Shown: positions 1 to 64,000 of the stretch, piece by piece
How the letters are laid out: the number at the start of each line of letters is the position of its first letter
How positions within the stretch are numbered: position 1 is the stretch's first letter
Made by a program: the position numbers and the translations under genes
Virus record (IMG/VR): IMGVR_UViG_3300020112_000918
Coordinates: 1-64,000 of that record
Source: a virus
Lineage: Duplodnaviria > Caudoviricetes
Reading direction: 5' to 3' (one strand)
DNA length: 64,000 bases
Notes under the pieces: model-generated
Told to the model about the DNA's origin: nothing
Databases searched by the model: none
The model's input: the letters and a program-made list of their open reading frames with translations, nothing else

Positions 1-32
1 CAAAAATTTTTAAAAAATTTTTAAAAAACCAC

Positions 33-61
33 TTGCCTTTTTTCAAAAAATGAGTTATAAT
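33..61 (+). promoter_or_regulatory. sigma70-type early promoter with A/T-tract UP element
   Basis: TTGCCT (33-38), 17-nt spacer, TATAAT (56-61); alternating A5/T5 tracts at 2-28. Confidence 0.75.
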
Positions 62-112
62 AATAATTGTGAGGTGGTTCAAGCCACTCCAAATAAATAC
101 GGAGGTTCAGAT

Positions 113-565
113 ATGAACGCAGACAAAATTACAAACGGTCGTCTTCCAAACGGAGACATTTCGGTTCCACTCAAGGCTTTGGAAAAGGAATTAAAAGCAA
201 CAATCAGTAAAGGCACTGAAGAAGGACTTACACTTCAGGACAAGGCAAGATTCATTGCAGTAGCAAAAGAATTCACAGACGCCATCGCTTATTACACAGA
301 CGCTTGGACAAACGAAATCAAGGGTCAGGCTTCTTTCAAAGAAGACTTCGTAGACCTGGGGAAATCAGTTTACTTGCGTGAAGGAGCAAGCATGTCTGAG
401 ATCAGCAACGCAGCAATGGATGAAATGAACCTTGCTGAAATCAAAGCAGCTGCTAAGCTCACAGAAAAGGGCTTGAAGGACGCAGGAAGAGCTGACCTGA
501 TTGCAAAATACAAGTCAGTTACAGGTAAGAAAGCACCTAGCCTTATCGTAGGAGCTCTTAAATAG
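113..565 (+). CDS. hypothetical early protein
   Basis: GGAGG SD before ATG 113; the ORF-track start at 50 lies inside the promoter. Confidence 0.7.
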   Translation: MNADKITNGRLPNGDISVPLKALEKELKATISKGTEEGLTLQDKARFIAVAKEFTDAIAYYTDAWTNEIKGQASFKEDFVDLGKSVYLREGASMSEISNAAMDEMNLAEIKAAAKLTEKGLKDAGRADLIAKYKSVTGKKAPSLIVGALK

Positions 566-651
566 AAACAACGGGAGGGAAACCTCCCTTGTCAGGAGGG
601 AGCTCAGGCTCCTTCCTTAATACAAAAAGAAAAATGCACGGGAGAAGCATT

Positions 652-1293
652 ATGAAGAAAACAGAATTCGAATTAGCATGTGGCGCAAAAGCCGGAAATC
701 AGGAAGACCTTTTACAGCTTTGGTCTTTGTACAAAAACGTTTGTATGAGCATTCTTTACAAGGTTGCTCACCTTGAAAACGAAGAACTTGAAAGCGAAGC
801 ATTTATCGTTTTCAGTCACAAACTTGACTTATTCGACCCTAACAAAATTGGAGTTAAGCCAGAGAGCTGGAGCTTCAGTTTTATGGTTACAGGTGGAATG
901 AAGAACTTACGCAGCAAACTTATCAATGAGAGCAAACGCTACAATGAAGTAGTTAAACTCTCGTATGTAGAAAGTGATGACGGAGAAGCTACTGAGTCTG
1001 TAGCTCAGTCCTCACAGGATAAAATCAACTATCAGCTTTACGGGGCACACACATTCGACGTTTACAATCCGGAAAAGTTGGTTATCGCTCAGGAAGACCC
1101 TTTGGATGCAAGAGTAAGACGTTTCTACTCTCGCTTGTCAGCATTCGAAAAAGCCTTGCTTGAAAAACGTAGGGCAGGACTTAAGCTCCAGGAAATTGCA
1201 GATGAGTTCGGTTGCTCCCTCAGCAAAGTAAAAGCACACCTTAAATACGCTAAGGAAATTGCATCTAGCGTATTCGAAGTAGCTTACGCTTAA
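652..1293 (+). CDS. phage sigma-70 family RNA polymerase sigma factor
   Basis: Region-2-like AKAGNQEDLLQLWSLYK...ELESEAFIVF and region-4 HTH LSAFEKALL..RRAGLKLQEIADEFGCSLSKVK; GGAG SD before ATG 652. Confidence 0.8.
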   Translation: MKKTEFELACGAKAGNQEDLLQLWSLYKNVCMSILYKVAHLENEELESEAFIVFSHKLDLFDPNKIGVKPESWSFSFMVTGGMKNLRSKLINESKRYNEVVKLSYVESDDGEATESVAQSSQDKINYQLYGAHTFDVYNPEKLVIAQEDPLDARVRRFYSRLSAFEKALLEKRRAGLKLQEIADEFGCSLSKVKAHLKYAKEIASSVFEVAYA

Positions 1294-1340
1294 ATAGAAA
1301 ACAACGGGCTGCCCGATATGACAGCCCGAGGAGATCAGAT

Positions 1341-1526
1341 ATGATTAAAGAACTTTTAGACCAGATTAAGAACGGAAGAACTAAAGAAGACTTTGTAGCA
1401 GTAAAGGACGCACTTCTTATTATCGCAAGCAACATGTATTACGACGACAAACTTACCAACTCGGAATACAATGAGATCTGTGGGCTCTTAATGAGCATGA
1501 ACGAAATTGTAGCCAAGGCTAACTAA
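1341..1526 (+). CDS. hypothetical protein
   Basis: GAGGAG SD, operon context. Confidence 0.6.
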   Translation: MIKELLDQIKNGRTKEDFVAVKDALLIIASNMYYDDKLTNSEYNEICGLLMSMNEIVAKAN

Positions 1527-1536
1527 GGAGACCTTT

Positions 1537-1929
1537 ATGATTTACACAAACAAAGAAGACATTGTCAACACTTTAAAAAATCAGATTAAGACAGACAAAC
1601 TTACTGCATGGCGAGCACTTAAACGCATCTACGAAAACCAGACAGCCGACGAACAGAGAGCAGAAGTAACACGTTACGAAAACGGAGTAGGCTTTACAGG
1701 AACAGATAGCGAATTCCTTTCAAGCCTTGCTAAGCAGCTTCTTGAAAGAGGCAGCCTGTCAGACAAACAGACTGGCTTCCTTTTCAAGCTGATGCCAAAA
1801 TACGCACGTCAACTAGTTGAAGGCTCTATCGCCGAAGGAAAAATCATTCACAAATACAACCGTTATTTCACAACTCAGGATGAACTTATTATTTACGAAA
1901 CAGAACTGAGTAACAAGAAGACAGCTTAG
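1537..1929 (+). CDS. hypothetical phage protein
   Basis: AAGGAG SD; 130-aa ORF. Confidence 0.65.
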   Translation: MIYTNKEDIVNTLKNQIKTDKLTAWRALKRIYENQTADEQRAEVTRYENGVGFTGTDSEFLSSLAKQLLERGSLSDKQTGFLFKLMPKYARQLVEGSIAEGKIIHKYNRYFTTQDELIIYETELSNKKTA

Positions 1930-1940
1930 GAGGAAGGAAT

Positions 1941-2243
1941 ATGCTTAACTTGATTTTTGGAACAGTAGCAACTTTGATTGCATTTACAGGGTTTGTAGTA
2001 GCACCAAACATTATTATTAACACTCCCGTAGGAGACAAGATTCCGATGGGAGTAGTTTTCGGGTTCACTTGCTTTGTAGCAGTTATCGGGGATATCTTCC
2101 TTGCAATGTTTACAAACAACGTAGCTTGGGTATGGGGACTCCTTGCAGGATTTTTCCTTATGCTAGGCTTGGGCTTAGTTTTAGCACGAATTGCAAACGC
2201 CACTTATCCAAAGCATAACGACGAGGAGGACGGCAATGAATAG
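1941..2243 (+). CDS. membrane protein (about 3 TM)
   Basis: Three hydrophobic segments; strong SD. Confidence 0.65.
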   Translation: MLNLIFGTVATLIAFTGFVVAPNIIINTPVGDKIPMGVVFGFTCFVAVIGDIFLAMFTNNVAWVWGLLAGFFLMLGLGLVLARIANATYPKHNDEEDGNE

Positions 2244-2496
2244 AAGCATTTCTGAGATTGTAAAAGAAATTAATGACCGATTTGAACATGACGGCTCTCA
2301 TTTAAGGGCTTACGAAACAACAAGTGACAATCAGTTTGTAATAGAAGTAAGTCGGGGCGACTGGAAGCATGAACACCTTTATGCCAAGTTTGTAGTAAGA
2401 GAGATAGCTCCGTTTCTTAAGCTCGAAGTTTATAACGAAGAGCATGACGGCTCTGACTGCTATTCCGCAGACTACTATTACTCAAAAGCAGCATAA
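2236..2496 (+). CDS. hypothetical protein
   Basis: GGAGG SD before ATG 2236. Confidence 0.6.
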   Translation: MNRSISEIVKEINDRFEHDGSHLRAYETTSDNQFVIEVSRGDWKHEHLYAKFVVREIAPFLKLEVYNEEHDGSDCYSADYYYSKAA

Positions 2497-2513
2497 CCGT
2501 TGCAGAACTTTAC

Positions 2514-2523
2514 GGAATTATAA
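2514..2523 (+). promoter_or_regulatory. phage promoter motif GGAATTATAA (class 2, putative middle); representative of about 12 copies
   Basis: Copies at 2514, 6271, 9843 (GGAATTACAA), 12766, 19803, 20500, 22975, 30359, 41171 (GGAATTATAC) on + and 53389, 55528, 58458 on -, all at gene boundaries and oriented into the downstream gene. Confidence 0.75.
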
Positions 2524-2577
2524 TAAAGGACAGGGAAACAAACCACCCTGACCTTTTTTGTTTTGGAGGATAACAAA

Positions 2578-3546
2578 ATGAGGATTTTAATCTCGCACAG
2601 AGATCTTGACGGACTAGGAGTCATTGTTCTACGAGACTACTTTAACTTGCCTTTTGATGCAGTTTATTCCTGGGACTACGGATTTATCGAAATTCCAGAA
2701 TGTAAAAAGATTATTGACGCTGCCGACGAAATTATTATGGCAGACCTTTCCATTCCGGAAGAAAGTTATGATGAACTTATTAAAGCCGGAAAGCACGTTG
2801 AAATCTATGATCACCACGATACAGCTAAATGGCTCGACACAAAAGAAGGCAGTGTCCACGATGAAGAACGCTGCGGAACAAAAATCTTCTTTGAAGAATA
2901 CGTGCTTCCACGTGTAGGACGATTTAAGCCGATTGTAAAACAGTTTGTAAACTTAGTAGATGTTTATGACCGTTGGGTTCTTGACTCTCCTTTGCGTAAG
3001 GAATCAGAAAACCTTCAGAGAGTCTGGACAGCTTACGCAAACTGGAACTGTCCGGACAACATTATGCAGCATGACCGATTTATTATGCAGATGTGCCGAA
3101 AGTTTGACAGTATGACATCTTTTGCTTGGAACGTCACAGAGCAGTCTTACATTGATACAGCAATTCAGAAAGAAGAAAACTCTTATCAACAAGCGTTAAA
3201 CGTTATTCAAGACCGAGTAGACAATCAGGGAAGAACTTTCGGTATCTGGAAAGCGTGGGGTAGAATTTCTATTACAGCGTCTCGCATTCTTAGAGAAACA
3301 GACCGTTATGATTACCTTATCTGTCTTCAGGATTCTCCTGACAACTGGGGAAAAGTTTCTGTAAGATGTCTTGAAGAAAAGTTTGACGTAACTCAACTTG
3401 CTTCCGTAGGAGGACATAAAGCTGCGGGTGGAACAACTCTTTCTGCAGAAGATGCGACAGCTTTGTGGGAAAGTCCTTTGTGCTTTAAGTACGGGGCTGA
3501 CTGGAAAGAGGGCGAAAGTCCTATTGAACCTTGTAAATCATTTTAA
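2578..3546 (+). CDS. DHH/DHHA1 family phosphoesterase (NrnB-like)
   Basis: Motifs HRDLDG, ADLS, YDHH, SVR, GGHKAAGG. Confidence 0.85.
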   Translation: MRILISHRDLDGLGVIVLRDYFNLPFDAVYSWDYGFIEIPECKKIIDAADEIIMADLSIPEESYDELIKAGKHVEIYDHHDTAKWLDTKEGSVHDEERCGTKIFFEEYVLPRVGRFKPIVKQFVNLVDVYDRWVLDSPLRKESENLQRVWTAYANWNCPDNIMQHDRFIMQMCRKFDSMTSFAWNVTEQSYIDTAIQKEENSYQQALNVIQDRVDNQGRTFGIWKAWGRISITASRILRETDRYDYLICLQDSPDNWGKVSVRCLEEKFDVTQLASVGGHKAAGGTTLSAEDATALWESPLCFKYGADWKEGESPIEPCKSF

Positions 3547-3557
3547 GGAGAAAATAA

Positions 3558-4211
3558 ATGACAGAAGATCAGCAGAAAAAACTTGATGCAACTCTTTTGA
3601 ACATTCAGAAGAAGTATGGCAAAGGATCCATTTCTATGTTTGGTAAGAACCAAGTTAAAGTAGAAAGGGTTCCAGTCAGTTCAATGAACTTGACTGACAT
3701 GATGGGAGGTGGCTTTCCACGTGGACGTATGATTGAGATCTACGGTCCAGAAAGTTCCGGAAAGACTACTCTGGCAGAATACATCGGAGGACAGTGTCAG
3801 CAGCATTATTACGAAGACAAACAGCGTAATGGTATGGTCGCTTACGTAGACGTAGAACACGCTCTTGATCCAGTATTCGCAGAATCTGTAGGACTTCACA
3901 TGGAAGACGTTTTGTTCTCTCAGCCAGACTCTGCAGAACAGGCACTTGACATCGTAAACGACTTGCTCCTTTCCGATGTAGTCGACCTTATCGTAGTTGA
4001 CTCAGTAGCTGCTCTTGTTCCACAGGCAGAAGCAGACGGAGAAATGGGAGATCAGCAGATGGGTCTTCAGGCTCGTCTTATGTCTAAGGCTTGTCGTAAG
4101 CTCCAGGCAAACATGACAAGTAAGTCTGCTTCAATTATTTGGATTAACCAGATTCGTGAAAAGATTGGATGCGTCGCACCTGATACGATGATTAGCTGGT
4201 TGAAAAAATAA
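3558..4211 (+). CDS. recA: RecA N-terminal part fused to 13-aa split-intein N-fragment
   Basis: GPESSGKTT Walker A, IVVDSVAAL, GLQARLMSKA, INQIREKIG then CVAPDTMISWLKK-stop. Confidence 0.92.
   Translation: MTEDQQKKLDATLLNIQKKYGKGSISMFGKNQVKVERVPVSSMNLTDMMGGGFPRGRMIEIYGPESSGKTTLAEYIGGQCQQHYYEDKQRNGMVAYVDVEHALDPVFAESVGLHMEDVLFSQPDSAEQALDIVNDLLLSDVVDLIVVDSVAALVPQAEADGEMGDQQMGLQARLMSKACRKLQANMTSKSASIIWINQIREKIGCVAPDTMISWLKK
4170..4208 (+). mobile_element. split intein N-fragment (13 aa)
   Basis: Block-A-like CVAPDTMI begins exactly where RecA homology stops (after KIG). Confidence 0.85.
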
Positions 4212-4229
4212 GTTTTTCTGATTTATAAG

Positions 4230-4236
4230 CCTATTT
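4230..4236 (+). promoter_or_regulatory. phage promoter motif CCTATTT (class 3, putative late); representative of about 18 copies
   Basis: Copies at 4230, 11397, 19273, 24260, 26212, 33352, 36264, 37950, 41679, 43672, 47640, 49279 (+) and 50061, 53130, 53706, 58107, 59700, 61676 (-); they precede spike, tape measure, baseplate, tube, sheath and lysis genes. Confidence 0.8.
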
Positions 4237-4240
4237 ATCT

Positions 4241-5227
4241 ATGAACAGAATAGACAATCTTAAGCAGCACCCAGGAATCTGCTCTAAGTGTGAGGTTTAC
4301 TCAGAAGTTCTTTGGAAAGGAAAATGTCCTTCCTGTTTTAGGAAGGATTTCAAGTGGTCTTCAGAGGTTAAAGAAAAGATTAGGAAAGCGAATACTGGAA
4401 AAAACAATTCCTCCAGAGGTAAAGCTATCTCAAAAGGTCTTCAACAAAAACCTTTGACCGAAAAAGAGTGGGAACTTTTAAGAAAATTTCATGCAGAGCA
4501 TCCTTGGATTTCTAATGTGGAGGTTTTTGTAAAAAGATCAGAAATAGAAAAGGTATATGGTGAACGTTTAAAGAAAGCTAAATTAGAAGAAATTTGGGAG
4601 AAAATAATAAAGCCTTCACAAGATAAAGATAGAAAGAGCTTACCTCTCAAAGTTCAAATGTGGAGTGATGAAACCATTAAAAACTTTCTATTGGATATAG
4701 ACAGGGTTGAATACTTTAGTGGAACAGCTCAATCTTTTTTCGCAGCAAAGTATAACGTAAAAAGTGTAAACGCATTTGTACACTATGTCGAAGTTTTTTC
4801 CGGTAAAAAGTTATTTGGATTTCCCTCTACTTCTAAACCACGACCAAAACAGACTTGGATAGAAAAGTGGTGTCGAGAGTGTTTACTTGAGTTTAAAGTT
4901 AGGTTTCGTGCAGAACGATATGTAAATAACTGTAAATGGAGAGTAGATTTTCTTGTCGGTAAAAATTTAGTAATTGAAATGAATGGAACATATACTCATG
5001 GAGATGCAAGAGTTTATGAAGAAGAAGACTTAAACGATTTTCAAAAAGCTAATAAGAAAAGAGACAAGGAAAAAATTTCGTGGCTAAAAAATAACGGCTA
5101 TGAAGTTTTGGAAATTTGGGAAAAGGACTTAGAGGAACATCCTCGAAAGTGTAAAAAACAGCTAAAAGAATTTGTAGGAGACTATATCAATGGAGCAGAA
5201 AACGACCTCTTTAGAGACATTGTTTAA
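4241..5227 (+). CDS. free-standing homing endonuclease, Vsr/DUF559-like
   Basis: C-terminal TWIEK...VDFLV...VIEMNGTYTHG...GYEVLEIWEKDL; N-terminal CxxC/CxxC and NUMOD-like segment; lies between the two recA halves. Confidence 0.8.
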   Translation: MNRIDNLKQHPGICSKCEVYSEVLWKGKCPSCFRKDFKWSSEVKEKIRKANTGKNNSSRGKAISKGLQQKPLTEKEWELLRKFHAEHPWISNVEVFVKRSEIEKVYGERLKKAKLEEIWEKIIKPSQDKDRKSLPLKVQMWSDETIKNFLLDIDRVEYFSGTAQSFFAAKYNVKSVNAFVHYVEVFSGKKLFGFPSTSKPRPKQTWIEKWCRECLLEFKVRFRAERYVNNCKWRVDFLVGKNLVIEMNGTYTHGDARVYEEEDLNDFQKANKKRDKEKISWLKNNGYEVLEIWEKDLEEHPRKCKKQLKEFVGDYINGAENDLFRDIV

Positions 5228-5633
5228 AGAAGGATTTGGACTGGACTGGAAACAGATGGCTATAGGTGAAGCCGTGGATGTTTCTGACAAAAATGTGTTT
5301 GTAAGTTCTTACTCACATGAAGAAAATAAAGAAGTTCAAGCAAAAGTACTTAAAGCTGTAAGAAAACCAGACGCTAAAAAATGTGTTTTCTATACAGAAG
5401 GAAAACGAATGTTTGATGGATCCCCAGATCATAAAGTTTGGGCAAAATTGCATTTGGATAAAGACGCTGCTTATTTTACAGCTGAACAGCTTTCTAAAAA
5501 AACTTTTTATTTATTTAACGGGAAAGATTGGAAAGCATCTTCTGTAGAAATTACAAAAGAATTTATTCCAATTTTGGATGTAGAGATTGAAAATACCCAT
5601 AATTATTTTTCTAATGGGGTTTTGTCTCATAAT
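5190..5633 (+). mobile_element. split intein C-fragment
   Basis: Ends His-Asn followed by Thr(+1) at 5634. Confidence 0.88.
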
Positions 5634-6200
5634 ACTATTTACGGTAACCCTGAAGTAACCACGGGAGGTAACGCACTCAAGTTCTACGCTTCAATTCGTT
5701 TTACTATCCGTCGTAAAGAAAACATCACAGGTATGAACGCAGATGATGTTATTGGAATTGTTTCGGCTCTTAAGACAATCAAGAACAAAGTAGCTCCACC
5801 TTTTAAGACCTGTGAACTGAAACTTCTTTTCGGTAAGGGCTATCAGGTAGAAGAAGAATATGTTACAGCTTTTGTAAAACGCACTCTTATTGAAAAATCA
5901 GGTAGTTGGTTCAGCTGGAACTATAAAGACGTTTCTGGAAAAGATGCTTCTCACAAAGAACAGGGTATGGACAATGTAGTTGAATGGTTCAAGGACAACC
6001 CTGTAATCTTTGAACAGTTTAAGCGTAAAGTCCAGGACATGATTGCTCAGGAATCTAACGTCATTACTCAGACAGAAGAAAACGAAGAAGAAGTTATCAA
6101 GCAGCAGACTAAACTTGAAAAAGAAGCCTTTGCTGATTTACACACTCCTTCAGGAGCAGCAGACCTTGCCTCCGCAGCATTAGACGCAGCAAGCAACTAA
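5190..6200 (+). CDS. recA: split-intein C-fragment (148 aa) fused to RecA C-terminal part
   Basis: SPDH block B, ILDVEIENTHNYFSNGVLSHN blocks F/G, then T-IYGNPEVTTGGNALKFYAS...IKNKVAPPFK; GGAG SD. Confidence 0.92.
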   Translation: MEQKTTSLETLFKEGFGLDWKQMAIGEAVDVSDKNVFVSSYSHEENKEVQAKVLKAVRKPDAKKCVFYTEGKRMFDGSPDHKVWAKLHLDKDAAYFTAEQLSKKTFYLFNGKDWKASSVEITKEFIPILDVEIENTHNYFSNGVLSHNTIYGNPEVTTGGNALKFYASIRFTIRRKENITGMNADDVIGIVSALKTIKNKVAPPFKTCELKLLFGKGYQVEEEYVTAFVKRTLIEKSGSWFSWNYKDVSGKDASHKEQGMDNVVEWFKDNPVIFEQFKRKVQDMIAQESNVITQTEENEEEVIKQQTKLEKEAFADLHTPSGAADLASAALDAASN

Positions 6201-6296
6201 ACTTTATCCGAACTAAAAAAGAGGGGATTAGGGCGAACGACAAAAATCGTTCGCTCTTTTTGTTTCTGCAGGAATTATAAAAGTAGAGGATAATCT

Positions 6297-8402
6297 ATGA
6301 AATTTACTTATATTAAACTTATCAACTTCGGTAACAACAAGAATTTTGAGAAGACTTTGGATAAGCCTTTGCTTATTTTATCTGGGGATAACGGTAACGG
6401 AAAAAGCACTGTTATCAAAGCAATTCGTCTTGCAGTATTTGACTCTTATGACGGAGTTTTAAGCGATTACGTCAATTGGGAAGCAAAAGAATTTTACATT
6501 GAAATCGGATTTAACCACAAGGCAGTAGATTACAAGATTACTATCCGATACGATGGATCAACAGAGCGTAAACTTGAGTTCGGGTCAGAAACTTACTCAG
6601 GCGATGAAGCTAAGCGAAAACTCAAGGAAATTCTGGATCCAACCTTATTAAAAGCAGCTATGCTTTCTTTGGAACAGGAAACAGACGTTGTAAACGCAAA
6701 GCCCGCAGAAAGACGTGATCACCTTAAGAAAATCTACAACTTAGACTTCAAGCAGCCTTTAGCAGATATTGATGCTGAACTTAAAGAGCATTCTTTGAAT
6801 GTAGCTAAACTTACTTCTACTGTTGAGAGCTTAGAAAATAAGACGTATCTGGAACCAACGAAGCCAGAAAAACCTTTTTCAGAAGAAGTGAAAGCAACTT
6901 ACGAAAAAGAGCTTGCTTCTATTCAGGTAAATCTTGCTGACCTTAAAAAACAGTCCGAACAAGCAAAGAGCAACCGTGAGCAGTATCAGAGATTACTTGA
7001 CGAACAAACTTCCCTGACTTCTAAAAAGGACTCCGAGAAGCAATCCTTGGACGTGCAGAAAGCCAAACTTGCTAAACTTCCAGAAGACGAGCAGAATGAA
7101 AAGATACAGCTTGAAACTCAGTTAAAGGACTGTGCTCAGGATAGAGCTCGTATTGAAGGAGAGATAGGAGAAAGCATTCAGCAAAAACAGAAAGAACTTG
7201 CTTCTACAAAATCCAGCCTTAAGCGTGTAGGCGTATTCGATCAGGATTCTTATGTAACTCTTAAAGCTGAAGTTACTTCTTTGGAGAACAAACTTTCTGA
7301 CTTAAGAAATGCAACAGACGTTTGTCCTACTTGCGGACAGAGTATAAACTCTCCTGAACATATTGCAAAGAGAGACGAAGAGATTAAAACCTTAAGCTCT
7401 ACTCTTGAAGAAAAGCGTAAAGAGTATGAACAGAAAACCTCTGCCAAGAAAGTTTACGATGAAGCCGTTACTCACAACCAGAAAGTAAAGGACACTTGTG
7501 CTGAACTGGAAAAAGAAATTACCACTTTAACAGCAGACAAGGAAAAGCACCTTTTAACTTGTGAGTCTAACACTAAGTCTGTAGAAACTGCTATCGGAGT
7601 TCTTTCAGAAAAATACGCTACTGAAAAGTTGCACGTAGAAGAGCTTATTCAGTCTATTGAAAAGAACATTAATCAGATAGAAGAAAATCTGGCAAAGAAC
7701 TTGTCTGAAGCAGAAAGTCTTAAAGGTCAGATTTCTGATATCGATTACTCTTCTGAGATTAAGAAACTTGAAGACGAAGTTGCAGATTACGATGCTAAAC
7801 TTAAGAGCTTTGCTGACTACGAAAGTCAGGTAGTCTTCTACAAAGACACTATGGCTAAGGTCGACGAACAGAAAAAAGAAGATGCTAAGCGTCTTGATGA
7901 AATTAAGACATCTCTGCAGGAAGAATCGGCTACAGTAAAAGACCGTGAAATAGAAGCTAAGCTGCTTAAAACGGACTTCCCTGTTTACGTAATTTCAAGA
8001 GTTGTGAAAGACCTTGAAAAGCGTATGAATGAATTCCTTAAGAAAACCTACGGTGGTCGCTATACTGTAAAAATGAAGGACAAGGGAAATGCTCTTCACA
8101 TTGTTTACGGTCCGAAAGATCAGGATGTAGCTCTTTCTTCTGGCTATGAAAGAAGTTTGTTCAACCTTGCTTTTAAGATTTCAATTTCTAGAGCTATTGG
8201 TAACAAGTGTCTTGTTCTTGATGAAGCAGACAGTGCTGCCAGTCCACGTAACGCTAAACTATTTTATGAGGTGCTTGCTCAGACAGTGGGAACTTACTTT
8301 GATCAGGTCATCCTTGTATCTCATAAAGATGAAGTAAAAGAGATGCTGGAAAACGAGTACGGGGCAGAAGTCCTCACTTTTGTAGGAGGTGTTGCTTCGT
8401 GA
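6297..8402 (+). CDS. SbcC/Rad50/gp46-like SMC ATPase
   Basis: GDNGNGKS Walker A, coiled coils, CPTC zinc hook, LSSGYE signature, LVLDE. Confidence 0.9.
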   Translation: MKFTYIKLINFGNNKNFEKTLDKPLLILSGDNGNGKSTVIKAIRLAVFDSYDGVLSDYVNWEAKEFYIEIGFNHKAVDYKITIRYDGSTERKLEFGSETYSGDEAKRKLKEILDPTLLKAAMLSLEQETDVVNAKPAERRDHLKKIYNLDFKQPLADIDAELKEHSLNVAKLTSTVESLENKTYLEPTKPEKPFSEEVKATYEKELASIQVNLADLKKQSEQAKSNREQYQRLLDEQTSLTSKKDSEKQSLDVQKAKLAKLPEDEQNEKIQLETQLKDCAQDRARIEGEIGESIQQKQKELASTKSSLKRVGVFDQDSYVTLKAEVTSLENKLSDLRNATDVCPTCGQSINSPEHIAKRDEEIKTLSSTLEEKRKEYEQKTSAKKVYDEAVTHNQKVKDTCAELEKEITTLTADKEKHLLTCESNTKSVETAIGVLSEKYATEKLHVEELIQSIEKNINQIEENLAKNLSEAESLKGQISDIDYSSEIKKLEDEVADYDAKLKSFADYESQVVFYKDTMAKVDEQKKEDAKRLDEIKTSLQEESATVKDREIEAKLLKTDFPVYVISRVVKDLEKRMNEFLKKTYGGRYTVKMKDKGNALHIVYGPKDQDVALSSGYERSLFNLAFKISISRAIGNKCLVLDEADSAASPRNAKLFYEVLAQTVGTYFDQVILVSHKDEVKEMLENEYGAEVLTFVGGVAS

Positions 8403-8872
8403 AAAAGTATCAAGGATATACAGATGGCTCCGGAAATAACACGGGCGACAAGTCTGGAGGATGGGCTTTTGTCCTTGACTTTAGTGGTTTCCGAGTAGAG
8501 TCTTCTGGCTACGAAAAAGACACAACCAACAATCGTATGGAGATTATGGGAGTTATGAAACTGCTTGAGTATCTTGACTCCCACTTTCCAGACGCTGCAG
8601 GGAATATTAATATTACGTCAGACTCCCAGTACGTGATTAAATCAATTACGGAGTGGCGTTTTAATTGGGCTAAACACGGGTGGAAAACTTCTTCCGGACC
8701 TGTGAAAAACATGGACTTGTGGGAAAAACTTAACCCACTTGCTGATAAATTAAAACCTGAGTTTACTTGGATCAGAGGGCATACAGGACACGAGCAGAAT
8801 GAACGCTGCGATGAACTTGCAGGATTTTCCAGAATTCAGGAAAAAGAAATAGAAAGAAGAGTAAGACTATGA
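8399..8872 (+). CDS. rnhA: ribonuclease HI
   Basis: YTDGS, TTNNRMEI, SDSQYV, VKNMDLW, WIRGHTGHEQNERCDELA. Confidence 0.95.
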   Translation: MKKYQGYTDGSGNNTGDKSGGWAFVLDFSGFRVESSGYEKDTTNNRMEIMGVMKLLEYLDSHFPDAAGNINITSDSQYVIKSITEWRFNWAKHGWKTSSGPVKNMDLWEKLNPLADKLKPEFTWIRGHTGHEQNERCDELAGFSRIQEKEIERRVRL

Positions 8873-9834
8873 TACGGGAACCAACAGAATATGAAGCACG
8901 TAACTTGTTAATAAGCTCCGGAATTCGTTTCGAAGACAAGGGACATTATTTTTCTATTAGATGTCCCTTCCATAAAAATGGTATGGAAAAATCGGCTTCA
9001 GCTGCTTTGTATAAATCTAATTGGTTCTTTAAGTGCTTTACTTGTAATGAGGGTATGCCGTTCCACAAGCTCTATCAAGAGCTGAAACACGAACCCTGGA
9101 ACGAGCATGGAACAATTAAACTAGTAGAAAAAGATTTATACGAGCGACGAATTCAGGCTCTTGAAAAAGAGCGAAGTTCCTTTGAGATAGTAGCCGGAAA
9201 AATCACAGAAGTCTACGATAACGCAAAAGCCTTAGCATACTGCCGAAGTAGGAGTTTGTCGGATGCTTTTATAAAGGAGTTCAAAATCCGAGCAACGGAT
9301 CTTTGCCAGTTTAAGAACAAGAAACTGTGGCGAGACAGACTTCTTATTCCGATCTATTATCAGGGAGAGCTTTACTCTTTAGAGGGTCGAGATTACTTAA
9401 GAACGCAAGTTCCTAAATGTCTTTATCCGAAGGATGCTCAAGTAAGTATCTGCTTTAATCAAGACAACTTGAAGAAGGATGAGCCTTTAGTTGTTTGTGA
9501 AGGACTTATGGACATTCCGAAAGTTTGGGATCACGTGACAAAGAATGTTACTGTAACTTTCGGAGTAAGCCTTGCTCAAGAGCAGAAAGATTTTTTAAAA
9601 GACCATAAAAACCTTATCTTGTTTATCGATGACGACGAAGCAGGACACAGCTCGATAGACTTTTTTGAAGGCTTTATGGAGAACGATTTTAAGGTAGCGA
9701 GAGTACGGGGCAAAGACCCAGGAGACTCTACTCCGGAAGAAATCGAATATGCAATTTCCCACGCTAAGCCGTTTGGGGAATTTATAGTAGAAGAGTCAGG
9801 ACTTTTTACACATGACAAGTTCTCGCTCTGTTAA
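8869..9834 (+). CDS. DNA primase (CHC2 zinc finger + TOPRIM)
   Basis: CPFH...CFTC; VCEGLMD; IDDDEAG; KDPGD. Confidence 0.88.
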   Translation: MIREPTEYEARNLLISSGIRFEDKGHYFSIRCPFHKNGMEKSASAALYKSNWFFKCFTCNEGMPFHKLYQELKHEPWNEHGTIKLVEKDLYERRIQALEKERSSFEIVAGKITEVYDNAKALAYCRSRSLSDAFIKEFKIRATDLCQFKNKKLWRDRLLIPIYYQGELYSLEGRDYLRTQVPKCLYPKDAQVSICFNQDNLKKDEPLVVCEGLMDIPKVWDHVTKNVTVTFGVSLAQEQKDFLKDHKNLILFIDDDEAGHSSIDFFEGFMENDFKVARVRGKDPGDSTPEEIEYAISHAKPFGEFIVEESGLFTHDKFSLC

Positions 9835-9867
9835 TAATTTACGGAATTACAATTTGTGGAGGATAAA

Positions 9868-10929
9868 ATGAACCTTTTTCAGACAACGGATCATCACTTA
9901 AAAGACGAAGAGCCTTTCTTCCAAGCAGGAAAAGCCTTAGACGATTGGCTTATAGATTTTTTCAAAAAGCAGACAGAACCTTTTATCTATGTAGACTCTG
10001 GAGATCGTTACCACGTTTCAAAAGAAACAGGACGTGTAAACGGAGAAGTAGCTAAGTTCTTCTTAACCCTTGCAGCTTTACCTAATTGTCAAGCTATCTG
10101 GTGTATTCAAGGTAACCATGACTTCAAAGTAGACACAGGATCAGCTCTTGATACTATCTGCGGGCTTTCTTCTAAAATTCAGGTAGTTTATGAACCTACT
10201 ATTCTGCAGTTTCCAGAGCAGACAGGCTATACTCTGTTTCTTCCTCACATGAAAATTAAGCATCTGCCTTACTACAACGGAAGAGAAACTTACGGTAAAG
10301 AAGAATTTTATCAGCAGTATTTTTCGAACTGGGAAACTTACAAACCTAAGATTGAATTTATTTCTGCTCATCTCGGAGATGAAACCTGTGGCGAACTTTT
10401 ACAAGACGCAGACCTTTCTCTTTTCTCTTGTATGAAGTCTAACGGGCATATTCACAAAACCGTTTCTAAAAATCAGCTTGAATCAGCTGCTGTTACTCGT
10501 AGAGATGAAGTTGATAAAAAGTGTATCATGCGTAAGTTTGATACAAAAGATTTTTCAAAGTTTGAAGAAATTGAACTTCCTCTTTTCTTGAACTACGCAA
10601 AGATCGAGTACGGGGCTTCTCTCGATGACTATTTTAAGAATCCTATTCATAAAAAGCCGGAAACTTCTCTTATTGTAGACATTTACGGACATGACAACGC
10701 AGACTTTGTAAAAGATGAATATACTAAAAAGTTTGCGGGAACTTCGAACCCTAAACTCTACGTAGGTGACGTAGTCGCAGAAGAAAGACTTTTGAAAGAC
10801 GACGAAGAAGTTGAAAGAGAAGATCTGGACGTTTCCGACGCAGACCTTATTCAACTATTTAACGAGTTCTGTGAAGAAAAAGGAATTGTAGATTCTGTAA
10901 GGCAGAGCGTCTTAAAAAGAATTTCATAA
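9868..10929 (+). CDS. SbcD/Mre11/gp47-like metallophosphoesterase nuclease
   Basis: TDHH, SGD, GNHD, GHIH motifs; near the SbcC gene. Confidence 0.85.
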   Translation: MNLFQTTDHHLKDEEPFFQAGKALDDWLIDFFKKQTEPFIYVDSGDRYHVSKETGRVNGEVAKFFLTLAALPNCQAIWCIQGNHDFKVDTGSALDTICGLSSKIQVVYEPTILQFPEQTGYTLFLPHMKIKHLPYYNGRETYGKEEFYQQYFSNWETYKPKIEFISAHLGDETCGELLQDADLSLFSCMKSNGHIHKTVSKNQLESAAVTRRDEVDKKCIMRKFDTKDFSKFEEIELPLFLNYAKIEYGASLDDYFKNPIHKKPETSLIVDIYGHDNADFVKDEYTKKFAGTSNPKLYVGDVVAEERLLKDDEEVEREDLDVSDADLIQLFNEFCEEKGIVDSVRQSVLKRIS

Positions 10930-10939
10930 GGTGGATAAA

Positions 10940-11362
10940 ATGCTTTTATTTGACTATGGGTGGAAATCTAACAAGGAGGGAGTTCCGAACGAAGTTCAGA
11001 CCTTTACTCTCTCGGACTTGGGAATAACTATCAATGATTCTATTCCCGATACTTTTGAAAAAGACGGTAAGATCTGGAAAAAGCTGCGCAATACAACTGC
11101 AGTATTCGTAGATGAAAACAATCCAGAAAAACGTGTTCTTGTAAACTCTCTTGAATACTTTAAAGAGATGGGCGAACTTCCTATAAAAGAAGTTTGGGTA
11201 GAAAATGAAAAATACATCTTTGATCGAGTAGTAGACGGAATCCCGAGCTTTGCTGATTTTTCTGATACTTTCCGTCAGATGCATGACAACAACTATCATG
11301 TAAAATTCACAAAACCTCCTCTTGAATGTGAATCTAACACTTGGGGCTACGGTTTAACTTAA
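10940..11362 (+). CDS. hypothetical protein
   Basis: ORF in operon with SD. Confidence 0.6.
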   Translation: MLLFDYGWKSNKEGVPNEVQTFTLSDLGITINDSIPDTFEKDGKIWKKLRNTTAVFVDENNPEKRVLVNSLEYFKEMGELPIKEVWVENEKYIFDRVVDGIPSFADFSDTFRQMHDNNYHVKFTKPPLECESNTWGYGLT

Positions 11363-11421
11363 TAATTTAGAAAGGGGGCTTACCGAAAGGAAGTCCCCTA
11401 TTTTATTAAGGAGTATCGCAG

Positions 11422-12738
11422 ATGCCAGAAAACTGGCTTATAACTTCAACACTGCGGTATAAGATACACATGAAAAGATACAACGAAGAAAATGGTCTCG
11501 GAAACGCTTCTGTTCCTGCAGGCTACGGCACACCTGACTTTTCAGTAGGTGATGGAATCAATCCAGGTCCAAATCCTGATGCAGCTCTCGCTGCTGACAC
11601 TGCTGCTGCAATGGCAAACGGTGAAGAAAATCCAGGATTCTCCCTCGGCGGAGCTGATGACCCTCTTAACGAGTATGAAACAGCTGACGATCTTAACGGA
11701 GCTTTGATTGGAAATCCTGAAACAACTCCAATCAACGAACCAACTTTCGGAATGTCTTCTGTAAAAGAAGATGATGACGCTATCATGCACGAAGATGACA
11801 TCGCTTACGATGCTGACGGAAACGTAATTGACGATTTCACTGGAGCTGATCCAATGGCAGAAGATGATGACGTAGTTACTTTTGAAAGCGTTGACGAAAT
11901 GCCAGAATTCGAAGAATACGACGAACTTGACGTTGCAGAAGAAGACGTAGACGGAGCTGGAGTTATTGAACCAGAAGTTATGGAAGACTTCGACGTTGAA
12001 GATCCAGAACTCGGAGCTATGCCAGACGTTGAACTTCCTATGACAGAACCTATCGTTCAGGTTGAAGAGGATGAACCAGATATCTACGCAACAGAAGCAG
12101 AAATCGAAGGAGCTGATCCTGCTCCTATCGTAGTTGAAGAATCTTTCCGTCTTCCAGAAAACCGTCAGGTAGTAATTTCAAAGGGTGACCAGATTTTCGT
12201 AATCGGTCATGCAATGAACGAAAAGACTCCAAAGTTCACAGAATCTGCATTCAAACGTGCTTTCCGTTCTTTGGTAGAATCAAAAGATACCCACGGTCAG
12301 CTTTCTTTCAAGAAATCTGAAGGAACGAAGAAATGTGCTCTCGTAGGACGTTCTCTCCTTGTTGAAATCGCTAAAGACTGGCGTATCCCAGGAACTGACA
12401 TTGTTCTGGAAGCACACGATATCGTTCAGATTGTTTCTATGAAACCTGTTTGCGAAAAAACTGTAGCAAAGAAGGAAGACGAAGAAGCAAAGGACGAAAA
12501 CGAAGAAAACAAGGCTGCTGACGAAGAAACAGAAGAAGAAAAGAAAGCAAAGAAAGAATTCTTCCTCGCTCAGAAACGCTATCTTGAAGCTAAACGTCGT
12601 CGTGAAGCTAAGGCTAAGAAAGAAGACGATGAAGAAGCAAAGAACGAAGAAGATGACGATGCTAAAAACGAAGATGATGATGCTGACGACAAGAAAAAGA
12701 CTGAAGCATTCCTTCGTAAAAACGGAATCTACTTCTAA
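11422..12738 (+). CDS. highly acidic protein, possible prohead core/scaffold or internal protein
   Basis: Very D/E-rich, downstream of CCTATTT promoter, many hydrophobic-x-E sites; start could be 11470. Confidence 0.45.
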   Translation: MPENWLITSTLRYKIHMKRYNEENGLGNASVPAGYGTPDFSVGDGINPGPNPDAALAADTAAAMANGEENPGFSLGGADDPLNEYETADDLNGALIGNPETTPINEPTFGMSSVKEDDDAIMHEDDIAYDADGNVIDDFTGADPMAEDDDVVTFESVDEMPEFEEYDELDVAEEDVDGAGVIEPEVMEDFDVEDPELGAMPDVELPMTEPIVQVEEDEPDIYATEAEIEGADPAPIVVEESFRLPENRQVVISKGDQIFVIGHAMNEKTPKFTESAFKRAFRSLVESKDTHGQLSFKKSEGTKKCALVGRSLLVEIAKDWRIPGTDIVLEAHDIVQIVSMKPVCEKTVAKKEDEEAKDENEENKAADEETEEEKKAKKEFFLAQKRYLEAKRRREAKAKKEDDEEAKNEEDDDAKNEDDDADDKKKTEAFLRKNGIYF

Positions 12739-12836
12739 AATAAAGTAGCTGTTTAAGATTTCTTCGGAATTATAAAGGGTGAGGACATACCGTTCTCACC
12801 CTTTTTATTTGGTCTAGATAAATTTGGAGGATAAAA

Positions 12837-13919
12837 ATGAATCAACCTATCTTTGAACCTTGCAACTCCGTAGATGAGATGCTTCAGAAAGGTTTACAGG
12901 CTATTAAAAAGTCTGGCGTTGACCGAAAACCAGAATGGCAGCGTTGTGTATGTCACGAGTATCCTACTCCCGTAGTTCTTACCTTGACAAACCCTTTGGC
13001 TCGTTTTTGCACTTTGAAAAACCGCAAACAGAACGTAGCTCTTACCGTCGCAGAAAGCATCTGGATTATGTCCGGAATGAACGACTTGGATGAGCTTCCT
13101 GGTCATTATGCAAAAGCGATTTACAACTACACAGATGACGGAAAGTCCTATCGTGCAGGATACGGTCCTCGTATTCGTTTCTTCAACGAAACAAAAGCCC
13201 AGTATTACATCCGTCATCAGGAAAGAACTGCTTTCTTAAGCAGAGGAGTCGGCTACTCTGATCAGCTTCGTTTCTGTATTGAGCAGCTTAAAAAAGATAA
13301 GTTTACTCGTCAAGCTGTGATCACTATTCACGACCCTAACAAAGATGACTTTGACTTGAACGGCAATCTTCTTTCTACTAAGGACACTCCTTGTACTCGT
13401 TCCGTTCAGTTTATGTGCGACTCAGAAGGAAAACTTAACTGCTACGTTCACATGCGTTCTAATGACATTCTTCACGGTATGTCTGTAATTAATGTAGCCG
13501 AGTTTACTTTCCTTCAGCAGATTATCGCTCAGGTATGCGGTCTTCCTTTGGGTCAGTATTTCCATATCGCCAATAACTTCCACTACTATGATGATCTTGA
13601 AGACTTGGTAAAGAACTGCCTTAAAGAAAAAATTGAACCTATTCCAGAAATGAGCGATTTTTCTTACGCTCAGGAACAGATTGAACTTAAAGACGTAGAC
13701 AAGGCTATCGACATTATGCTTGCATACGAAGCACAGTTGTTACGGGGCGAAGACCTTACTGCAAAGAATCCGTTCTTTGTTGACCGCAGACTTCAGGTAT
13801 TCTCTGACTATGCTGAAGTTTTCCGTTTAGCTCAGTGCAAGAAACGCAAAGTCGATCCTGTTAACGGAGAATTCTTCCACCCTCAGTTGCAGGTTATGTA
13901 TCAGAAAGGAATGCTCTAA
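12837..13919 (+). CDS. thymidylate synthase-family dUMP hydroxymethylase
   Basis: YGPRI, TRQAVITI, KDTPC (catalytic Cys), HMRSND, INVAEF (Asn, dUMP-specific), NFHYY; heads a modification cluster. Confidence 0.8.
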   Translation: MNQPIFEPCNSVDEMLQKGLQAIKKSGVDRKPEWQRCVCHEYPTPVVLTLTNPLARFCTLKNRKQNVALTVAESIWIMSGMNDLDELPGHYAKAIYNYTDDGKSYRAGYGPRIRFFNETKAQYYIRHQERTAFLSRGVGYSDQLRFCIEQLKKDKFTRQAVITIHDPNKDDFDLNGNLLSTKDTPCTRSVQFMCDSEGKLNCYVHMRSNDILHGMSVINVAEFTFLQQIIAQVCGLPLGQYFHIANNFHYYDDLEDLVKNCLKEKIEPIPEMSDFSYAQEQIELKDVDKAIDIMLAYEAQLLRGEDLTAKNPFFVDRRLQVFSDYAEVFRLAQCKKRKVDPVNGEFFHPQLQVMYQKGML

Positions 13920-13934
13920 GGAGCAAAGACAACA

Positions 13935-14567
13935 ATGAGTAAGAAGATGGAATTTTTACCAATTGAAATGCAGAGAGCGCAGCGTGACATACAGCGTTGT
14001 GGCTTGGCAACGAAAATTCAGGACTACGACCTTACTCAGCACAGTTACGGGGTCTTATCAATTTGTTTAGACTTGGTAAGACTTCTGCAGCTGGAGCCTT
14101 TGTCTCAGACAGAGGTTGAGCTGATTATGAGACATGATTTAGCTGAAACTTTTACAGGTGATTTACCTTGGGTAGTTAAAAACATGTCTGCAGAAGTAGA
14201 AGAAAGATGGGCTTTCATTGAGGAATCTGTTCTTCAAGAAAAAGCAAAAATGTATCCGGAACTGGAAAACTACTCAGACAAGAAAATTGAGTCAACTCTT
14301 TCTCCGGAAAAACTTAGACTGTTCAAGATTGCAGATATGCTTGACTTGCTTCTTTACTGCTGCAAAGAGGAACAGCTTGGAAACGTAACAGCAGAAATGC
14401 AGCTTATTCTGAGAAACGCTCAGAAAATCACTATGCTCCGAGTCCAGGACTTTTGTAAAAATCACCCTTGGCACGATGAAGCATTAGCTGTATTCCGCAC
14501 TTATATAAGGTCAGCTAATTTCCCACGTTTATCAAAATGTTCGGAATTAGATATTTTGGAGGATTAA
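13935..14567 (+). CDS. HD-domain 5'-deoxynucleotidase (YfbR-like)
   Basis: QHSYGV, RHDLAETFTGDLP, KIADMLD. Confidence 0.85.
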   Translation: MSKKMEFLPIEMQRAQRDIQRCGLATKIQDYDLTQHSYGVLSICLDLVRLLQLEPLSQTEVELIMRHDLAETFTGDLPWVVKNMSAEVEERWAFIEESVLQEKAKMYPELENYSDKKIESTLSPEKLRLFKIADMLDLLLYCCKEEQLGNVTAEMQLILRNAQKITMLRVQDFCKNHPWHDEALAVFRTYIRSANFPRLSKCSELDILED

Positions 14568-14573
14568 ACCAAG

Positions 14574-15176
14574 ATGAAACTTACAAAACTTTTTGGTGAA
14601 GACATTGACATCACTCAGGAAGACTTCGGTAAAACCATAAAGACTATTCTTGATGATGCCATGGAAAGTAACTGCGGGGTAGCCCTTTTGTCAGAAGCAC
14701 CCTTAGCAGCCGTAACAAACAGTATGCTTCTTTACAGAGGCATGCTTGAGTCTCGTGAAATTGATGAAGAAGAACTTCGTCTTACTTTGCGTGACATAAT
14801 TGACGTTTCTTTAAGAGCTTACGTAATGTACTCTGGAGGAAGTATCCCTGAAGTTTATGAAAATCTCAGAGAAACCCTTATCCGTAAAAACGCTGACTAC
14901 GGTAATGCTTCTGTTAAAAACGGAGGTAGCGTAGGAAATTATGTTCGCATGACAGACAAACTTTCTCGTCTTCAGAGCCTTTTGGGTAAAGACGGAAAAA
15001 CAAACTTCGAATCTGTAAACGACACTTGGCTTGACCTTGCAGGATATGCAACTTTGGGAACACTCATTCTCAATTTAACTTCTGCTAAGCTCAACGCTGC
15101 TGATCCTAATCAGCCTGAACTTCCTTTTGAAGATGCTGAAGAACATCCTTTCGGCTACGAAGAAGGAAAAGACTAA
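14574..15176 (+). CDS. DUF1599/MazG-like nucleotide-modification-associated protein
   Basis: RKNADYG, RMTDKLSRL, ESVNDTWLDLAGYA. Confidence 0.75.
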   Translation: MKLTKLFGEDIDITQEDFGKTIKTILDDAMESNCGVALLSEAPLAAVTNSMLLYRGMLESREIDEEELRLTLRDIIDVSLRAYVMYSGGSIPEVYENLRETLIRKNADYGNASVKNGGSVGNYVRMTDKLSRLQSLLGKDGKTNFESVNDTWLDLAGYATLGTLILNLTSAKLNAADPNQPELPFEDAEEHPFGYEEGKD

Positions 15177-15187
15177 GGAGACAACCC

Positions 15188-15925
15188 ATGGAAGAAAACT
15201 TGAAGACAATTTTTTATTTTGCAGGAACTTCGGGAGCTGGAAAGTCTACCCGTGTTTATGCACTGATAAGATTTTTGGAAGATAGAGGAGAAAAACCAAC
15301 TGGGTATCTTTATCACAACAAGATTGCCGTAGGAAGAGAATACCTTAATTCTTTTTATGTAATCGGTAAAGAAATTAACCGCAACGGAAAAGCTGCTTGG
15401 CAAGGTCTTGACTCTTTTATTCGTGAAATTAACGAAGGCAAAGGGTCTGAGCAGCTGTTTAAGTTCTTTTATGAAACAGCCCGAACTCAGAATCTCGTTC
15501 TTGACAGTGCTGCTATGCTTCGTTCAAATCGTTCAAGACCTCTGGCTCTTGAAACTTACGGGGTAGATGCAAAAACTTATTCCAGATTTTACTGGTATGA
15601 TTCTTTTAAAGAATATCAGGAAAGAATTGCGGGAAGATCCCAGGGAAAACTTCTTACAGAAGATTCTTCCATGTGGAAAACTAATGACTCGATGAAGCGT
15701 CAGGGTGAAATGCAGGCAGAAGAAATGCCTCAGGTAAAGCATCCTGAACGCTACGAGTTCTTTCACGGACTTCCATCAGAGCCTGTTTGGACAATCGGTG
15801 TAGACATTCTTCAGAGAGTAGGACATCCTGAACTTATCGAAGACTTTAAGGTCTATGCAGACAACTTTTTGAAGCAGCAGTCAGAATCATCTGTTGAAAC
15901 AACGGACTCAGAGGACCTTTTTTAG
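15188..15925 (+). CDS. P-loop kinase, probable 5-hmdU DNA kinase
   Basis: GTSGAGKST, WQGLD; hypermodification context. Confidence 0.7.
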   Translation: MEENLKTIFYFAGTSGAGKSTRVYALIRFLEDRGEKPTGYLYHNKIAVGREYLNSFYVIGKEINRNGKAAWQGLDSFIREINEGKGSEQLFKFFYETARTQNLVLDSAAMLRSNRSRPLALETYGVDAKTYSRFYWYDSFKEYQERIAGRSQGKLLTEDSSMWKTNDSMKRQGEMQAEEMPQVKHPERYEFFHGLPSEPVWTIGVDILQRVGHPELIEDFKVYADNFLKQQSESSVETTDSEDLF

Positions 15926-15926
15926 T

Positions 15927-17039
15927 ATGGCATTTAAGAAAACTGTTTTTCCGGTTACTACTTTAGACCGTGAGGACATAAAGTGGGAAGATTTCATTTA
16001 TGAGCTAACTCCCGTAGAGTTTCATGCAGACTCCAAAACAGGTAAAGGCTGCTACTTTAAGCGAGAAGACTATTTTGCTCCTTTAGGATACGGGGGATTG
16101 AACGGTAGTAAACTCCGACAAGCTATTTATCTTGGCTCACAGAACTTGATAAACTCTCGAGTAAAATACCTTGTAGGAGCTATGTCGCTTCATTCTCCTC
16201 AGTTGGCTTTTCAGACAGCTGTAGCTAAGCATTTTGGTAAAAAGGCTATCACAGTATGCCCAGGAACTAAACTTGACAAGGTATTAGAGCATGAGATGCC
16301 TGCTTTAGCAGCTTGGTTAGGCTCTGAGTTCTGGCTTTGTACGATCGGCTATAACGGAGTTCTTCAGAAAAGGGCACAAGAACTTCAGGAGTATTTAGGA
16401 GGAAAATCGGTAGCTTTCTATCTTGAATACGCTATTACTCTTGGACTTGAGCATACTTCGCAAGAAATTTATGATTTCCACTGTGTTGGAGCAGAACAAG
16501 TAAAAAATATTCCAGATGGTGTAGAAGAACTTGTAATGGCAGCAGGCTCTTGCAACTCATCCAGTTCAGTGCTTCTTGGCTTGTGTAAATATCCTAAAAA
16601 GAATTTGAAAAGAATTCATTTTATTACAACAGGTCCGAGCAAAATTGACTATTTGACAAAAAGACTTGAGCGGATGAAAGAAGTTGCTCCCTTTGAAACT
16701 CGGCTTTTTAAAAATCTTCCTTATGAAGATGACATGTTCGATCCTGTTCCTCAGGACTTTCCTTATGAAGTAATTGTTCATGATCAACAGAAAGAAGGAT
16801 TCTCTGTTTATAGTGACTTAATGCCTTTTACTTTTCATGATATAGAACTTCATCCAACTTACGAAGGAAAAATCATGACTTACATTATGAAGAAATGTCC
16901 TGAGTTGATTCATAAAAAATCTCTTTTCTGGATAGTTGGTTCTTATCCTACTCGAGAAGCTATGGAACCTTTCTTCAAAGGTCAGGAATTAAATAAAGCG
17001 AAATTATTTCCTTGGGATAGACCAAGCAAGGAGAAATAG
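15927..17039 (+). CDS. PLP-dependent enzyme (fold type II), probable modified-base decarboxylase
   Basis: FKREDYF..GGLNGSKLRQ, SLHSPQ, AGSCNS, HPTYEGK, FWIVGS. Confidence 0.8.
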   Translation: MAFKKTVFPVTTLDREDIKWEDFIYELTPVEFHADSKTGKGCYFKREDYFAPLGYGGLNGSKLRQAIYLGSQNLINSRVKYLVGAMSLHSPQLAFQTAVAKHFGKKAITVCPGTKLDKVLEHEMPALAAWLGSEFWLCTIGYNGVLQKRAQELQEYLGGKSVAFYLEYAITLGLEHTSQEIYDFHCVGAEQVKNIPDGVEELVMAAGSCNSSSSVLLGLCKYPKKNLKRIHFITTGPSKIDYLTKRLERMKEVAPFETRLFKNLPYEDDMFDPVPQDFPYEVIVHDQQKEGFSVYSDLMPFTFHDIELHPTYEGKIMTYIMKKCPELIHKKSLFWIVGSYPTREAMEPFFKGQELNKAKLFPWDRPSKEK

Positions 17040-18188
17040 ATGGAATTAATTAGAGCTTGTGTACTAAAAGGTATACCAGAAGTTTCAGAACTTGAAAAAG
17101 GAATGGACTTCAGAAAAATTGAATACCGTAGGGAAGTATTTTTTCGCTTTTATAAGTTCCATACGATGTACGGAATTCATCCAGGACTTGTTTATTTATT
17201 TCTTCCAGAAATGGCTAAAAGAGATAATTGGAACTTAGAGCAAAGATTCTGGGCAGCTTTTCTTGAAGGCTGTACAGAAAATCCTTGTACTGTTTGGCAG
17301 GTAACTAGATATTTTCCTAATTTGCCTCGAACAGAGGAAGAACTGACTACTTTTGAAAAGTGGCATGCAGAAAACTGGAGGTCTCTCTGCTACGATCGTG
17401 ATGTTCGCTATAATAAAGGTCACTTAGTAGAGCAAACTCGTTCCTACGTAGAACATCTGAAGGGTATGAGTCAGGAAACTTTCTTCACCCAATACCTTTA
17501 TGATAAAGAGCCTACTAAGTGGTTTGATAAAGTTTGGGAAGAGACAAAATCTTTTTATAAGTTCGGAAGGCTTACAACTTTCTCCTACGATGAGTTTATA
17601 AAGATTTTAACAGACCTCCCGTATGAGTATTCTTCTCTTATGATGAATGATGTTTCCGGATCTAAGTCTCATAGAAACGGCTGCTTAAGAGTTCTGGGTA
17701 GAGACGACCTTGAATGGTGGAAGGAAGCAAATAACGGAGTTACTACTCACTCAAAAGAATTGTGTGAAGCTGCTGAAAAGCAGGGAAGACTTCTTACAGA
17801 GGAACTCAAGGCTCGATACAAGAATGAACCTTGGGCTAAGTACATAGGCTATCAGACAGTAGAGTCAGCCTTATGTGCTTTTAAAAATTGCTTTCACGGA
17901 GAGCGTTATCCAAATGTCTATACGGATATGTCCTACGACCGAATTAAAAAAGCAGAACAGCTAGTTCCTTCTGTAGATTTTTCTATCTTCTGGAAAATCC
18001 GTGAAGAAAAACTTCCTGAAAAACTTCTGCTCGAAAAGAACCCAAATGATCCAGGATTAGTGCCTCTTAAGCAAGAATGGTTTAAGAAGACAGGTCATAT
18101 GCCTATGATTTCTGCTATGGATCCTGTGTTTGAATGTGAATGGGATGAAAAGTACTACGGGGAGGAAATAGATTCCTTTTTCAGCTAA
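17040..18188 (+). CDS. amino acid:DNA transferase (ADDT, glycosylase-fold)
   Basis: DFRKIEYRREVFFRFYKFH, HPGLVY, FGRLTTFSY, SGSKSHRNG, ESALCAFK, RYPNVYTDM. Confidence 0.8.
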   Translation: MELIRACVLKGIPEVSELEKGMDFRKIEYRREVFFRFYKFHTMYGIHPGLVYLFLPEMAKRDNWNLEQRFWAAFLEGCTENPCTVWQVTRYFPNLPRTEEELTTFEKWHAENWRSLCYDRDVRYNKGHLVEQTRSYVEHLKGMSQETFFTQYLYDKEPTKWFDKVWEETKSFYKFGRLTTFSYDEFIKILTDLPYEYSSLMMNDVSGSKSHRNGCLRVLGRDDLEWWKEANNGVTTHSKELCEAAEKQGRLLTEELKARYKNEPWAKYIGYQTVESALCAFKNCFHGERYPNVYTDMSYDRIKKAEQLVPSVDFSIFWKIREEKLPEKLLLEKNPNDPGLVPLKQEWFKKTGHMPMISAMDPVFECEWDEKYYGEEIDSFFS

Positions 18189-18269
18189 TGTGTAAAGATT
18201 TTAAATATCTTTGAAAAAGAATAAGTTCTAACGACTTATTCAGCCTTTTTATTCTAAAGGAAACAAAAT

Positions 18270-19271
18270 ATGAAGCAAACAACTAAATACGGTATTCCCG
18301 TAAACATAGAACCTTTAGAAATTCTGTGCAGATGGGTCAAGGAACGATACTTAGTTCACCTCAAGAAAGATGTTCAGAAACTTCCGGCTCCTTGGTCAGA
18401 CTGGGATATAATGCGTGAGTTCCGTTTTACAAACGTATTACGCAGACACGACAAGGAGTCGAAGTTCGTTATTGACTCTACTTATGAAAATCCTGAACTT
18501 TCTATAGAAGAAAAGATTTTAAACGCTTTTGTCTTTCGAGCATACAACAAACACGAAACCTATTCTCTCGTAGGATTCCCTCACAAAAGGGAACTGATCA
18601 CTTGGGATGAAGTGCTTGAAATGGAACGAAAGATTTCTGCTAAGAGAGTAGAAAATCCTACTTACTGCTTCTGCACTTCGGCTTTCAACACAGGAGGAAT
18701 TAAAACCTGTTGGGGAAATTTTGTCGATAAAGAAGCAGCTTTCGATAAAACAAACCTTGTAGAAAGTCGGTTTGCTATTCTGTTTAATGACTTAATTAAA
18801 AATAACGTAGACAAGAAAATTCTTGAGTGCAAAACAGCCGAAGAAGTTGGCAAAGCTATTCGTAAAGTACGGGGCTTTGCTGGAGAGTTTTTGTCTTTTC
18901 AAGTTTATGTAGACCTGACTTACATTCCAGGCTTTCCTTTTACAGAGGACGACTGGGCTGTCTGCGGTCCTGGATGCAAACTCGGTATTTGCTATTTATT
19001 CGGAGATGATGACCGTTCTATAAAAGAGGTGGGCTACACCTACGATGAACTTCTTTACTGGACAAGAGACAACTTAAGCAAGATGCTGCTAGATAATGGA
19101 GTAGACCTCGAAGCTCTTATGGAAGATCTGCCCCGTAATCAGAGACGCATTTCTTTGTCTAATGTAGAGAATCTGTTTTGCGAGTTTTCAAAAACCTGCA
19201 AGCAAGTCTACAAAGAAGGAAAAGCTCGTCGTAAATACACTGTTCAGTCAGCCAGCTCTGACCTGTTTTAA
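18270..19271 (+). CDS. 5-hmdU DNA kinase helical-domain protein (aGPT-Pplase family)
   Basis: WVKERY...PWSDWDIMREFRFTNVLRRHD, FQVYVDLTY, GPGC, ENLFCEFSK. Confidence 0.8.
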   Translation: MKQTTKYGIPVNIEPLEILCRWVKERYLVHLKKDVQKLPAPWSDWDIMREFRFTNVLRRHDKESKFVIDSTYENPELSIEEKILNAFVFRAYNKHETYSLVGFPHKRELITWDEVLEMERKISAKRVENPTYCFCTSAFNTGGIKTCWGNFVDKEAAFDKTNLVESRFAILFNDLIKNNVDKKILECKTAEEVGKAIRKVRGFAGEFLSFQVYVDLTYIPGFPFTEDDWAVCGPGCKLGICYLFGDDDRSIKEVGYTYDELLYWTRDNLSKMLLDNGVDLEALMEDLPRNQRRISLSNVENLFCEFSKTCKQVYKEGKARRKYTVQSASSDLF

Positions 19272-19284
19272 ACCTATTTTGTTT

Positions 19285-19743
19285 ATGTTAGTTTTATCTG
19301 AAATACGTGAAGGAGACATCCCTGTTAGAGCTGGAATTGTCATAACAGACGGCTCAAATGTCTTAGGATGTCTTCCTACTCCTACTACTCAATACCCTAA
19401 TTTAGAAAGAAAATACGATTTACCTAAGGGACATATGCAGAAAGGGGAAAGCCCTATTGATGCAGCTATCCGAGAGTGCTGGGAAGAAACCAATATTCAT
19501 TTTGAAAAATGGAAGCTACAGTTCTACGGTAAGTTTTCTGTCTATTCAGAACCTTTTTTCGTTTTTAAAGCCGAAATTACTACTATGCCACCTTTAAGAC
19601 AGCTGAGCTGTCCTTCGACATTTATGAAGGGAGCTATTCGATCTCCAGAAAACTGTGGCTACGGTCTCATTCCAATTTCTCAGATATCTGAAAAGTTTTT
19701 TCCTGAGTTAGCTCCTATCATTAAAACTGTAGTAAATTTTTAA
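19285..19743 (+). CDS. Nudix hydrolase
   Basis: LPKGHMQKGESPIDAAIRECWEETN; ATG 5 nt after CCTATTT. Confidence 0.88.
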   Translation: MLVLSEIREGDIPVRAGIVITDGSNVLGCLPTPTTQYPNLERKYDLPKGHMQKGESPIDAAIRECWEETNIHFEKWKLQFYGKFSVYSEPFFVFKAEITTMPPLRQLSCPSTFMKGAIRSPENCGYGLIPISQISEKFFPELAPIIKTVVNF

Positions 19744-19840
19744 TTATTCTTACCATCATAAAGAATTTTCGGTGCTTTTCTCTGCCCTTTTTTATTTATG
19801 CAGGAATTATAAGAAGTAGGAAACTATCAGGAGGATAATT

Positions 19841-20479
19841 ATGCCTACAGAAAAAGAACTTCTGGAAAGCTCGAACCAGAAGCATGAAACACGTTCACAA
19901 GCTGGAAAGGATTGTCGCACTATTGTAAAGAAGATCTCGCAGATCACAGGAATGAAGTCCGATCCTATTCACAGACTTAAAAACTGTTGGATGAGAAGAG
20001 GAAACGGTTGGGATACAGACAAAGTAACTTTAGCAAAGGGAGCAGAAAATGCAGACCCTATAACTACTCTGTTTGCTCGTCTTATCCAGTTGATCAATGA
20101 CCATCAGCAAGCCGGAATTCTTGGTGACTTGGACGCTTACTTGGAAGACCTGACAAAGCACGGCATTAAGATCACCATTGACACAGACGATTTGTCTTAT
20201 AACCCTACAGTTCACAATCTTATCGTGGACTTGACCTCTTATCAAATGGTCATTCAGGAATGCGATGACGAAATCAAGGAAATGGGAGATGAAGCAGAAC
20301 AGATTCAGTTCGCTCCTAAACCAAAATTCCCTACAATAGCATCGCTGGCTTACAAAAAGTCTAAGGGAAAAGACATTGGCGATACTTGCCAAGCAGGAAT
20401 TGAAGAAGCTCTTCTTACTGAAAAGGCTCTTACTTATTTGCAGTCAGTAGACTTTGAAGAAGAAAAAGCTGAAGAATAA
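19841..20479 (+). CDS. hypothetical protein, weak resemblance to T4 DsbA/GapR-type dsDNA-binding proteins
   Basis: GGAGG SD; C-terminal DEIKEMGDEAEQ...KFPTIASLAYKK. Confidence 0.4.
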   Translation: MPTEKELLESSNQKHETRSQAGKDCRTIVKKISQITGMKSDPIHRLKNCWMRRGNGWDTDKVTLAKGAENADPITTLFARLIQLINDHQQAGILGDLDAYLEDLTKHGIKITIDTDDLSYNPTVHNLIVDLTSYQMVIQECDDEIKEMGDEAEQIQFAPKPKFPTIASLAYKKSKGKDIGDTCQAGIEEALLTEKALTYLQSVDFEEEKAEE

Positions 20480-20549
20480 AAACCTTTCTTGCTTCTTCAG
20501 GAATTATAATAAACAGGAAACTTAATATTATATAATTGGAGGAGCTTTT

Positions 20550-20861
20550 ATGAAAGCATCACTTACAGTAAAAGAAGAAAAGGATCTCGCTAGACAGCGT
20601 GAAACAGTTACCGCATTCCAGCACATTAAAGACCTTAAGGCTGGAGATGTTCTTCGCTACACAAAGAAAGCTAATTATCGCTTTCCTGAACTCGGAGGAC
20701 TTGTAGTCGTTTATTCCGTTTTGCCAGAATTCGAACACGAATGCAGCCAGGGTAGAATTCGTGAAAACGACTTCACAATGCTTGTTACTGATCCAGAAGA
20801 TGGAGAAATCATGCAGTTTGCTTTGGACTCTCGTTTCTTCGACAAAGTAGAAGTAGAATAA
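20550..20861 (+). CDS. hypothetical protein
   Basis: GGAGG SD, class-2 promoter upstream. Confidence 0.6.
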   Translation: MKASLTVKEEKDLARQRETVTAFQHIKDLKAGDVLRYTKKANYRFPELGGLVVVYSVLPEFEHECSQGRIRENDFTMLVTDPEDGEIMQFALDSRFFDKVEVE

Positions 20862-20906
20862 AAATTGGGAGCTTCGGCTCCCTTAAATAATGTGGAGGTT
20901 AGCGTA

Positions 20907-22532
20907 ATGGCTAAACAGTTAATTTTTTCGGAAGACGCTAGAAAGAAGCTCTACTCAGGAGTAGAGAAAATCGCTAAGGCTGTCATGACAACTTTGGGAC
21001 CTTGTGGTCGTATGGTTATGCTCGATAAAAAGTACGGAGGACCAACTATTACAAAAGATGGTGTTTCTGTTGCTAAAGACATCGACCTTGAAGATCCTTA
21101 CGAAAACATGGGTGCACAGCTTTTGAAAGAAGTTGCTTCTAACACAAATGACGACGCAGGAGACGGAACAACTACTTCAACCGTTCTTGCTTACGCTATT
21201 GTAAAAGAAGGACTTAAAACTGTAGCTGCTGGTATGACTCCTATCGGAGTTAAACGTGGTATCGATAAAGCTGTTTCAATCGCTGTAAAAGAAATTAAAA
21301 AGAACGCTCGTGCAGTGTCTGGCTCAGAAGACATCAAGAACGTAGCTGCTATTTCTGCAAACAACGATCCTGAAATCGGTAAACTCATTGCGGATGCTAT
21401 CGAAAAGGTAGGCAAAGACGGTGTTATCACTGTTGAAGAATCTAAGAACATGGAAACTTCTGTTCGTACTGTTGATGGTATGCAGTTTGACCGTGGTTAC
21501 ATAAGTGCTTATTTCGTTACAAACCGTGAAGAAATGTGCACTGAATTCAAAGATCCTTTTATTCTTATCCACGACAAAAAGATTTCTTCTATGAAAGAAC
21601 TTCTTCCTGTTCTGGAAAAAGTTGCAAATACAGGAAAGCCTTTGGTAATTATCTGTGAAGACATGGATGGCGAAGCTCTTACAACGCTCGTTCTCAATGC
21701 TATCCGTGGCACTCTTAAAACAGTTGTTGTTAAGGCTCCTGGATTCGGCGATCGCCGTAAGGACATGCTTCAGGATATCGCCATCCTTACAGGTGGACAG
21801 GTTATTTCTGAAGAAGTTGGTCTCAAACTTTCTGCTACAACTCTTGATCAGCTCGGAACAGCTAAGTCTGTAAAGATTGATAAAGACAACACAACAATCG
21901 TTGACGGGGCAGGAGACACAGAAGCAATCAAAGAACGCACTGCCGAAATTCGTAAACTCATCGCAGACACAACATCTTCTTACGACAAAGAAGCTCTTCA
22001 GAAACGTCTCGCTAAACTTGCAGGTGGCGTAGCTATCGTAGAAATCGGTGCTGTTACTGAAACAGAGATGAAAGAAAAGAAGTTCCGCGTAGAAGACACA
22101 CTTGCTGCTACTCGTGCTGCTCTTGAAGAAGGAATTGTTATGGGTGGTGGATCAGCTCTTATTGAAGTTGCTAAAGCCCTTGACGAAATTCCTGCTGATC
22201 TCACAGAAGACGAAAAAGCTGGATTCAAGATCGTTCGTCGTGCTCTTGAAGAACCTATTCGCCAGATCGCAGAAAATGCGGGACTGGATGGAGCTGTTAT
22301 TGCTGACAAAGCAAAGACTGCTAAAAAGGGAATGGGATTCAATGCTGCTACTCAGGAATGGGTAAATATGCTTGAAGCCGGAATTATCGACCCAGCAAAA
22401 GTAACTCGTTCTGCCCTTCAGAACGCTGCTTCTGTTGCAGGATGTTTGCTTACAACAGAATGCATTATTACTGACATTCCTACTAAAGAATGCGAATGCG
22501 GTAATAACAGTAACCCTGGAATGATGATGTAA
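20907..22532 (+). CDS. groEL: chaperonin GroEL
   Basis: [65 protein letters not shown]. Confidence 0.97.
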
Positions 22533-22612
22533 AATCGTTCTTAAAACTAGTTGGCTCCCTTTCTCCGGAAGGGGAGCTTCACTGCGGTGAATAAAATTTG
22601 GAGAAATAAATT

Positions 22613-22906
22613 ATGCCTAGAAGAGTAGAAATCTCAACTTGTCTTGAATGTCCTTATCAGTGCAACAAAAAAGGAGAAAATGCTCCTTTCTGCAATGCAC
22701 TTAATTCTTACATCGAAGCAGACCCTACTATTGAAGTAGATGAACGTTGCCCTCTTGAAGAAGTTCGTATCGGGGATAATAAAGAAGACCATAAAGCAGC
22801 TGTGAAGCATATTTATCAGATCCTTCAGAAAAAAGGAATGAACGAAGATTCTCTTCACGACGCTAATACATATTTTAATCAGTATCTGAAAGACCTGGAA
22901 AGATAA
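22613..22906 (+). CDS. hypothetical Cys-rich protein
   Basis: CLECPYQC...FC...CPL; GGAG SD. Confidence 0.55.
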   Translation: MPRRVEISTCLECPYQCNKKGENAPFCNALNSYIEADPTIEVDERCPLEEVRIGDNKEDHKAAVKHIYQILQKKGMNEDSLHDANTYFNQYLKDLER

Positions 22907-23002
22907 AAGAATATCGCAGTAATGGAAAGTCTGAAAAAATTTTAAAAATAAAAAAGCCTTTTTCGTACCTCTCAGGAATTATAATACATAGGGAGAACTG
23001 CG

Positions 23003-23746
23003 ATGGCTTTTATGTCAGTTACAAAAACAAGAGGATCTTTAATTCTACAGATTAAGATACCTCTCTTACACAAATACGCTGGAGGTGGCGTAGCCTTATT
23101 CCAGGAGATCAACGGTGAAACCTGTGTTCTTTTGGGAAAGCGAACTAACGCACCTTTCGCTAGAAGATGGACTTTTCCAGGGGGAGGACAGGAGTTTAAG
23201 GAAACTCTTTTCCAAACAGCTCTGAGAGAATTCAAAGAAGAAACAGGGTGCACTATTCACGGAAGATTTATTTCAAGACTAGGTAACCTGAAAATTAAGA
23301 GACCTTTGTACCGTTGGCAGACAGTTCTGATCGAAACTAAACAGCTGATCAATCCTGTAAAAAGTGCCTGGACAAAGACCTACGGGGGAGAGTTTTCTGA
23401 GATGCTCTGGGTTCCACTTAAGGACTTGAGCAAGTTCAGATTACATCCTTTTGTGAAAAAAGCAATCAAGGCTTATCTGAAAGACGGGGTTATGAAAAAA
23501 TACACTCCAAAGCCTAGTAAGAAGCCAAGATCAACTCAGAAGACTTTCCAGAAAAGTTCTTCTTACAGAAAACCAACTTACAAAAACAGTTGGGTAGACC
23601 TCCCTGAGTTCGCTAGCACACCAAAGCCTGTTAGAACTCGGAGAGTTGAAGAGGACTATACATTACGTTTAGTCAAAATAGATAAAGACGGGACAAAGTA
23701 TTTTGAGCCTATCTATAAAAACGTAGCCGTAAAAAGTGGTAGATAA
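23003..23746 (+). CDS. Nudix hydrolase with basic C-terminal tail
   Basis: WTFPGGGQEFKETLFQTALREFKEETG. Confidence 0.85.
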   Translation: MAFMSVTKTRGSLILQIKIPLLHKYAGGGVALFQEINGETCVLLGKRTNAPFARRWTFPGGGQEFKETLFQTALREFKEETGCTIHGRFISRLGNLKIKRPLYRWQTVLIETKQLINPVKSAWTKTYGGEFSEMLWVPLKDLSKFRLHPFVKKAIKAYLKDGVMKKYTPKPSKKPRSTQKTFQKSSSYRKPTYKNSWVDLPEFASTPKPVRTRRVEEDYTLRLVKIDKDGTKYFEPIYKNVAVKSGR

Positions 23747-23761
23747 GTCAAGGAGGATAAC

Positions 23762-24199
23762 ATGACTTTAGTAGCAACAATTTTATCAGTTTGTTTGGTT
23801 CTTGCTCTCGCAGCAGGAGTTGGTGAAACATGCATTGCATCTTATAACATCCGTCGGGCAAGACGTGCTGAAAGTAAGATCCGTGATGCAGAAGCAAAAG
23901 AAGAAAGAGCTACCAGTATTCTTGAACGTGCTGAAAAGCAGGCTGCTGAACGCCAGCAAGACCTTGCAAAACAGTTTGCTTCTATAGTTGAAAACTTTGT
24001 TAAGCCAAACAGAGCAGCCTTTATCAAAACAGCAAAAGCTGCCCACAAGTCAGGCAAAACTGAAAGGGTAAACACTATTATTAGTTTGCTTTCTTCTATT
24101 AAAAATGTTTACCTTCAGGACGAAGAAGCTCGCCAGTATGTAAGCGACCTTATGAACGACCTTCAGAACACAGTGGATGGCGTATCTGACACTGAATAA
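23762..24199 (+). CDS. membrane-anchored coiled-coil protein
   Basis: N-terminal hydrophobic helix followed by coiled coil. Confidence 0.6.
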   Translation: MTLVATILSVCLVLALAAGVGETCIASYNIRRARRAESKIRDAEAKEERATSILERAEKQAAERQQDLAKQFASIVENFVKPNRAAFIKTAKAAHKSGKTERVNTIISLLSSIKNVYLQDEEARQYVSDLMNDLQNTVDGVSDTE

Positions 24200-24270
24200 A
24201 TAAACTGCTTAGCAGAATCTCCCGTAGCCCTTCAGGAAATTCCTGAGGGCTTTTTATTTCCTATTTATTT

Positions 24271-25224
24271 ATGAACGCAGTATACCCTCTTTTTAGAGAA
24301 GCATTAGTAACCTCAGTTGAAGACCCAGAAGAACTCGGAAGAGTTCAATTACGGGTCTTACCAGAATTGTCAGAACACGACGAAGCAGATCTACCTTGGT
24401 GCTTTCCTGAATCTACGGGGATCCACGGAAAAAGTTTCGGTATGCCACAAGTAGGACAAGCCGTATCTTGTATTGTCTGGACAAAGCTCTGGTGTGAAAT
24501 AACTTATCTTCCCATGGTAATTCGTAAACCTAAAGAACATCCTTTTCAGGACTGGATGGACAATCAGCGTAGCATGATTGACGACATGGCTAACGACCCA
24601 GAAGAAAAAGATCTGGTTGTAAATCAGTATGCCGATGATTTTAGTGAATACCACGATACAGCAAATAACGAACACGGATTCTTACATCCCTCGGGAACTT
24701 ACGTTACTATTGACAAAGACGGAACAGCTTTTATGAAAGGTGTAAAAGAGCTGCACGTTCACGATGGGGATGGAAATTTTGAAGCCATTATTGACTTTAC
24801 TTCCGGAGACATTACTCTTACTACTAAAGGAAAGCAGGAGAAAACTGTTGAAGGAGATTTAACAGAGACTGTAAAAGGAAAGGCTGAAACAACTATAGAA
24901 GGAGATGCTACCCAGACTTATAAAGGAAAGCAATCTCTTGAAGTAGGAGGAGATTCTGAGCAGACTTACAAAGGAAAGTGGAGCGTATCTGTAACGGGTG
25001 ACGCTTCTATTGAGAGTAAAGGGGCTGTCAACATTAAAGCAACCTCATCCTGCAAAGTTGAAGCATCTTCTGAAGTAAACATAAAAGCTCCTCAGTGTGT
25101 AATCGATTCTCAGATTCTGAACTTTAAGGGAACAAAATCTCAGGGAACTGTTCCTCCGTCTGGTTCCGGAGTTCTGTGCGGAATTCCGGCTTGTATCTGT
25201 TCAGGTGCTCCACACGTAGGATAA
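24271..25224 (+). CDS. baseplate central spike (gp5/gpV-like)
   Basis: DPEELGRVQLRV...LPWC OB-fold, HPSGT, VxGx beta-helix repeats, Cys/His tip. Confidence 0.85.
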   Translation: MNAVYPLFREALVTSVEDPEELGRVQLRVLPELSEHDEADLPWCFPESTGIHGKSFGMPQVGQAVSCIVWTKLWCEITYLPMVIRKPKEHPFQDWMDNQRSMIDDMANDPEEKDLVVNQYADDFSEYHDTANNEHGFLHPSGTYVTIDKDGTAFMKGVKELHVHDGDGNFEAIIDFTSGDITLTTKGKQEKTVEGDLTETVKGKAETTIEGDATQTYKGKQSLEVGGDSEQTYKGKWSVSVTGDASIESKGAVNIKATSSCKVEASSEVNIKAPQCVIDSQILNFKGTKSQGTVPPSGSGVLCGIPACICSGAPHVG

Positions 25225-25228
25225 TTGT

Positions 25229-25759
25229 ATGCCACTAAATCCCGCAGCTCTTGCTAACAAAATCATGTCCGCAATCCAGAACCAGGATAAAGCTGACACA
25301 GTTATGAGAAAATTGGGTCAGGCTATTTCTGAGTATCTGTGCGATAATACTACGGTAATGTATTCTTGGGTAGGAATGCAACCCGCAGTTCCTTCACCGA
25401 TTCCTGATCCTGTCGTTGTCTGTCAATCTACTAGGCTCATGGGGTCGTTTGTTTGCACGCCCACAAATGCTACTTCTGCTACGCAAAACGGAATTCAACT
25501 AGGTGAGCAGATACGATCTGGAATAGGTCAGCTACAAGCTGTTCCACCTACAGGATTTTCAATTCCTCCTGCTACGTTCGCAAATGCAGCTCCTATTCTG
25601 CTTATGCCTACTCAAGCAACGTCAGGATTCCAGCATTGGCTACAATGGTCTACAACTATTATAACAACTTTTATGACTTACATAAATCCTACTCCCTTGC
25701 CAGGAGCTCATGCTTCGTTCATAGGCTCTCCAGGGGCGATTATGACTACAATTTTTTAA
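25229..25759 (+). CDS. hypothetical virion-associated protein
   Basis: Follows the spike gene; Pro/Thr-rich. Confidence 0.5.
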   Translation: MPLNPAALANKIMSAIQNQDKADTVMRKLGQAISEYLCDNTTVMYSWVGMQPAVPSPIPDPVVVCQSTRLMGSFVCTPTNATSATQNGIQLGEQIRSGIGQLQAVPPTGFSIPPATFANAAPILLMPTQATSGFQHWLQWSTTIITTFMTYINPTPLPGAHASFIGSPGAIMTTIF

Positions 25760-25769
25760 GGAGAAAAAG

Positions 25770-26168
25770 ATGATCTTACTAAAAGAATTCAAGGCTGCTC
25801 GTAACGGGCTTGAACTAAACGCAGTAGAAGCAGAAGACCTTTTAAACTTCTTCGGCTTCGGAGGTTGGAACGGCTATGTAACAAGAGTACGGGGCGACCT
25901 CTTGAGCGATAAGGGAGAACCCATCGTAAAGGGTGAAAACACTTCTAAGTGGGAAAAACACACTATTACAATGGGATGGGGATTCAACCTTAGAATTGAC
26001 AATGTAGACGTTCAGCAAGGATTTGCTAAATGCAAGTTTTATCTGACTAAAACAAGTCCAAGCATGGCTTATCTGCGAATTGAAAGTCAGGGAAAAACGC
26101 TTGACATCGATTTAAATCAGACTTATGAAGCAGCTGAAAACTTCATCAAAAGCAGAGACAGAAAATAG
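25770..26168 (+). CDS. hypothetical protein with N-terminal LxE tag
   Basis: MILLKE start; AAGGAG SD. Confidence 0.6.
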   Translation: MILLKEFKAARNGLELNAVEAEDLLNFFGFGGWNGYVTRVRGDLLSDKGEPIVKGENTSKWEKHTITMGWGFNLRIDNVDVQQGFAKCKFYLTKTSPSMAYLRIESQGKTLDIDLNQTYEAAENFIKSRDRK

Positions 26169-26223
26169 ACTAACAGGGCTTAAAGGACACATAACAAGAG
26201 TGCTTTTAAGCCCTATTTAGTTT

Positions 26224-27246
26224 ATGAGTACTAATTCAACAGATTACGGAGCTCAGAGACTTTCCTTTGACTACCGTTCAGATGCAAGAGCATCTGTTTT
26301 TAACAAGATATTCTATAATCTCCTTCCATATGGTATCTACAACGGAGGAAATCTCGTAAGATTGAATAACGTTTCTATCATGGTTGAACCTATGACAGTA
26401 GTTATTCCTTCTAATAACAATGATTCCATTGCTGTTAAAATTGATACCACTGAAACTCAGATTGTAAACTTTGCTTCTTCCCTTGCTGGAAGTTGTGACA
26501 CAAGCAAACCTTATGTAATATTAAGATTCGGATGGTCGGATGAAGAAGAGAACTACATGGAGATTCTTACTTCTTCTTATGAAGCTATTCTTGAAACTGA
26601 TATTATCTTAGGTAAAGTAAATTTCCAGCTTAACGGAAGTTCTTACATAGTTGCTTTAAACTCAACATTTGATCTTTCTCGCAGACAACTTGCAACTTTA
26701 GCAAACTTTGAAAGGCTGAAAACTCTTTTAAAGGTATCTGCTACAGAACCTCCTTCAAACAAAGTAGCTATTTCCGGAGGAACTTTAGTTACTTCTAAAG
26801 GAAAATACTCTGTGACGGGAGGTCAGTTCCCTGAGAATGGAATACAGGCTCCTGTTGCTTCTCGAATAGACATCATAGGATTTAATGATAAAGGTGAAAT
26901 CGTTTATGTAACAGGAATTGATGAGGTCAACGCTAAAGCTCCTTCTTATAGCAATCTTAAAGTTCTTGCAGAGATTCATTTAACTGCAGGACAGAGTGTA
27001 GTAACAGGAACAGATATTACTGTGGTCAATGACAGCTCTGTTCTTCAGGGGTCTATCGCTCCTGAAGACGTTCCAATTCTGGACCCAGATGAACACTTTC
27101 CTGAAGCCGTCCGTAAAATTACAGCAGCTTTGCACTATCTGTGGACACACAGTCTTGTTCTCAATCACAACAGTCCTGAAGTAAGTGCTTATCAGCTGGA
27201 TGCTGAAACAGATTTAAACTATCCTCTCGGGGATTTATTTATCTAG
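26224..27246 (+). CDS. putative baseplate/tail-fibre attachment protein
   Basis: Late motif upstream; two repeats of the beta-rich RIDII...P...LAEI module typical of tail proteins. Confidence 0.55.
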   Translation: MSTNSTDYGAQRLSFDYRSDARASVFNKIFYNLLPYGIYNGGNLVRLNNVSIMVEPMTVVIPSNNNDSIAVKIDTTETQIVNFASSLAGSCDTSKPYVILRFGWSDEEENYMEILTSSYEAILETDIILGKVNFQLNGSSYIVALNSTFDLSRRQLATLANFERLKTLLKVSATEPPSNKVAISGGTLVTSKGKYSVTGGQFPENGIQAPVASRIDIIGFNDKGEIVYVTGIDEVNAKAPSYSNLKVLAEIHLTAGQSVVTGTDITVVNDSSVLQGSIAPEDVPILDPDEHFPEAVRKITAALHYLWTHSLVLNHNSPEVSAYQLDAETDLNYPLGDLFI

Positions 27247-27255
27247 GAGACCAAA

Positions 27256-28944
27256 ATGGCAGAATCAGTTTTTAACGTTGAAGCAGCGAAGAGTTATATA
27301 AAGAGATTTACAAATACTGTAGTATTTGGTAAAAGCGAAGTTACAGTAGAATCCACAGCAGCCAAGTCTGTATTCTTTTGTAAAGTTCCTCTAAGTTCTT
27401 CTCATATTATTCTGGCTGAGATTGCAGACAATAAAAATGCTAAAGTAGGTTCGCTTTCTTTTGCTTTAACAACTGGAAAAACTGCTTACACGGATTCCAG
27501 TATTACAGTTTTAGGAGCATCCTCATCTGAGATGATTTCTCAAACAAAGATTCTTGTTAGTGTAAACTTTGAAGATGTAGAAGACTTGACTCATGTTCTC
27601 GTAGGGCTTAAATTAAACACTTATGGAAATCTCAAATTTACCTATCAGGTAATTAGTTCTAACCGAGCTATCGTAACTCCTGTTGCTTTCTCGAGAGAAG
27701 TTCTAGTAAACTACAAACTTTACGATGTTTCAAAAGGCTATCTTTTAGACAGAGCCTTGTTCGAAGAAACAGACACCTTGAATGCTTTCCGTAAATGGTC
27801 TGGTACGTACCAGTACTCAGCTAATGACCCTGTGTTCTATGGTTCACGTCTTTATTACGCTAATCCGAATTCTTTACCATCTGCTGGAGAAGATCCTGTT
27901 CATTATCCTTCTAAGTGGGTTGAATTAGCTACCGCAGAAATTCCGGATACAGATATTTCCAAAGGAGCTAAAACTCCACAGCTTTTTTATGATAAATCTC
28001 TTGTAATCTCAAATGATACTGCTGCAGGACTTCGTAAAGCTAGAAGAGACGTAGGATTCCAGTATCCTTCTTCTAACTCTAAGGTTTATCACTTTGATAA
28101 TGACTTATTTGACCAGCTTCAAGAAAACTCAATCCAGAGTTGTATAGAAGTTGATCAAGCTCCTGAAATAGAACCTTTCTTTGTAAGCAAAGGAATGGTA
28201 GGAGTAGGAATATCTTCTGATCCTGCTATCAGCTTTAAGCCTTTAAAAGAAGTTCCAGCTTTTTATTATGGAAACTTTGGTTTAAGAAAGTCCTTGACTC
28301 TTGCAACAGGAAACAACTTATTTGCTTTTCATTTTAAATACTCTAACGTAGCTCAGCTGACTAATGAACATATTTTGGTTCTTTCATTTCCTACAGGTGA
28401 AAAGCTCCATTTAGTAGCTAACTACTCGGAAATTGATTATAATGTGGACCCAACTATGACTTACTGGGACACAGAAAGTACTCCTGTCTATTCAGAAGGA
28501 CAAACTTTAACAACTGCCTTAGCTGTGCTCTCCTACTACGGAGCACAGATTAATAAAACAGAAGTATTCAGAGGATATCCTCTAGTAGAAGACTCTTGGG
28601 CTCATTTATGTGTCAAAGTAAATTTCGATTCTATTACACTTTTCTTCCGAGGACAGCAAGTAACTGTTCCTAGACAGACAGATGGATTTGGCTCAATTGA
28701 GTACTCGATTAATCGTAGTCATCATGCTTTCTCTATTGATGAACTTATTTGGGATACAACTGCTGCTCTTCCTTTTAGTCGTTACAATGAACTTTCTACT
28801 GAGTCACTTCCTTGGGCTGAGCATGAAAAGAACGATAACTGGTTTGTACTTCATGCACAGGATACAGACAAGGTTGACACAAATTTGTTTGACACAGATT
28901 TGTTTAAACAAAAAGTACGGGAAGTTGTTTCCTCTATGGAATAA
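27256..28944 (+). CDS. putative tail fibre/baseplate protein with LamG-like C-terminus
   Basis: Beta-rich; YHFDN, WAHLCV, SIDEL motifs. Confidence 0.5.
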   Translation: MAESVFNVEAAKSYIKRFTNTVVFGKSEVTVESTAAKSVFFCKVPLSSSHIILAEIADNKNAKVGSLSFALTTGKTAYTDSSITVLGASSSEMISQTKILVSVNFEDVEDLTHVLVGLKLNTYGNLKFTYQVISSNRAIVTPVAFSREVLVNYKLYDVSKGYLLDRALFEETDTLNAFRKWSGTYQYSANDPVFYGSRLYYANPNSLPSAGEDPVHYPSKWVELATAEIPDTDISKGAKTPQLFYDKSLVISNDTAAGLRKARRDVGFQYPSSNSKVYHFDNDLFDQLQENSIQSCIEVDQAPEIEPFFVSKGMVGVGISSDPAISFKPLKEVPAFYYGNFGLRKSLTLATGNNLFAFHFKYSNVAQLTNEHILVLSFPTGEKLHLVANYSEIDYNVDPTMTYWDTESTPVYSEGQTLTTALAVLSYYGAQINKTEVFRGYPLVEDSWAHLCVKVNFDSITLFFRGQQVTVPRQTDGFGSIEYSINRSHHAFSIDELIWDTTAALPFSRYNELSTESLPWAEHEKNDNWFVLHAQDTDKVDTNLFDTDLFKQKVREVVSSME

Positions 28945-28971
28945 AACTATTTAAGAGTGGAAGGATATACT

Positions 28972-29643
28972 ATGGAACAACTATCTAAACTTCTGCAAGC
29001 TCTGCAGGGATTTAATTTTCCAGAGCTTGCAGTTATCGCCTTTGTATTTCTCGCCTTCTGGATCTTCCAAAGGTCTGAGAGCTTTAATGAATTCTGTCGT
29101 CACGAAATTCAGGACATAGATGACGACAGACGAGAAGAATTGATGCACATGACTCAAGAAGTTGTAGCACAGCTTGCTAGAAACTCGGTTAGCGACTCTA
29201 TTAAGTGTGCTATGACAAGAAAAGCCTTAGCTGACGCAATTCTTTCACCCTTGGTTGAGAGCGTAAACTCAAATCACTTCACAAAACGACTTATGCCGGA
29301 ACATTATTCTTCTTTCCGTCAGGGTCTTTTACGCAGAATGGAGTCCAGCTATTCTTCTATTCGACAGGCTTATGTTGATTTTGACTGTGAGCAAAGTCCT
29401 GTTCCGGAATGGAAAGAAAGTAAGCAGATATGCGAATACATTCTTGCTTACTGGTTGTCTGAACTTTGTCTAAGCGTCTCTCACAGCTGCGAACGAAAGC
29501 TGGCTGCTTATGAGAAGTATCTACCTCATTTCAAAATGTCATTTCATTATCGTTCAATTACAAAAGATCGGATTAAGAGAAATAAAGTTTACATAAAAGA
29601 ATTGAACGAACTTCACTCAAAATTAAAACAGGAACTAAAATAA
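28972..29643 (+). CDS. hypothetical membrane-anchored protein
   Basis: N-terminal TM segment. Confidence 0.55.
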   Translation: MEQLSKLLQALQGFNFPELAVIAFVFLAFWIFQRSESFNEFCRHEIQDIDDDRREELMHMTQEVVAQLARNSVSDSIKCAMTRKALADAILSPLVESVNSNHFTKRLMPEHYSSFRQGLLRRMESSYSSIRQAYVDFDCEQSPVPEWKESKQICEYILAYWLSELCLSVSHSCERKLAAYEKYLPHFKMSFHYRSITKDRIKRNKVYIKELNELHSKLKQELK

Positions 29644-30065
29644 TGAAAAGTATCTTACTATGGATTCATCAGCTTCCGCAGAATCTTGTAGGATTCTTTC
29701 TCTCTTTGTCCGCAAAAGAAGTTATTTACGTAACCTTTAATGACGGTCAGAGAGGAAGAGTCTTCTTTACAAGTAACGTATTTGGTTGTGGAGTTTCTCT
29801 CGGAGATTTTATTCTTCTAGACTACGACTACTACTGGGAGCGTATTCATTACAAAACCGTTCAGATGATCTTTAATCACGAGCATGGTCATCAGAAACAG
29901 TCTCGCTATCTAGGATGGCTCTACCTACTTTCAATTGGAATTTTATCAGCTTGTGGAAACTTAGTAGATAGAATTGCTCATAAAAAGGGTCACAGACAAG
30001 GATGTCGGTATTATAAACAGCCATGGGAAAAATGGGCTGATCAGCTAGGTCAGGTAACCCGTTAA
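29643..30065 (+). CDS. HExxH putative metallopeptidase-like membrane protein
   Basis: HEHGHQKQS..LGWLYL, PWEKWAD. Confidence 0.55.
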   Translation: MKSILLWIHQLPQNLVGFFLSLSAKEVIYVTFNDGQRGRVFFTSNVFGCGVSLGDFILLDYDYYWERIHYKTVQMIFNHEHGHQKQSRYLGWLYLLSIGILSACGNLVDRIAHKKGHRQGCRYYKQPWEKWADQLGQVTR

Positions 30066-30076
30066 GGAGATATTTT

Positions 30077-30337
30077 ATGGATGAAAATGGAAAACTTAAG
30101 GTTAATTACAAGCTGTCTCTTTTGTGGGCTTTGATTGCAGTGATTCTTGCCATCGTAGCAATGTTTACAGGAGGAGACTTTTCTGAAACAACTCAGAATG
30201 CTTACACCTCGGGTTCTTTTATCGGGGAAGATGTAGCAAAGGTGATTCAGTGGCCAATCTGTGCTTCGGTTGTCTTCGGCTTGTGTGGAACAGTTGAAGA
30301 CGTTGTAAAAGTAATCAGTGCTTTTAAGAATAAATAA
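30077..30337 (+). CDS. small 2-TM protein, possible holin
   Basis: Two hydrophobic helices and a basic C-terminus. Confidence 0.45.
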   Translation: MDENGKLKVNYKLSLLWALIAVILAIVAMFTGGDFSETTQNAYTSGSFIGEDVAKVIQWPICASVVFGLCGTVEDVVKVISAFKNK

Positions 30338-30385
30338 ATCCCTACTTAAGAGACCTCCGGAATTATAAAAACTGGAGGTCTTTTT

Positions 30386-30865
30386 ATGTATAAAACCGAA
30401 AATGAATTTAGACAGCAAGAAAAAATTGAGCCACAGTGTATCGTTTTAACTCCTTGGGAAGAGTTTGCTCCTTCTATTGAATCTGTTATAGACCATAAGC
30501 GTGTTGTTTATGAATACGATGCCATGGTAAAAAGTTTAGCAGAAAGCTATCGTAAGAATTCTGCTGAACCAGAAGATCCTGATTATGACTTCGAAACTCA
30601 GGCTATGGAATGGATTTCAGTAAACACTATACGAAGTCTACCTTACTGGCCAGAAGAATTCCGTCCTTTCGTAGCTATCATCTCTAAAGAGGAGCTGGAT
30701 GAATACTGGAAAAACGCTCTTGACAAATATGGGAATGAAATTACGGGGCTGTTTGACTTAGTAGGATTCCAGAAAGAGTTAGCATACGCTCGTCAGGAAA
30801 GCTACGATGAGTTGGAACAGACTCTGGACGAGCTGATCTCAAGGTGGCTTGCTTATGGAAAATAA
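30386..30865 (+). CDS. hypothetical protein
   Basis: Class-2 promoter and SD upstream. Confidence 0.6.
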   Translation: MYKTENEFRQQEKIEPQCIVLTPWEEFAPSIESVIDHKRVVYEYDAMVKSLAESYRKNSAEPEDPDYDFETQAMEWISVNTIRSLPYWPEEFRPFVAIISKEELDEYWKNALDKYGNEITGLFDLVGFQKELAYARQESYDELEQTLDELISRWLAYGK

Positions 30866-31157
30866 AGACTGCATAACTATGGTAGGAAAACTGGTAACTT
30901 ATGAAGAGAATTCAGATCAGCTTGTTTTTCTTCTTAGGAGTCCAGACAAGACTGTTTTCTTAAAGCCGATTACTGCAAATCTTAAACTGCTGCCCAAAAA
31001 CCATAAAGAGAACTTTCGTTCTTACCTCAAAAATCACTCAGGAAAAACCCTTTTTATTAAGGGAGACTTTTTGCAAAGTATCTCAACTACAGACGTGTAT
31101 CCTACGTTTTTATGCGTAGGAACAGAAGACGTTATGAAAGAGGCAGGATTTTTATGA
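30855..31157 (+). CDS. hypothetical protein
   Basis: Operon context. Confidence 0.5.
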   Translation: MENKDCITMVGKLVTYEENSDQLVFLLRSPDKTVFLKPITANLKLLPKNHKENFRSYLKNHSGKTLFIKGDFLQSISTTDVYPTFLCVGTEDVMKEAGFL

Positions 31158-31687
31158 CACGCACTTATGAGCAGTTTGTTCAGTTTTACAAGGATAAGGG
31201 TATCTTAGACATGGGGACTTCTGTTAGAAGACCTTCTAAGCCCTTAAATGATCGTCAGCTGGAAAGAGCTTATGAACAGTACTTACACAAAGTAGAAGTT
31301 CAGAAAGAAAAGATTAAGGCTAAACAGAGCTCTCCTAAGTCTCGGGATGCAGAACTGTCCGAGCTTGTTCGTGAACGTGATGGGAATTCCTGTCGTTTGC
31401 TCAGAATTCTAACCTATTTAGAATATCAGGAATGGAAACAGAATCAGGGAGGGCAAGGGGCGACAATCGACGCAGCACATGTTTTTGGTAAAGGCTCTCA
31501 CCCTTGGATGCGTTTCCTTCCTGATAATATTGTGTGCTTAAACAGATTCTCCCATCTGTCTCTTGATACAGGTCGGTCTCCTCTGAACGGAAAGCTGATC
31601 TCTAAAGAAGAACACGACAGATGGTGGGAAAGAATTGTAGGGGAAGAAACTTACAGAAAACTGGTTGAGCAGAGTTACAGGAGTTAG
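31154..31687 (+). CDS. HNH/NinG(Rap)-like endonuclease
   Basis: VRERDGNSC...DAAHVFGKG...RFLPDNIVCLNRFSH. Confidence 0.6.
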   Translation: MTRTYEQFVQFYKDKGILDMGTSVRRPSKPLNDRQLERAYEQYLHKVEVQKEKIKAKQSSPKSRDAELSELVRERDGNSCRLLRILTYLEYQEWKQNQGGQGATIDAAHVFGKGSHPWMRFLPDNIVCLNRFSHLSLDTGRSPLNGKLISKEEHDRWWERIVGEETYRKLVEQSYRS

Positions 31688-31688
31688 C

Positions 31689-32066
31689 ATGTTTTTATTA
31701 AAAGAAAAAGTAGGCAATAGAATTGCTTTGGTATCCGCCCTTCCTACAAATTGTGTTCACTTTAACGGTGGATGTTTAACAATCAGCTATATGAGTTTTT
31801 TCCCAGAAAAAGATACTCTAGTCCTTAGCGGAACTATAGGAGGAGTTGAAACAGGTACACTTTGTATTTCTCCTAAAGGGTCTACCCTTTTAGGTGCTCA
31901 CGACTTAGATGTATCCTTTTCCGTAGTTCAGTCGGACGCTCAAAAATTAAAAGCTACCATTTTAAAAATAATTGATTTCTCTAAGTACAATCTGAAGCCT
32001 ACAGGCACAGGAACCGTGCGTATAGAAGTTTCTGACTATAATGAACTAAAAAAGGCTATACACTAG
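31689..32066 (+). CDS. hypothetical protein with N-terminal LxE tag
   Basis: MFLLKE start after AGGAG. Confidence 0.55.
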   Translation: MFLLKEKVGNRIALVSALPTNCVHFNGGCLTISYMSFFPEKDTLVLSGTIGGVETGTLCISPKGSTLLGAHDLDVSFSVVQSDAQKLKATILKIIDFSKYNLKPTGTGTVRIEVSDYNELKKAIH

Positions 32067-32076
32067 GAGGTAAATC

Positions 32077-32511
32077 ATGTTTGTTCTGAAAGAAGCAGTA
32101 TCTTCTAATACAGCTGTTTTCCCTATGGGAATTCCATCCAGTGTAGAGTCTATCTACTGGGATCAGAGTGCTTCAAGAACCTTTGGTCAAGTTGATGCTT
32201 GGTCTTCCGGACTTGGAATTCTTGGAGGACATGACCCTGATAGAGACAATGCTATCATTAAGGCTATGAGATTTCCTAAAGATGGAAAAACTCTTGCAGC
32301 TGAATTAAACAGGTGTACTAAACTTTTCTGGAAACCTGTTCAGATAATTGGAGGCAGTTTTGTCTGCACTAAAGAAGAAATAAGCCCTAAGAAAGTTATG
32401 GGTAAGACTATCCCTGGAGTCATGGAGCATTACCTCCGAGTAACGGCTAAGACTCCAACTAACTCAAAAGAGTTTGTAACAATTCGTTGTATCTGGTATG
32501 AAAAAGTCTAG
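32077..32511 (+). CDS. hypothetical protein with N-terminal LxE tag
   Basis: MFVLKE start after AGGAGG. Confidence 0.6.
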   Translation: MFVLKEAVSSNTAVFPMGIPSSVESIYWDQSASRTFGQVDAWSSGLGILGGHDPDRDNAIIKAMRFPKDGKTLAAELNRCTKLFWKPVQIIGGSFVCTKEEISPKKVMGKTIPGVMEHYLRVTAKTPTNSKEFVTIRCIWYEKV

Positions 32512-32519
32512 GAAGGCTT

Positions 32520-32789
32520 ATGACAATCTTAGTAAGACGGGACTTTAATTTTTCGGGAAAAGCTGATGAAGACAAGGAAGTTTTAGTTGGCTCTTCTCGA
32601 AAATCTATTATAGAAGGACTTACAGGGTATCCTATAAAGATGTATCCTAGTCCTTTAGACCACAAAGACCTTTATCCTAAACTAACTTTAGTTCAGTCTT
32701 CTGAAGACTTTAGCGAATACTGCAAAAAGCCTTTGAAAGAAAGACTACCTACTGTAAGTGAGTTTAAGATGGCAGGAGAACACCTATGA
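32520..32789 (+). CDS. hypothetical protein
   Basis: Operon context. Confidence 0.5.
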   Translation: MTILVRRDFNFSGKADEDKEVLVGSSRKSIIEGLTGYPIKMYPSPLDHKDLYPKLTLVQSSEDFSEYCKKPLKERLPTVSEFKMAGEHL

Positions 32790-33283
32790 TAGTTTTACAC
32801 GAAAACGCTTTACTTGTGCAAAGTTCTTTAGATCTTGCAGCAAGACTCAACAGTCTGATAGGTTCAGAGTTGATTGCTTCTACTCAGTATAGAATTGCAG
32901 CTAAAACCGTAGTTGGAACAGACTATGATGCTTGTCGTGCTGAGTTTGAAAAACACGCTGATGAAGAGATGGATCACATGAAGAAACTTATGGATGCAGC
33001 TGTCAAGCGTGAAATTCCTGTTTGCCAAGATTTGGCTTGTCTGATAAACTGTGCAAACCCTAAATACGAAGTAATGACTCTTAGCAAGAGCTCTTACTTA
33101 GTTCGTTTTCATCTTCAAGCAGAAGAAGAAGCAATCGACGCTTACACAGAATTTTACGATTTGATAAAGGATGTAGACACAGTCCTTGCAGATGAAATCA
33201 AAGAGATTCTTAATGATGAGATGGAACATCGTTCAGACTTGAAGAAAATAAGCTCCTCTATTTACGGGGCTGCTGATAAATAA
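32786..33283 (+). CDS. ferritin-like diiron protein
   Basis: SELIASTQY, EEMDH, EEEAIDAY, DEMEH ferroxidase pattern. Confidence 0.8.
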   Translation: MIVLHENALLVQSSLDLAARLNSLIGSELIASTQYRIAAKTVVGTDYDACRAEFEKHADEEMDHMKKLMDAAVKREIPVCQDLACLINCANPKYEVMTLSKSSYLVRFHLQAEEEAIDAYTEFYDLIKDVDTVLADEIKEILNDEMEHRSDLKKISSSIYGAADK

Positions 33284-33302
33284 ATTTTCAACTACCTTAC
33301 AT

Positions 33303-33341
33303 AAGTCCTTCTTCTTAATCCGGAGAAGGACTTTTCTTTTT
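33303..33341 (+). terminator. intrinsic terminator
   Basis: AAGTCCTTCT...AGAAGGACTT followed by a T-rich run. Confidence 0.7.
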
Positions 33342-33395
33342 AAGGTCCCAGCCTATTTAATTAAATACTATCTTTTTAGACAAGGAGAAATTTAT

Positions 33396-34298
33396 ATGAG
33401 CGTGTATCACGGATCACATAGAATAGCTGGATCTAATAAAAACGTTATTCGAGACAGTTTAACTCGTCAGGATACTACTTGGTCTTCTGCCAAAATTGCT
33501 GAAGAAATTCAAAATGCTAAAACATATGCATCCTACGCAGCTATGCTTGGAGAAAACTTTACTAACGGGGTTTTAACAGAACGCAACTTAGTAAATGTTT
33601 TAGGAGCTACTAGTGTTGCGGATGCTTTTGCTAAGCTGCAGGCAAAAACTTCTGTGGGAGATTTTACAAACTTAGGATTGGGAGACTATATTGATATTCC
33701 TTCTATCACTTTTGACGGTCAGACTTTGACTCATAATCCTTCTTATGAAAATCTTCGAGTTCAGATAATTGCGTTTGACTACTTTAAAAACTACTATAAT
33801 ACTACTCATCATGCAGTAATGCAGTTTAAGCATTGTCCTTTTAAAAAGGAAATTAACTCTGCAAACTCTAACGTAGGTGGCTATCCTGCTATGCCTATAG
33901 CAGGTTACTTGAGTACTACTTTTGGAGCAGGACTTGAAGCAGCTATAGGAATTAACTGTTTGTCTATTAAGCAGTTCTTCCAGAAAGCAGCTACTGCTTG
34001 GTCGAACTCTACAGGATACAAAGTATTTTTACCTACAGAAAATCAGCTGATTGGACACAAAGGTTCTTCTACAGTAGCTACAAATTTTGTTTCCTATGAA
34101 CTAGGTCAGTTCCCTTACTACACAATTAATCCTAAGGGTCTTATGAAGAACTCTAATGGAGTACTTCACTACTATTGGACAGCTTCTCCGTTGTTTGCTG
34201 TCTCGTATCGCTTTGCTTACGTGGGCGACAGTGGTCGCGTGTACGACGGCAGTGCTAATGATGACGTTATCGGTGTTGCTCCAGTTTTCTGTATCTAG
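33396..34298 (+). CDS. DGR target protein (CLec-fold/DUF6273-like receptor-binding protein)
   Basis: C-terminal YYWTASP...FAYV...GVAPVFCI encoded by the VR; N-terminal TTWSSAKI tail-fibre motif. Confidence 0.85.
   Translation: MSVYHGSHRIAGSNKNVIRDSLTRQDTTWSSAKIAEEIQNAKTYASYAAMLGENFTNGVLTERNLVNVLGATSVADAFAKLQAKTSVGDFTNLGLGDYIDIPSITFDGQTLTHNPSYENLRVQIIAFDYFKNYYNTTHHAVMQFKHCPFKKEINSANSNVGGYPAMPIAGYLSTTFGAGLEAAIGINCLSIKQFFQKAATAWSNSTGYKVFLPTENQLIGHKGSSTVATNFVSYELGQFPYYTINPKGLMKNSNGVLHYYWTASPLFAVSYRFAYVGDSGRVYDGSANDDVIGVAPVFCI
34189..34284 (+). repeat. DGR variable repeat (VR)
   Basis: 96-bp ungapped match to the TR; all 18 mismatches are at TR adenines. Confidence 0.95.
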
Positions 34299-34317
34299 TA
34301 TCCAAAATCTTTAATCT

Positions 34318-34337
34318 GGGCTGCATACCTGCAGCCC
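34318..34337 (+). promoter_or_regulatory. DGR target-recognition hairpin
   Basis: GGGCTGCA-TACC-TGCAGCCC perfect 8-bp stem just downstream of VR/IMH. Confidence 0.8.
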
Positions 34338-34362
34338 TTGTAACACAGGTTGAACGAGGAAT

Positions 34363-34815
34363 ATGAGCGTACCAGTAAGAAAAAGAAATTTATCTAGCCT
34401 TGAGTTCTATAATACAGCAGTTACAATCTACAAGGACATTGTGTCTATCTTAGACAAACTGCCGAGAAAATTGGTAGATTCAACCAGTCACGAAGTAGAT
34501 AGAACTTACTTAATAGATTTCTATCAGAAAGCGTTTCTGAAAACTTATGAAGATATGATGCTGAATATTGATTTAGCAAATGAGATTTTCATAAGTGATA
34601 AAACTGCAGCCCAGTTTAGAAATAGAAGATTGAGTTACCAGGATACAGCTATCGCTATGTGTACTCATTTAGAAACTCTGGTAGAATTGCTTACAATGAA
34701 TTTTCCTAAAATCGTAGGAGAATTAGGGGTACTGTCTCAGAATCTGGAATTTGAGTTGTCTTTACTAAAAGGATGGAAAGAATACACTAAAAAGAAAAGA
34801 AAGGTGCTTGACTAA
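34363..34815 (+). CDS. avd: DGR accessory variability determinant (Avd-like four-helix bundle)
   Basis: MSVPVRKRNLSSLEF...ANEIF...RRLSYQ..AI...LLKGWK; lies between VR and TR. Confidence 0.8.
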   Translation: MSVPVRKRNLSSLEFYNTAVTIYKDIVSILDKLPRKLVDSTSHEVDRTYLIDFYQKAFLKTYEDMMLNIDLANEIFISDKTAAQFRNRRLSYQDTAIAMCTHLETLVELLTMNFPKIVGELGVLSQNLEFELSLLKGWKEYTKKKRKVLD

Positions 34816-34825
34816 AAATTATCGT

Positions 34826-34921
34826 CGTTGTTTGCTGACTCGAATAACTTTGCTAACGTGAACAACAATGGTAACGTGAACAACAACAATGCTAATAATG
34901 ACATTATCGGTGTTGCTCCAG
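34826..34921 (+). repeat. DGR template repeat (TR)
   Basis: AAC/AAT-rich intergenic copy of the VR. Confidence 0.95.
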
Positions 34922-35194
34922 ATTTAGATAAATATTTGATATCCCAATCTAGAGATCTTAAGTTGTTACACTTCAACTACAAAAAGTGTTGGGATTTTTA
35001 AATTTATTTAAAGGAGTCAAGAGTCCTGCTAGAAATAGCAAATCTTCGGTTTTGACATAAGAAAGTGGACGCTGCTTGCATGGTAGAAGCGTAAGCAAAC
35101 TTCTATTTCATACTTTCAAAATTATGCAGAGTGTAACTTAATTGCTAAAATCCTTCCTCTAGAAAGGATACTCTGTGCAAAACCTTTTTATTTT

Positions 35195-36286
35195 ATGACT
35201 TCTGAAGATCGACGAGAATTAAGATACCAGCGAAGAAAAGCTAAAAGAATTAAAGACCAACCAGATTTTTCTGAACTTTTAAAACCAGAAAATTTATACA
35301 ATTCCTACAAGCTATGCAGAAAAGGAACTTCTTGGAAAGCAGCTGTGCAACGCTATGGAAAACACTGTATACGAAATATTTTTGCTTCTATTGAAAAGCT
35401 AAAGAAAGGAGAACCAATTACAGAACCTTTCAATCTGTTTGAAGTTCAAGAGCGAGGACGTATCAGAGTAGTTATGAGCGTTCGTATAAAAGAAAGAGTA
35501 GTTCAGAAAGCCTTGCATGACTATATACTATTTCCTATTCTAAAACCTACATTAATTCCTGACTCGGGAGCTTGTATAAAAGGAAAAGGAATTTCTTTTA
35601 CGAGAAAACGACTTAAAGAGCATTTGCGCAGATTTTATAGGAAGACTGGAAATAATGAAGGCTACGTACTTTGTGTAGACTACTCGAATTACTTTGGCTC
35701 TATAAGGCATGATGTCTTGTTAAAGTTTTTATCCAAAAAGATTCGAGATGAACAGGTATTAAAGCTAGTAAAAGAAATTTTAGACAATTATAAAAAAATC
35801 GGCTTAGGACTAGGTAGTCAAATTTCTCAGCTATGTGCTTTATTTTATTTAAGTTCAGTAGATCACTTTGTGAAAGAAAAGTTGCGAGTAAAATATTATG
35901 GTCGTTATATGGATGACTGCTACTTAATAAGTGACTCAAAAGAGGAACTTAAGTATTGGCTTAAGGAAATTAGAAAGTTTAGTGAATCCGTTCTAGGACT
36001 AACTATAAGTTCTAGAAAAACTACTATTCAGAAATTAACAAATTTTAAGTTCATTAAGGGACACTACTGCTTATCTCTTACTGGAAAAATTAAAGTTTTT
36101 CCGGATAGGAAAACATTTTTAAGATTTAAACACAAATTCGTTAAAATGTTGAAAATGAAGTGTTCCGAAGAAATTTTGCTTCCTGTAGTGCAGAGCTGGA
36201 AAGGTCATTTAAAATATTTTAATTCTTGGAAAGAGAAGCAAGCAATGTTTAAGCTCTTAGGAACCTATTTAATTAAATCTAGCTAA
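35195..36286 (+). CDS. DGR reverse transcriptase 1
   Basis: ERVVQK, ACIKGKG, DYSNYFGSI, GLGLGSQISQ, YGRYMDD. Confidence 0.93.
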   Translation: MTSEDRRELRYQRRKAKRIKDQPDFSELLKPENLYNSYKLCRKGTSWKAAVQRYGKHCIRNIFASIEKLKKGEPITEPFNLFEVQERGRIRVVMSVRIKERVVQKALHDYILFPILKPTLIPDSGACIKGKGISFTRKRLKEHLRRFYRKTGNNEGYVLCVDYSNYFGSIRHDVLLKFLSKKIRDEQVLKLVKEILDNYKKIGLGLGSQISQLCALFYLSSVDHFVKEKLRVKYYGRYMDDCYLISDSKEELKYWLKEIRKFSESVLGLTISSRKTTIQKLTNFKFIKGHYCLSLTGKIKVFPDRKTFLRFKHKFVKMLKMKCSEEILLPVVQSWKGHLKYFNSWKEKQAMFKLLGTYLIKSS

Positions 36287-36296
36287 GGAGAATAAG

Positions 36297-36701
36297 ATGG
36301 TTTACATTTGGAATAAAGATGAACAAGTAGTATTTCATACAGATAAAAAGTTTGCAGTAGAAGTAGAAAAACTCCCTGCTACGCCAGACTTAGAAATGTC
36401 TGAAGAAGAATTTTATGCAAAACAGCCTATCCGAATAGTAGACGGAAAGTTTACTTTTGGAAAAACTGAAGAAGAACTTTCTCAGGAGGAAGCTGCAGCT
36501 GTAAGAACTAAAAGAGATTATCTTATAAATGAAGTTCAATGGCGTGTAGACAGATACCTTGAACAAAAAGCTGCAGGAGAGACTACAGTAGATTCAGAAG
36601 CAAAGTTTAAAAAGATTTCTGCTTACATAAGAGCTCTGAGAGACATTCCTACTCAGAAAGGATTTCCTTTTGACGTTGTCTGGCCAACTCTGGAGGTCTA
36701 A
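36297..36701 (+). CDS. tail fibre assembly chaperone
   Basis: VRTKRDYL...YIRALRDIPTQKGFPFDVVWP. Confidence 0.8.
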   Translation: MVYIWNKDEQVVFHTDKKFAVEVEKLPATPDLEMSEEEFYAKQPIRIVDGKFTFGKTEEELSQEEAAAVRTKRDYLINEVQWRVDRYLEQKAAGETTVDSEAKFKKISAYIRALRDIPTQKGFPFDVVWPTLEV

Positions 36702-36896
36702 GTGTTCCTACTCAAGACTCAAGAAGACGCACAAACTAGTTCCTCGATAGGCTTGCCTCCTGCTAATGTTGGTGGCGTTTTTGCCCTCAATACAGGCTCT
36801 CCAGCTCCTAGAGAGGACTCGATCTCAAAGTCAGTTAAACTTTACCTCGATAAAAATAAAGTGCCTCAGAAGGGAGATTTCGGAGGGTCAAAATGA
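36702..36896 (+). CDS. small hypothetical protein
   Basis: GGAGG SD before GTG; fills the operon gap. Confidence 0.45.
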   Translation: MFLLKTQEDAQTSSSIGLPPANVGGVFALNTGSPAPREDSISKSVKLYLDKNKVPQKGDFGGSK

Positions 36897-37246
36897 ATCC
36901 AGAACTTTTAGATACTGTAAGAATCCTGATGACAGCTGTAATGATCGTCTCTACAGAAACTATCGGGATTCTTCAGTGGCTTAAGAACTTCATGTCAGAC
37001 AAAGGCTCAAAAAGAAAGAGAAACGCTTTTATTGCTTTTTGTATCTTAGTTCCTTGTGCTCTGATGAACTCAACTCTTGTGTCAACCTTGGCTACGGCTA
37101 TATTTAATGTTATATTTCTTTCATTAGCAGTTGAACAGCTTGCTTATCAGACCATTGTAAATGGTATTCCAAAAATCATCGATGCGATGTTTGACAAGGC
37201 TGCTTCCTTTGCTTCTAAGAAAGAAGAAAAGGAGAATTTACAATGA
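36893..37246 (+). CDS. probable holin (about 3 TM)
   Basis: Hydrophobic helices and charged C-terminus. Confidence 0.55.
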   Translation: MNPELLDTVRILMTAVMIVSTETIGILQWLKNFMSDKGSKRKRNAFIAFCILVPCALMNSTLVSTLATAIFNVIFLSLAVEQLAYQTIVNGIPKIIDAMFDKAASFASKKEEKENLQ

Positions 37247-37902
37247 TTATCTTAAATGAAGCATCTGGAATCCAGAAAGCACAGATAGGAGTTTCTTCTG
37301 AACACAAGAAAGACCCTGCAACAAATCGAGGATTTGGCTATCTCTCACTTGAATACAAAGTAAACGGTGTAAAGCAGAAAGCTCGTTTTTCTTTCGATGC
37401 AAAAACAGGAGTTGTCAATTTCACAGGAGAGCCATGGGACTGGATCAAGAGTGAAATAGCTAAACGACCTTACACTTCCGATGAAAAAGACTTTATGACT
37501 CTTCATGCGAAGTCTTATGCTCGGTTCGTTAAGGGAGCAAGATCTTGTTTCTTTAATGGAACTAAGTGGAGTCTTGGCTACGGTAGTCTTGACGAAGCTG
37601 CTTTGAAAAACAAGAGTAAGATAACAGCAGACATAGTAAACCAGTATTCTATGTTGGTATCTGTTAATCCGATTAATTCTACTTTTTCTTACAACCTGAG
37701 AGATCAGGCTCTGTCCCAGGAAATAGCAATTCCGTTTATTGAGAATCCAGCTTATCCTTACATGTTTATTCTGAGACCAGACAAGCAGGAAGAGTTTGAG
37801 CAGCTTTGCAAAAAATACTGCACCCGTTCTTCTTCTGGTTGGTTTACTGTGTCTAGAAGACCTTCTTCTATCGCAGTGGGCAAGAAAGTCTACTTAGTAT
37901 AA
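37243..37902 (+). CDS. hypothetical protein with N-terminal LxE tag
   Basis: MIILNE start after AAGGAG. Confidence 0.6.
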   Translation: MIILNEASGIQKAQIGVSSEHKKDPATNRGFGYLSLEYKVNGVKQKARFSFDAKTGVVNFTGEPWDWIKSEIAKRPYTSDEKDFMTLHAKSYARFVKGARSCFFNGTKWSLGYGSLDEAALKNKSKITADIVNQYSMLVSVNPINSTFSYNLRDQALSQEIAIPFIENPAYPYMFILRPDKQEEFEQLCKKYCTRSSSGWFTVSRRPSSIAVGKKVYLV

Positions 37903-37922
37903 AATCTTTATTCTTAAACATT

Positions 37923-37944
37923 AGCTCCCTTCGGGGAGCTTTTT
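37923..37944 (+). terminator. intrinsic terminator
   Basis: AGCTCCC-TTCG-GGGAGCT followed by TTTT. Confidence 0.8.
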
Positions 37945-37960
37945 ATTTGCCTATTTGTTT

Positions 37961-40900
37961 ATGGCAAATAATTTAACTGATGGCATGCCTGAGGGCTTGA
38001 CCTTTAAATCTGAAGAACACAAACAAGATCTCACTTACAAAGCTACAGAAGAAGCATTGAGACAATTTTTAAAGATTTCTTCTCAGCTCGGAACTCATAA
38101 TAAAGACCTTCAAGAAGAGATTAAAACTCTTGTCGGAGATCAACAGAAACTGTACAAAAGATTCGATGAGGAACAGGCTCAACGCAGATTAGATGCAAAG
38201 CTGCTTCGTGAAAAGGGTGCTTCCGACGAAGAGATTATTGCCTACTTGTCTAAAAGACAGGAAACTTACGAAAAAGACACAAAGGCTTTGTTTGACTCAT
38301 TTGGAGATCTTCACAGAACTCTTGAAGGCTGGATTGAAGAAGATGAAAACCTTTCTGGTGGAGACAGAGTCCTTTTAAGAAAACAGCTTGAGACTTTCCA
38401 AAAGTCTTACGACCTGGATGAGCAGCTCAAGGCTGAAGCCGAAAGAAACGAAAAGAAACGAAACTCAATCCTCGAAAACATAGCAGAAAGTACTAAGGGA
38501 ACTTGGAAAGAAGCTCTTGAAAGTGGTAAATCTGAAAGAAAAGACCTGTTCGGTTCTTTTGCTTCTTCTCTGCTCGGTCCTCTTCGTGTTATTGCAGACC
38601 CTCTGACCAAGGTTGCCACAGGTAAGACAACTAGAGAAATCGCAGGAGACATTTTCGAGAAATGGACTTCAAAAGAGGACAAAGAAGATGAAGATAAGGC
38701 TGCAGAAAGAGACCTTGAACTCGAGACAGCTCTTTCATCGGCTCAACCGCCTTTAATTTCTTCTGTAGACCAGATAGCTAATCTTATCGAGAGTGACTCT
38801 CCTGAAGGACTTCTATCTCCAGAAGATATGAGAACTACGTCAACTGAAGAACTTCCTGTGTCTGCTTCTGTAAACAACGAAGGAATTCTGGAAAGAACAA
38901 CTCCTGTAGAAAACGACCTTTTACGTAAGGGTGGAATTGTCGGAGCAGCTGCTGTCTTCTTAGGAAAAGAAATTCGTAAGCTGGGTGAAGGAATTGAAGA
39001 CATCGACGTAGATGGAGATGATGAGGGATTCCTCGACAAAATTTCTGGAGGTAAGTTCTCAAAGACTCTTGCCAAACTCGCTCCTACTCTTGCTTCAGCT
39101 GCAGGAGTTGCTGCCGTTGCTGCAGTTCCTATTGCTATGCTCGTAGGTGGAGCTAAACTTCAGGAAAGAGATACTGAAGATGCTAAAAAGTATGCTGAAA
39201 AAGGCGAATACGGTCGAGCAGTAGAAACTGCTTGGCTTGGAGATAGAGAAAGACTCACTGAAGAAAATGCCAATGCAGAACTCGGAAGAGCAACTGGTAA
39301 AACAGCTCTGCTTGCAGGAGGAGCTGCAGGTGTTACAGCCTTAGCTGCAGGAGGAGCTGCTGCCGGAATGTCCGCAGGAGCTGCAGCTGCTGCAGGAGGT
39401 GCAGGACTCTTAGGTACGGGGCTTGCTGCTGCGGGAGCAACTGCAGGAGCTGTATTCCCTCCAGTTCTCATAGCTGCTGCGATTGCTGCAGCTGCAACAG
39501 TTGTAGCTAAGGGAGTTCAGGAAGCATATGAACTCGGATGGGATAAAAACCAAGCCGAAATTCAGAAAAACTTATACGATGTAATCTACTCAGAAGACTC
39601 TTCTGTTTGGGAGAAAGTTAAGGCTTCTGTCAGTTCAGACTGGAAAGAGTTTACAGGAACTATTGCTGGAGGAATCCGTGGAGTTACTGAAGAACTTGAG
39701 GGAGACGCAGCTATTGAATGGCAGAGAGGAATTGAGTATCTTGAAAAGACAGCTGCTGAAGGTAACGCAGAAAATGCTCGTCTTCTGACTATGATTCAGA
39801 GCGAAGAGTTTAAGTCTCTTTCTAAGAAAGACCAGGAAATGATGCTTAAATCAGAAGGACTTTTTGATGAGTATGAAACAATGCTCGATGAAGCTCAGAA
39901 CTCTTTCGGTGAAAGTATGCTTAACGGCTTACGAGCTACAGGGGACTTCTTTATCGGAGCTGTAAATACTAAGATGGAAGCCTATAACGGTAGAAAAGGA
40001 GCAGCAATAGATGCAAAACTTCTCAAAGAAATGGACAAAATTACGGGTGAAGATGTTGAACGCCTTAAAAATTCTACAGCGTATGCTGAAGCTCTTTCAC
40101 AGGGTAAAAATAAGAAGCAAGCAATGGAAGCAGCGTATCTCGAAGAAAAGCACAAAGAAAATGCAGCCCTCGGAATCCAAAAAGAAAACGGAGTCGCAGT
40201 AGGCTACAACGACTACGCTGTTACTTACTTCCAGAAAAAGAAATCTGATGAAGACTATCGTCAGACTCACGAATACGCTCAAGAAAAAGCTAAGCTCATG
40301 CAGAAAGGTTACTCTTCAGAGGAAGCAGATTTAAAGGCTATTGAAGAGTACAACGAAATGTATGAACAGGCTCTAACTTGGCGACTTAAACAGACTAAGG
40401 ACTATCGTGACCACTATAAAAAATGTCTCAAAGAAGGAAAGTCTATGGCTCAGGCTGAAAGAGAAGCCCTCCAGGTAGCCCGTGAAAACAAATACAACAC
40501 GATGACCTATACTGAGATCGTTAAAGAAAAGTTCTCAGAAATGGGTAAGGCTATTAAAGAGACATTTACAAAAGTCGGAGATAAGATCAAAGACGTGTTC
40601 GGAGATGTAAAAGAAAAGATTGCTGACGGGTTCAACGCTTTTAAAGAATCTGAATTCGGTCAGGCTATCTCAGACTTTGTTACAGGAATCTGGACAAAGG
40701 TTACTGAATGGTTCGGTAAGATAGGTGACTGGTTCTCAAGTAAGTGGGACTCAGTGGTTGGAGGTCTGACAGATGCTAAGGACTGGGTTGTAGACAAAGC
40801 CACAGCTGCGGGTTCTTGGATAAGTGATACAGCTTCATCTGCTTGGTCAGGAATTACAGACTTCCTCTCAATTGATGACGGTATCGTCACAAAAGACGGA

Positions 40901-41146
40901 AAGGTTATTCAGCTTTCTCCAGATGACAACGTTTATGCTACTAAAAATATGCCAACCGTTGTGGGAGATGCAGACGCACAAAGAGCTATGCCTTCTATTC
41001 CTGCTCCACAGCCTGAGTTTACAGATAAGAACATTATTGCAGCTATTCAGGTTCTTACAGAAGTTCTAAAGGGCAAGAATATGTCTCCTGAGATTAATAT
41101 TCCGGACAATTCGACTGTAGCTTTTGATCAGTTCAGATCTGCTTAA
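37961..41146 (+). CDS. tail tape measure protein
   Basis: About 1060 aa, helical, Ala/Gly-rich hydrophobic core, periodic W/F repeats near the C-terminus; ATG 4 nt after CCTATTT. Confidence 0.8.
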   Translation: MANNLTDGMPEGLTFKSEEHKQDLTYKATEEALRQFLKISSQLGTHNKDLQEEIKTLVGDQQKLYKRFDEEQAQRRLDAKLLREKGASDEEIIAYLSKRQETYEKDTKALFDSFGDLHRTLEGWIEEDENLSGGDRVLLRKQLETFQKSYDLDEQLKAEAERNEKKRNSILENIAESTKGTWKEALESGKSERKDLFGSFASSLLGPLRVIADPLTKVATGKTTREIAGDIFEKWTSKEDKEDEDKAAERDLELETALSSAQPPLISSVDQIANLIESDSPEGLLSPEDMRTTSTEELPVSASVNNEGILERTTPVENDLLRKGGIVGAAAVFLGKEIRKLGEGIEDIDVDGDDEGFLDKISGGKFSKTLAKLAPTLASAAGVAAVAAVPIAMLVGGAKLQERDTEDAKKYAEKGEYGRAVETAWLGDRERLTEENANAELGRATGKTALLAGGAAGVTALAAGGAAAGMSAGAAAAAGGAGLLGTGLAAAGATAGAVFPPVLIAAAIAAAATVVAKGVQEAYELGWDKNQAEIQKNLYDVIYSEDSSVWEKVKASVSSDWKEFTGTIAGGIRGVTEELEGDAAIEWQRGIEYLEKTAAEGNAENARLLTMIQSEEFKSLSKKDQEMMLKSEGLFDEYETMLDEAQNSFGESMLNGLRATGDFFIGAVNTKMEAYNGRKGAAIDAKLLKEMDKITGEDVERLKNSTAYAEALSQGKNKKQAMEAAYLEEKHKENAALGIQKENGVAVGYNDYAVTYFQKKKSDEDYRQTHEYAQEKAKLMQKGYSSEEADLKAIEEYNEMYEQALTWRLKQTKDYRDHYKKCLKEGKSMAQAEREALQVARENKYNTMTYTEIVKEKFSEMGKAIKETFTKVGDKIKDVFGDVKEKIADGFNAFKESEFGQAISDFVTGIWTKVTEWFGKIGDWFSSKWDSVVGGLTDAKDWVVDKATAAGSWISDTASSAWSGITDFLSIDDGIVTKDGKVIQLSPDDNVYATKNMPTVVGDADAQRAMPSIPAPQPEFTDKNIIAAIQVLTEVLKGKNMSPEINIPDNSTVAFDQFRSA

Positions 41147-41185
41147 AAGGTCGCCGTAGAAAAACTGTTCGGAATTATACTGAAT

Positions 41186-41650
41186 GAGCATTAAAAACAA
41201 GCCTTGATTTTACGCAGAAGAGATCTGACACTTGGGTCAAGGCTGCTTAACCTCTTCAACAAGGGGTAACTTCTACAAAGAAAAACACTTACTAGTATTT
41301 CTGGCTCGGGACGACAAAGCGTGATGCTACTCCGTAGGGGAATACGCTAAGGCGAGACTGTGGTCTAGCGTTGTAATCGTGGGAAGCAGTTTATGACCCT
41401 GACGTGTAGGTGGAGGAGTGGTGAGGGGAATGAGTACGCCACGTAGAAGCGATCTGAACTTATCGATAAAGGTACCACGGGAAAAACGGTTCAGCGATTT
41501 TTCCTGCTCTGATGATGGCTCCGTAGCTTGAATCATGGGCAACCCTGTCTTTAGGAGACCACCTAACGCCAGAAGCAGTTAGGGACTTTAAGCCACTCGG
41601 CTAAGTAGCGTTTCCTAAGGTCGGGTCTGCTCTTCCGAATCCACCACTCT
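41186..41650 (+). ncRNA. putative large structured non-coding RNA (family unassigned)
   Basis: Locally GC-rich, no credible ORF, class-2 promoter at 41171, many local and long-range helices (see findings); ends approximate. Confidence 0.65.
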
Positions 41651-41701
41651 TGAGATTTCTTTCTTATCTAATTGAGTTCCTATTTTTGAGTGGAGGATTA
41701 A

Positions 41702-42355
41702 ATGTGGAAAAATCTAAGATTACTTTACCTACTTGGCTCTTTATTCTTGTTCTCGTTCTTGCCCTTGCAGGAATTGCATTCTCAGTCTACTCCGAGTATA
41801 ACTTTTACAAATTTAAACATGATGCAGCCACTCGGTATTCCGAACTTGAACAGCAGTATAAATTGGAATCTGCCTCTCTCGCAGCAGAACTGGACTCAAT
41901 TCGACTTCACGCTGATGAGCTTGAACGACTTATCCAGGGCGTTCAATCTGGAGTATCAGAACTCTCAGAACTTAATAGACAATCTACAGAGTCAGCTAAA
42001 CTTCTCGAATCTTCAAATTCTGTCATTGGAGTTATCTTTGGAGAGTACGCAAGACGAACTGCAAAGGTTACAGCAGAGCTTGAACAACTCACTCGAAACT
42101 CAACAAAATATGGACTCCCTAGCCGAACAGATGACAACGGAAACTAATGTTCTGAAAGAAGAAAATAAACTTTATAAGCGTAAGATTAAGAAACTCTGGA
42201 TATCTATTGGAGTTTCTTCTGGAGGAGCAGCTATAGGAAGCCCTCTAATTGTTGAAGGAATTCGAACAGACAATCAAGTGATGACTTGGTCTGGAATAGG
42301 AGTTCTTGGAATAACAGCTATTTTTGATATAGTTTACAACATCTTCATAGAATAA
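41702..42355 (+). CDS. exported coiled-coil protein with C-terminal hydrophobic segments (spanin-like)
   Basis: Signal-peptide-like N-terminus, Q/N/L heptads, two Gly-rich hydrophobic segments; precedes the endolysin. Confidence 0.55.
   Translation: MWKNLRLLYLLGSLFLFSFLPLQELHSQSTPSITFTNLNMMQPLGIPNLNSSINWNLPLSQQNWTQFDFTLMSLNDLSRAFNLEYQNSQNLIDNLQSQLNFSNLQILSLELSLESTQDELQRLQQSLNNSLETQQNMDSLAEQMTTETNVLKEENKLYKRKIKKLWISIGVSSGGAAIGSPLIVEGIRTDNQVMTWSGIGVLGITAIFDIVYNIFIE
41704..42147 (+). CDS. inner-membrane spanin-like protein (overprinted)
   Basis: GTG start, one N-terminal TM helix and a coiled coil; nested in another frame of 41702-42355. Confidence 0.55.
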   Translation: MEKSKITLPTWLFILVLVLALAGIAFSVYSEYNFYKFKHDAATRYSELEQQYKLESASLAAELDSIRLHADELERLIQGVQSGVSELSELNRQSTESAKLLESSNSVIGVIFGEYARRTAKVTAELEQLTRNSTKYGLPSRTDDNGN

Positions 42356-42366
42356 GGAGAAAAGAA

Positions 42367-42774
42367 ATGGACACAAAACAGTTTGTAGACAAGTATCTTG
42401 GAACTAAGGTTGACGCAGACGGATTTTATGGAGCACAGTGCGTAGACCTTTTCCGTCAGTTCAATAGAGAAGTTTTCGGCTTTCCTCACACAGGAGGAGT
42501 AGACGGAGCTAAAGATTTGTATGAACTTTACGGTAAACTTCCAGAAGAAAAGAAATACTACGAGCAGATTCGTAAAGAAGGAACTATTCCTCTCGAAGGA
42601 GATATCGTAGTCTTCGGAAAAACTACTAAAAACCAATTCGGTCACGTAGCTATTGTTTTATGGGCTTCCAGAAAGACTATGGTTGTTCTTGAACAGGATG
42701 GTCTGAAACAGGATGGAGCAAAAATCGTAGCTCGTGACTATGACAATGTTCTGGGATTCTTACGTAGGAGATAA
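42367..42774 (+). CDS. CHAP-domain endolysin
   Basis: DGFYGAQCVDL, GDIVVF, FGHVAIV, VLEQD. Confidence 0.9.
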   Translation: MDTKQFVDKYLGTKVDADGFYGAQCVDLFRQFNREVFGFPHTGGVDGAKDLYELYGKLPEEKKYYEQIRKEGTIPLEGDIVVFGKTTKNQFGHVAIVLWASRKTMVVLEQDGLKQDGAKIVARDYDNVLGFLRRR

Positions 42775-42776
42775 AC

Positions 42777-43382
42777 TTGCCTAAAAAGATTCAGAACAAC
42801 TGGACGTTGCGTAAGCTGATCCAGAACACGTATGCCCATCAGTATTCTCGAACTCGCTTTGCCTATAAGCTAAGAGATATGGTAAAGGTCATACGTGTTG
42901 AACAAGTCTCTGTTTACAATGGAAAAGACCCTGGAAAAGCCCGAACAAAATACGTCATCACGACTCGTTCAACTCCTCAGTACTATCCTTACTACACTAA
43001 GAAAGATGCTTGGGGAAGAACTAGACAACGTCAGACACGCTACCATCACGAATACGCAGTTACTATTCAGATGGATACTCTTTCTCTAGACGTTCCGTTT
43101 AAGGGCAGAGTAGGTTCAATAGGAGCTTGGGATTTTTCAAAAAGAGGTTCCCCTATTCGTTTACCTAACGGAAAAGTCAAAGAAGGAACTAACTACCAGA
43201 AAGGAATTAACGCAGACTTCTGGTTTAGATGTTCTTGGGTGTGGCAGCAGGAAGGAATTCTTTTCGGTAAGAACTATGCAAAAGGTGCTCCTGTAAAGGT
43301 TAATCCTAACAGAATTGTTTTTGCTCCAAAGCACTTCTTAGCCGTAGTTCAGTACCTTATGGAAAGGGGAATTTTACACTAA
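42777..43382 (+). CDS. basic hypothetical protein (degenerate SWIM-like motif)
   Basis: ADFWFR...NP...PKHFLAV; TTG start uncertain. Confidence 0.45.
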   Translation: MPKKIQNNWTLRKLIQNTYAHQYSRTRFAYKLRDMVKVIRVEQVSVYNGKDPGKARTKYVITTRSTPQYYPYYTKKDAWGRTRQRQTRYHHEYAVTIQMDTLSLDVPFKGRVGSIGAWDFSKRGSPIRLPNGKVKEGTNYQKGINADFWFRCSWVWQQEGILFGKNYAKGAPVKVNPNRIVFAPKHFLAVVQYLMERGILH

Positions 43383-43395
43383 GGGAGCAAAATAG

Positions 43396-43671
43396 ATGGA
43401 AAACTATTCAGACGTCTTAGATAAAGAAGCAATCATTGAGAGAGTATTTACTCAGGAGTTTGACTTCGGAGATTACTCTCTTGTAAGAGTAAATAATCAC
43501 TGGGAGATCCAGTTTGAAGATGAAGAGGGAGCTCAGTCAATTGTTATTCAGCCAGATGACTTTGATGAAAAAGATGAATTCCAGTTTATGATTGGTACAA
43601 AAGAATACACGTTCTCAAAATCTTCTTTTCTTAAAGTTGAAAATTTCTGTTTGGAGAATCACCTTATTTAG
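43396..43671 (+). CDS. hypothetical acidic protein
   Basis: SD and ORF. Confidence 0.55.
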   Translation: MENYSDVLDKEAIIERVFTQEFDFGDYSLVRVNNHWEIQFEDEEGAQSIVIQPDDFDEKDEFQFMIGTKEYTFSKSSFLKVENFCLENHLI

Positions 43672-43682
43672 CCTATTTCTTT

Positions 43683-44066
43683 ATGGCAGTATATGTAGAT
43701 TATGACCTTACAGGAACTTCAAACCAACAAGGTAACATTCCCGTTTTAACAGATCAAGAAGCTCTCTCTAATGCAATCAAGCTCTGGCTATGTTCATTCA
43801 GAGGGGAAAGACTCTACCGTCCCAATAAAGGAGGATGGATTGTCGGTTCTCTTATGAAGCCAATGTCAGAAGACCGTGCCGTTGAAATGGAAAAGAATAT
43901 CAAGATAGGACTGAGAACAGACTTTCAGCCCTCTATTGAAGTAACTAGATGTAAGGTTACTCCTGACTACGAAAATAGTTGTTACTACGTTCACGTAGAA
44001 GGAAGATGTCCTGCATTCCGTTCATCTGTATACTCCGATGTAACTGTAAAACATCTGCACAGGTAG
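43683..44066 (+). CDS. baseplate wedge protein (gp25/GPW-like)
   Basis: ALSNAIKLWL.SFRGERLYRP; precedes the gp6-like gene. Confidence 0.8.
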   Translation: MAVYVDYDLTGTSNQQGNIPVLTDQEALSNAIKLWLCSFRGERLYRPNKGGWIVGSLMKPMSEDRAVEMEKNIKIGLRTDFQPSIEVTRCKVTPDYENSCYYVHVEGRCPAFRSSVYSDVTVKHLHR

Positions 44067-44075
44067 AGGTTTTAT

Positions 44076-45881
44076 ATGGCAGTTATTAAATTCGACTATA
44101 ATTCCGTTCTGGAAAGACTTAAGGCAAGAGTTCTTGCTCGACTTGGAGGGGAACAGATTCTGCTTTTCTCTACTAACTCGGCTTTCCTTGAAGCAGCTGC
44201 TGAAGAATTTGCGGACGCAGCTCTTTATGATGAATTTCTTACCCGTGAAGCAGTCTGGGAAACAGCTCAGGGTTACGGTTCTATTATGAAGCAGGTAGGC
44301 TTCTACGCTTACAAACCTCACAGAAAAGTTGGAGCTACAGGTCAGGTTCGTTTGTCTACTTCTTCTAGTTTTGACGGTTCTTGGGGAACTAATATAAACA
44401 TCCCTAAGTTTTTTCAGGTTTCAGGTGGCGGACTTTCTTTCCTTACTAAAGAAAGCACTTATCTCGCTGCAAATGCAAACTATGTAGATGTAACTGTAAT
44501 TCAGGGAGAAAAGATTGAACGCTCAGTCGAAATTACTTCAACTGCTTATCCTGAGCTTAAATACGCTACAGTAACTATAAAAGACTCAGACATTGAAAAC
44601 ACTCTATACTCTGTAAAAGTAAACGGAACTGTTTGGACTGAAGTAGATTCGATTCGTCTGGCTTCTTCTAATGAAGACCTTTTCTACACTTTGAAAACTT
44701 TGCCAGATTTTTCTGGAGTTGAAATATCATTCGGTAACGGAGTATTTGGTAGAAAACTTGAATACGGAGACACTGTGACCTTTGAATACCTACAGACAGC
44801 TGGAGCTAACAGCAATGTTCTTTCTAGTGGAATCATAACTTCTGCTGATACAAAGATTAAAGATGAATCTGGAACAGAAGTTACTTTCTATTGTACTAAC
44901 TTAGACGCTCTTGTAGGTGGATCAGGATATGAAAGTATCAATGACATCCGTTCATCTGCACCTCTTTCTTTTCAGACAGGTAACCGTGCTATTTCTTCTT
45001 CTGACTATGCTACTTTAATTAAGCAGACAAACTTAGTAGATAAAGTTCAAGTATGGGGAGAAAAAGAGATTAACGAAGACGCTGGAAACAGACCTGGAAC
45101 TTATGTAGAATCTTCTGAAAACCTGATTTACATAACAGGAATTACAATCGACTCAGAAACAGGTACGGGGCTTCCTTTGTCTGAAACCTCTAAAACTCTT
45201 ATTCGTGAAGCTCTTAATGACAAGAAAGGAACTACAGACATTCTTCAGTTTATTGATACTCAGATAGTTTATGTAACCTTTAATTCTGAAGTCTATATTT
45301 CTAACACAAAATATTCTTCAGAACAGGTTGTGGGAAATATTCACAAAGCTCTAGCAGAAGAGTATGCTCTGACAGGTTCTGCCTACAAAAAGAATCTTTA
45401 CTTCTCAGACTACTACAGAACAATAGATGCTGCTGAGGGAGTTGACCATCATAAGACTTCTCTCTCATTTACAGAATTTTATAATTTCTCTTCTGCTTAC
45501 ATGTTAACCGCAAATCTTAACTTGTCTAATATCGCTCCAGGAACTGTTAAGCTCTTTATTAGAGATGCTTCTCAGGATGAAGACTGGAAAGCTCTGGGAC
45601 ATGATAATGGCTACGGCTTAATCCTTGGAGATGAAATCGATCCTAGTGATCCTTCAAAGGGTAACTATGACCTGAATTCTGCTTCTATCTCATATAGCGA
45701 TGGTTCAATTGGAAACATTCTTGTTTCCTATGGCTTGTCACAGCCTTTCTCTAACTATCAGATAAAGATTGAATTCGGTCAGCAGGATTCTGAAGAAGGC
45801 GACCTTATTTTGAAATACAGACAGCAGTTGTTTGCTTTCTACAAAGACAAGATCACTACTCATATTATGGGGGTTGCTTAA
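44076..45881 (+). CDS. baseplate wedge protein (gp6/baseplate J-like)
   Basis: FLTREAVWETAQ, ISFGNGVFGRK, GGSGYESINDIR..AP...NRAISSSDY. Confidence 0.88.
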   Translation: MAVIKFDYNSVLERLKARVLARLGGEQILLFSTNSAFLEAAAEEFADAALYDEFLTREAVWETAQGYGSIMKQVGFYAYKPHRKVGATGQVRLSTSSSFDGSWGTNINIPKFFQVSGGGLSFLTKESTYLAANANYVDVTVIQGEKIERSVEITSTAYPELKYATVTIKDSDIENTLYSVKVNGTVWTEVDSIRLASSNEDLFYTLKTLPDFSGVEISFGNGVFGRKLEYGDTVTFEYLQTAGANSNVLSSGIITSADTKIKDESGTEVTFYCTNLDALVGGSGYESINDIRSSAPLSFQTGNRAISSSDYATLIKQTNLVDKVQVWGEKEINEDAGNRPGTYVESSENLIYITGITIDSETGTGLPLSETSKTLIREALNDKKGTTDILQFIDTQIVYVTFNSEVYISNTKYSSEQVVGNIHKALAEEYALTGSAYKKNLYFSDYYRTIDAAEGVDHHKTSLSFTEFYNFSSAYMLTANLNLSNIAPGTVKLFIRDASQDEDWKALGHDNGYGLILGDEIDPSDPSKGNYDLNSASISYSDGSIGNILVSYGLSQPFSNYQIKIEFGQQDSEEGDLILKYRQQLFAFYKDKITTHIMGVA

Positions 45882-47626
45882 TGAGTGACGACCTTTACAC
45901 AGAAAAACGAATTCCTCCTGTTCTTAAGGGAACTATATACCAGACTTTTCTTGAAGCTATTGCGGAAGAAATTAGTCTTTTCCGAGATCAGATGTATCAG
46001 CAGAAAACTTCTTTCTATGACCCTGAGAAAATGGAAAAAGAACGACTAATCCAGATATCAGAAAACTTCGGAGTTCCTTTCTCAACCGTTGTTCGAGATG
46101 ATCTTGACTTTTTAAGACAAGAAGTAAATAACATTGGATTTAAACTGTTCTACAAAGGCACTCCTACCTTGTATAAGTCTTTCTTTTTGTCTATCGACAG
46201 AATCGGTCAGATGTTTATTTACACATACTCTTCTGCATCAAACTACCTGCAGAGAAGTATGAAAGACCCTTGTGACTCAGCAGCTTCCACAGATAAGAAT
46301 CTTCCTTTTCTGTTTAAGTCTAAGAATGACTTCTCGGGCGTAGTAAAAGACTTCCTTACTTTGGACTCTGGATTTATTTTGGATGATTCTCCTGCCTTTA
46401 AGCTCGATACAAGTAATTCTAAGATTTCTTCAAACCATATAGGTCTTGAATACTTTATCGATAGAATAATTCGTAAAAATAATAAAGACTACCTTATGAC
46501 TGATGAGTATCTTTTGTTCTTGTCAGAAAACATTAACTGGGGAAGACGCTGTAAAGAAGTTCCTCATATCGGCTCCCAGCTTTCTATCCAAACAGACTTG
46601 TCGGGAAAGATTAATTTTCTGTTCCCTGATCAAGAATTTTCCGTTCCTTCTCTTAAGACAAACGTAGTTGCTAGTCCGAACTTGCTTGATTACATTTCTA
46701 GTCAGTACGATATTACGGAAGCAAGGTTCGGAATAGGGTCGAAAATTCTTCCTTCTGTTCAGAATCCAGACATACCTTTCCCTACTGACCTTGAATCTAC
46801 TGTAGCTGTTATGTCTGTAAATTCTTCAGATACTTACGAAAACGAAAGCTACGTAGGAGCTACAGGAGAATACATCGGACAGGAAATTCGTCAGCTTAAG
46901 ATTAAAGATGACTTTTCTGGTTCAGAAACTCATTTTAATTTTACTTTACCTCTGGCTCCTATACGTAAAGGGAACGTCTGCTTGTCTATAAAGCAGCACG
47001 GGCTTGCAGATCCTCTTTACGTTCTTGATGATAAAAAAGGTATCTTCAAGTCTAATAAGATGCTTGGTTCTATTGACTATGAAACAGGAAACTGCACTCT
47101 TGATACAGACTTTGAGTACGATACCTCTTACGTTGTTTCAGACGCTTTTTCTGAAGAAGACCCTGGACTCTGGGCTTATGTCGTAGACAAAGATGAAACT
47201 GACCTGACTCCAGGCTCTGTAAAGATTACGTTTACAATGGGAGAAGGATCTTCTAAGAAGACTTACACAGTAGCTGATGACGGAGAGGGACATTTCCAGA
47301 GCAGCCCCGTAATTGTTGCATCAGAGATTAACTACGAGTCTGGAGAAATTCAGATTCGATTCACGCAAACTCTTTCAAAAGATTCTTCTATAGAAAACAA
47401 GTATTCATACCATGTTTCTTGGAAGCCAGAAGCAGAAGATATTCTTTATGCTTCTTACTTCTTCGTCTTGAACTCTATTGAGATTACAGAACTTGGATTC
47501 TTCAATACGAAAGGAGATCTGCTCGTTTATGCAACTTTTCCTCCTCTTCAGTTCTCTTCAACAGAATTTCATTGCAACTTTACGATTCTTGTTGATAAGA
47601 AAGCTGCGGAAGAAAAAACAGATTAA
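45881..47626 (+). CDS. baseplate wedge protein (gp7-like)
   Basis: YKGTP motif, C-terminal ITELGFFN..GDLLVYATFP; follows the gp6-like gene. Confidence 0.65.
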   Translation: MSDDLYTEKRIPPVLKGTIYQTFLEAIAEEISLFRDQMYQQKTSFYDPEKMEKERLIQISENFGVPFSTVVRDDLDFLRQEVNNIGFKLFYKGTPTLYKSFFLSIDRIGQMFIYTYSSASNYLQRSMKDPCDSAASTDKNLPFLFKSKNDFSGVVKDFLTLDSGFILDDSPAFKLDTSNSKISSNHIGLEYFIDRIIRKNNKDYLMTDEYLLFLSENINWGRRCKEVPHIGSQLSIQTDLSGKINFLFPDQEFSVPSLKTNVVASPNLLDYISSQYDITEARFGIGSKILPSVQNPDIPFPTDLESTVAVMSVNSSDTYENESYVGATGEYIGQEIRQLKIKDDFSGSETHFNFTLPLAPIRKGNVCLSIKQHGLADPLYVLDDKKGIFKSNKMLGSIDYETGNCTLDTDFEYDTSYVVSDAFSEEDPGLWAYVVDKDETDLTPGSVKITFTMGEGSSKKTYTVADDGEGHFQSSPVIVASEINYESGEIQIRFTQTLSKDSSIENKYSYHVSWKPEAEDILYASYFFVLNSIEITELGFFNTKGDLLVYATFPPLQFSSTEFHCNFTILVDKKAAEEKTD

Positions 47627-47634
47627 GGGCTTCT

Positions 47635-47659
47635 GGAAGCCTATTTAATTATCTTTAAA
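47635..47659 (+). repeat. 25-bp direct repeat, left copy (contains CCTATTT)
   Basis: GGAAGCCTATTTAATTATCTTTAAA, identical at 49274-49298. Confidence 0.9.
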
Positions 47660-47727
47660 AACAAAAGCCTTTCCTGCTACCAACAAGAAAGGCTTTCTAA
47701 ACACATCAAATAAAAGAGGTATTTGCT

Positions 47728-49287
47728 ATGTCTGAAAAAATAGTTGAATGTTCTATTTGTGGAAAAATCCATAAAGTTTGCTCTTATTATATTTCAGAGA
47801 GAACTTTTACTCCTCATGAAGTTACTTGTCCTGTATGCGGAAAAATCTTTATTATAAAGTGGCAAGCAGCTCAAGCTCGTCAAAAAGAAAATGTAGATGA
47901 GTCTTACTGTGCAAAATGTCTTCAAAAACATACTGCTTTAAGACTTTACGGAGTAGAATACCCTATGCGTTCTCCTAAGATTGTCGCAAAAGCTAAGGCA
48001 ACTTGTTTAAAGAAGTATGGAACTTCTTCTCCTCTAAATAAAGAGTGCTCCGTTAGAATAGAACATGAAAAAGAATTTAAAGAAGGTTCTATAAAGGGAG
48101 GACAAGGAAAAGAATCTCCTTTTAAAGACCCTCAAATAAGAGAAAAAGCCCGTAAAGTCATTAAAGAAAAATACGGGGTAGACAATGTAATGAAATCCGA
48201 CGAAATTAAGTCTCGATTTCAGAAAACGATGATAGAAAAATATGGTTCTCCTTGGGCTATGCAGTCAGAGCAGCTTAAACAACGAATGAGTGATTCTTGC
48301 TTGAAAAATAATGGAGCACCTTGGCCAGCTCAAAGTCCAGAAATTCGAAAACAAATGTCTCAGACCTGTTTCGAAAAATATGGAACTATTCATCCTAATA
48401 TTGGATCTCAGTCTAAAGAAGAAAAAGAAATTTTTAACTATATATCATCTTTAGGGTTTAAACCGATTTCAGGATTTGTTGACTGGGGAACGGGAACTCA
48501 AGAAATAGATATCTTTATTCCTGAACTAAAAGTAGGATTTGAATATAACGGTCTTTATTTTCATTCTACAGCCTGTAAAGTAAATCCTCTTTATCATCAT
48601 GAAAAATCTGTCAAGGCTTTAAACTCAGGGATTAAACTTTATCACTTATGGTCGAGAGAAGATCTTTCCTTGCTTAAAAGTGTTGTAGCTTCTAAACTAG
48701 GAAAGTGTAAGAAACTTTATGCTCGAAATCTTACTGTAAAGTCTGTTTCTACACTAGAAGCTAATAGTTTTTATAATAAAAATCATATTCAAGGCTCTGT
48801 TGGAGTAAGCTCATTTCATTATGGACTTTTTGAAGGAGATACTTTAATATCTTGTATGTCTTTTAGAACCTTTCACCCAGGAACAGTAGAGCTTTCTAGA
48901 TTTGCAACTCAGCAATTTACTCAAGTTATAGGAGGATTTAGTAAGCTCTGGTCTTATTTTGAAAGACATAATACAAAGTACTTGCATGCAGTATCTTTTG
49001 CCATGAGAGATATTTGTCCTGTTTGGCAGGAAACTGTTTACGCTAAAACGGGATGGAATAAAACTTTAGAGTACTCTAATCAATTATTCTACACAGACTG
49101 TACTCGACTTCTTAATAGACAAAACTTTATGAAACAAAAATTAAAAGACTTGTGGGAATGGAAATCGGAATATAATTCAATGACCGAAGTTCAAATCTGT
49201 CAAGACCATGGAATTTATGCTATTTATAATTCGGGCTGCTGGAAATTTGAAAAAGACTTAGTCCCTCTAAATCGGAAGCCTATTTAA
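47728..49287 (+). CDS. free-standing homing endonuclease (zinc ribbon, KYG repeats, PD-(D/E)xK/Hef-like domain)
   Basis: CxxC motifs, repeated EKYG.., EIDIFIPELKVGFEYNGLYFHS, YARNL, NHIQG, ELSRFA, IYNSG. Confidence 0.78.
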   Translation: MSEKIVECSICGKIHKVCSYYISERTFTPHEVTCPVCGKIFIIKWQAAQARQKENVDESYCAKCLQKHTALRLYGVEYPMRSPKIVAKAKATCLKKYGTSSPLNKECSVRIEHEKEFKEGSIKGGQGKESPFKDPQIREKARKVIKEKYGVDNVMKSDEIKSRFQKTMIEKYGSPWAMQSEQLKQRMSDSCLKNNGAPWPAQSPEIRKQMSQTCFEKYGTIHPNIGSQSKEEKEIFNYISSLGFKPISGFVDWGTGTQEIDIFIPELKVGFEYNGLYFHSTACKVNPLYHHEKSVKALNSGIKLYHLWSREDLSLLKSVVASKLGKCKKLYARNLTVKSVSTLEANSFYNKNHIQGSVGVSSFHYGLFEGDTLISCMSFRTFHPGTVELSRFATQQFTQVIGGFSKLWSYFERHNTKYLHAVSFAMRDICPVWQETVYAKTGWNKTLEYSNQLFYTDCTRLLNRQNFMKQKLKDLWEWKSEYNSMTEVQICQDHGIYAIYNSGCWKFEKDLVPLNRKPI

Positions 49288-49298
49288 TTATCTTTAAA
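49274..49298 (+). repeat. 25-bp direct repeat, right copy
   Basis: Identical to 47635-47659. Confidence 0.9.
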
Positions 49299-49325
49299 GA
49301 AATCTTACTAGTAAGGAGATACACT

Positions 49326-49856
49326 ATGTCAATTGATAGCGTTTATGCAATGGGCGACGATGCTTTAGGAAATATGGCAGAAATCGAAGTTGGAGCATTT
49401 TCTCTCTTCGGTGACTTGAAAGACAACCTTAAGTATCGTACTACTAACATTTCTGTTCCTGGATTCGCAATGGGCGAATACATGGTTGCATGGAAGACAC
49501 AGCAGTTCCCTAAGCCAAACGGAAAAGATGAAACTCCAAAGCAGTTTACTTGTCAGTTCCGTGTTGACAAATACTATACAGTTTACAAATCTCTCTTGGC
49601 TTGGTGGCAGTATGAATGCAATTCAGACACTGGTGCTATGGCAGAAGATGTTGGAGCTGTTTCAGGAACTTCTAACATTCGTACAGACATTCAGGTTCGA
49701 ACAGTTGATTCAAACGGTGTTACTACTAACGAAGGATTCAAATTCGAAAAGGCTTACATCAAAGAACTTTCGGGATTTGACTATGACGTTAACTCTGGTG
49801 ACCCTTTGTCTTGTACTGTTACTTGGAGCTACGTAAAAATGCTCCCACTTTTCTAA
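49326..49856 (+). CDS. tail tube protein (gp19-like)
   Basis: 176 aa; ISVPG...FTCQFRVD...AWWQ...FEKAYIKELSGFDYD...CTVTWSY; late motif and strong SD. Confidence 0.8.
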   Translation: MSIDSVYAMGDDALGNMAEIEVGAFSLFGDLKDNLKYRTTNISVPGFAMGEYMVAWKTQQFPKPNGKDETPKQFTCQFRVDKYYTVYKSLLAWWQYECNSDTGAMAEDVGAVSGTSNIRTDIQVRTVDSNGVTTNEGFKFEKAYIKELSGFDYDVNSGDPLSCTVTWSYVKMLPLF

Positions 49857-49876
49857 TCAGAAAGAGAGTAGAAATG

Positions 49877-49907
49877 AAAAGAGGAGACCTTCGAGGTCTC
49901 CTTTTTT
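49877..49907. terminator. bidirectional terminator at the strand switch
   Basis: AAAA-GAGGAGACCT-TCG-AGGTCTCCTT-TTTT between convergent genes. Confidence 0.8.
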
Positions 49908-50055
49908 AACCGAAAATAAATGCCAGTAGAGTTTCTATTTTTATTTGAATCTCCATTGCTTGACGGATTAGTTTAGGGTCGTGAGTTTCGATGAACTTGT
50001 GAAGTATTTGATCTTGTTCATCTTGTAAGTGAACAACTTTATCGCTATCTGACAT
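49906..50055 (-). CDS. 49-aa leaderless hypothetical protein (not in the ORF track)
   Basis: MSDSDKVVHLQDEQ...LLAFIFG; ATG 5 nt after CCTATTT; ends at the terminator. Confidence 0.5.
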   Translation of the reverse strand: MSDSDKVVHLQDEQDQILHKFIETHDPKLIRQAMEIQIKIETLLAFIFG

Positions 50056-50113
50056 GCAGTAAATAGGTGTTTACGCTATCAGTAACCCCCCCCGAAAATA
50101 CAGAAGCTCAGGC

Positions 50114-50329
50114 TTAAAAGTCTTCTCCCGCATCATCATCCGTTTCATGGATAGTTCGTTTTCCTCCATGAAAAACAGTCAAGCATTCACTCAGTTCCGC
50201 ATAAGCTCTACGCACAGGAGAGCGAGTAGGTTTTTCCCAGAGATCAGGCTTATCCATCTGTTCCTGAATTGCCTGAATTTCTGCCACAGTAAGTTTAACA
50301 CAAACCTTAGGATGTCTCTGTCCTTTCAT
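50114..50329 (-). CDS. hypothetical protein
   Basis: GGAGG SD before ATG 50329. Confidence 0.55.
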   Translation of the reverse strand: MKGQRHPKVCVKLTVAEIQAIQEQMDKPDLWEKPTRSPVRRAYAELSECLTVFHGGKRTIHETDDDAGEDF

Positions 50330-50344
50330 TTTATCCTCCAACTT

Positions 50345-50689
50345 TTAGCAAGGAATTGCTCGAGCTATAAGCCCTTGTTCTGCGTATTCCTCTACTTTTT
50401 TCATAGCCTTATTTTTAGACAAACCTACGTGTTTTACGTAGAAAAGATAATCGTCTTCTGATTGAACGGATACTCTGTAAAACTGAGTTATCTTTCCAGG
50501 AGACTTTCCACCGTGTGCTCCCTTAGGAACATAGGTAATGACTTTCTGATAGTCTTCTTCAGAATACAGATTTGTTATTCCAATCTTATCTACAGGGACT
50601 ATCCCGAGACGCTTTATCCTTTTGTCAAGAGCATTTCTAGAAATCCCTGTAGCTGCTTCCATCTCGTGAAGCGTTCTTTTTCCTTCCAT
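50345..50689 (-). CDS. HTH DNA-binding protein
   Basis: TLHEMEAATGISRNALDKRIKRLGI. Confidence 0.6.
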   Translation of the reverse strand: MEGKRTLHEMEAATGISRNALDKRIKRLGIVPVDKIGITNLYSEEDYQKVITYVPKGAHGGKSPGKITQFYRVSVQSEDDYLFYVKHVGLSKNKAMKKVEEYAEQGLIARAIPC

Positions 50690-50708
50690 TAGATTTTCTA
50701 ACCTCAAA

Positions 50709-52664
50709 CTAAAAAAGGTCTTCCGATTCTTTAACTACTTTTTCCGGCTCCTGCTTAGTTCCTTTTACAAGGCTCAAAAACTCTTCTTCTGTGATAACCT
50801 TTGTTCCCTGTTCCTGAGCTTTCTTATTCTTAGAAGATCCTGAGTTTGGATCGTTTGTAACAAGGTAAGTAAGACCCTTAACTACATCGTCCTTAACAGT
50901 TCCCCCGTTATTTTTTACAAGAGCAGCTGCTTCAATTCGCTTCATTGTCTTCAAAGACCCTGTGAAACATACGCTCATTCCCTCGAGGATTCCTTCTGAG
51001 GCATTCTTTACGGAAATGTAGGAAAGTGTTTCTCTCATGTCATCCAAGTTAGTTCTGAGTCCTTCTACAAACTTCTTTGCAAATTCTTCTCCTACACCTG
51101 GACAGATGCAGTCTTTTTCTGTTAAAGTAGAAAGGTCTTTGATAGAAGTCTTCTTGGTTCCGGAAATAATCTTCTTAGCGATACTAGGACCAATAGAAGG
51201 AATATTGAATCCTGCAATGAAGTCCGCCAAGTCCACTTCCTTTACAGAAGACAGATTACGCTTAATTCCTTCTGCAGATTTTGCTCCGAACCCTTCCAGC
51301 TTTTCAATAGCCCCGTAATTTATTTTGTAAAGAGAAGAAATTGTTCCATCGACAATTCCTGCATCAAGCAGCTTGCCCAAAGTTGTAGGAGCAAGTTCTT
51401 TTATTCCGAAGATGTTTACCCACTTATTCATCTTTCCAACTTTGATAGAAGAACAGAAAGGATTTAGACACTGTGTCTTAGTGCGGTCCGCATTTGTGTA
51501 AAGTTTATTTCCACACTCTGGGCATTTTTCAGGAACGAAGATTTCTGTCTCTCCTGACATATGCTGATAGACCTTTTCAATCTTAGGAATAATTTCTCCA
51601 CGCTTTGTAACAGATACTTTACATCCGATCTTGAAACCACCTTTTTCGATTAAGCCGATGTTGCACAATGAAGCCTGTTTAACAGTTGTTCCACAAAGAT
51701 GAAGAGGAGGATCAAGCAATCCGATAGGAGTGAAAGTTCCATTTGTCAGAGACCACTGAATTCCTACAAGCGTAGAAACAAGTTCTTCTCTCGGGAACTT
51801 GTATGCTATCTGAGTTTCCGGCAAAAGATTTCTTAGATCAGCGTTGTCACATGCATTCTTTTTAAGAACAATTCCATCCAAGTCATAAGGAAGTTCTGAA
51901 CGGTGACCGTTTACACGAAGCATGATTTCAGTCAGCTCTTTAGCAGAAGCTTCTGGAGTTGACTTTACTCCGAATCCTGTAGTATCTACTGTTTCAAAGC
52001 CCTGACCTCCAAGCCAAGATATTTTCTGGCTTTCTCTGTCAAAAGTCTTATTGTCATCTTCATACATCACATCGTAGGTAACAATGTGGAGCAGTTCGCA
52101 GCCTTCTCCGTTTTTGCGTTTCATAACTCCGGAAGCAGCGTTACGACAATTAGCCATCTGAGGAAAGAATTTATTCTTTTCTTCATGGAACATAAGAACT
52201 TCGCCCCGTACCGAGCCTGTAAAGTTGTCATTCAGCTTTTTGATACAGCCTTGCATCTTAGCTACATTTTCTGTGATGTCATCGCCTACTACTCCATCTC
52301 CACGAGTTACTCCTGCGGAGAAAACTCCGTGCTTGTAGTAAAGTTCAATAGAACATCCATCCAGCTTAGACTGAACTAAGATCTGTTCAGTAGGCTTAAA
52401 CTGGGTAAGCCATTTTTCGACTTCTTCTGCTGAGTTGGCTTTCTGCTGGCTTCCCATAGGAATTATGTGCTGCATCTTTGGGAATCCATCCAAAGAGTCG
52501 TCACCCACTTTTTCAAAAAGTTCATTATTAGGGTCAAGGCTTTTAAGTTCATCCCAGAGATTATCAAACTCAGCGTCTGAGATAGTTGCCTCGCCTTTGT
52601 AATAGTTGTCCTGATGCTGCTTGATAAGATCTTCAAGTTCCCGTATGCGTTCAGTGTTTTCCAT
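50709..52664 (-). CDS. ligA: NAD-dependent DNA ligase
   Basis: ISDAEFD, SKLDG, TRGDG..GDDIT, RNAASG, DGIVLK, C4 zinc finger, BRCT. Confidence 0.95.
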   Translation of the reverse strand: MENTERIRELEDLIKQHQDNYYKGEATISDAEFDNLWDELKSLDPNNELFEKVGDDSLDGFPKMQHIIPMGSQQKANSAEEVEKWLTQFKPTEQILVQSKLDGCSIELYYKHGVFSAGVTRGDGVVGDDITENVAKMQGCIKKLNDNFTGSVRGEVLMFHEEKNKFFPQMANCRNAASGVMKRKNGEGCELLHIVTYDVMYEDDNKTFDRESQKISWLGGQGFETVDTTGFGVKSTPEASAKELTEIMLRVNGHRSELPYDLDGIVLKKNACDNADLRNLLPETQIAYKFPREELVSTLVGIQWSLTNGTFTPIGLLDPPLHLCGTTVKQASLCNIGLIEKGGFKIGCKVSVTKRGEIIPKIEKVYQHMSGETEIFVPEKCPECGNKLYTNADRTKTQCLNPFCSSIKVGKMNKWVNIFGIKELAPTTLGKLLDAGIVDGTISSLYKINYGAIEKLEGFGAKSAEGIKRNLSSVKEVDLADFIAGFNIPSIGPSIAKKIISGTKKTSIKDLSTLTEKDCICPGVGEEFAKKFVEGLRTNLDDMRETLSYISVKNASEGILEGMSVCFTGSLKTMKRIEAAALVKNNGGTVKDDVVKGLTYLVTNDPNSGSSKNKKAQEQGTKVITEEEFLSLVKGTKQEPEKVVKESEDLF

Positions 52665-52667
52665 CTT

Positions 52668-53108
52668 CTAGTTCTCCAACTTACAAAGTGTTACTTCAAT
52701 AGAAGAAAGTCCAAAGACCTGTTCTATTAAACCATAAACCGTATTCCAGTCTCCTCCCCCGATTCCTGCTCCCATTCCATAAGGAAGTGAAAGGCTCTTA
52801 AGGTGAAGAGATTCCATCTGTTTTCTTAAGTCTTTCAACCCAGAAAGAATACAACGGTAGTTAGTTGCAGCTCCTGCTTCATACTGACCGAAAATATTTG
52901 CCAGAATTCTTCCATCATTGCATTTAAGTAACTGAGTTTTTCCCAAAGGTCTGTTTACTTTACAACACTGAAGATAAGGTGTCCAGCATTCTGGAAAAGT
53001 CTTAAAAATAAGACCCGCAAGACCTCCTGCAATTCCTTTGCAGTTTGTCTGGTGTCCGATAACTTCTGTATTCGATTTGAGCAGATTGCCCGATTTGATT
53101 TGAACCAT
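52668..53108 (-). CDS. macro domain protein (ADP-ribosylhydrolase, Poa1p/TARG-like)
   Basis: GNLL, HQTNCKGIAGGLA, NIFGQ, PYGMGAGIGGGDW. Confidence 0.85.
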   Translation of the reverse strand: MVQIKSGNLLKSNTEVIGHQTNCKGIAGGLAGLIFKTFPECWTPYLQCCKVNRPLGKTQLLKCNDGRILANIFGQYEAGAATNYRCILSGLKDLRKQMESLHLKSLSLPYGMGAGIGGGDWNTVYGLIEQVFGLSSIEVTLCKLEN

Positions 53109-53177
53109 AGTGGTTTATTATCCTCTATAAAATAGGAATTTTTCGGAAGCTGTGAGGAAAGTCCGTTCGCTTGCCTC

Positions 53178-53372
53178 TTACATAGAGATTCCAAACTGTT
53201 TAGACAGTGAAGAATAATTGTTAAGGATTTCTTTGTACTGCTCAGCAGTGCAACCAAGGATCGCTATAACCTTTTTAGCGTCCATAACCATGTTGTATTT
53301 TCCTTCACGCTGAATTTCAACGTATTTAGAAAACAATTCTTTTGTAACTGAGGATTCTTTTAACTGAACCAT
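53178..53372 (-). CDS. small hypothetical protein (DUF5049-like)
   Basis: IQREGKYNM motif; own class-2 promoter. Confidence 0.55.
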   Translation of the reverse strand: MVQLKESSVTKELFSKYVEIQREGKYNMVMDAKKVIAILGCTAEQYKEILNNYSSLSKQFGISM

Positions 53373-53416
53373 AGCTACCTCCTATATATTATAATTCCGA
53401 GGAGGTAGAAAAAGGT

Positions 53417-53698
53417 TTAATTTTTATCGCCAATTCCTGACGCTTGTTTTGAGACAGTAACTGTTTTTGAGATGAAGAATTGGTTAGGATCGTCTTGAAT
53501 AAAGCCTACTTCAGTATCTACTGCGTGCACATAGTAGGTCACCCAAGTAGGCTTTCCTTCGTTTATTTTCGATTTCCAGACAAGAGTTGTAACTGACTCT
53601 CCGACTCTTGGAACTCCGGAAGAGCTAGGAAGAGTGAAGAGCAGATTACCTTTGTCGTCTTTGTAATAGATAGGGAAATTATTATTTTCTGTCGGCAT
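53417..53698 (-). CDS. hypothetical protein
   Basis: ATG 7 nt after CCTATTT; VPRVGE. Confidence 0.5.
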   Translation of the reverse strand: MPTENNNFPIYYKDDKGNLLFTLPSSSGVPRVGESVTTLVWKSKINEGKPTWVTYYVHAVDTEVGFIQDDPNQFFISKTVTVSKQASGIGDKN

Positions 53699-53712
53699 AG
53701 TAACCAAATAGG

Positions 53713-54084
53713 CTAGAAACCGTAGTAAAGTTTATCAAACTCCCGTAAGGTAATTCCGATCAGCTTTGTTCTATTGAAGTGAACATCGTTCCAGTAAGGC
53801 TTGAGAGCCGAAGGGCAGTTGTCTAAAGTAATGAACTTTGCAGCTGTCTTAGGCAGCCCTCTACTCCTTTTATCATTTTCCCACTTTCGTTCACACTCCC
53901 GATATGAAGATGCTACTACAAGGTAACGAATCTCTACAGGCTTTTCGCTTTCAAACTTCTCTACGTAGTGAACGTATTTAGCAACTTCATCACGGGTTTT
54001 CATTAAAAGACAAACAAGAAGGATGTCTATTAAGAGTGAGCTCCCCTGTAAGCTCAGGATGATCACAAGCAAGCTATTTGGCAT
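53713..54084 (-). CDS. membrane-anchored hypothetical protein
   Basis: AGGAG SD before ATG 54084; hydrophobic N-terminus. Confidence 0.5.
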   Translation of the reverse strand: MPNSLLVIILSLQGSSLLIDILLVCLLMKTRDEVAKYVHYVEKFESEKPVEIRYLVVASSYRECERKWENDKRSRGLPKTAAKFITLDNCPSALKPYWNDVHFNRTKLIGITLREFDKLYYGF

Positions 54085-54478
54085 TACGTTTCTCCTGTTC
54101 TTTGAACAACCGAAAATAGAAGTCTGAGATTTCTGATGTATGGACTTCTGGCTCCTGATATTCATCGTTAGCTAGTTCAAAACGGTAACGCTGCTTAATG
54201 TCTGGATACTTTTCTTTGTCCACTTCAGAAAAGAACATTTCTGTAGGACGAGCACAGACACAGCCTTCCGGAATCTCCTGCTTAGTTCCAGGGATTCCTT
54301 TAGAGGAATAAAGAGATTCATAAACAACCAAATGTTCCCCTGTTTCTGAATGCTTAGCGAACGCAATTATTCTATAGAGATAAGCGTTAGGGAACTGCTT
54401 TAAGTCTACTGTCTCACGTTTAAAATGACGAATTACGCTTCCCACTTTGAAGCTAACTTTTCTACTAAAATCTCCCAT
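54074..54478 (-). CDS. DUF1653 domain protein
   Basis: RHFK, AKHSETGEHLVVYESLY, ARPTEMFFSEVDKEKYPDIKQRYRFE. Confidence 0.85.
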   Translation of the reverse strand: MGDFSRKVSFKVGSVIRHFKRETVDLKQFPNAYLYRIIAFAKHSETGEHLVVYESLYSSKGIPGTKQEIPEGCVCARPTEMFFSEVDKEKYPDIKQRYRFELANDEYQEPEVHTSEISDFYFRLFKEQEKRNAK

Positions 54479-54492
54479 GGTATTTACTCTCC

Positions 54493-55023
54493 TTACCGTA
54501 TTGGTGCATATTTCTGTCTTGCGTTAGCACGATCTTCAATATTAAGAGCACGAAGTTCTGAACGAAGATTTACTGCCAAGTTGGTTAAAACGTTGTCAAA
54601 CTTATTAAGTGTTTCTCTCATGCGAATGTAGTGATCGCATTTCATTTCTGCTTGCAGAAGTTTTCTCTGCCAAGCAAAGTAGTCCATCTTGTGAGTAACC
54701 TTAACTTGCTGCTCAATTTCTTTAAGAGCAGGCTTTGTAGATTTTCCAGTATTTTCTGCCATGAGAAGTTCTTTTGCTTCATGGAACCATTGAGCATAAA
54801 GGTCTTCATACTCCAGTTCAAGGGCAGCTTTTTCTACTTTTACTCTCTGGTATTCTTCATTCAGCATACGACAAGTATCGTAGTACATACTTAAAGCGTA
54901 GTTAACTCTGCCAGGAGTTACTTCATTCCCAGTAGCGATTTCTCCGATCTGTTCATACTTCTTAGAAGTAGACTGAACAAAGGCGATATACTCGTCTATG
55001 AGAGCTTCATTTTCTTTTGTCAT
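54493..55023 (-). CDS. UvsY-like recombination mediator (putative)
   Basis: All-helical coiled coil; C-terminal NLAVNLRSEL. Confidence 0.5.
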   Translation of the reverse strand: MTKENEALIDEYIAFVQSTSKKYEQIGEIATGNEVTPGRVNYALSMYYDTCRMLNEEYQRVKVEKAALELEYEDLYAQWFHEAKELLMAENTGKSTKPALKEIEQQVKVTHKMDYFAWQRKLLQAEMKCDHYIRMRETLNKFDNVLTNLAVNLRSELRALNIEDRANARQKYAPIR

Positions 55024-55047
55024 GTCTTATCCTCCAACTTTTATAGA

Positions 55048-55524
55048 CTAGTTGTCTTTCTTCTTTTTGTAGCGTTCCCTGTTTTCAAGAACACGCTTAG
55101 CAAATACTATGTTCTGCTTTTCACAAACTATATGGTTTGTTAAAAGCTCAACTGTATGCTTATAAATTGCAGAAGCAGCTGATCCTTGATTAAAATAGCG
55201 TGACTCTTTTATTTTGTAGAACTTATCATTCTTGTAGTAGTAGAGTCCCCATCCTTCAGGAAGTTCTTCTGGTTTTATAAACTCACCGAAACAAACGTAA
55301 TATCGCTTATCTCCAAACTGTGGCTTTTTACGGGCTTTCTTGTACTTGTCTGCAAGAAAGTCTGAACGGCTCATTTTTATTTCATACAAATCTGTATGAG
55401 CTGAAGAGTCAAATACAAGAACATCTGGCTTTTCAATTCCAAGCATTGTAACCTCAAATAAAGCCATAGTCTTGTCATTAGCGAAACGCTGCGCAGTTAT
55501 TTTACAAAGTTCAAAGTGTGTCAC
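55048..55524 (-). CDS. PD-(D/E)xK nuclease-like protein (MmcB-like)
   Basis: KPDVL...YEIKMSRSDFLAD...GDKRYY...ELPEGWGL. Confidence 0.75.
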   Translation of the reverse strand: MTHFELCKITAQRFANDKTMALFEVTMLGIEKPDVLVFDSSAHTDLYEIKMSRSDFLADKYKKARKKPQFGDKRYYVCFGEFIKPEELPEGWGLYYYKNDKFYKIKESRYFNQGSAASAIYKHTVELLTNHIVCEKQNIVFAKRVLENRERYKKKKDN

Positions 55525-55527
55525 TTA

Positions 55528-57288
55528 TTATAATTCCGTCGCAAAGTAGAAGCCAAACAGCTTCTTTAAAGAATTTATTTCCCCGTAGTCTAAATCAAGT
55601 TTTATGTCCTGCTCTGAAACAGCTACTACTTGAGCTAATACTCCGTTATTTAAGACAACAAAGTCTGACTCGTTTAAGGTAACAGTGTCTGACGTAAGAC
55701 GAATGCATGAGCATCCTTCCAAAAGAGGAAGAGGTGTGAACGGAATGCTCTTAGACACTATGTCAGACTGAGCTGAATAGGAATTAAACGTATCGGCTCG
55801 AAGAATAGGTGAATCTCCTTCTTCATCGCAAGCAAATACTCGGAAGAATGTATTTTCTGTAGGAGGTTCAATAACTTTCTCTGTAAGTAAAAATCCGTTT
55901 TCATTCAGCCCCGTAATTGTTTCAGCTCCTGCAGTTAGCCAAGCGTCGTTAGTCAGATCTGCAAAAGAAGTAACTGTCTTACGTATGAGTTTGTATTTAT
56001 TGGCTGGAAGCACGTTTTTCCACACTACATGAGTTTCCCATCTTTTGATAGACTTGTCCAGATTAAGAACTGCTTGATTAAAGACACCTTGAATCTCGGG
56101 AACAGAGAGCCAAGTATTAACATCATCAGAAAAAGCCTTTACGCTTTTATCTGCATTAGCAAGACCCTTAACAGCATCTTCATAGATCTGAGGAAGTCCC
56201 TCAAGAACTGTATACGGTCCGTCAGGCTTTTTGACAAGCTCCTGCACCCAGTAGACAAGACCTTTACGAGTTCCTGAATCCGGAGTTCCAAGCTGTGAAG
56301 AGCTCTGATCAGACAAAGCATTGTAGTCTGAGATTAAAGTATTACAGTCAGCAACCAAGTCCTGAAGTTTAGAGTTAATAGAAGCTCTGTTTGAAGAAGT
56401 ACCCGAGCTTATTGAATTAAAGTAAGAGCGATAAGATTCTATCTTAGTAGTATCAGCTCCAACTTTTGTTAAGCAGTCGTTTAATCGACTTATGTCTCCA
56501 GGAAGGTCTATCTGGAATTCTTCAAGGATTGCTCCTTTATTGTTGATTGCGTTTACAGTGTCATTTAAACAAGTCTTATAAGCAGAAAAGCCGTTTAGTA
56601 AAGCATTAATCTTTCCTAACAGATCAGACTTAAACGAGTAGTCGTCTGGAGTGTCAATTCCGTTCTGACCTATATACCAGACTCCCTCTCCTTGCATATA
56701 AACTTCACTATTTTCAGTTCGCTTTCCTAAGTAGCCCGAGCCTTTATCCTTATCTGCTTGTGCTTTAGCAAGCTCCTGAGTAAGATAAGGACCTCGCATA
56801 TTTCCGTTAGAGGAAGCAACCGTTCCGATAGCTGCGATAAGGTCTTCACAAAACTGGCGAACACCAGTGCCTGAAGGAGATCCCGTAGACTCTAATGAAA
56901 AAGAATTAAGCCATTTAGAGTTTACGTTGAAGTCTTTCTGAGCTTTTTCAGTAGGCTGTCCTTCTTTCAGTTCAGGAGGATAAAGACCGTCGGCTCCGTC
57001 TCCGGAACCCGTAACGCAGAGAGAAAGATTTTTCTTATACTGAGTAGACCAGTCTCCACTAAAATCAGGAGTAGAAGTTTTTCTTCCTGCAGTTAATCGA
57101 GCCTGTTCTAGATAAAGAGCAACAACTTTCAGAATTCCCTGATCAGTTCCGTTTCCGAACAGAATAGGGTGTAAGTCATCTCGTCTAGTTTCTGTTTCAA
57201 TCTTAAGATTTCTTACAGACCTTAGAGACATGACTGCATTAGACCGAGTAGTTCTTGCTTTTTCGTATTCTTCTGCGTATGAAGTCAT
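55528..57288 (-). CDS. large hypothetical protein, possibly virion-associated
   Basis: 586-aa ORF; helical N-terminus, beta-rich C-terminus. Confidence 0.55.
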   Translation of the reverse strand: MTSYAEEYEKARTTRSNAVMSLRSVRNLKIETETRRDDLHPILFGNGTDQGILKVVALYLEQARLTAGRKTSTPDFSGDWSTQYKKNLSLCVTGSGDGADGLYPPELKEGQPTEKAQKDFNVNSKWLNSFSLESTGSPSGTGVRQFCEDLIAAIGTVASSNGNMRGPYLTQELAKAQADKDKGSGYLGKRTENSEVYMQGEGVWYIGQNGIDTPDDYSFKSDLLGKINALLNGFSAYKTCLNDTVNAINNKGAILEEFQIDLPGDISRLNDCLTKVGADTTKIESYRSYFNSISSGTSSNRASINSKLQDLVADCNTLISDYNALSDQSSSQLGTPDSGTRKGLVYWVQELVKKPDGPYTVLEGLPQIYEDAVKGLANADKSVKAFSDDVNTWLSVPEIQGVFNQAVLNLDKSIKRWETHVVWKNVLPANKYKLIRKTVTSFADLTNDAWLTAGAETITGLNENGFLLTEKVIEPPTENTFFRVFACDEEGDSPILRADTFNSYSAQSDIVSKSIPFTPLPLLEGCSCIRLTSDTVTLNESDFVVLNNGVLAQVVAVSEQDIKLDLDYGEINSLKKLFGFYFATEL

Positions 57289-57750
57289 TTACATCTCCCG
57301 AATTTCAACAATCTTGTTTACATAAGCATCGAAAGGTTTTCTTGAAGAGAAGAAACCACAGTCTCCTGCCATTCTGAAACCACCGAATAGATTCTTCATG
57401 CTTTTCCATTCCTGAGCAATTTCTTCAATTGAGTAAGCTGCTTCCTCTTTTTCGAAGGAGTATTTACCGTTGTTTTTAATCCACTCAGGAAATTCTAACT
57501 TAGATTGTTCCAGAAGGAAATTTAAGTAATCGTTGATTTCTATTTTGAGAGTTATTTCCCATCCTGGCTTTTTAAGGTTAGCTGACAAGTTCTTTACACA
57601 GAATTCTTTTCTTCCGTCTGGAGTTTTAAAGAAAATCTTCTTAGTGCAAAAGCTGCCATGAGGAATTTCAATGTATTTTCCCTGGATAGTATTTCCGTTT
57701 TCAAGAAGAACAGAAAAAGTTCTGTCATTCGCAAATCTTTGAGAGTTCAA
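57289..57750 (-). CDS. hypothetical protein
   Basis: ORF with SD, TTG start. Confidence 0.5.
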   Translation of the reverse strand: MNSQRFANDRTFSVLLENGNTIQGKYIEIPHGSFCTKKIFFKTPDGRKEFCVKNLSANLKKPGWEITLKIEINDYLNFLLEQSKLEFPEWIKNNGKYSFEKEEAAYSIEEIAQEWKSMKNLFGGFRMAGDCGFFSSRKPFDAYVNKIVEIREM

Positions 57751-57763
57751 TTTTAAGCCCCTT

Positions 57764-58075
57764 TTAGTAAGGCTTCACAAGAGACTGCAATTCATTAAGC
57801 AGAGCTTCTGTGAAGTTACTCCAAACATAATTTATGTGGTCAGTTCCGTTTTTAATAGACTGCACCATTCCCATATAGGTTTTACCTCGTTCTGATCGAG
57901 GTTCTGTTTCTTCGTCTTTCATCTGACATTTACGAAAAGCTCTAGCTAATTCTTCGTCAGAAACGTTCTTTAGTGATATAGTTTTTCCGTTAAACTTAAA
58001 CACGTAGCAGTCCATGTCTACGTTGTAATAGCACTTAACAGGAACTAAAGAACGAGATTCATTAAATCTTATCAT
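57764..58075 (-). CDS. hypothetical protein (MIRFNE start)
   Basis: AGGGAG SD before ATG 58075; CCTATTT upstream. Confidence 0.55.
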   Translation of the reverse strand: MIRFNESRSLVPVKCYYNVDMDCYVFKFNGKTISLKNVSDEELARAFRKCQMKDEETEPRSERGKTYMGMVQSIKNGTDHINYVWSNFTEALLNELQSLVKPY

Positions 58076-58126
58076 AAAAATTCTCCCTAAGAAAGTTGTA
58101 TAACTCAAATAGGGAGAATTTCGGCT

Positions 58127-58402
58127 TTAGTCTTCTACTTTAGCCAAAATATCGTTCATGTCTACCAAACGGCATTCTGTGTCGTTGGCTTTTATGATAG
58201 TTCCCGCATACTGAGAGAAGATTACTTTATCTCCCTTAGCTACAGTAACCTTTGTTTCTTCTGTTCCTTCCCCTACTTCAAGAACAACAGCCATCTGTGT
58301 TTTTTCTTTAGGATTAGCTGGAAGAAGAATTCCAGACTTTGTTGTCTCTTCGGGTTTAATTTCCTCGATGAGAACACGAGCACCAATAGGTTTTACTTTC
58401 AT
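58127..58402 (-). CDS. groES: co-chaperonin GroES
   Basis: MKVKPIGARVLI..EETTKSGILLP...VLEVGEG...GDKVIFSQYAGT...DILA. Confidence 0.95.
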   Translation of the reverse strand: MKVKPIGARVLIEEIKPEETTKSGILLPANPKEKTQMAVVLEVGEGTEETKVTVAKGDKVIFSQYAGTIIKANDTECRLVDMNDILAKVED

Positions 58403-58624
58403 GATGAGTACCTCATTTGTATAAAAATTAAAGATTAAAAAAAAATCTTTCCACCTTTTATAATTCCGGATTGTCTTCAGGAGGGGAGTCTTTTTCAAAT
58501 AAATTCAACCAAACAGCTCCTACTGCTCCGAAAATAAGAATAATGCTAAAAATGCCAAGACCTAAATACTGTAGAATTTTTACTATCATAAAAACAAAAA
58601 TCCCCCACTACATAAAATAGTGAA

Positions 58625-59682
58625 TTATTTATACGCTCTAGAAACACAGACTGTAGAGCAGAATTCTCTATTTAGTAAAATCTGAGAAGTAGAAAGCTCT
58701 TTTCCGCAGTATCTACATTTTGAAGTTTTAATAGACCCTTCTTCTTTCTTAAGAACTAAAAACTCATTCTCTGTCCACTTATGAGTCCTAGATAGATGAT
58801 TATGTAAATACATCTTAGAAGGAAATTTTCTACAGCATTTTAAGCATTCAAGCCCTTTTACGTAGTTGATTCCTGTAAACTGCTTTTCCCAAGAAGTTCT
58901 ACTTAAGTCTGGAGGTTCACTTAGTAGATCATTTTTATGTAAGTCGAATTCTTCACTAGAAACTTTTTCTATTTTATAAAGTTTAGTAAGAATTCCTAGT
59001 TTGCTGAACTTTTCAGGAACGGAAACATTCCCTTCTAGCCAATCCCAAAGACTTTCTTTAAAGTAAGAGGCACTGCCTGTAAGCCACTTAGAAAGCCAAT
59101 AGACATTTTCATGATAAGTTTCTTTCCCCGTTTTTATTTCTATGAGCTTCACAGCCTGAAAAGTTCTCTCCTGTCCATGAGCTGTCACCGTGTTAGACAA
59201 AACAATTTTAGATTTAGTTTCTTCCGAAAGAGAACTCCCTAGCCGTTTTTCTGACATCTGTTTAAGAGCTTGTTCAGAAAAACATCCTTGTTTTCCTTTG
59301 TTCCACGCAGAAAGTTCTCCGTTACAGTAACGACTCTTTAAAGTAGAAGACATCTTCTTTAGAGAAAATTCTCCTAGCTTACCTCCATCTCCACCTTGTG
59401 TACAATTATACCCTTTTCCAGAGGTATAAAAACTTTCTTTTTCCTTAATCCAAAATTTTTCTCTTTCATTCAGTTTACTTTCAGGGATTTCTTCTAATAT
59501 AGAAACGAAAAATTTTCTATTCCGTATTTTCTAATAGCAGTATACAAGTAAGCAGTCTCTTGTTCGTTTTTAGAGTTCTCTCTATGACGCTGCCAACGAC
59601 TAAAAATATTTACAGATTTACCTATGTAGATTTTTCCGTTTATTTCATTTCTTATTTGGTAGATTCCGCAAACTTTGTCCAT
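58625..59682 (-). pseudogene. GIY-YIG homing endonuclease split by a -1 frameshift (pseudogene, programmed frameshift or sequence error)
   Basis: GIYQIRN...KIYIGKS...RWQRH in one frame; ILEE...LNEREKFWI...GYNCTQGG, NUMOD3-like segment and C2H2 fingers in the -1 frame. Confidence 0.75.
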
Positions 59683-59740
59683 TAAAAATCCCCCTATGAA
59701 AATAGGGGGACTAAATTAGAGAATTACTTGTTTGCCTTTA

Positions 59741-61615
59741 TTAAGCTACGTCTTCTGTTATAGAAGCTCCGGCTGCAGAATTGATGAAGTTGAACAGGAT
59801 TGTTTCTGACTTAGGTGTAACTTTAATAGCTACAGTAAGAACAAATGCTTCCTGAGCAAGAACATCATCACCGTTGTTTTCGCTGTCGCACTTAATAGCG
59901 TATTCACGAAGAACGTTGTTTGGTGCTGCAAGGAGAGGTTTAAGAATGAGGTCAGCCTTGTTACGAACTGTAGCACGGTGAGCATCATCATTAAACTTGA
60001 TCAACTGATATGGAAGAACTTCGTTGTAGATTCTTTCAACACAGTAGTCAACAATAGCAGAGTAGTCTGCGTAAGAGTAGTTTCCAGCAGATTTGTCTGT
60101 TGAACGACGAGACATAATGATAGGTCCGAAAAGTTCGTTTGGTCCGATAGGATTTACACGACCTGTATCCATAGCCTTTGCTTCGTCTTCTGTACAGTTG
60201 TAGACAAACTCAACGATACGACCCATAGAAAGCTGACCACCTACCTGGTTTTCATCAGCCCATGCACAAGCACGTCCACCGTATGAGTAAACAAGAGCGT
60301 CTGCATATTTAGCAGCAACTTCACCCATAAGAGTAGAAATAAGGTCGCCTGTTGGTTCATAAGGGTTCTGAATATAAGCAGCTCCCCAGAAAGTTTTGAT
60401 ACCGCGGTTGCTCAAAGAGAGAGGAATCTTTGAAAGCATGTCTGCTGCTGTGCAAACAGCCTGTGGATACAAGTAAGTCTTGTATTTTGCAAAGCCGTCA
60501 CGCAAAGCAGAGAAGGCAGTTGGAACAGCTTCATTTGCAGTTGTATCAAAATAAATATCTGTTGGATATTTTTTGATATCTTTAAACTGGTCCCATGCCT
60601 CGGTAAGAAGAGTGCCATCTGGTTCAATACCACGGTAGCCACCCTTGAAGTCTACTAAGTCACTAGAGTCTCCAGCCCAAGTGTCCCATACCATTTCTTC
60701 GCTTTCATTAACCTTTACGAAGATGTTATCATCATCTTTGAAAAGAGTTGGAGCGTAGATGATAAGACCTGAAGCATTCTTTGTTCCCTTTTTGAGAGAG
60801 AATTCTTTAGGATAGCTTGTCATAGGGTAATTGATACCCTTTCTTTTCTGCTGAAGGTCAAGAACCAAGTTTCCTGAGTTTTCAGACTTGTAAACTGCAG
60901 CAGCCATGTAATCATCGCAAGCATAACGCATACCAACAAGACCGTAAACTTTCTTTGTGAGAGCCTTTGTGTTTGTTGTCATACGAATAGAAACAGCCAC
61001 GCCATCAGCAGGAGCAGTTTCAAAAGTAAGAGAAACAGAAACAGCAGATTCTGCAGAAGTTATAGTTCCAGTTACTCCGTCAGCAGAAAGGCTGTAAGCA
61101 TGGTCACTTGCATTCCAAGAAACGCTAAGTTCCTTAGCTACTCCGTTTACAACGTAGTAACATTTTGGCATGTAAGAAGCTGTGTCGCCTGTTGAGAAAG
61201 TTGGGAAAACGTCTGCAGAGAAAGTTGCAGAGAAAGAAACAGTAACTCCGTTTCCTACTCCGGCTTTTGCCTGCATTGGAAGATTTGCAAGGTCGATTGC
61301 ATTTTCATCTTCGCCAACGAAAGTGACTGGCTTAAGACCATTTTCTGTGATAAGTAAACCAGCAGAAGCACCACCTACGTTTGGAGCAGAAATCCAAAGA
61401 GGGTACTTAGTATTGTAAGCAATAGCTTCGAGAACTTCGTAACGAGTTGCACCGAAAAGCTGACGAATACGTTCTGTTTCACCACGATTAATTTTTACAG
61501 GCTTTGTTCTACCTCTGCCACAAGGAAGAACAGTTGCGCCCATTCCAGTAGCTGTTGCTGCACCTACTGAAGCTGACTTGTCGTTCAATTGAACTTTTAA
61601 ACGCCATGAATCCAT
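59741..61615 (-). CDS. contractile tail sheath protein
   Basis: C-terminal RVNPI...FNDDAHRATVRN...YAIKCDSENN...VAIKVTPKSETILFNF. Confidence 0.88.
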   Translation of the reverse strand: MDSWRLKVQLNDKSASVGAATATGMGATVLPCGRGRTKPVKINRGETERIRQLFGATRYEVLEAIAYNTKYPLWISAPNVGGASAGLLITENGLKPVTFVGEDENAIDLANLPMQAKAGVGNGVTVSFSATFSADVFPTFSTGDTASYMPKCYYVVNGVAKELSVSWNASDHAYSLSADGVTGTITSAESAVSVSLTFETAPADGVAVSIRMTTNTKALTKKVYGLVGMRYACDDYMAAAVYKSENSGNLVLDLQQKRKGINYPMTSYPKEFSLKKGTKNASGLIIYAPTLFKDDDNIFVKVNESEEMVWDTWAGDSSDLVDFKGGYRGIEPDGTLLTEAWDQFKDIKKYPTDIYFDTTANEAVPTAFSALRDGFAKYKTYLYPQAVCTAADMLSKIPLSLSNRGIKTFWGAAYIQNPYEPTGDLISTLMGEVAAKYADALVYSYGGRACAWADENQVGGQLSMGRIVEFVYNCTEDEAKAMDTGRVNPIGPNELFGPIIMSRRSTDKSAGNYSYADYSAIVDYCVERIYNEVLPYQLIKFNDDAHRATVRNKADLILKPLLAAPNNVLREYAIKCDSENNGDDVLAQEAFVLTVAIKVTPKSETILFNFINSAAGASITEDVA

Positions 61616-61699
61616 GTTTTATCTCCTTAATTAAAGATTTGTTCTACTAAAGCGTGAGAAATTTCTTCACAGTTTAAATAGGTTTATAAAACAAAAAAT

Positions 61700-62332
61700 C
61701 TAGCAGGATTCAAACTTAGAGTAGTCATACTCTTCATAGTGAGTATGATAAAATTCTGTTTTAAAGATTTTAAAGAGATTAAATCTTTCTCCTACTTTAC
61801 ACTTATTTAAGTGATGGTAAAAAGGAACTTGATATGTTACAAAATCGTTAGGAGTACAATAGTTTCGAATAGTTTTAGCAAATTTGCTATATTTTTTCTT
61901 TGCAAAAGGATTTAAGAGGCAAGCAACACTTCCATAGGTTGTAACTTCATCTAGCTGTCCAAGTCTTGAATAAATATGAATCATAGACAAAACAGACATA
62001 GCTGAACCAAAAGACCAACCTCGAATAATTCTTTTGTAAGTAGGATACTTATGAGCTGCTTCACAAAATTTGTCAATAGGAGTATTTTTAGCAGAGGTGT
62101 AAGCACAAGCGTAGCCCTTAGTTGTCCAAACTTTCTTGCTGTCCAGTTTAAGGGTACAGGGTAAGAATCTAAAATTGTGCTCCCAGTCTTTATGTGAATC
62201 AGATTCTTCGTACTGAAGAATAATCTCTTTTGTTTCATGGTTAACCAAGACTATAAAGTCTATGTCTTCTCCTACTATTTCATAGTCTCGGAAAGTTTTT
62301 ATGTCATAAAATTTCTGTTGCTCTTGAGTCAT
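61700..62332 (-). CDS. class 3 lipase-like alpha/beta hydrolase
   Basis: DWEHNF, GWSFGSA (GxSxG), TTYGS, NDFVTYQVP, C-terminal His. Confidence 0.75.
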   Translation of the reverse strand: MTQEQQKFYDIKTFRDYEIVGEDIDFIVLVNHETKEIILQYEESDSHKDWEHNFRFLPCTLKLDSKKVWTTKGYACAYTSAKNTPIDKFCEAAHKYPTYKRIIRGWSFGSAMSVLSMIHIYSRLGQLDEVTTYGSVACLLNPFAKKKYSKFAKTIRNYCTPNDFVTYQVPFYHHLNKCKVGERFNLFKIFKTEFYHTHYEEYDYSKFESC

Positions 62333-62625
62333 TTACCTACCCCCACAAGATTTCCTTCTTCATCATAGCTGCGTTCTCTTAAAGTAGAAATCTCATCACG
62401 ACATCTCTGACGTTCTATAAGAACTTCAGCTGGAACATCTTTTCCGATTTCCTTAGCACGAATTGCATACCAGTCAGTGTCTTTTAGGTACTGCTCATCT
62501 TTTTCAATTAAATCAACATCTACTCTCTGCTGAGAAATTAAATGAGCTGCAACTTTTTCTTCTGTACTGAGTTCTTCAATGTCTGTTTTAGCAGAATTGA
62601 TTTTATAGCCAGGCTGATGAAACAC
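62329..62625 (-). CDS. tail-fibre-chaperone-like small protein (start uncertain)
   Basis: YLKDTDWYAIRAKEIGKDVP.EV...RQRCRDEI. Confidence 0.55.
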   Translation of the reverse strand: MFHQPGYKINSAKTDIEELSTEEKVAAHLISQQRVDVDLIEKDEQYLKDTDWYAIRAKEIGKDVPAEVLIERQRCRDEISTLRERSYDEEGNLVGVGK

Positions 62626-63910
62626 AGTTTTCTATATGAGATTTTCTTACATCTTCCTGGCAATTAATATCTCCCTGAACGTCTTCTACTTTAACAAAAT
62701 CAAAGATAGCTACATCGGGATTCTTAGTTGTTTTACCATCATAAAAAGTATTTTTACCTATTGAAGCTCCTACTATGAGAACAGGAACTCCAAGTATGTC
62801 TTGTATTCTGGTATGTTTTCTAGAGTCATAAGGCTTAACTACTTTATCTAGCTGCAGCAACATATCAGCTCCGTATATATGAAAAGTTTTATAAAGTTCA
62901 TCAAAATGATACTTTTGTCGGAATCTAGTTGCTTTACAAAAATCTAAAATTCCTTTATAAGAAGCAAGTGAGTGGTCTATTTTGAAGATTTCGTAATCTG
63001 TAAACTGAACGGTATTTTCAAGTGCTCCTTTATCTATTAAAGAACTACACAACCTTTGAATATTTCTAGCTGTGCGTCTTTTTAAGGTAGTCACAGAGTT
63101 TCCTTTAAAGTCTACAAAAGAACGATATCCTAAAGCCTGAACGCAGCTTCTTACACAAGCTAATCGATTTTTGGAAAGATTTAACTTGAGTTCCTCCTTC
63201 ATAAATAGGGGAATTTCTTTGCTAAATTTCTTTAAGTACTCTCTGTCATTAGAAAAGACATAAGTATCATCGCAGAATCTAACAAAATGAAGATGCCATT
63301 TATGCACTATCCAGAGGTCTAGCTCATTTAGATAAAGATTTCCTAACCACTGAGAAGTAAAATTTCCTATAGGAATATTAGTAGGACTGTTAATAGAGTC
63401 TATAATTTTGTCTAAAGTTCTTAATAAAGGAGGATCTTTAATCTTTTTACGAATTATTTCCTTCATCTTTTCATGATTTAATGAAGGATAAAACTTACGA
63501 GCATCTAGCTGAACGTACCATTTGTATTTACGAATGTACTCAACAATTTTGGCATGAGCTGCTTGAGTTCCTCTTCCCTTTATACAAGCAAAAGAATTGT
63601 CCTGCATAAGTTTAGCCCAAAACGGCTCAAGTACATTCATAATTGCATGATGTACCATTCTATCTGGAAAAACAGAAGTTGCATAAATTGTTCGCTCTTT
63701 TGGTTCATGTATGACTTTTATTCTATAAGGGCTAGGAGTGTATTCTTCATTTTTAAGAAGTCTTAAAACTTCATCTTCATAGTAAACATGATTTTCACCT
63801 ATCTCTTTTATTTCTCTATAAAAACCCTTGCCCAAAGTACACTTGTGGTAGGCTTTGGCTATATTTTCAGGTGTACAGATTTCTTCCCAAAAGCCAGTTT
63901 TTCTTTTCAT
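62603..63910 (-). CDS. DGR-type reverse transcriptase 2 with C-terminal extension
   Basis: EPKERTI, PDRMVHHAI, ACIKGRG, LDARKFYPS, IPIGNFTSQWLGNLYL, VRFCDD. Confidence 0.88.
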   Translation of the reverse strand: MKRKTGFWEEICTPENIAKAYHKCTLGKGFYREIKEIGENHVYYEDEVLRLLKNEEYTPSPYRIKVIHEPKERTIYATSVFPDRMVHHAIMNVLEPFWAKLMQDNSFACIKGRGTQAAHAKIVEYIRKYKWYVQLDARKFYPSLNHEKMKEIIRKKIKDPPLLRTLDKIIDSINSPTNIPIGNFTSQWLGNLYLNELDLWIVHKWHLHFVRFCDDTYVFSNDREYLKKFSKEIPLFMKEELKLNLSKNRLACVRSCVQALGYRSFVDFKGNSVTTLKRRTARNIQRLCSSLIDKGALENTVQFTDYEIFKIDHSLASYKGILDFCKATRFRQKYHFDELYKTFHIYGADMLLQLDKVVKPYDSRKHTRIQDILGVPVLIVGASIGKNTFYDGKTTKNPDVAIFDFVKVEDVQGDINCQEDVRKSHIENCVSSAWL

Positions 63911-64000
63911 TAGAATGCCTAAAAATAACGACTGTTCTTCAACTAAACTCTTAAAGGATTTTTCGATTCATTATCTACTAAATTATCTTTAAAACACTCT

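Follow-up and report, generated by a model that had tools for sequence, protein, structure and literature searches.

A strict asymmetric word dispersed along the chromosome of a rumen spirochaete phage and its possible reading as a nick site

Introduction

The stretch of viral DNA analysed here (the window; 64,000 nucleotides) carries the heptamer TACGGGG, mostly in the extended form TACGGGGC, in numbers that raise two questions: is this word maintained by selection, and which protein might read it? A sequence-only reading had listed 25 copies, 17 of them in the extended form, had described them as transcription-oriented, and had suggested a Chi-like signal for a host helicase-nuclease or else a phage-read recombination signal, a primase or packaging signal or a site for a nucleoid protein. 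We have followed up this reading in the window, in the whole genome of the phage (133,795 bp; referred to as G0), in relatives (among them G1, G3, L100 and L103) and in genomes of likely hosts.

Results

A strictly defined word under selection on the nucleic acid

All 25 copies of TACGGGG were found at the positions and on the strands that had been listed, those on the minus strand being exact within 1 nt, and a count showed that 17 of them do read TACGGGGC (Table 1). The over-representation is genuine: a dinucleotide shuffle gave an expectation of 1.22 copies of TACGGGG in the window (maximum 5), and only 0.28 copies of TACGGGGC are expected there. The whole phage genome contains 41 copies of TACGGGG and 29 of TACGGGGC; the latter number is about 50 times that expected by chance (0.6), and TACGGGGC (z = 36.6; order-2 Markov model) exceeds every other 8-mer of the genome in over-representation. 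Its 24 single-mismatch variants are unenriched genome-wide (30 in total versus 22.8 expected), with the internal ones slightly depleted (10 versus 16.8 expected), and the sole enriched variant is TACGGGGT (7 versus 0.89 expected, genome-wide). The extended logo consists of A, T/G, TACGGGGC and then any base other than C. TACGGGGC is a real, strictly defined and asymmetric word, present in many exact copies and with rare near-variants.

Table 1. Copies of TACGGGG and of its extended form TACGGGGC in the window
Word	Position	Strand	Orientation and frame	Gene or remark
TACGGGGC	1039..1046	+	sense, frame 0 (Tyr-Gly-Ala)	sigma-r4-like gene 589-1293
TACGGGGC	3490..3497	+	sense, frame 0	close to 3' end of RecJ-like DHH gene
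TACGGGGC	8358..8365	+	sense, frame 0	SbcC gene, 3' end
TACGGGGC	9704..9711	+	sense, frame 1 (Val-Arg-Gly)	DnaG-type primase gene
TACGGGGC	10609..10616	+	sense, frame 0	SbcD gene
TACGGGGC	13741..13748	+	sense, frame 1 (TTA CGG GGC)	
TACGGGG, then T	14046..14052	+	sense, frame 0 (Tyr-Gly)	TACGGGGT variant
TACGGGG, then T	15557..15563	+	sense, frame 0	
TACGGGG, then G	16089..16095	+	sense, frame 0	kept in G1
TACGGGG, then A	18156..18162	+	sense, frame 0	
TACGGGGC	18868..18875	+	sense, frame 1	5-hmdU DNA kinase gene
TACGGGGC	19130..19137	-	antisense	gene 18270-19271
TACGGGG, then G	23381..23387	+	sense, frame 0	
TACGGGG, then A	24414..24420	+	sense, frame 2	
TACGGGGC	25888..25895	+	sense, frame 1	
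TACGGGGC	30742..30749	+	sense, frame 2 (Thr-Gly)	
TACGGGGC	33263..33270	+	sense, frame 0	stop codon 20 nt further on
TACGGGGC	39415..39422	+	sense, frame 2	middle of tape-measure gene
TACGGGGC	45164..45171	+	sense, frame 2	baseplate wedge gene
TACGGGGC	47304..47311	-	antisense	gene 45881-47626
TACGGGG, then T	48172..48178	+	sense, frame 0	
TACGGGGC	51310..51317	-	sense, frame 0	NAD ligase gene
TACGGGGC	52203..52210	-	sense, frame 1	NAD ligase gene
TACGGGG, then A	55581..55587	-	sense, frame 0	
TACGGGGC	55908..55915	-	sense, frame 2	

The sense copies of TACGGGGC are spread over the three reading frames (6/8/8), as the codons TAC-GGG, NTA-CGG-GGC or ACG-GGG. As had been proposed, it uses codons that are infrequent in this phage (CGG, 4% of Arg; GGG, 9% of Gly; ACG, 6% of Thr). 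A codon-preserving shuffle had been named beforehand as a possible refutation of the enrichment, yet the excess survives it. With synonymous codons shuffled, 0.98 copies are expected on the sense strand, where 22 are observed, and 0.27 on the antisense strand, where six are observed (P = 4e-7); none of the 1000 shuffles reached the observed number on either strand, which rules out a codon artefact. Synonymous codons could write TACGGGGC at 56 sense places, and 22 of these (39%) actually carry it (0.53 expected), as do six of the 29 antisense places (0.10 expected). Collectively, the use of three frames and of rare codons, the survival in the codon shuffle and the enrichment on both strands argue for selection on the nucleic acid rather than on the protein, in agreement with the sequence-only reading.

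Orientation relative to the genes

Within the window, 23 of the 25 TACGGGG copies do follow the coding strand, swapping over where the genes switch strand at 49.9 kb. The inference of a transcription-oriented word that had been drawn from this arrangement fails, however. Sense and antisense copies of TACGGGGC stand at 22:6 (3.7:1), and the observed sense fraction of 0.79 lies within the 0.72-0.80 expected from composition (binomial P = 0.60), with both strands about 22-fold enriched. Since the strand bias equals the compositional expectation, the flip at 49.9 kb is uninformative about the reader; enrichment of both strands by the same factor is what one would expect of a reader of duplex DNA. 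The physical strands of the genome carry 15 (plus) and 14 (minus) copies, only two of the latter within 0-50 kb. The orientation of TACGGGGC relative to the genes does not matter.

Distribution along the genome

Copies of TACGGGGC are spaced at about 3.4 kb, in the dense parts more regularly than random (CV 0.59; P = 0.015 and 0.067), and a stretch at about 56-94 kb is nearly empty (three copies; Fisher P = 0.004 for 56.5-94 kb). Twenty-seven of the 29 copies are genic, in line with the coding fraction of 94%, and they tend to lie late in the gene (mean relative position 0.68, KS P = 0.003). No second word was detected within 50 nt on either side, and the next gene start may be as close as 33 nt or over 2000 nt away. 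A promoter, whether sigma-dependent or T4-late, was rejected on the grounds of this genic siting, the missing partner word and the lack of a fixed distance to a start. A mobile mini-insert or REP-like element was rejected as well, because the sharing of flanks is not above a column-shuffle null (P = 0.1-0.3) and the sites mostly align with the relatives without indels. The copies have no common fold around them, and a hairpin reading was discarded. Promoter-like behaviour was shown by a different word, CGGAATTA(TAAT).

Turnover among related phages

Together, the relatives contain 13 copies of TACGGGGC in 184 kb versus 0.8 expected (about 16-fold), compared with 29 in the 134 kb of G0; the word is 3-6 times sparser in them, although primase and helicase retain 91-95% identity with those of G0. 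The copy in the SbcD gene (10609..10616) alone is shared by every relative with coverage there (G1, G3 and L100), and that at 51310..51317 is also present in G1 and L103. The positions are subject to turnover by synonymous change: at 13741..13748, G1 has CTG AGA GGA, which encodes the same Leu-Arg-Gly; at 39415..39422, relatives have the synonymous GGA ACA GGA TTG; and at 52203..52210, they have GTA CGT GGT. Between a new copy and the corresponding sequence of the relatives there are 3-5 differences, and conservation of antisense copies is no poorer than that of sense copies. A lack of site conservation in related phages had also been named as a possible refutation; the comparison goes half-way towards it, conservation of the sites being partial (4/14 and 2/14). 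It is the density of TACGGGGC that is selected, not the position, and this density is specific to the G0 lineage.

A phage-private word

The GroEL and the ligase of the phage point to rumen Treponema, and the phage is one of rumen spirochaetes. In the five genomes nearest to the phage GroEL, TACGGGGC occurs 17-59 times per 2.5-3.9 Mb, as often as a reversed-word control. Likewise, 201 genomes of Treponemataceae showed no enrichment, with counts at control level; over both sets the word reaches at most about one copy per 16 kb, in genomes with a still higher control count. The earlier suggestion of a host Chi site read by AddAB or RecBCD is not borne out by these data, and a host Chi or KOPS function was rejected given that the word stays at background in all 206 candidate-host genomes. 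TACGGGGC is a phage-private word with no signal in the likely hosts. It shares with USS/DUS its neutral orientation, its use of all frames, the permissive peptides and the maintained density; those words, however, mark a cell's own chromosome for uptake, while TACGGGGC marks a phage and is not over-represented in host-type genomes, and membership in this class was rejected.

Phage genes that bear on a reader

The replication module of the phage is T5-like in content (PolA, DnaG-type primase, SbcCD, NAD ligase, FEN and RNase H), and the best phage matches of its primase are from T5-like phages. The primase protein (gene 8869-9834) comprises Zn_ribbon_DnaG (CHC2 zinc-finger) and Toprim domains, and a DnaB-like helicase is also encoded. 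Three genes for Vsr-fold or DUF7487 nucleases (4241-5227, 47728-49287 and 112223-113119) are present only in G0, at loci that the relatives cover. Vsr-type enzymes are nickases; the coincidence of these extra nucleases with a high density of TACGGGGC is a correlation only, seen in one genome, and the nucleases have the look of homing endonucleases from split genes, whose targets are as a rule long and unique. Thymidine is hypermodified in this phage, which encodes two 5-hmdU DNA kinases, including one that is confined to G0; hmU-modifying enzymes act in sequence-specific contexts (PMC8989533). A Pfam/PHROGs scan of about 80 phage proteins, which left about half of the ORFs without a family, found no RecB, AddA or AdnAB-like protein.

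Discussion

Which activity could maintain such a word? Judged by analogy with other phages, TACGGGGC might be the word that a phage enzyme recognizes when making strand starts, i.e., site-specific nicks, a reading that we put forward tentatively. A sequence-specific enzyme of the phage lineage would read TACGGGGC on the phage chromosome and make a strand start there, most likely through a site-specific single-strand nick; the nicks would provide 3'-OH ends every 3-4 kb or so, and these could serve repair, recombination-dependent replication, packaging or injection. Both the phage protein as reader and the nick as outcome are what we infer from the pattern of the copies.

The word most closely resembles nick-site words that are known, though unexplained, from a few other phages. 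Phage tf is nicked at 5'-TACT/RTGMC-3' and T5 at R/GCGCRGG, phiKMV-like phages also have nick sites, and in phage tf near-variants of the word are rare and escape nicking (PMC3517423). The 9-mer TACT/RTGMC occurs 14 times in the 46 kb of the phage tf record (about one per 3 kb), always on the top strand and never on the bottom strand; the copies are mostly genic, uneven (11 of 14 in one half) and lineage-variable. Like the words of tf, T5 and phiKMV, TACGGGGC belongs with strict, asymmetric words of 7-9 bp that are phage-private, present in at least a dozen copies, mostly genic and unevenly distributed, with rare near-variants, the word itself and its density varying between related phages. 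The sites of tf, T5 and phiKMV are nicks, all on one physical strand, whereas TACGGGGC is a predicted nick site and its copies lie on both strands and follow the coding strand, which speaks against the nick model. Nor does the model predict the late-in-gene bias, and no nickase gene for TACGGGGC was identified, the nucleases found only in G0 looking homing-type. The model accounts for the pattern rather better than for the purpose, since even the T5 nicks have no agreed function.

A zinc-finger primase with a Toprim domain and a DnaB-like helicase, both encoded by the phage, raise an alternative that we consider unlikely, namely that the copies are preferred start sites for this primase, which would lay down a GC-rich primer (pppACGGGGC or pppGCCCCGUA) at intervals of a few kb along a chromosome that is AT-rich and contains hmU. 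The recognition sites of the T7 gp4 and T4 gp61 primases are a comparable system: this phage encodes a zinc-finger primase of its own, the site would define a short GC-rich primer, and the fairly regular spacing has the dimensions of Okazaki fragments. The T7 primase recognizes 5-nt sites (GGGTC, TGGTC and GTGTC) built around a GTC core with a cryptic 3' base, and its primers start with pppAC (PMC2910064); the complement of TACGGGGC contains GTA, which would give pppAC. This template argument is weak, however, because the word can be rationalized as a template either way, the possible cores being GTA in the complementary strand and, in the word strand itself, GC with T/A/G after it. Moreover, known sites specify 3-5 nt and are not reported to be over-represented, whereas TACGGGGC specifies 8-10 positions, far more than any known primase site. 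One fork direction would be almost without sites given the two minus-strand copies in 0-50 kb, the stretch at 56-94 kb would be nearly empty of starts, and the relatives have far fewer copies despite their almost identical primase and helicase.

The primase reading would gain from an unrelated group of AT-rich phages with a TACGGGG-core word at equal density, which could reflect a shared physico-chemical need. In these crAss-like phages, a CTCTACGGGGGATTG-type word is present in 24 copies per 90.9 kb, 16 per 60.8 kb and 17 per 68.4 kb (control, 0), and only a dUTPase is shared with G0 (tblastn). Both words occur in AT-rich gut phages, in both orientations and mostly in genes; the crAss-like word is about 18-20 nt long with other flanks (C/T before, G/A after), in contrast to the 8 nt of TACGGGGC, and crAss001, a member of another crAss family, lacks it altogether. 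The common core may be due to chance.

The dispersed, asymmetric and phage-private sites, equally enriched both ways and regularly spaced, would also suit a DNA-binding protein of the phage that does not cut, such as a global silencer or regulator like the repressors that bind stoperators, or a protein that shapes or condenses the DNA; they might also be where hmU-modifying enzymes or the packaging machinery load. With thymidine hypermodified and two 5-hmdU DNA kinases encoded, a T-poor word would stay readable. We nevertheless regard this alternative as doubtful: genic copies simply match the coding fraction, with no link to promoters or operators, regulator sites usually tolerate mismatches that TACGGGGC does not, and no candidate protein was identified. 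In Cluster A mycobacteriophages, which are temperate and have a known repressor, the stoperators are 13 bp long, mostly intergenic and tied to the direction of transcription. Their 20-35 copies are dispersed, asymmetric, private to a phage lineage and read by a phage protein, and in the first three respects TACGGGGC is alike; the intergenic siting, the tie to transcription, the temperate lifestyle and a known repressor are not seen here.

A strict, asymmetric 8-nt word at about one copy per 4.6 kb recalls Chi of Escherichia coli, which is short, strict and asymmetric and occurs about once per 5 kb. TACGGGGC might then tame a helicase-nuclease (RecBCD/AddAB) of the true host strain, which might carry it on a mobile defence element or lie beyond the genomes sampled here, or else a phage-encoded one that has escaped recognition. 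As with Chi, density is conserved rather than position, and its differences among phage lineages would be expected if their hosts differ. Chi, however, is a signal of the host chromosome with a leading-strand skew, whereas TACGGGGC remains at the level of the reversed control in the five nearest and the 201 further genomes, has no orientation preference beyond composition, and has no RecB, AddA or AdnAB-like partner among the scanned phage proteins, all of which renders this reading improbable.

We judge it very improbable that TACGGGGC has no function and accumulates by molecular drive, for instance through Vsr-like short-patch repair that turns mismatches back into the word in heteroduplexes formed during co-infection. 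The three Vsr-fold nuclease genes missing at those loci in the relatives and the slight deficit of internal single-mismatch variants would fit. One-step repair cannot, however, create new copies that differ at 3-5 positions, regular spacing is not predicted, and a 22-48-fold enrichment with 39% saturation is far above the known output of very-short-patch repair, whose scale can be judged from CCWGG in E. coli. An RNA-level signal in the mRNA (a nuclease, protein-binding or pause site), to which the 79% of copies in sense orientation and their placement late in genes might point, has hardly any probability left: it is already largely refuted by the equal enrichment of antisense copies, which are conserved no worse than the sense ones, and the copies share no fold.

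A strongly selected 8-bp DNA word in the phage genome

Each of the 25 copies of the heptamer TACGGGG that a sequence-only reading had reported for the window was found exactly at its reported place, against an expectation of 1.2 copies. When the following C is included, the window contains 17 copies of the octamer TACGGGGC (0.28 expected); genome-wide, the heptamer is present 41 times and the octamer 29 times. With 0.6 copies expected and a z score of 36.6, TACGGGGC is the top over-represented 8-mer of this genome. Twenty-seven of the 29 octamers lie wholly within called ORFs (28 when one at an ORF overlap is counted), a share matching the coding fraction of 94%. On the coding strand the word occurs, as claimed, in all three reading frames, specifying Tyr-Gly-Ala six times, (Leu/Val)-Arg-Gly eight times and x-Thr-Gly-x eight times, and its codons are indeed rare ones: CGG accounts for 4% of the Arg codons, GGG for 9% of those for Gly and ACG for 6% of those for Thr.

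The excess persisted in 1000 codon shuffles that preserved the protein and the codon usage of each gene: 22 sense copies are present versus 0.98 expected and six antisense copies versus 0.27, and none of the shuffles came near these values. The word is spelled at 22 of the 56 sense positions where synonymous codons offer the opportunity (0.53 expected) and at 6 of the 29 antisense ones (0.10 expected). This shuffle, together with the presence of the word in three frames, rules out a codon or dipeptide artefact. When pooled, the 24 variants with a single mismatch are at background level (30 versus 22.8 expected), and TACGGGGT is the only one of them that is enriched (7 versus 0.89). The flanks show a preference for A at −2, for T or G at −1 and for a base other than C after the word. 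Copies of TACGGGG without the following C are nearly all frame-0 Tyr-Gly codons positioned earlier in genes, and some of them may therefore be ordinary codon pairs. Our literature search found no published use of the word in this sense. TACGGGGC is a real, very strongly selected and phage-private 8-bp DNA word, and the filling of about 40% of the synonymous opportunities by one word of rare codons implies an important, unrecognised interaction between phage DNA and an enzyme.

The strand bias of the word is compositional

A reader oriented with transcription or replication had been deduced from a 23:2 bias of the heptamer towards the coding strand and from its flip at 49.9 kb. This deduction does not hold, since the word is G-rich and the coding strands of this phage are G-rich as well, so that a sense bias is expected. 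Codon shuffling predicts a sense fraction of 78%, and Markov models of the coding strands from which the copies had been removed predict 72–77%; 79% is observed (binomial P = 0.60). Enrichment is about 22-fold on both strands, and antisense copies are also conserved in related phages (for instance, those at genome positions 98780 and 122129 in the partial genomes G1 and G3, respectively). The data give no sign that orientation matters. With a compositional bias and enrichment on both strands, the main argument for readings of the Chi, KOPS, promoter or mRNA type is gone. Composition alone will make a G-rich word track the coding strand and change orientation where the genes change strand, and any inference of a Chi-like or transcription-linked function from the orientation of a word hence first needs a test against a strand-aware null model.

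The phage and its probable host

The record is 133,795 bp long, and the window covers its first 64 kb. Genes for a tail sheath, a baseplate, a tape measure and a T4-type portal are present and identify the phage as a myovirus; no close relative was found among 50,697 deposited phages. Its DNA metabolism genes encode an intein-split RecA, a RecJ-like DHH protein, SbcC, SbcD, RNase H and FEN, a DnaG-type primase (8869–9834), a DnaB-like helicase (genome 130572–131993), a split PolA, a clamp-loader-like ATPase and an NAD ligase, as well as NrdD, NrdG, dCMP deaminase and dUTPase. The set for thymidine hypermodification is full, with a thymidylate-synthase-like enzyme, two 5-hmdU DNA kinases, HMUD2, an amino-acid:DNA transferase and DUF1599. 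Genes are read from the plus strand between 122.7 kb and, across the record start, 49.9 kb, and from the minus strand between 50.1 and 118.7 kb; GC skew has the same pattern.

The identity of the phage GroEL to its Treponema counterparts, and an NAD ligase whose named cellular relatives almost all belong to Spirochaetia or Treponema, make a rumen treponeme, expected to belong to the T. bryantii / T. zioleckii group, the most likely host. The GroEL match thus allows a host to be assigned to a phage family that was otherwise unplaced. A Cpn10 gene is also found in the related phages.

Features of the phage genome, with positions in the window or in the whole record (genome)
Feature	Position	Strand	Remarks
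Vsr-fold homing-type nuclease (DUF559 / MTES_1575)	window 4241-5227	+	in recA gap
Thymidine-hypermodification cluster, complete	window 12837-19271		also with YfbR-like nucleotidase and one 5-hmdU DNA kinase
GroEL	window 20865-22532	+	75-77% identity to rumen Treponema (T. bryantii, T. zioleckii); next best match 65%
RT-2 RNA	window 35000-35205	+	Rfam match, 74 bits; directly 5' of DGR reverse transcriptase gene 35195-36286
DUF7487 nuclease	window 47728-49287	+	only partial homologues in relatives G2 and L102
tRNA-Leu(TAG)	genome 71292-71371	-	phage-encoded; outside window
tmRNA	genome 72320-72695	-	Rfam 88.5 bits; tag peptide DNDYSMKAAA; outside window
Word copy at tmRNA 5' end	genome 72691-72698	-	TAC, then GGGGC start of tmRNA
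SNF2-family helicase	genome 89420-91294	-	outside window
GHKL (HATPase_c_3) protein, 767 aa	genome 100043-102346	-	outside window; kept at 66-68% in relatives
Second 5-hmdU DNA kinase paralogue	genome 106401-107318		absent at that locus in relatives G1 and G3
DUF7487 nuclease	genome 112223-113119	-	
CGGAATTA copies, among others	window 9842, 12765, 2513, 41170, 53392		

Density of the word, not its position, is maintained among relatives

IMG/VR, ENA and Logan yielded five partial genomes of related phages with about 75–80% DNA identity; L100, a sixth locus, hardly differs from G1. IMG/VR 3300028832_000151, 3300031853_000180 and 3300028048_000186 are among the relatives. The five partial genomes contain 7, 2, 2, 1 and 1 copies of the word in 62.6, 33.3, 49.9, 15.9 and 22 kb, respectively. 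Since these 13 pooled copies compare with about 0.8 expected, the word is a trait of the family, with a density in the present phage 3–6 times that of its relatives. Conservation, to which the sequence-only reading had looked, thus holds for the enrichment of the word and only in part for its individual copies: in two alignments, 4 of 14 and 2 of 14 are kept. The copy at 10609, in sbcD, is the sole one retained in all relatives that cover it. Copies align with the relatives mostly without indels, and where the word is missing, the relatives often spell the same peptide in common codons (TTA CGG GGC versus CTG AGA GGA; GGT ACG GGG CTT versus GGA ACA GGA TTG). Selection thus maintains the density of the word rather than the position of its copies, and the lineage of the present phage has gained copies.

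Alternative private words were rejected. In G1, CGATAGCG/CGCTATCG is found mostly in one frame (Ala-Ile) and is only weakly above the shuffle; GTAGGTG in the relatives corresponds to Val-Gly codons; and no dominant word was found in G3. Window positions 9843–9868 and genome positions 95226–95252 adjoin in G1, G3 and L100, which indicates an inversion of about 85 kb relative to the present phage; its ends fall within the short repeats that carry promoters and precede sbcD and the clamp-loader-like gene. A further inversion, whose junctions map near 31.7 and 61.8 kb, is present in G1.

Distribution of the word along the genome and within genes

Between 0 and 56.5 kb and between 94 and 134 kb, the word is spaced more regularly than random (mean about 3.4–3.9 kb, CV 0.59, P = 0.015 and 0.067). 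The stretch from 56.5 to 94 kb is nearly devoid of it, with 1 of 19 synonymous opportunities used versus 27 of 66 elsewhere (P = 0.004). A foreign composition of this stretch was dismissed, as its GC, GC3 and CpG values equal those of the rest of the genome. These 37 kb hold the genes for the sheath, DGR2, the tmRNA, the portal and the SNF2 helicase. Parts of the stretch are 81–94% similar to relatives, versus about 76%, which may reflect recent exchange. Within genes, copies in both orientations are situated late (mean relative position 0.68; KS P = 0.003); the distribution of opportunities that are not used is uniform. We count the copy overlapping the tmRNA 5' end as accidental, because GGGGC is obligatory there and because no other copy has C at −1.

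The word is not a host signal, a promoter, an RNA signal or a mobile element

A Chi signal of the host had been proposed. In the five Treponema genomes nearest to the phage GroEL, the word occurs at the level of a reversed-word control (17–59 copies per 2.5–3.9 Mb), and a sample of 201 genomes from across the Treponemataceae contains none that is enriched for it. These control-level counts rule out a Chi, KOPS or USS of the host; where the word seemed to cluster in the genome of T. zioleckii, the sequence proved to be ordinary coding sequence of unrelated genes. A promoter or bipartite element is ruled out as well, as no partner word was found within 50 nt of the copies and intergenic regions are not preferred. 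No hairpin is shared among the copies, which eliminates a hairpin or terminator with a common fold. A mobile insert or gene conversion was rejected, since flank sharing is not significant and the copies have nothing beyond the logo in common.

Candidate readers of the word

As a tentative interpretation, for which we claim no more than modest likelihood, the copies may be putative site-specific nick sites. The closest published phenomenon is that of the localized single-strand nicks of Pseudomonas phage tf, whose 46 kb contain the nick word TACT/RTGMC 14 times; this word is strict, mostly intragenic and unevenly placed, has variants in relatives and has no known function, and T5 and phiKMV-like phages possess similar nick sites (PMC3517423). 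The statistics of the tf sites closely match those of our word, except that the nicks of tf, T5 and phiKMV are confined to one physical strand. The comparison with tf draws on strand counts and on the annotation of the record itself; ORF calling is unreliable on its 53%-GC genome. Phage M6, which is GC-rich, is not part of the comparison. The sites of tf, T5 and phiKMV are the only published parallels; they have been unexplained for decades, and the word described here would represent a second, statistically cleaner case and a new handle on them.

Start sites for the phage's own zinc-finger primase, suggested by the Okazaki-scale spacing of the word and by the T7 precedent of extended sites, are an attractive but unlikely alternative, weakened by the length of the word, by the scarcity of minus-strand copies in 0–50 kb, where they are nearly absent, and by the few copies in relatives whose primase and helicase are 91–95% identical. 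Putative binding or loading sites for a protein that does not cut are similarly doubtful. A Chi-like signal for a nuclease not sampled here seems very unlikely, and molecular-drive or RNA models are less probable still.

Three nuclease genes (see table) are insertions in the present phage at their own loci. Each is missing there from the relatives that cover the locus, and one splits nrdD. At loci covered by relatives, these nucleases and the second 5-hmdU DNA kinase are found in the present phage only, a correlation within a single genome that makes them candidate leads on the reader of the word.

TACGGGG is also found in crAss-like phages. Three IMG/VR contigs with a 15-mer of the CTCTACGGGGGATTG type carry it 24, 16 and 17 times (control, 0), in both orientations and mostly within genes. 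The crAss-like words are set in a conserved context of about 18–20 nt, which departs from that of our word beyond the 7-nt core. crAss001 lacks the word. A search for a common reader by tblastn of all ORFs of the present phage against a crAss-like contig yielded the dUTPase only, and a link through the primase was rejected, its best phage matches being T5-like, Staphylococcus and Clostridium phages. Chance may explain the common core, or a strand-start enzyme may have the same requirement in both kinds of phage. We regard it as distinctly improbable that dispersed words with this core form an undescribed class of strand-start signals (nick or primer) in unrelated AT-rich phages of gut anaerobes, as exemplified by crAss-like Intestiviridae and the present spirochaete myovirus, in which a need shared by these phages, enzymatic or physico-chemical, would account for the core, and selection would write the word through essential genes. 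The setting of the word is a hypermodified, intein-rich spirochaete phage, and the word may be connected with those of the crAss-like phages.

A contrasting word with promoter behavior

CGGAATTA(TAAT) behaves as a promoter element, in contrast to TACGGGGC: it lies between genes, in the same orientation as they do, and just 5' of Shine-Dalgarno sequences. Its 27 copies genome-wide are usually continued by TAAT or TAAA and lie 10–30 nt upstream of the Shine-Dalgarno sequence. CGGAATTA looks like a phage-specific class of extended −10 promoters, possibly read by the sigma-r4-like protein encoded at 589–1293. It is also present in the relatives, and G1 additionally has TTCCGGCT.

What the first reader, a model, noticed from the sequence alone, without database searches (positions are those of the whole stretch)
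3558..6200. Fractured recA: atypical split intein with a 13-residue N-fragment, separated by a homing endonuclease gene
Seen: RecA breaks in the L2 DNA-binding loop region (EKIG | TIYGNPE). The first gene ends in CVAPDTMISWLKK-stop; the second starts with a 148-aa intein body (SPDH, D..HNY, HN-Thr). A Vsr-like nuclease ORF fills the gap, with 29 nt of spacer on one side and an overlap on the other. Established: fractured phage genes with split inteins and intervening nucleases are known, and atypical split inteins have short N-fragments (from memory about 15-25 aa for VidaL/AceL-TerL types). Inference: RecA is assembled by protein trans-splicing; 13 aa may be among the shortest natural N-fragments, useful for protein semisynthesis.
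Basis: partly seen in the sequence, partly recalled or inferred. Interest (0 to 1): 0.85.

Follow-up and report, generated by a model that had tools for sequence, protein, structure and literature searches.

The report
Phage recA split by short-fragment intein
An uncultured 134-kb phage encodes its only RecA recombinase as two genes with a selfish nuclease gene between them, and a self-splicing protein element cut very unevenly (13 + 148 residues) most likely stitches the halves together; it is real, but one member of a large family in an already described layout.

Summary
There are three same-strand ORFs: RecA-N plus a 13-residue intein start (3558-4211), a 328-aa homing endonuclease (4241-5227), and a 148-residue intein body plus RecA-C (5190-6200). 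The two RecA parts abut on the Pfam profile.

No intron is detectable, so protein trans-splicing is the best reading, although nothing here tests it directly.

A 97%-identical contiguous allele (P0005) shows that the nuclease cassette sits between intein residues 10 and 11. Only 10 of the 13 N-fragment residues are intein-derived. Structural alignment puts the break at the engineered "S1" site.

The nuclease belongs to the EDxHD (Vsr-like) family; its only solved relative is I-Bth0305I, from a recA intron.

This locus is not unique:
- At least 82 protein clusters begin at the same break, and 81 of 84 checked carry RecA.
- DNA-confirmed relatives have N-fragments of 11-18 residues.
- Some relatives keep the split after the nuclease gene has decayed.
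- In one relative clade the intein body has dN/dS of 0.03-0.05.

The shortest characterised natural N-fragment is 15 residues, so 13 is shorter than any characterised one. It is not the family minimum, which is 11.

This scan has already reported the same kind on at least six other genomes. Verdict: a new member of a known kind, with moderate practical interest.

The parts
3558..4169 (+). recA N-extein (204 aa: Walker A/B and core up to the start of loop L2)
   Evidence: Pfam PF00154 profile positions 1-195, E 2.5e-70. It is 90% identical to the N-extein of the contiguous allele P0005. An AAGGAG ribosome-binding site lies upstream.
4170..4208 (+). Intein N-fragment, 13 aa. 4170-4199 is intein-derived (10 aa, block A, Cys1). 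4200-4208 (3 aa) plus the stop at 4209-4211 come from the inserted cassette.
   Evidence: P0005 reads straight from residue 10 of the intein into residue 2 of the C-fragment. Relatives share C-[VI]-x-P-[DE]-T in these 10 residues.
4212..4240 (+). 29-nt spacer before the endonuclease gene. It has no Shine-Dalgarno sequence and no significant hairpin. It contains TGATTTATAA (4219-4228), also seen before the nuclease gene of L013/L017.
   Evidence: (z 0.2).
4241..5227 (+). Free-standing homing endonuclease gene (328 aa). It has an N-terminal four-Cys ribbon (residues 14-32), NUMOD3 (38-62) and a C-terminal EDxHD/Vsr-like nuclease domain (about 207-316). Its last 35 nt run into intein-derived DNA in another frame.
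   Evidence: NUMOD3 scores 20.9 bits against a cut-off of 20.4; DUF559 and MTES_1575 are sub-threshold. PHROG endonuclease families match. The only PDB hit is 3R3P, the I-Bth0305I catalytic domain, E 1e-4, with D236, E246, H253 and D275 aligned to its active-site positions. It is homologous over its full length to the nuclease of L013 (29% identity, E 6e-28).
5190..5633 (+). Intein C-fragment, 148 aa. It has a cassette-derived Met plus 147 intein residues: block B Ser78..His81, block F 129-140, His147-Asn148. Its own AGGAG site lies 9 nt upstream, inside the nuclease ORF.
   Evidence: Pfam Intein_splicing matches the C-terminal blocks below threshold. In the AlphaFold model of P0005 the intein part has pLDDT about 95. 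It matches solved inteins at Z 12-14.7. Lys59, His81, Asp130, Ser146 and Asn148 are invariant and His147 is nearly invariant (at least 90%) in 84 relatives.
5634..6200 (+). recA C-extein (188 aa plus stop), starting with the +1 Thr nucleophile in loop L2
   Evidence: Pfam PF00154 profile positions 193-261 (E 7.8e-21) and RecA_C. It is colinear with the intein-less P0162.
6230..6257 (+). Terminator-like hairpin after recA-C. No terminator-like site with 6 or more G-C pairs lies between the three ORFs on the + strand.
   Evidence: 11-pair stem with 6 G-C pairs, followed by a T run.

Best explanation
This is a 'fractured' phage recA gene. A mini-intein sits at the start of the RecA L2 DNA-binding loop. 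A 993-bp cassette (4200-5192) has been inserted between intein residues 10 and 11. The cassette carries a free-standing EDxHD (Vsr-like) homing endonuclease gene, a stop codon for the upstream piece and a start codon for the downstream piece.

How it most likely works:
1. The three ORFs are probably co-transcribed. The two RecA pieces have good ribosome-binding sites and the nuclease gene has none.
2. The 13-residue N-fragment supplies the first two beta-strands and the catalytic Cys1. It docks into the 148-residue C-fragment to complete the Hint fold.
3. Canonical class-1 chemistry follows: an acyl shift at Cys1, transfer to Thr+1, cyclisation of Asn148, then an O-N shift. This joins the exteins into a 392-aa RecA with an intact L2 loop.
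4. The endonuclease spreads the cassette, or the whole intein plus cassette, by cutting alleles that lack it.

Shown: the anatomy, the homologies, the fold, the insertion point, the family distribution and selection in relatives. Inferred: trans-splicing, co-transcription and nuclease activity.
For: Anatomy and RecA continuity.

Contiguous allele: P0005 pins the insertion point. Its intein is 97% identical to the window's.

Splicing residues: Cys1, block B His, block F Asp and the terminal Asn are present and invariant, and the penultimate His is nearly invariant.

Fold and split site: the C-fragment part aligns to solved inteins at Z 12-14.7, starting at their residue 11-13 (Ssp DnaB, Npu DnaE, Mtu RecA, gp41-1). 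It aligns from residue 17 of VidaL, whose N-fragment is 16 aa. This is the S1 split site.

Engineered precedent: S1 inteins with 10-12-aa N-fragments do trans-splice (PMC3620165).

Spread: the full-library HMMER search gave 178 clusters. At least 82 of 153 inspected begin at the break, and 81 of 84 carry RecA.

Same layout in diverged loci: L013/L014/L015/L017 and the IMG/VR loci.

Split outlasts the nuclease gene: the split is kept where the gene has decayed to 73-82 aa (L032, L038) or is absent (L027).

Selection in the L013 clade: dN/dS is 0.03-0.05 for the C-fragment and 0.12 for the nuclease.

No intron: no Rfam intron match at E up to 10.
Against: - No direct evidence of splicing, transcription or nuclease activity exists for this locus.
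- AlphaFold did not model the first 10 intein residues with confidence, because the alignment had no depth there. Docking of the N-fragment is therefore inferred from homology to solved inteins.
- Only 4 of 14 engineered S1 splits were active, so an S1 break does not guarantee function.
- The selection estimates come from a relative clade about 40% identical to the window, not from the window's own clade.
- dS is near saturation for some extein comparisons.
Confidence: 0.8

Rival explanations
1. Dead gene: the endonuclease insertion inactivated recA, and the pieces are decaying relics that are not joined.
For: No experimental data exist for this locus. The contiguous allele at 97% intein identity shows the insertion is recent in this clade, so decay might not yet be visible.
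Against: All three ORFs are intact, and both RecA pieces have ribosome-binding sites. The same break is conserved in at least 82 clusters. It survives loss of the nuclease gene in L027, L032 and L038. The C-fragment has dN/dS 0.03-0.05 in the L013 clade. These halves are the only recA in the record.
Confidence: 0.07
2. Non-covalent assembly: the intein fragments only hold the two RecA halves together, without splicing. A T4-like phage assembles its split NrdA in this way, using domains from a mobile element.
For: There is precedent for fragment assembly without splicing (PMC3045599, listed).
Against: Every catalytic residue of class-1 splicing is conserved across the family. That would be unnecessary for mere association. 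A roughly 160-residue domain left inside the L2 DNA-binding loop would probably block RecA function; this last point is inference.
Confidence: 0.06
3. RNA-level repair: the cassette is an intron (group I or II) whose removal restores a contiguous cis-splicing intein.
For: Members of this endonuclease family do live in group I introns of recA, as I-Bth0305I does (PMC2677866, PMC3239194).
Against: There is no Rfam intron match in 3000-7000 at E up to 10. Within the 993-bp cassette only the first 41 nt lie outside the nuclease ORF, which also runs 35 nt past the cassette's 3' end, so there is no room for a ribozyme core. The cassette supplies an in-frame stop, and a start codon with its own ribosome-binding site. 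This pattern is conserved in L013/L017. HEG-less relatives are still split (L027).
Confidence: 0.02

Closest known systems
Fractured genes of environmental phages (Dassa, London, Stoddard, Schueler-Furman & Pietrokovski 2009, PMC2677866)
   Same: The order is identical on one strand: host-N plus intein-N, a 27-51-nt spacer (29 nt here), a free-standing Vsr-like endonuclease gene, then intein-C plus host-C with overlapping frames. The host is a phage DNA-metabolism enzyme.
   Different: RecA was not among the fractured hosts found in that paper's text; there recA appears only with intron-borne nucleases. The paper's own split positions were not checked here; in this locus the break is at the S1 position, not the canonical mid-intein site.
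VidaL split intein (16-aa N-fragment; PDB 6VGV) and PolB16 OarG (15 aa, 'shortest characterised'; PMC10189870, PMC13014065)
   Same: These are natural, atypically split inteins broken just after the second beta-strand (S1). The model aligns to VidaL from chain residue 17 (Z 13.1).
   Different: The N-fragment here is 13 aa, with 10 intein-derived. There is no detectable sequence kinship to VidaL, and the structural score is no higher than to other inteins. The host protein and insertion site differ. This intein uses Cys1/Thr+1, whereas PolB16 is cysteine-less. This intein is not characterised experimentally.
Engineered S1 split inteins (Ssp DnaB S1/M86, Ssp GyrB, Ter ThyX; PMC3620165)
   Same: They have the same break point and the same fragment sizes (10-12 aa plus 122-162 aa). 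The model aligns to Ssp DnaB from residue 12.
   Different: Those are man-made. This one arose naturally through insertion of an endonuclease gene.
I-Bth0305I, EDxHD homing endonuclease of the recA group I intron of Bacillus phage 0305phi8-36 (PMC3239194; PDB 3R3P)
   Same: It is the only solved relative of the nuclease here (E 1e-4). Both have an N-terminal NUMOD region, a C-terminal Vsr-like domain and aligned active-site residues. Both live in recA at the L2-loop coding region.
   Different: I-Bth0305I is carried in an intron and cuts the recA L2 sequence. The carrier here is a split intein, and the target is unknown: it could be intein DNA or recA DNA.
Mycobacterium tuberculosis RecA intein (PDB 2IN0 and others)
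   Same: It is an intein in RecA with the same fold (Z 13.9).
   Different: It is contiguous and carries an internal endonuclease domain in nature. It sits at a different insertion site (from memory, not tested). Sequence identity is only 18-19% in the structural alignment.

Membership tests
Class 1 intein (Hint domain) | Cys/Ser at intein position 1 directly after the N-extein | tested here: met
   The Cys codon at 4170-4172 follows the last RecA residue matched by Pfam. Every N-fragment relative inspected also has Cys here.
Class 1 intein (Hint domain) | Block B (T/S-x-x-H), block F, the penultimate His and the terminal Asn, plus a +1 Cys/Ser/Thr | tested here: met
   Ser78..His81, block F at 129-140, His147, Asn148 and Thr+1 are present. 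His81, Asp130 and Asn148 are invariant and His147 is nearly invariant in 84 sequences.
Class 1 intein (Hint domain) | Hint (horseshoe) fold | tested here: met
   In the AlphaFold model of the contiguous allele the intein part has pLDDT about 95. VIA-align gives Z 12-14.7 and rmsd 1.9-3.0 over 121-145 residues to many solved inteins.
Class 1 intein (Hint domain) | Protein-splicing activity | not testable with these tools
   This needs expression followed by Western blot or mass spectrometry.
Atypically split intein, S1 type | Two separate polypeptides, with the break after beta-strand 2 and a short N-fragment | tested here: met
   The stop is at 4209-4211 and a new start with its own ribosome-binding site is at 5190. 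The C-fragment aligns from residue 11-13 of solved inteins and from residue 17 of VidaL.
Atypically split intein, S1 type | Close kinship to VidaL or PolB16 OarG | tested here: inconclusive
   Neither appears in the PDB sequence search at E up to 10. VidaL scores Z 13.1, no better than unrelated inteins.
Fractured gene (Dassa et al. 2009) | Same-strand order of host-N/IntN, a short spacer, a free-standing endonuclease gene, then IntC/host-C | tested here: met
   a 29-nt spacer (the paper gives 27-51 nt) and a 38-nt overlap of the nuclease and IntC ORFs.
EDxHD (Vsr-like) homing endonuclease | C-terminal Vsr-like nuclease domain with the conserved acidic and His active-site residues | tested here: met
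   3R3P is the only PDB hit (E 1e-4). D236, E246, H253 and D275 align to the active-site positions; the crystal construct carries D196A and H213A. The Pfam DUF559 and MTES_1575 matches are below their cut-offs.
EDxHD (Vsr-like) homing endonuclease | N-terminal NUMOD DNA-binding motifs | tested here: met
   NUMOD3 at residues 38-62 scores 20.9 bits against a cut-off of 20.4.
EDxHD (Vsr-like) homing endonuclease | Site-specific cleavage of the cassette-less allele | not testable with these tools
   This needs an in vitro cleavage assay.
Group I / II intron | A ribozyme core recognisable by covariance models | tested here: not met
   There is no intron family among the Rfam matches at E up to 10 in 3000-7000. 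The cassette is almost wholly coding.

The most novel reading that the evidence does not exclude
The 13-residue fragment, with only 10 intein-derived residues, and its 11-residue relatives may be functional. They would then be the shortest natural split-intein N-fragments, below the published 15-aa record. They would belong to a large, apparently undescribed reservoir of natural S1-split RecA/UvsX inteins.

The 97%-identical contiguous allele may be the 'empty site' of an endonuclease that homes into an intein rather than into the host gene. That would make it a parasite of a parasite.
Probability: 0.5. Interest if true: 0.5.

Novelty: new member of a known kind. Interest (0 to 1): 0.38.

Why it matters
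Short N-fragments can be made by peptide synthesis, so they are valued for protein semisynthesis and labelling. The 2023-2026 literature treats natural ones as rare and gives 15 aa as the record.

This locus and its relatives offer natural 11-13-aa fragments. They come with a matched contiguous allele (P0005), which gives a before-and-after comparison of splitting.

Biologically, the RecA L2 loop of phages appears to be a hotspot. In close relatives, inteins at two or three adjacent sites, split and contiguous forms, and EDxHD or GIY-YIG nuclease genes all turn over. In both clades examined the intein is much better conserved than its host gene, which points to recent horizontal spread.

None of this changes how such systems are understood. 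The scan has already reported the same kind several times.

Tried and rejected
Dead ends:
- **The look-up of encoding contigs:** I could not fetch the DNA of the contiguous allele P0005 or of the close split alleles P0002-P0004. The empty-site comparison is therefore at protein level only.
- **Close relatives in phage collections:** blastn against GenBank phages found only short RecA-core matches. The first IMG/VR scan with the single protein found nothing.
- **Alignment A2:** MAFFT misplaced the N-fragments, so I discarded it. A3 has no depth over the N-extein and the first 10 intein residues, and these were modelled poorly.
- **Papers not held:** Neugebauer 2017 and Burton 2020 on VidaL were not available. 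I took the VidaL sequence and length from a supplement and from later papers. My recollection that a VidaL UvsX split intein exists could not be checked.

Ideas considered and rejected:
- **Intron:** no Rfam match.
- **Read-through or frameshift joining of the ORFs:** the N and C pieces share a frame, but stop-bounded short ORFs in that same frame (for example 4290-4457) show it is interrupted between them.
- **Regulatory hairpin in the spacer:** z-score 0.2.
- **A second recombinase making this gene dispensable:** there are no other RecA matches in the record.

I also looked for the I-Bth0305I target consensus in the window's L2 codons by eye. The match is only partial, so no claim is made.
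Full report
**1. Observation**

The window holds three consecutive + strand ORFs exactly as described.
- ORF 3558-4211 encodes 204 residues of RecA followed by 13 residues starting with Cys, then TAA.
- A 29-nt spacer follows.
- ORF 4241-5227 encodes a 328-aa nuclease.
- ORF 5190-6200 starts 38 nt before the nuclease stop, in another frame. It encodes 148 residues ending His-Asn, then Thr and 188 residues of RecA.

Pfam RecA matches profile positions 1-195 in the first ORF and 193-261 in the third. An intein-less relative (P0162, 83% identical in the N part) is colinear across the joint. The break lies at the start of the L2 loop. PMC3239194 describes the adjacent F-G-x-P codons as L2.

The window is bases 1-64000 of a 133,795-bp IMG/VR virus record, estimated 79% complete. 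The two halves are its only RecA matches.

**2. The element is a split intein, not an intron**

The C-fragment carries block B (Ser78..His81), block F, His147-Asn148 and a Thr+1. The N-fragment carries Cys1 and block A.

An Rfam scan of 3000-7000 at E up to 10 gave no intron family.

The cassette is almost entirely the nuclease ORF. It provides the stop for the first piece. It also provides an ATG with its own AGGAG ribosome-binding site for the second piece. The nuclease gene itself has no Shine-Dalgarno sequence. The same pattern is seen in the diverged loci L013 and L017.

A terminator-like hairpin follows recA-C at 6230-6257.

**3. Where the cut is**

A search with the intein body found P0005, a 552-aa RecA with a contiguous mini-intein 97% identical to the window's. 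In P0005 the tenth intein residue (Trp) is followed directly by the residue that comes after the initiator Met of the window's C-fragment.

The insert is therefore 4200-5192 (993 bp). The last three residues and the stop of the N-fragment, and the Met of the C-fragment, belong to the cassette. The nuclease ORF ends 35 nt inside intein-derived DNA.

I folded P0005 with an alignment of 28 C-fragment relatives.
- The intein part (215-361) has pLDDT about 95.
- The N-extein and the first ten intein residues had no alignment depth and are unreliable.
- VIA-align against PDB inteins gave Z 12-14.7.
- The model starts at residue 214/215, which aligns to residue 11-13 of Ssp DnaB, Npu DnaE, Mtu RecA, gp41-1 and NrdJ-1.
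- It aligns to residue 17 of VidaL, whose N-fragment is 16 aa.

This is the S1 site used for engineered split inteins with 10-12-aa N-fragments. Four of 14 such engineered inteins were active (PMC3620165).

**4. The endonuclease**

Pfam gives NUMOD3 just above its cut-off, and sub-threshold DUF559/MTES_1575. PHROGs gives endonuclease families.

The only PDB sequence hit is 3R3P (E 1e-4), the catalytic domain of I-Bth0305I. This is the prototype EDxHD homing endonuclease, from a group I intron in a phage recA. The crystal construct carries D196A and H213A. Allowing for that, the window's D236, E246, H253 and D275 align with the active-site residues.

I-Bth0305I cuts the recA L2 coding sequence next to its intron. 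That site lies a few codons from the intein sites seen here. Whether the window's nuclease targets recA or the intein is unknown.

**5. Family context**

A full HMMER search of 1.84 billion representatives with the 148-aa body gave 178 clusters at E up to 0.001. At least 82 of the 153 I inspected begin at the break. Of 84 such proteins, 81 carry Pfam RecA.

At least two or three adjacent insertion sites are used:
- before the T-x-[YF]-G-N-P-E segment, as in this window;
- after that segment;
- one or two residues further on.

Close relatives (P0001, P0006, P0007) combine the window's split intein with a second, contiguous intein seven residues downstream. P0159 lacks the first intein and is split at the second site.

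DNA-confirmed loci with the same layout:

| Locus | N-fragment (aa) | Notes |
|---|---|---|
| L013, L014, L015, L017 | 11 | homologous 344-347-aa nuclease |
| L026 | 11 | GIY-YIG-like nuclease (weak match) |
| L027 | 11 | no nuclease gene, 20-nt gap |
| L025, L034, L038 | 14 | |
| L032 | 15 | |
| L031, L035 | 16 | |
| L028, L029, L030 | 18 | second split further on |

In L032 and L038 the nuclease gene has shrunk to 73-82 codons, yet both RecA/intein pieces stay intact.

Protein-only N-fragments end 11, 11 and 15 residues after Cys1 at the window's site, and 12 and 14 residues at the second site.

**6. Selection and mobility**

| Comparison | Intein C-fragment | Nuclease | Exteins |
|---|---|---|---|
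| L013 / L016 / L017 | dN/dS 0.03-0.05, 92-93% aa identity | dN/dS 0.12 | dN/dS 0.11-0.20, 54-74% identity |
| Window's clade | 97-99% identity | not computed | C-extein 74-79% identity |

dS is near saturation for some pairs in the L013 clade comparison.

The intein and its nuclease are thus both constrained and younger than the host-gene divergence. This fits an active, horizontally spreading element, and a split intein that must work.

**7. Comparison with the literature**

The layout is that of Dassa et al. 2009 (PMC2677866).

Recent papers give natural atypical N-fragments as 15-37 aa. They list PolB16 OarG at 15 aa as 'record-short' and VidaL at 16 aa (PMC13014065, PMC10189870).

Full-text searches for split inteins with UvsX or RecA found no description of this RecA family. 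Key subscription papers are not held, so I do not claim the family is unpublished.

**8. Earlier notes of this scan**

Notes from this scan report the same kind on at least six other genomes, with N-fragments of 13-24 aa. There is no look-alike of this particular intein.

**9. Verdict**

- The 13-aa fragment is shorter than any characterised natural one.
- It is not the shortest in the family.
- Only ten of its residues are intein-derived.

This is a new member of a known kind. What it adds is practical: a matched contiguous allele and very short fragments. Trans-splicing remains inferred.

Noticed in passing
Outside the window: G000:C1:126317-129517 (L022): A family-A DNA polymerase gene lies in at least three ORFs. 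One ends with a canonical-size (about 100 aa) intein N-part. The next begins with a roughly 37-aa C-part followed by Cys. The gap is about 110 nt with no nuclease gene. This is probably a second, canonically split intein in the same phage.
   Followed up: partly
window 5634-5660; relatives P0001, P0006, P0007, P0159: Close relatives carry a second intein, contiguous or split, seven residues downstream, whose +1 residue is Thr. The window has Val at that position, so it could not host that intein as it stands. Several other relatives also have Val there.
   Followed up: partly
window 4219-4228; L013 about 1233-1242; L017 about 348-357: A shared TGATT[TC]ATAA motif lies about 12-17 nt before the start of the SD-less nuclease gene in two lineages whose nucleases are only 29% identical. 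It may be a control element carried with the cassette.
   Followed up: no
L028, L029, L030 (IMG/VR): A UvsX/RecA-type gene is fractured twice. There is an 18-aa N-fragment, a 343-aa nuclease gene and a C-fragment. A few residues later the middle piece ends with a second short N-fragment. The gene is therefore in at least three pieces.
   Followed up: no
L027 (IMG/VR): The RecA N-piece of 639 aa contains a large contiguous intein ending just before the K-I-G segment. It is followed by an 11-aa N-fragment of a second, split intein, with only a 20-nt gap and no nuclease gene.
   Followed up: no
L032 and L038 (IMG/VR; L032 is from a 298-kb contig): The nuclease gene between the intein halves is reduced to a 73-82-codon remnant of the Vsr-like domain. 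Both RecA/intein ORFs stay intact, so the split outlives its nuclease.
   Followed up: partly
window 2563-3546 and 6297-8402: recA is flanked by a DHH/DHHA1-like phosphoesterase (weak Pfam matches) and a 701-aa SbcC/AAA_15-type ATPase. This looks like a recombination and repair gene block.
   Followed up: no

Follow-up and report, generated by a model that had tools for sequence, protein, structure and literature searches.

This locus raises the question of what is held in a gap of 555 nt (41147-41701) between the stop codon of a tape-measure ORF, at 41146, and the ATG of the next ORF, at 41702. The window (the whole 64,000-nt stretch analysed) is part of a 133,795-nt IMG/VR virus record, in which the element found in the gap is single-copy. 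A sequence-only reading of the window had taken the gap for a large structured phage RNA of no known family, lying behind a promoter and between the tape-measure and lysis genes.

The gap, its relatives and the promoter motif

The gap has a GC content of 0.47-0.52, compared to 0.385-0.40 in the flanks, which agrees with the earlier remark that it is GC-richer than its surroundings. On the plus strand, all ORFs of the gap (41147-41701) are of 37 aa or less, and the longest ORFs (71 aa on the minus strand and 37 aa on the plus strand) do not keep their position or frame across the lineages of homologues described below. Since no ORF is common to the lineages, the gap is non-coding. The upstream neighbour is indeed a tape-measure gene; the lysis genes expected downstream are not there. 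In PHROG searches, the genes that follow the 217-aa ORF corresponded to a CHAP-type lysin and baseplate wedge proteins, and these neighbours define the setting as a T4-like tail/baseplate module with a tail lysin, without a lysis cassette. The 217-aa protein itself appears, from reading of its sequence, to have a hydrophobic N-terminus and a coiled-coil-like middle.

Two related contigs were found in IMG/VR. No similar DNA was found in the isolated phages of INPHARED, and baseplate protein identity to the closest isolated phages was 26% or less. Searches with the 217-aa protein yielded 89 homologous clusters (65-99% identity) from pig-gut and other metagenome assemblies. At 14 further loci, an uncalled gap of ~551-560 nt was present at the same position in all but one, L022, where the gap is 423 nt. 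Altogether, 13 distinct copies of the element were available, and they form three lineages: A comprises the window and L012; B comprises L010 and L014, with 83% identity to A; and C comprises nine sequences, with ~66% identity to A and B and 89-99% identity to one another. In the lineage B contigs L014 (2665-3642) and L015 (2665-3504), an extra ORF of ~325 aa, missing from the other loci, separates the 217-aa gene from the CHAP gene; this ORF may be a mobile insertion.

The promoter proposed in the sequence-only reading corresponds to a recurrent motif, GGAATTATA, of which there are 12 copies in the 64-kb window versus 0.45 expected; the copy at 41171 is invariant among the homologues. About 10 of the 11 other copies, as read off the listing, are in the correct orientation and no more than ~90 nt upstream of a ribosome-binding site (RBS) and start codon; the copy at 41171 is 520 nt from the next start codon, and one copy (44105, minus strand) is inside the baseplate gene. 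Sites of the form GGAATTATA(A/T) are located at 2514, 6271, 12766, 19803, 20500, 22975, 30359, and 41171, and, on the minus strand, at 53398, 55537, and 58467. To judge from its sequence and distribution, GGAATTATA(A/T) is probably the late promoter of the phage. We infer that the 41171 copy is active and that transcription starts at about 41185-41190. A consensus scan revealed neither a terminator-like hairpin in 40500-42500 nor a second promoter-like site in the stretch from the fold to the ATG at 41702, and no processing signal that would separate the fold from the next gene was found. With no terminator before 41702, the downstream mRNA must begin with this RNA, at least as first transcribed.

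Covariation and architecture of the RNA

Because the full-length RNAalifold fold was messy, domain-wise folding was combined with an enumeration of helices that can pair in every sequence. The resulting 98-pair model was scored on 12 sequences (1176 cells) and compared to controls in which the 3' partners were slid by 1-3 columns. Canonical pairing was found in 98.6% of the cells, versus 32-45% with slid partners, and 31 pairs had changes on both sides, versus 1-6 in the slid controls; the model was built from the same sequences, which represent three deep lineages, that were used for the scoring. None of 500 shuffles matched the observed values on four of five measures (cells paired, both counts of double changes, and the covariation score). 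On both strands, we also enumerated helices that were 5 bp or longer and had two or more compensated pairs; the null was obtained by shuffling the alignment column order, which keeps the phylogenetic pattern of each column. Eight such helices were found on the plus strand and three on the minus strand, while the shuffled alignments (n = 200) contained 0.89 on average and four at most. The homologue covariation check proposed in the sequence-only reading thus came out in favour of the RNA.

On the tree of the 12 sequences, there are at least 66 pair-state changes, and outside S2 a single cell is non-canonical. The rate of change is 0.50 per column in paired and unpaired columns alike; given that pairing is retained, the stems evolve freely yet stay paired. 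RNAalifold found 9 of 37 pairs in the inner core to be compensated. Many G.U pairs occur in the compensated helices, which makes the compensation specific for the plus over the minus strand. Independent compensations within lineage C or in single sequences are seen in H3, LR1, and S1: S1 was compensated in two sub-clades, a G-C pair at 41295/41345 of H3 became A-U in L019, and two neighbouring H3 pairs were compensated independently in L022. Folding of the single sequence gave z = -1.70 on the plus strand and -0.65 on the minus strand, which on its own is weak evidence for structure. With compensation above phylogeny-keeping controls and strand specificity both observed, as is expected of a structured RNA gene, we regard the folded RNA as very probably real. 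Its features are collected in Table 1.

Table 1. Coordinates of the RNA, its structural elements, and the neighbouring genes and signals in the window.
Feature	Position	Strand	Remarks
Tape-measure protein gene	37955..41146	+	1063 aa; upstream neighbour; PHROG tape-measure families
Late-promoter-like motif GGAATTATA	41171..41179	+	invariant in 13/13 homologues
Structured RNA, overall	41186..41632	+	about 445 nt; 98-pair model and covariation
H1, 11-bp 5' hairpin	41200-10/41234-44	+	conserved 23-nt loop; 6/11 pairs compensated; 100% paired
Core domain	41270..41449	+	180 nt; H2 encloses H4, which encloses H3 and H5
H2, closes core	41270-76/41443-49	+	7 bp; 4 compensated pairs
H4, inside H2	41286-92/41406-12	+	7 bp; 2 compensated
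H3, inside H4	41295-302/41338-45	+	8 bp; inner P3a and P3b; 3 compensated
H5, four-part hairpin, inside H4	41350-52/41398-400, 41355-61/41386-92, 41364-66/41382-84, 41369-70/41378-79	+	
LR1 pseudoknot	41346-48/41607-09	+	crosses H2 and H4; joins core to 3' domain
K1 hairpin	41450-53/41462-65	+	1 compensated; 100% paired
K2 hairpin	41478-86/41498-506	+	2 compensated; 100% paired
K1/K2 loop-loop helix	CUGAAC 41454-59/GUUCAG 41489-94	+	6 bp; A-U to G-C in lineage C; 100% paired
Linker	41507..41536	+	30 nt; invariant block GAUGAnGGCUCC; conserved in alignments
3' domain	41537..41632	+	96 nt; composite stem around S1, S2, and the 3' strand of LR1
3'-domain closing stem	41537-41/41628-32, 41544-47/41622-25, 41550-59/41610-19	+	covaries
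S1 hairpin	41562-67/41578-83	+	6 bp; loop GCCAGAAGCA with invariant CCAGAAG; 2 compensated
S2, variable hairpin	41585-88/41603-06	+	
RBS-hiding hairpin	AAUCCACCACUC 41638-49/GAGUGGAGGAUU 41688-99	+	GGAGG at 41692-96; 12 nt, 92% complementary
Downstream gene	41702..42355	+	217-aa protein without family match; followed by CHAP domain protein and baseplate genes

The predicted RNA begins with a short, A/U-rich 5' end at ~41186, followed by the H1 hairpin and the core. H2, which closes the core, exists in three versions (CUUCUAC/GUAGAAG, CCUCUAC/GUAGGGG, and CGGAUUC/GAAUCCG). The long-range helix LR1 (41345-49/41606-10 in the helix enumeration) has pair states GC/GU/AU and CG/UA/UG within lineage C, and every cell is paired. 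As LR1 and the helices that it crosses, H2 and H4, both covary, the RNA contains a true pseudoknot. For the linker, reading of the alignments revealed no consistent helix. In the 3'-domain closing stem, the 10-bp part (41550-59/41610-19) has four compensated pairs, and the outer part has G.U, A-U, or U-A at 41538/41631 and a C-G to U-A replacement at 41544/41625. A helix 41355-59/41624-28 was also considered and rejected, since its compensating change is explained by the stem at 41544/41625, which stacks on the 3'-domain stem. The K1/K2 kiss may form within or between molecules; both are considered in view of the kissing-loop precedent of ROOL (see below). Separately, the last codons of the tape-measure gene (41126-41139) are 93% complementary over 14 nt to 41451-41464, which includes K1 and its loop. 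Reading of the alignments showed that this complementarity is absent from lineage C, and it is therefore probably due to chance.

About half of the helices that the sequence-only reading had listed by eye hold, namely the 5' hairpin, two small hairpins, and the kissing loops, and the others had to be replaced. Thus, AGCCTTGA/TCAAGGCT is part of the 11-bp H1, with six compensated pairs in 12 homologues; the CGAT/ATCG hairpin is K1 (one compensated pair) and the GGAAAAA/TTTTTCC hairpin is K2 (two); and the CTGAAC/GTTCAG kissing loops form the 6-bp helix in which A-U was replaced by G-C in lineage C. The proposed long-range pseudoknot GAGTGGTG/CACCACTC is paired in 58% of the cells, and a different pseudoknot, LR1, was found instead; CACCACTC pairs better with the RBS region (12 nt, 92% complementary). 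The supposed GG-GCAA-CC tetraloop, paired in 54% of the cells, is the 5' strand of the 3'-domain closing stem. TAGGTGG/CCACCTA is paired in 87% of the cells, contains A.C mismatches in 4 of 12 sequences, and competes with two covarying helices; the covariation that it seems to show is accounted for by S1, in which 41563 and 41582 covary in 12 of 12 sequences. TTAGGGA/TTCCTAA (89% of cells paired) gave way to a 10-bp helix with four compensated pairs formed by TTTAGGAGAC at 41550 and GTTTCCTAAG at 41610. The remaining helix, TTCTGG/CCAGAA, is of 6 bp, invariant, and with zero covariation, and is partly inside the covarying H3. In L022, which lacks CCAGAA, TTCTGG is changed to TTTCGG and H3 is still perfectly paired, a situation compatible with a second constraint on the TTCTGG segment in full-length copies. 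The overall call was right even though half of the helix list was wrong.

Known RNA families and the accessory nature of the insertion

The region was compared to Rfam 15, a search that had been proposed together with the RNA. At gathering scores, the only matches in the whole genome were an RT-2 RNA at 35000-35205 and a tmRNA at ~72.3 kb, both unrelated to the element. At E <= 10, searches with the region from the three lineages gave scattered chance matches that were different in each lineage. ARAGORN found zero genes in 40000-43000, and the 64-kb window is free of tRNA genes. The real tmRNA of the phage, located elsewhere, was detected with both tools and served as a positive control. As far as the models can see, membership of ROOL, GOLLD, OLE, raiA, group I and II introns, RNase P, tmRNA, riboswitches, and transposon-guide RNAs is ruled out, and judged against these models the RNA is uncatalogued. 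Together with the covariation across three lineages, these results uphold the claim of a large structured phage RNA without a known family, including its lack of resemblance to tRNA, tmRNA, RNase P, or an intron. A group I or II intron was rejected on three grounds: there is no RF00028 or group II match at E <= 10, the tape-measure stop is normal, and the next gene has its own RBS. A riboswitch or T-box was rejected because no aptamer model matched and no conserved alternative pairing was found, although RBS occlusion itself is present.

The RT-2 match belongs to a complete diversity-generating retroelement at 33396-36286 of the window. Its variable repeat (34189-34288) is at the end of a 300-aa ORF, and its template repeat (34826-34925) is 81% identical to the variable repeat; an Avd-sized ORF (34363-34815), the associated RT-2 RNA (35000-35205; 74 bits in Rfam), and a reverse-transcriptase-sized ORF (35195-36286) complete the element. 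The tmRNA is located at about 72320-72695 of the full record G000, on the minus strand (L115 8320-8695), with an Rfam score of 88.5 bits and an ARAGORN-predicted tag DNDYSMKAAA, and a tRNA-Leu is found at about 71292-71371 of G000; the two genes may give a clue to the host. A perfect 25-nt direct repeat (47635-47659/49274-49298) brackets the ORF at 47728-49287.

A profile search with the 217-aa protein revealed a distant homologue, P0212, on contig L026 (E = 2e-26). The gene order of this contig is the same: tape measure, a 212-aa protein, CHAP, proteins of 200, 85, and 127 aa, and baseplate. The C-termini of the tape-measure proteins of the window and L026 are colinear (46% identity, with the alignment reaching the last residue). 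A 6-nt junction in L026 replaces the 555-nt gap, and the tape-measure stop codon overlaps the next RBS. Neither the GGAATTATA motif nor a covariance-model match was found in the 6.6 kb of the L026 contig that was covered.

The locus L022 (1578-2000) has lost ~130 nt, comprising the whole 3' domain and the spacer, and its tape-measure ORF call extends 130 nt beyond those of the other loci. In the part that is retained, ~19 of 22 private differences are at positions invariant in all other copies; among them are changes in H1 and at the end of H2 that were left uncompensated. A copy that has lost its 3' domain and accumulated private changes at invariant positions implies that the RNA can be lost. 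As the element is absent (L026) or truncated (L022) in phages that were still assembled, it is an accessory insertion. It shares with phage morons a promoter motif of its own, with inferred activity, a location between two adjacent genes, and absence from a relative whose gene order is the same.

A wider search for the element covered IMG/VR, JGI metagenomes, and 185,579 genomes, each representing one prokaryote species, and used 18- to 19-mers from the invariant blocks as well as a pattern with gaps. Besides chance matches, mostly in GC-rich genomes, it recovered only the two relatives already known. A covariance model of 41284-41414 gave weak matches (17.8 bits) to a Collinsella MAG and a human-gut contig, which were dismissed as chance, since these loci had been chosen beforehand for containing the seed 19-mer and have no helix H3. 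Searches of IMG/VR with the baseplate protein and with P0212 yielded zero new relatives. As far as these searches show, the RNA family occurs only in a single clade of uncultured phages of roughly 131-136 kb, and many of these phages come from pig gut.

The downstream gene and the role of the RNA

The RBS of the 217-aa gene can be occluded by an upstream segment (AAUCC...), which pairs with it in the RBS-hiding hairpin. Compared to shuffles, occlusion was significant in lineage A (p ~0.013) and lineage C (p ~0.02-0.03), and weak in lineage B (p = 0.22). The spacer of roughly 55 nt between the fold and the RBS varies in both sequence and length and contains indels. Complementarity between the core and the anti-RBS segment was no better than in shuffles (p = 0.13-0.45), and a candidate anti-anti-RBS switch, in which GAGTGGTG would compete for CACCACTC, was not above shuffles and was rejected. 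With a variable spacer and core/anti-RBS pairing at chance level, no conserved switch from fold to translation is seen, and we place a function in trans above one in cis, narrowly.

An additional feature of this region concerns lineage C and, weakly, lineage B. There, an inverted copy of the RBS region is found upstream of the promoter; in L011 of lineage C, the sequence after the tape-measure stop (2625-2635) is an inverted copy of 3166-3176 (11 nt, 91%, 530 nt apart). The window's lineage does not have it. To judge from these sequences, read-through transcripts of lineage C, unlike promoter-initiated ones, could hide the RBS via the inverted copy.

In the account that we prefer, and to which we give an even chance, the element is a late-expressed, dispensable, trans-acting folded RNA. 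It would be an RNA gene of an uncatalogued family, ~445 nt long and pseudoknotted, with a 3' domain tied to the core by LR1 and inserted like a moron at the precise boundary of the tape-measure gene and its downstream neighbour. Its own late promoter would cause the RNA to be made late, as the first part of the tail/baseplate transcript. The folded RNA itself would be the product, a stable particle that acts in trans and possibly self-associates through complementary loops, as ROOL and GOLLD do, and it would confer a host-dependent, non-essential advantage rather than control the downstream gene as a switch. Besides the variable spacer and the non-significant core/anti-RBS pairing, a trans product is favoured by loops such as CCAGAAG, which are invariant while the stems vary, and by the finding that a covarying kissing loop of ROOL is intermolecular (PMC12286853).

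A cis-acting leader, that is, a sensor or control domain for translation, stability, or read-through of the tail/baseplate genes that would act via the 41638-41699 hairpin, is a possible but less probable role. Such a role would suit an RNA that is an obligatory 5' UTR, with no terminator or second promoter before 41702, and an RBS that is occluded in lineages A and C (shuffle p ~0.01-0.03). It would also suit the arrangement in L026, where the gene is translationally coupled to the tape measure, so that the insertion had to bring new expression signals. Yet a pseudoknotted RNA of 445 nt far exceeds known leaders and matches no riboswitch or T-box model; the spacer from the fold to the occluding hairpin is variable, with indels; core/anti-RBS complementarity is at chance level; occlusion in lineage B is weak; and L022 has kept an occluding hairpin of its own without the 3' domain. 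T-box leaders and the cobalamin riboswitch, with its kissing loop, resemble the element in 5' UTR location, kissing loops, and an occluded RBS downstream; the RNA of the window is two to three times larger than these leaders, has no Rfam match, and shows no conserved alternative pairing between fold and expression platform.

It is improbable that the element is a catalytic or mobile-element RNA. It would then be an unrecognised ribozyme that excises itself from the late mRNA, or would belong to a mobile element as its RNA component or its remnant. This reading could explain why the insertion point is exactly intergenic, why the fold is pseudoknotted and contains blocks that are unpaired yet invariant, as in ribozymes, and why lineages B and C have an inverted RBS-region copy right after the tape-measure stop. 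However, no group I, group II, RNase P, small-ribozyme, or transposon-guide RNA model matched at E <= 10, no nuclease, transposase, or reverse-transcriptase gene is adjacent, the element is single-copy in the genome, and its position outside any gene means that it is no intron. Finally, a reading without any RNA gene is very unlikely, be it a DNA-level element (for packaging or recombination, or an origin) or filler in decay that looks structured owing to shared ancestry: while there are only three deep lineages, the single-sequence fold is marginally above shuffles, and the element is dispensable, compensation is strand-specific with many G.U pairs (eight helices versus three), includes independent events inside lineage C, keeps 98.6% pairing at 66% sequence identity, and exceeds the mean of 0.89 helices in phylogeny-keeping column shuffles.

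The closest known counterparts of the element are ROOL (RF03087) and GOLLD (RF01998), large ornate RNAs of phages and prophages, which are likewise phage-encoded, hundreds of nucleotides long, rich in helices, pseudoknots, and kissing loops, non-essential, and without a known protein partner. At ~445 nt, the RNA of the window is shorter than ROOL and GOLLD (about 600-800 nt or more). These adjoin tRNA islands, whereas the RNA described here is ~30 kb from the one tRNA and the tmRNA of its phage, and, unlike them, it is inside a tail operon, is without its own terminator, and is restricted to one phage clade. ROOL and GOLLD are RNA-only homo-oligomeric cages. The expression of GOLLD rises in phage-induced lysis (PMC12286853), which may be likened to the location of our RNA behind a late promoter. 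In ROOL, a kissing loop that covariation had at first suggested to be a tertiary contact proved to be intermolecular (PMC12286853). The pRNA of phi29 is also an RNA from a phage structural module with complementary loops, which pair between molecules to form a ring. However, pRNA is about 120-174 nt long, early, essential, and encoded at the genome end of small podoviruses; the RNA of the window matches no pRNA model and would be dispensable, late, and part of a T4-like myovirus tail module. Phage morons resemble the element in precise insertion between late genes, an own promoter, and absence from a syntenic relative; in contrast to protein-gene morons, the cargo is a structured RNA and the unit has no closing terminator.

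A bolder reading, possible but less probable than not, would make the element the first of a new class of large phage RNAs, an RNA machine or assembly made late from within a tail operon. Were this so, it might be a particle that self-associates through K1 and K2, a ribozyme, or an RNA cofactor of tail/baseplate assembly or host takeover. The weakness of the case is its narrow distribution in one clade of uncultured pig-gut phages; the comparative support, with crossing helices, kissing loops, and invariant loops, is unusually clean for an RNA of this size. The promoter, the L022 deletion variant, and the insert-free relative L026 are ready-made genetic controls. Few classes of bacterial and phage RNAs several hundred nucleotides long have been catalogued, and each of them (the ribosome, RNase P, group I and II introns, and the ROOL and GOLLD cages) has repaid study.
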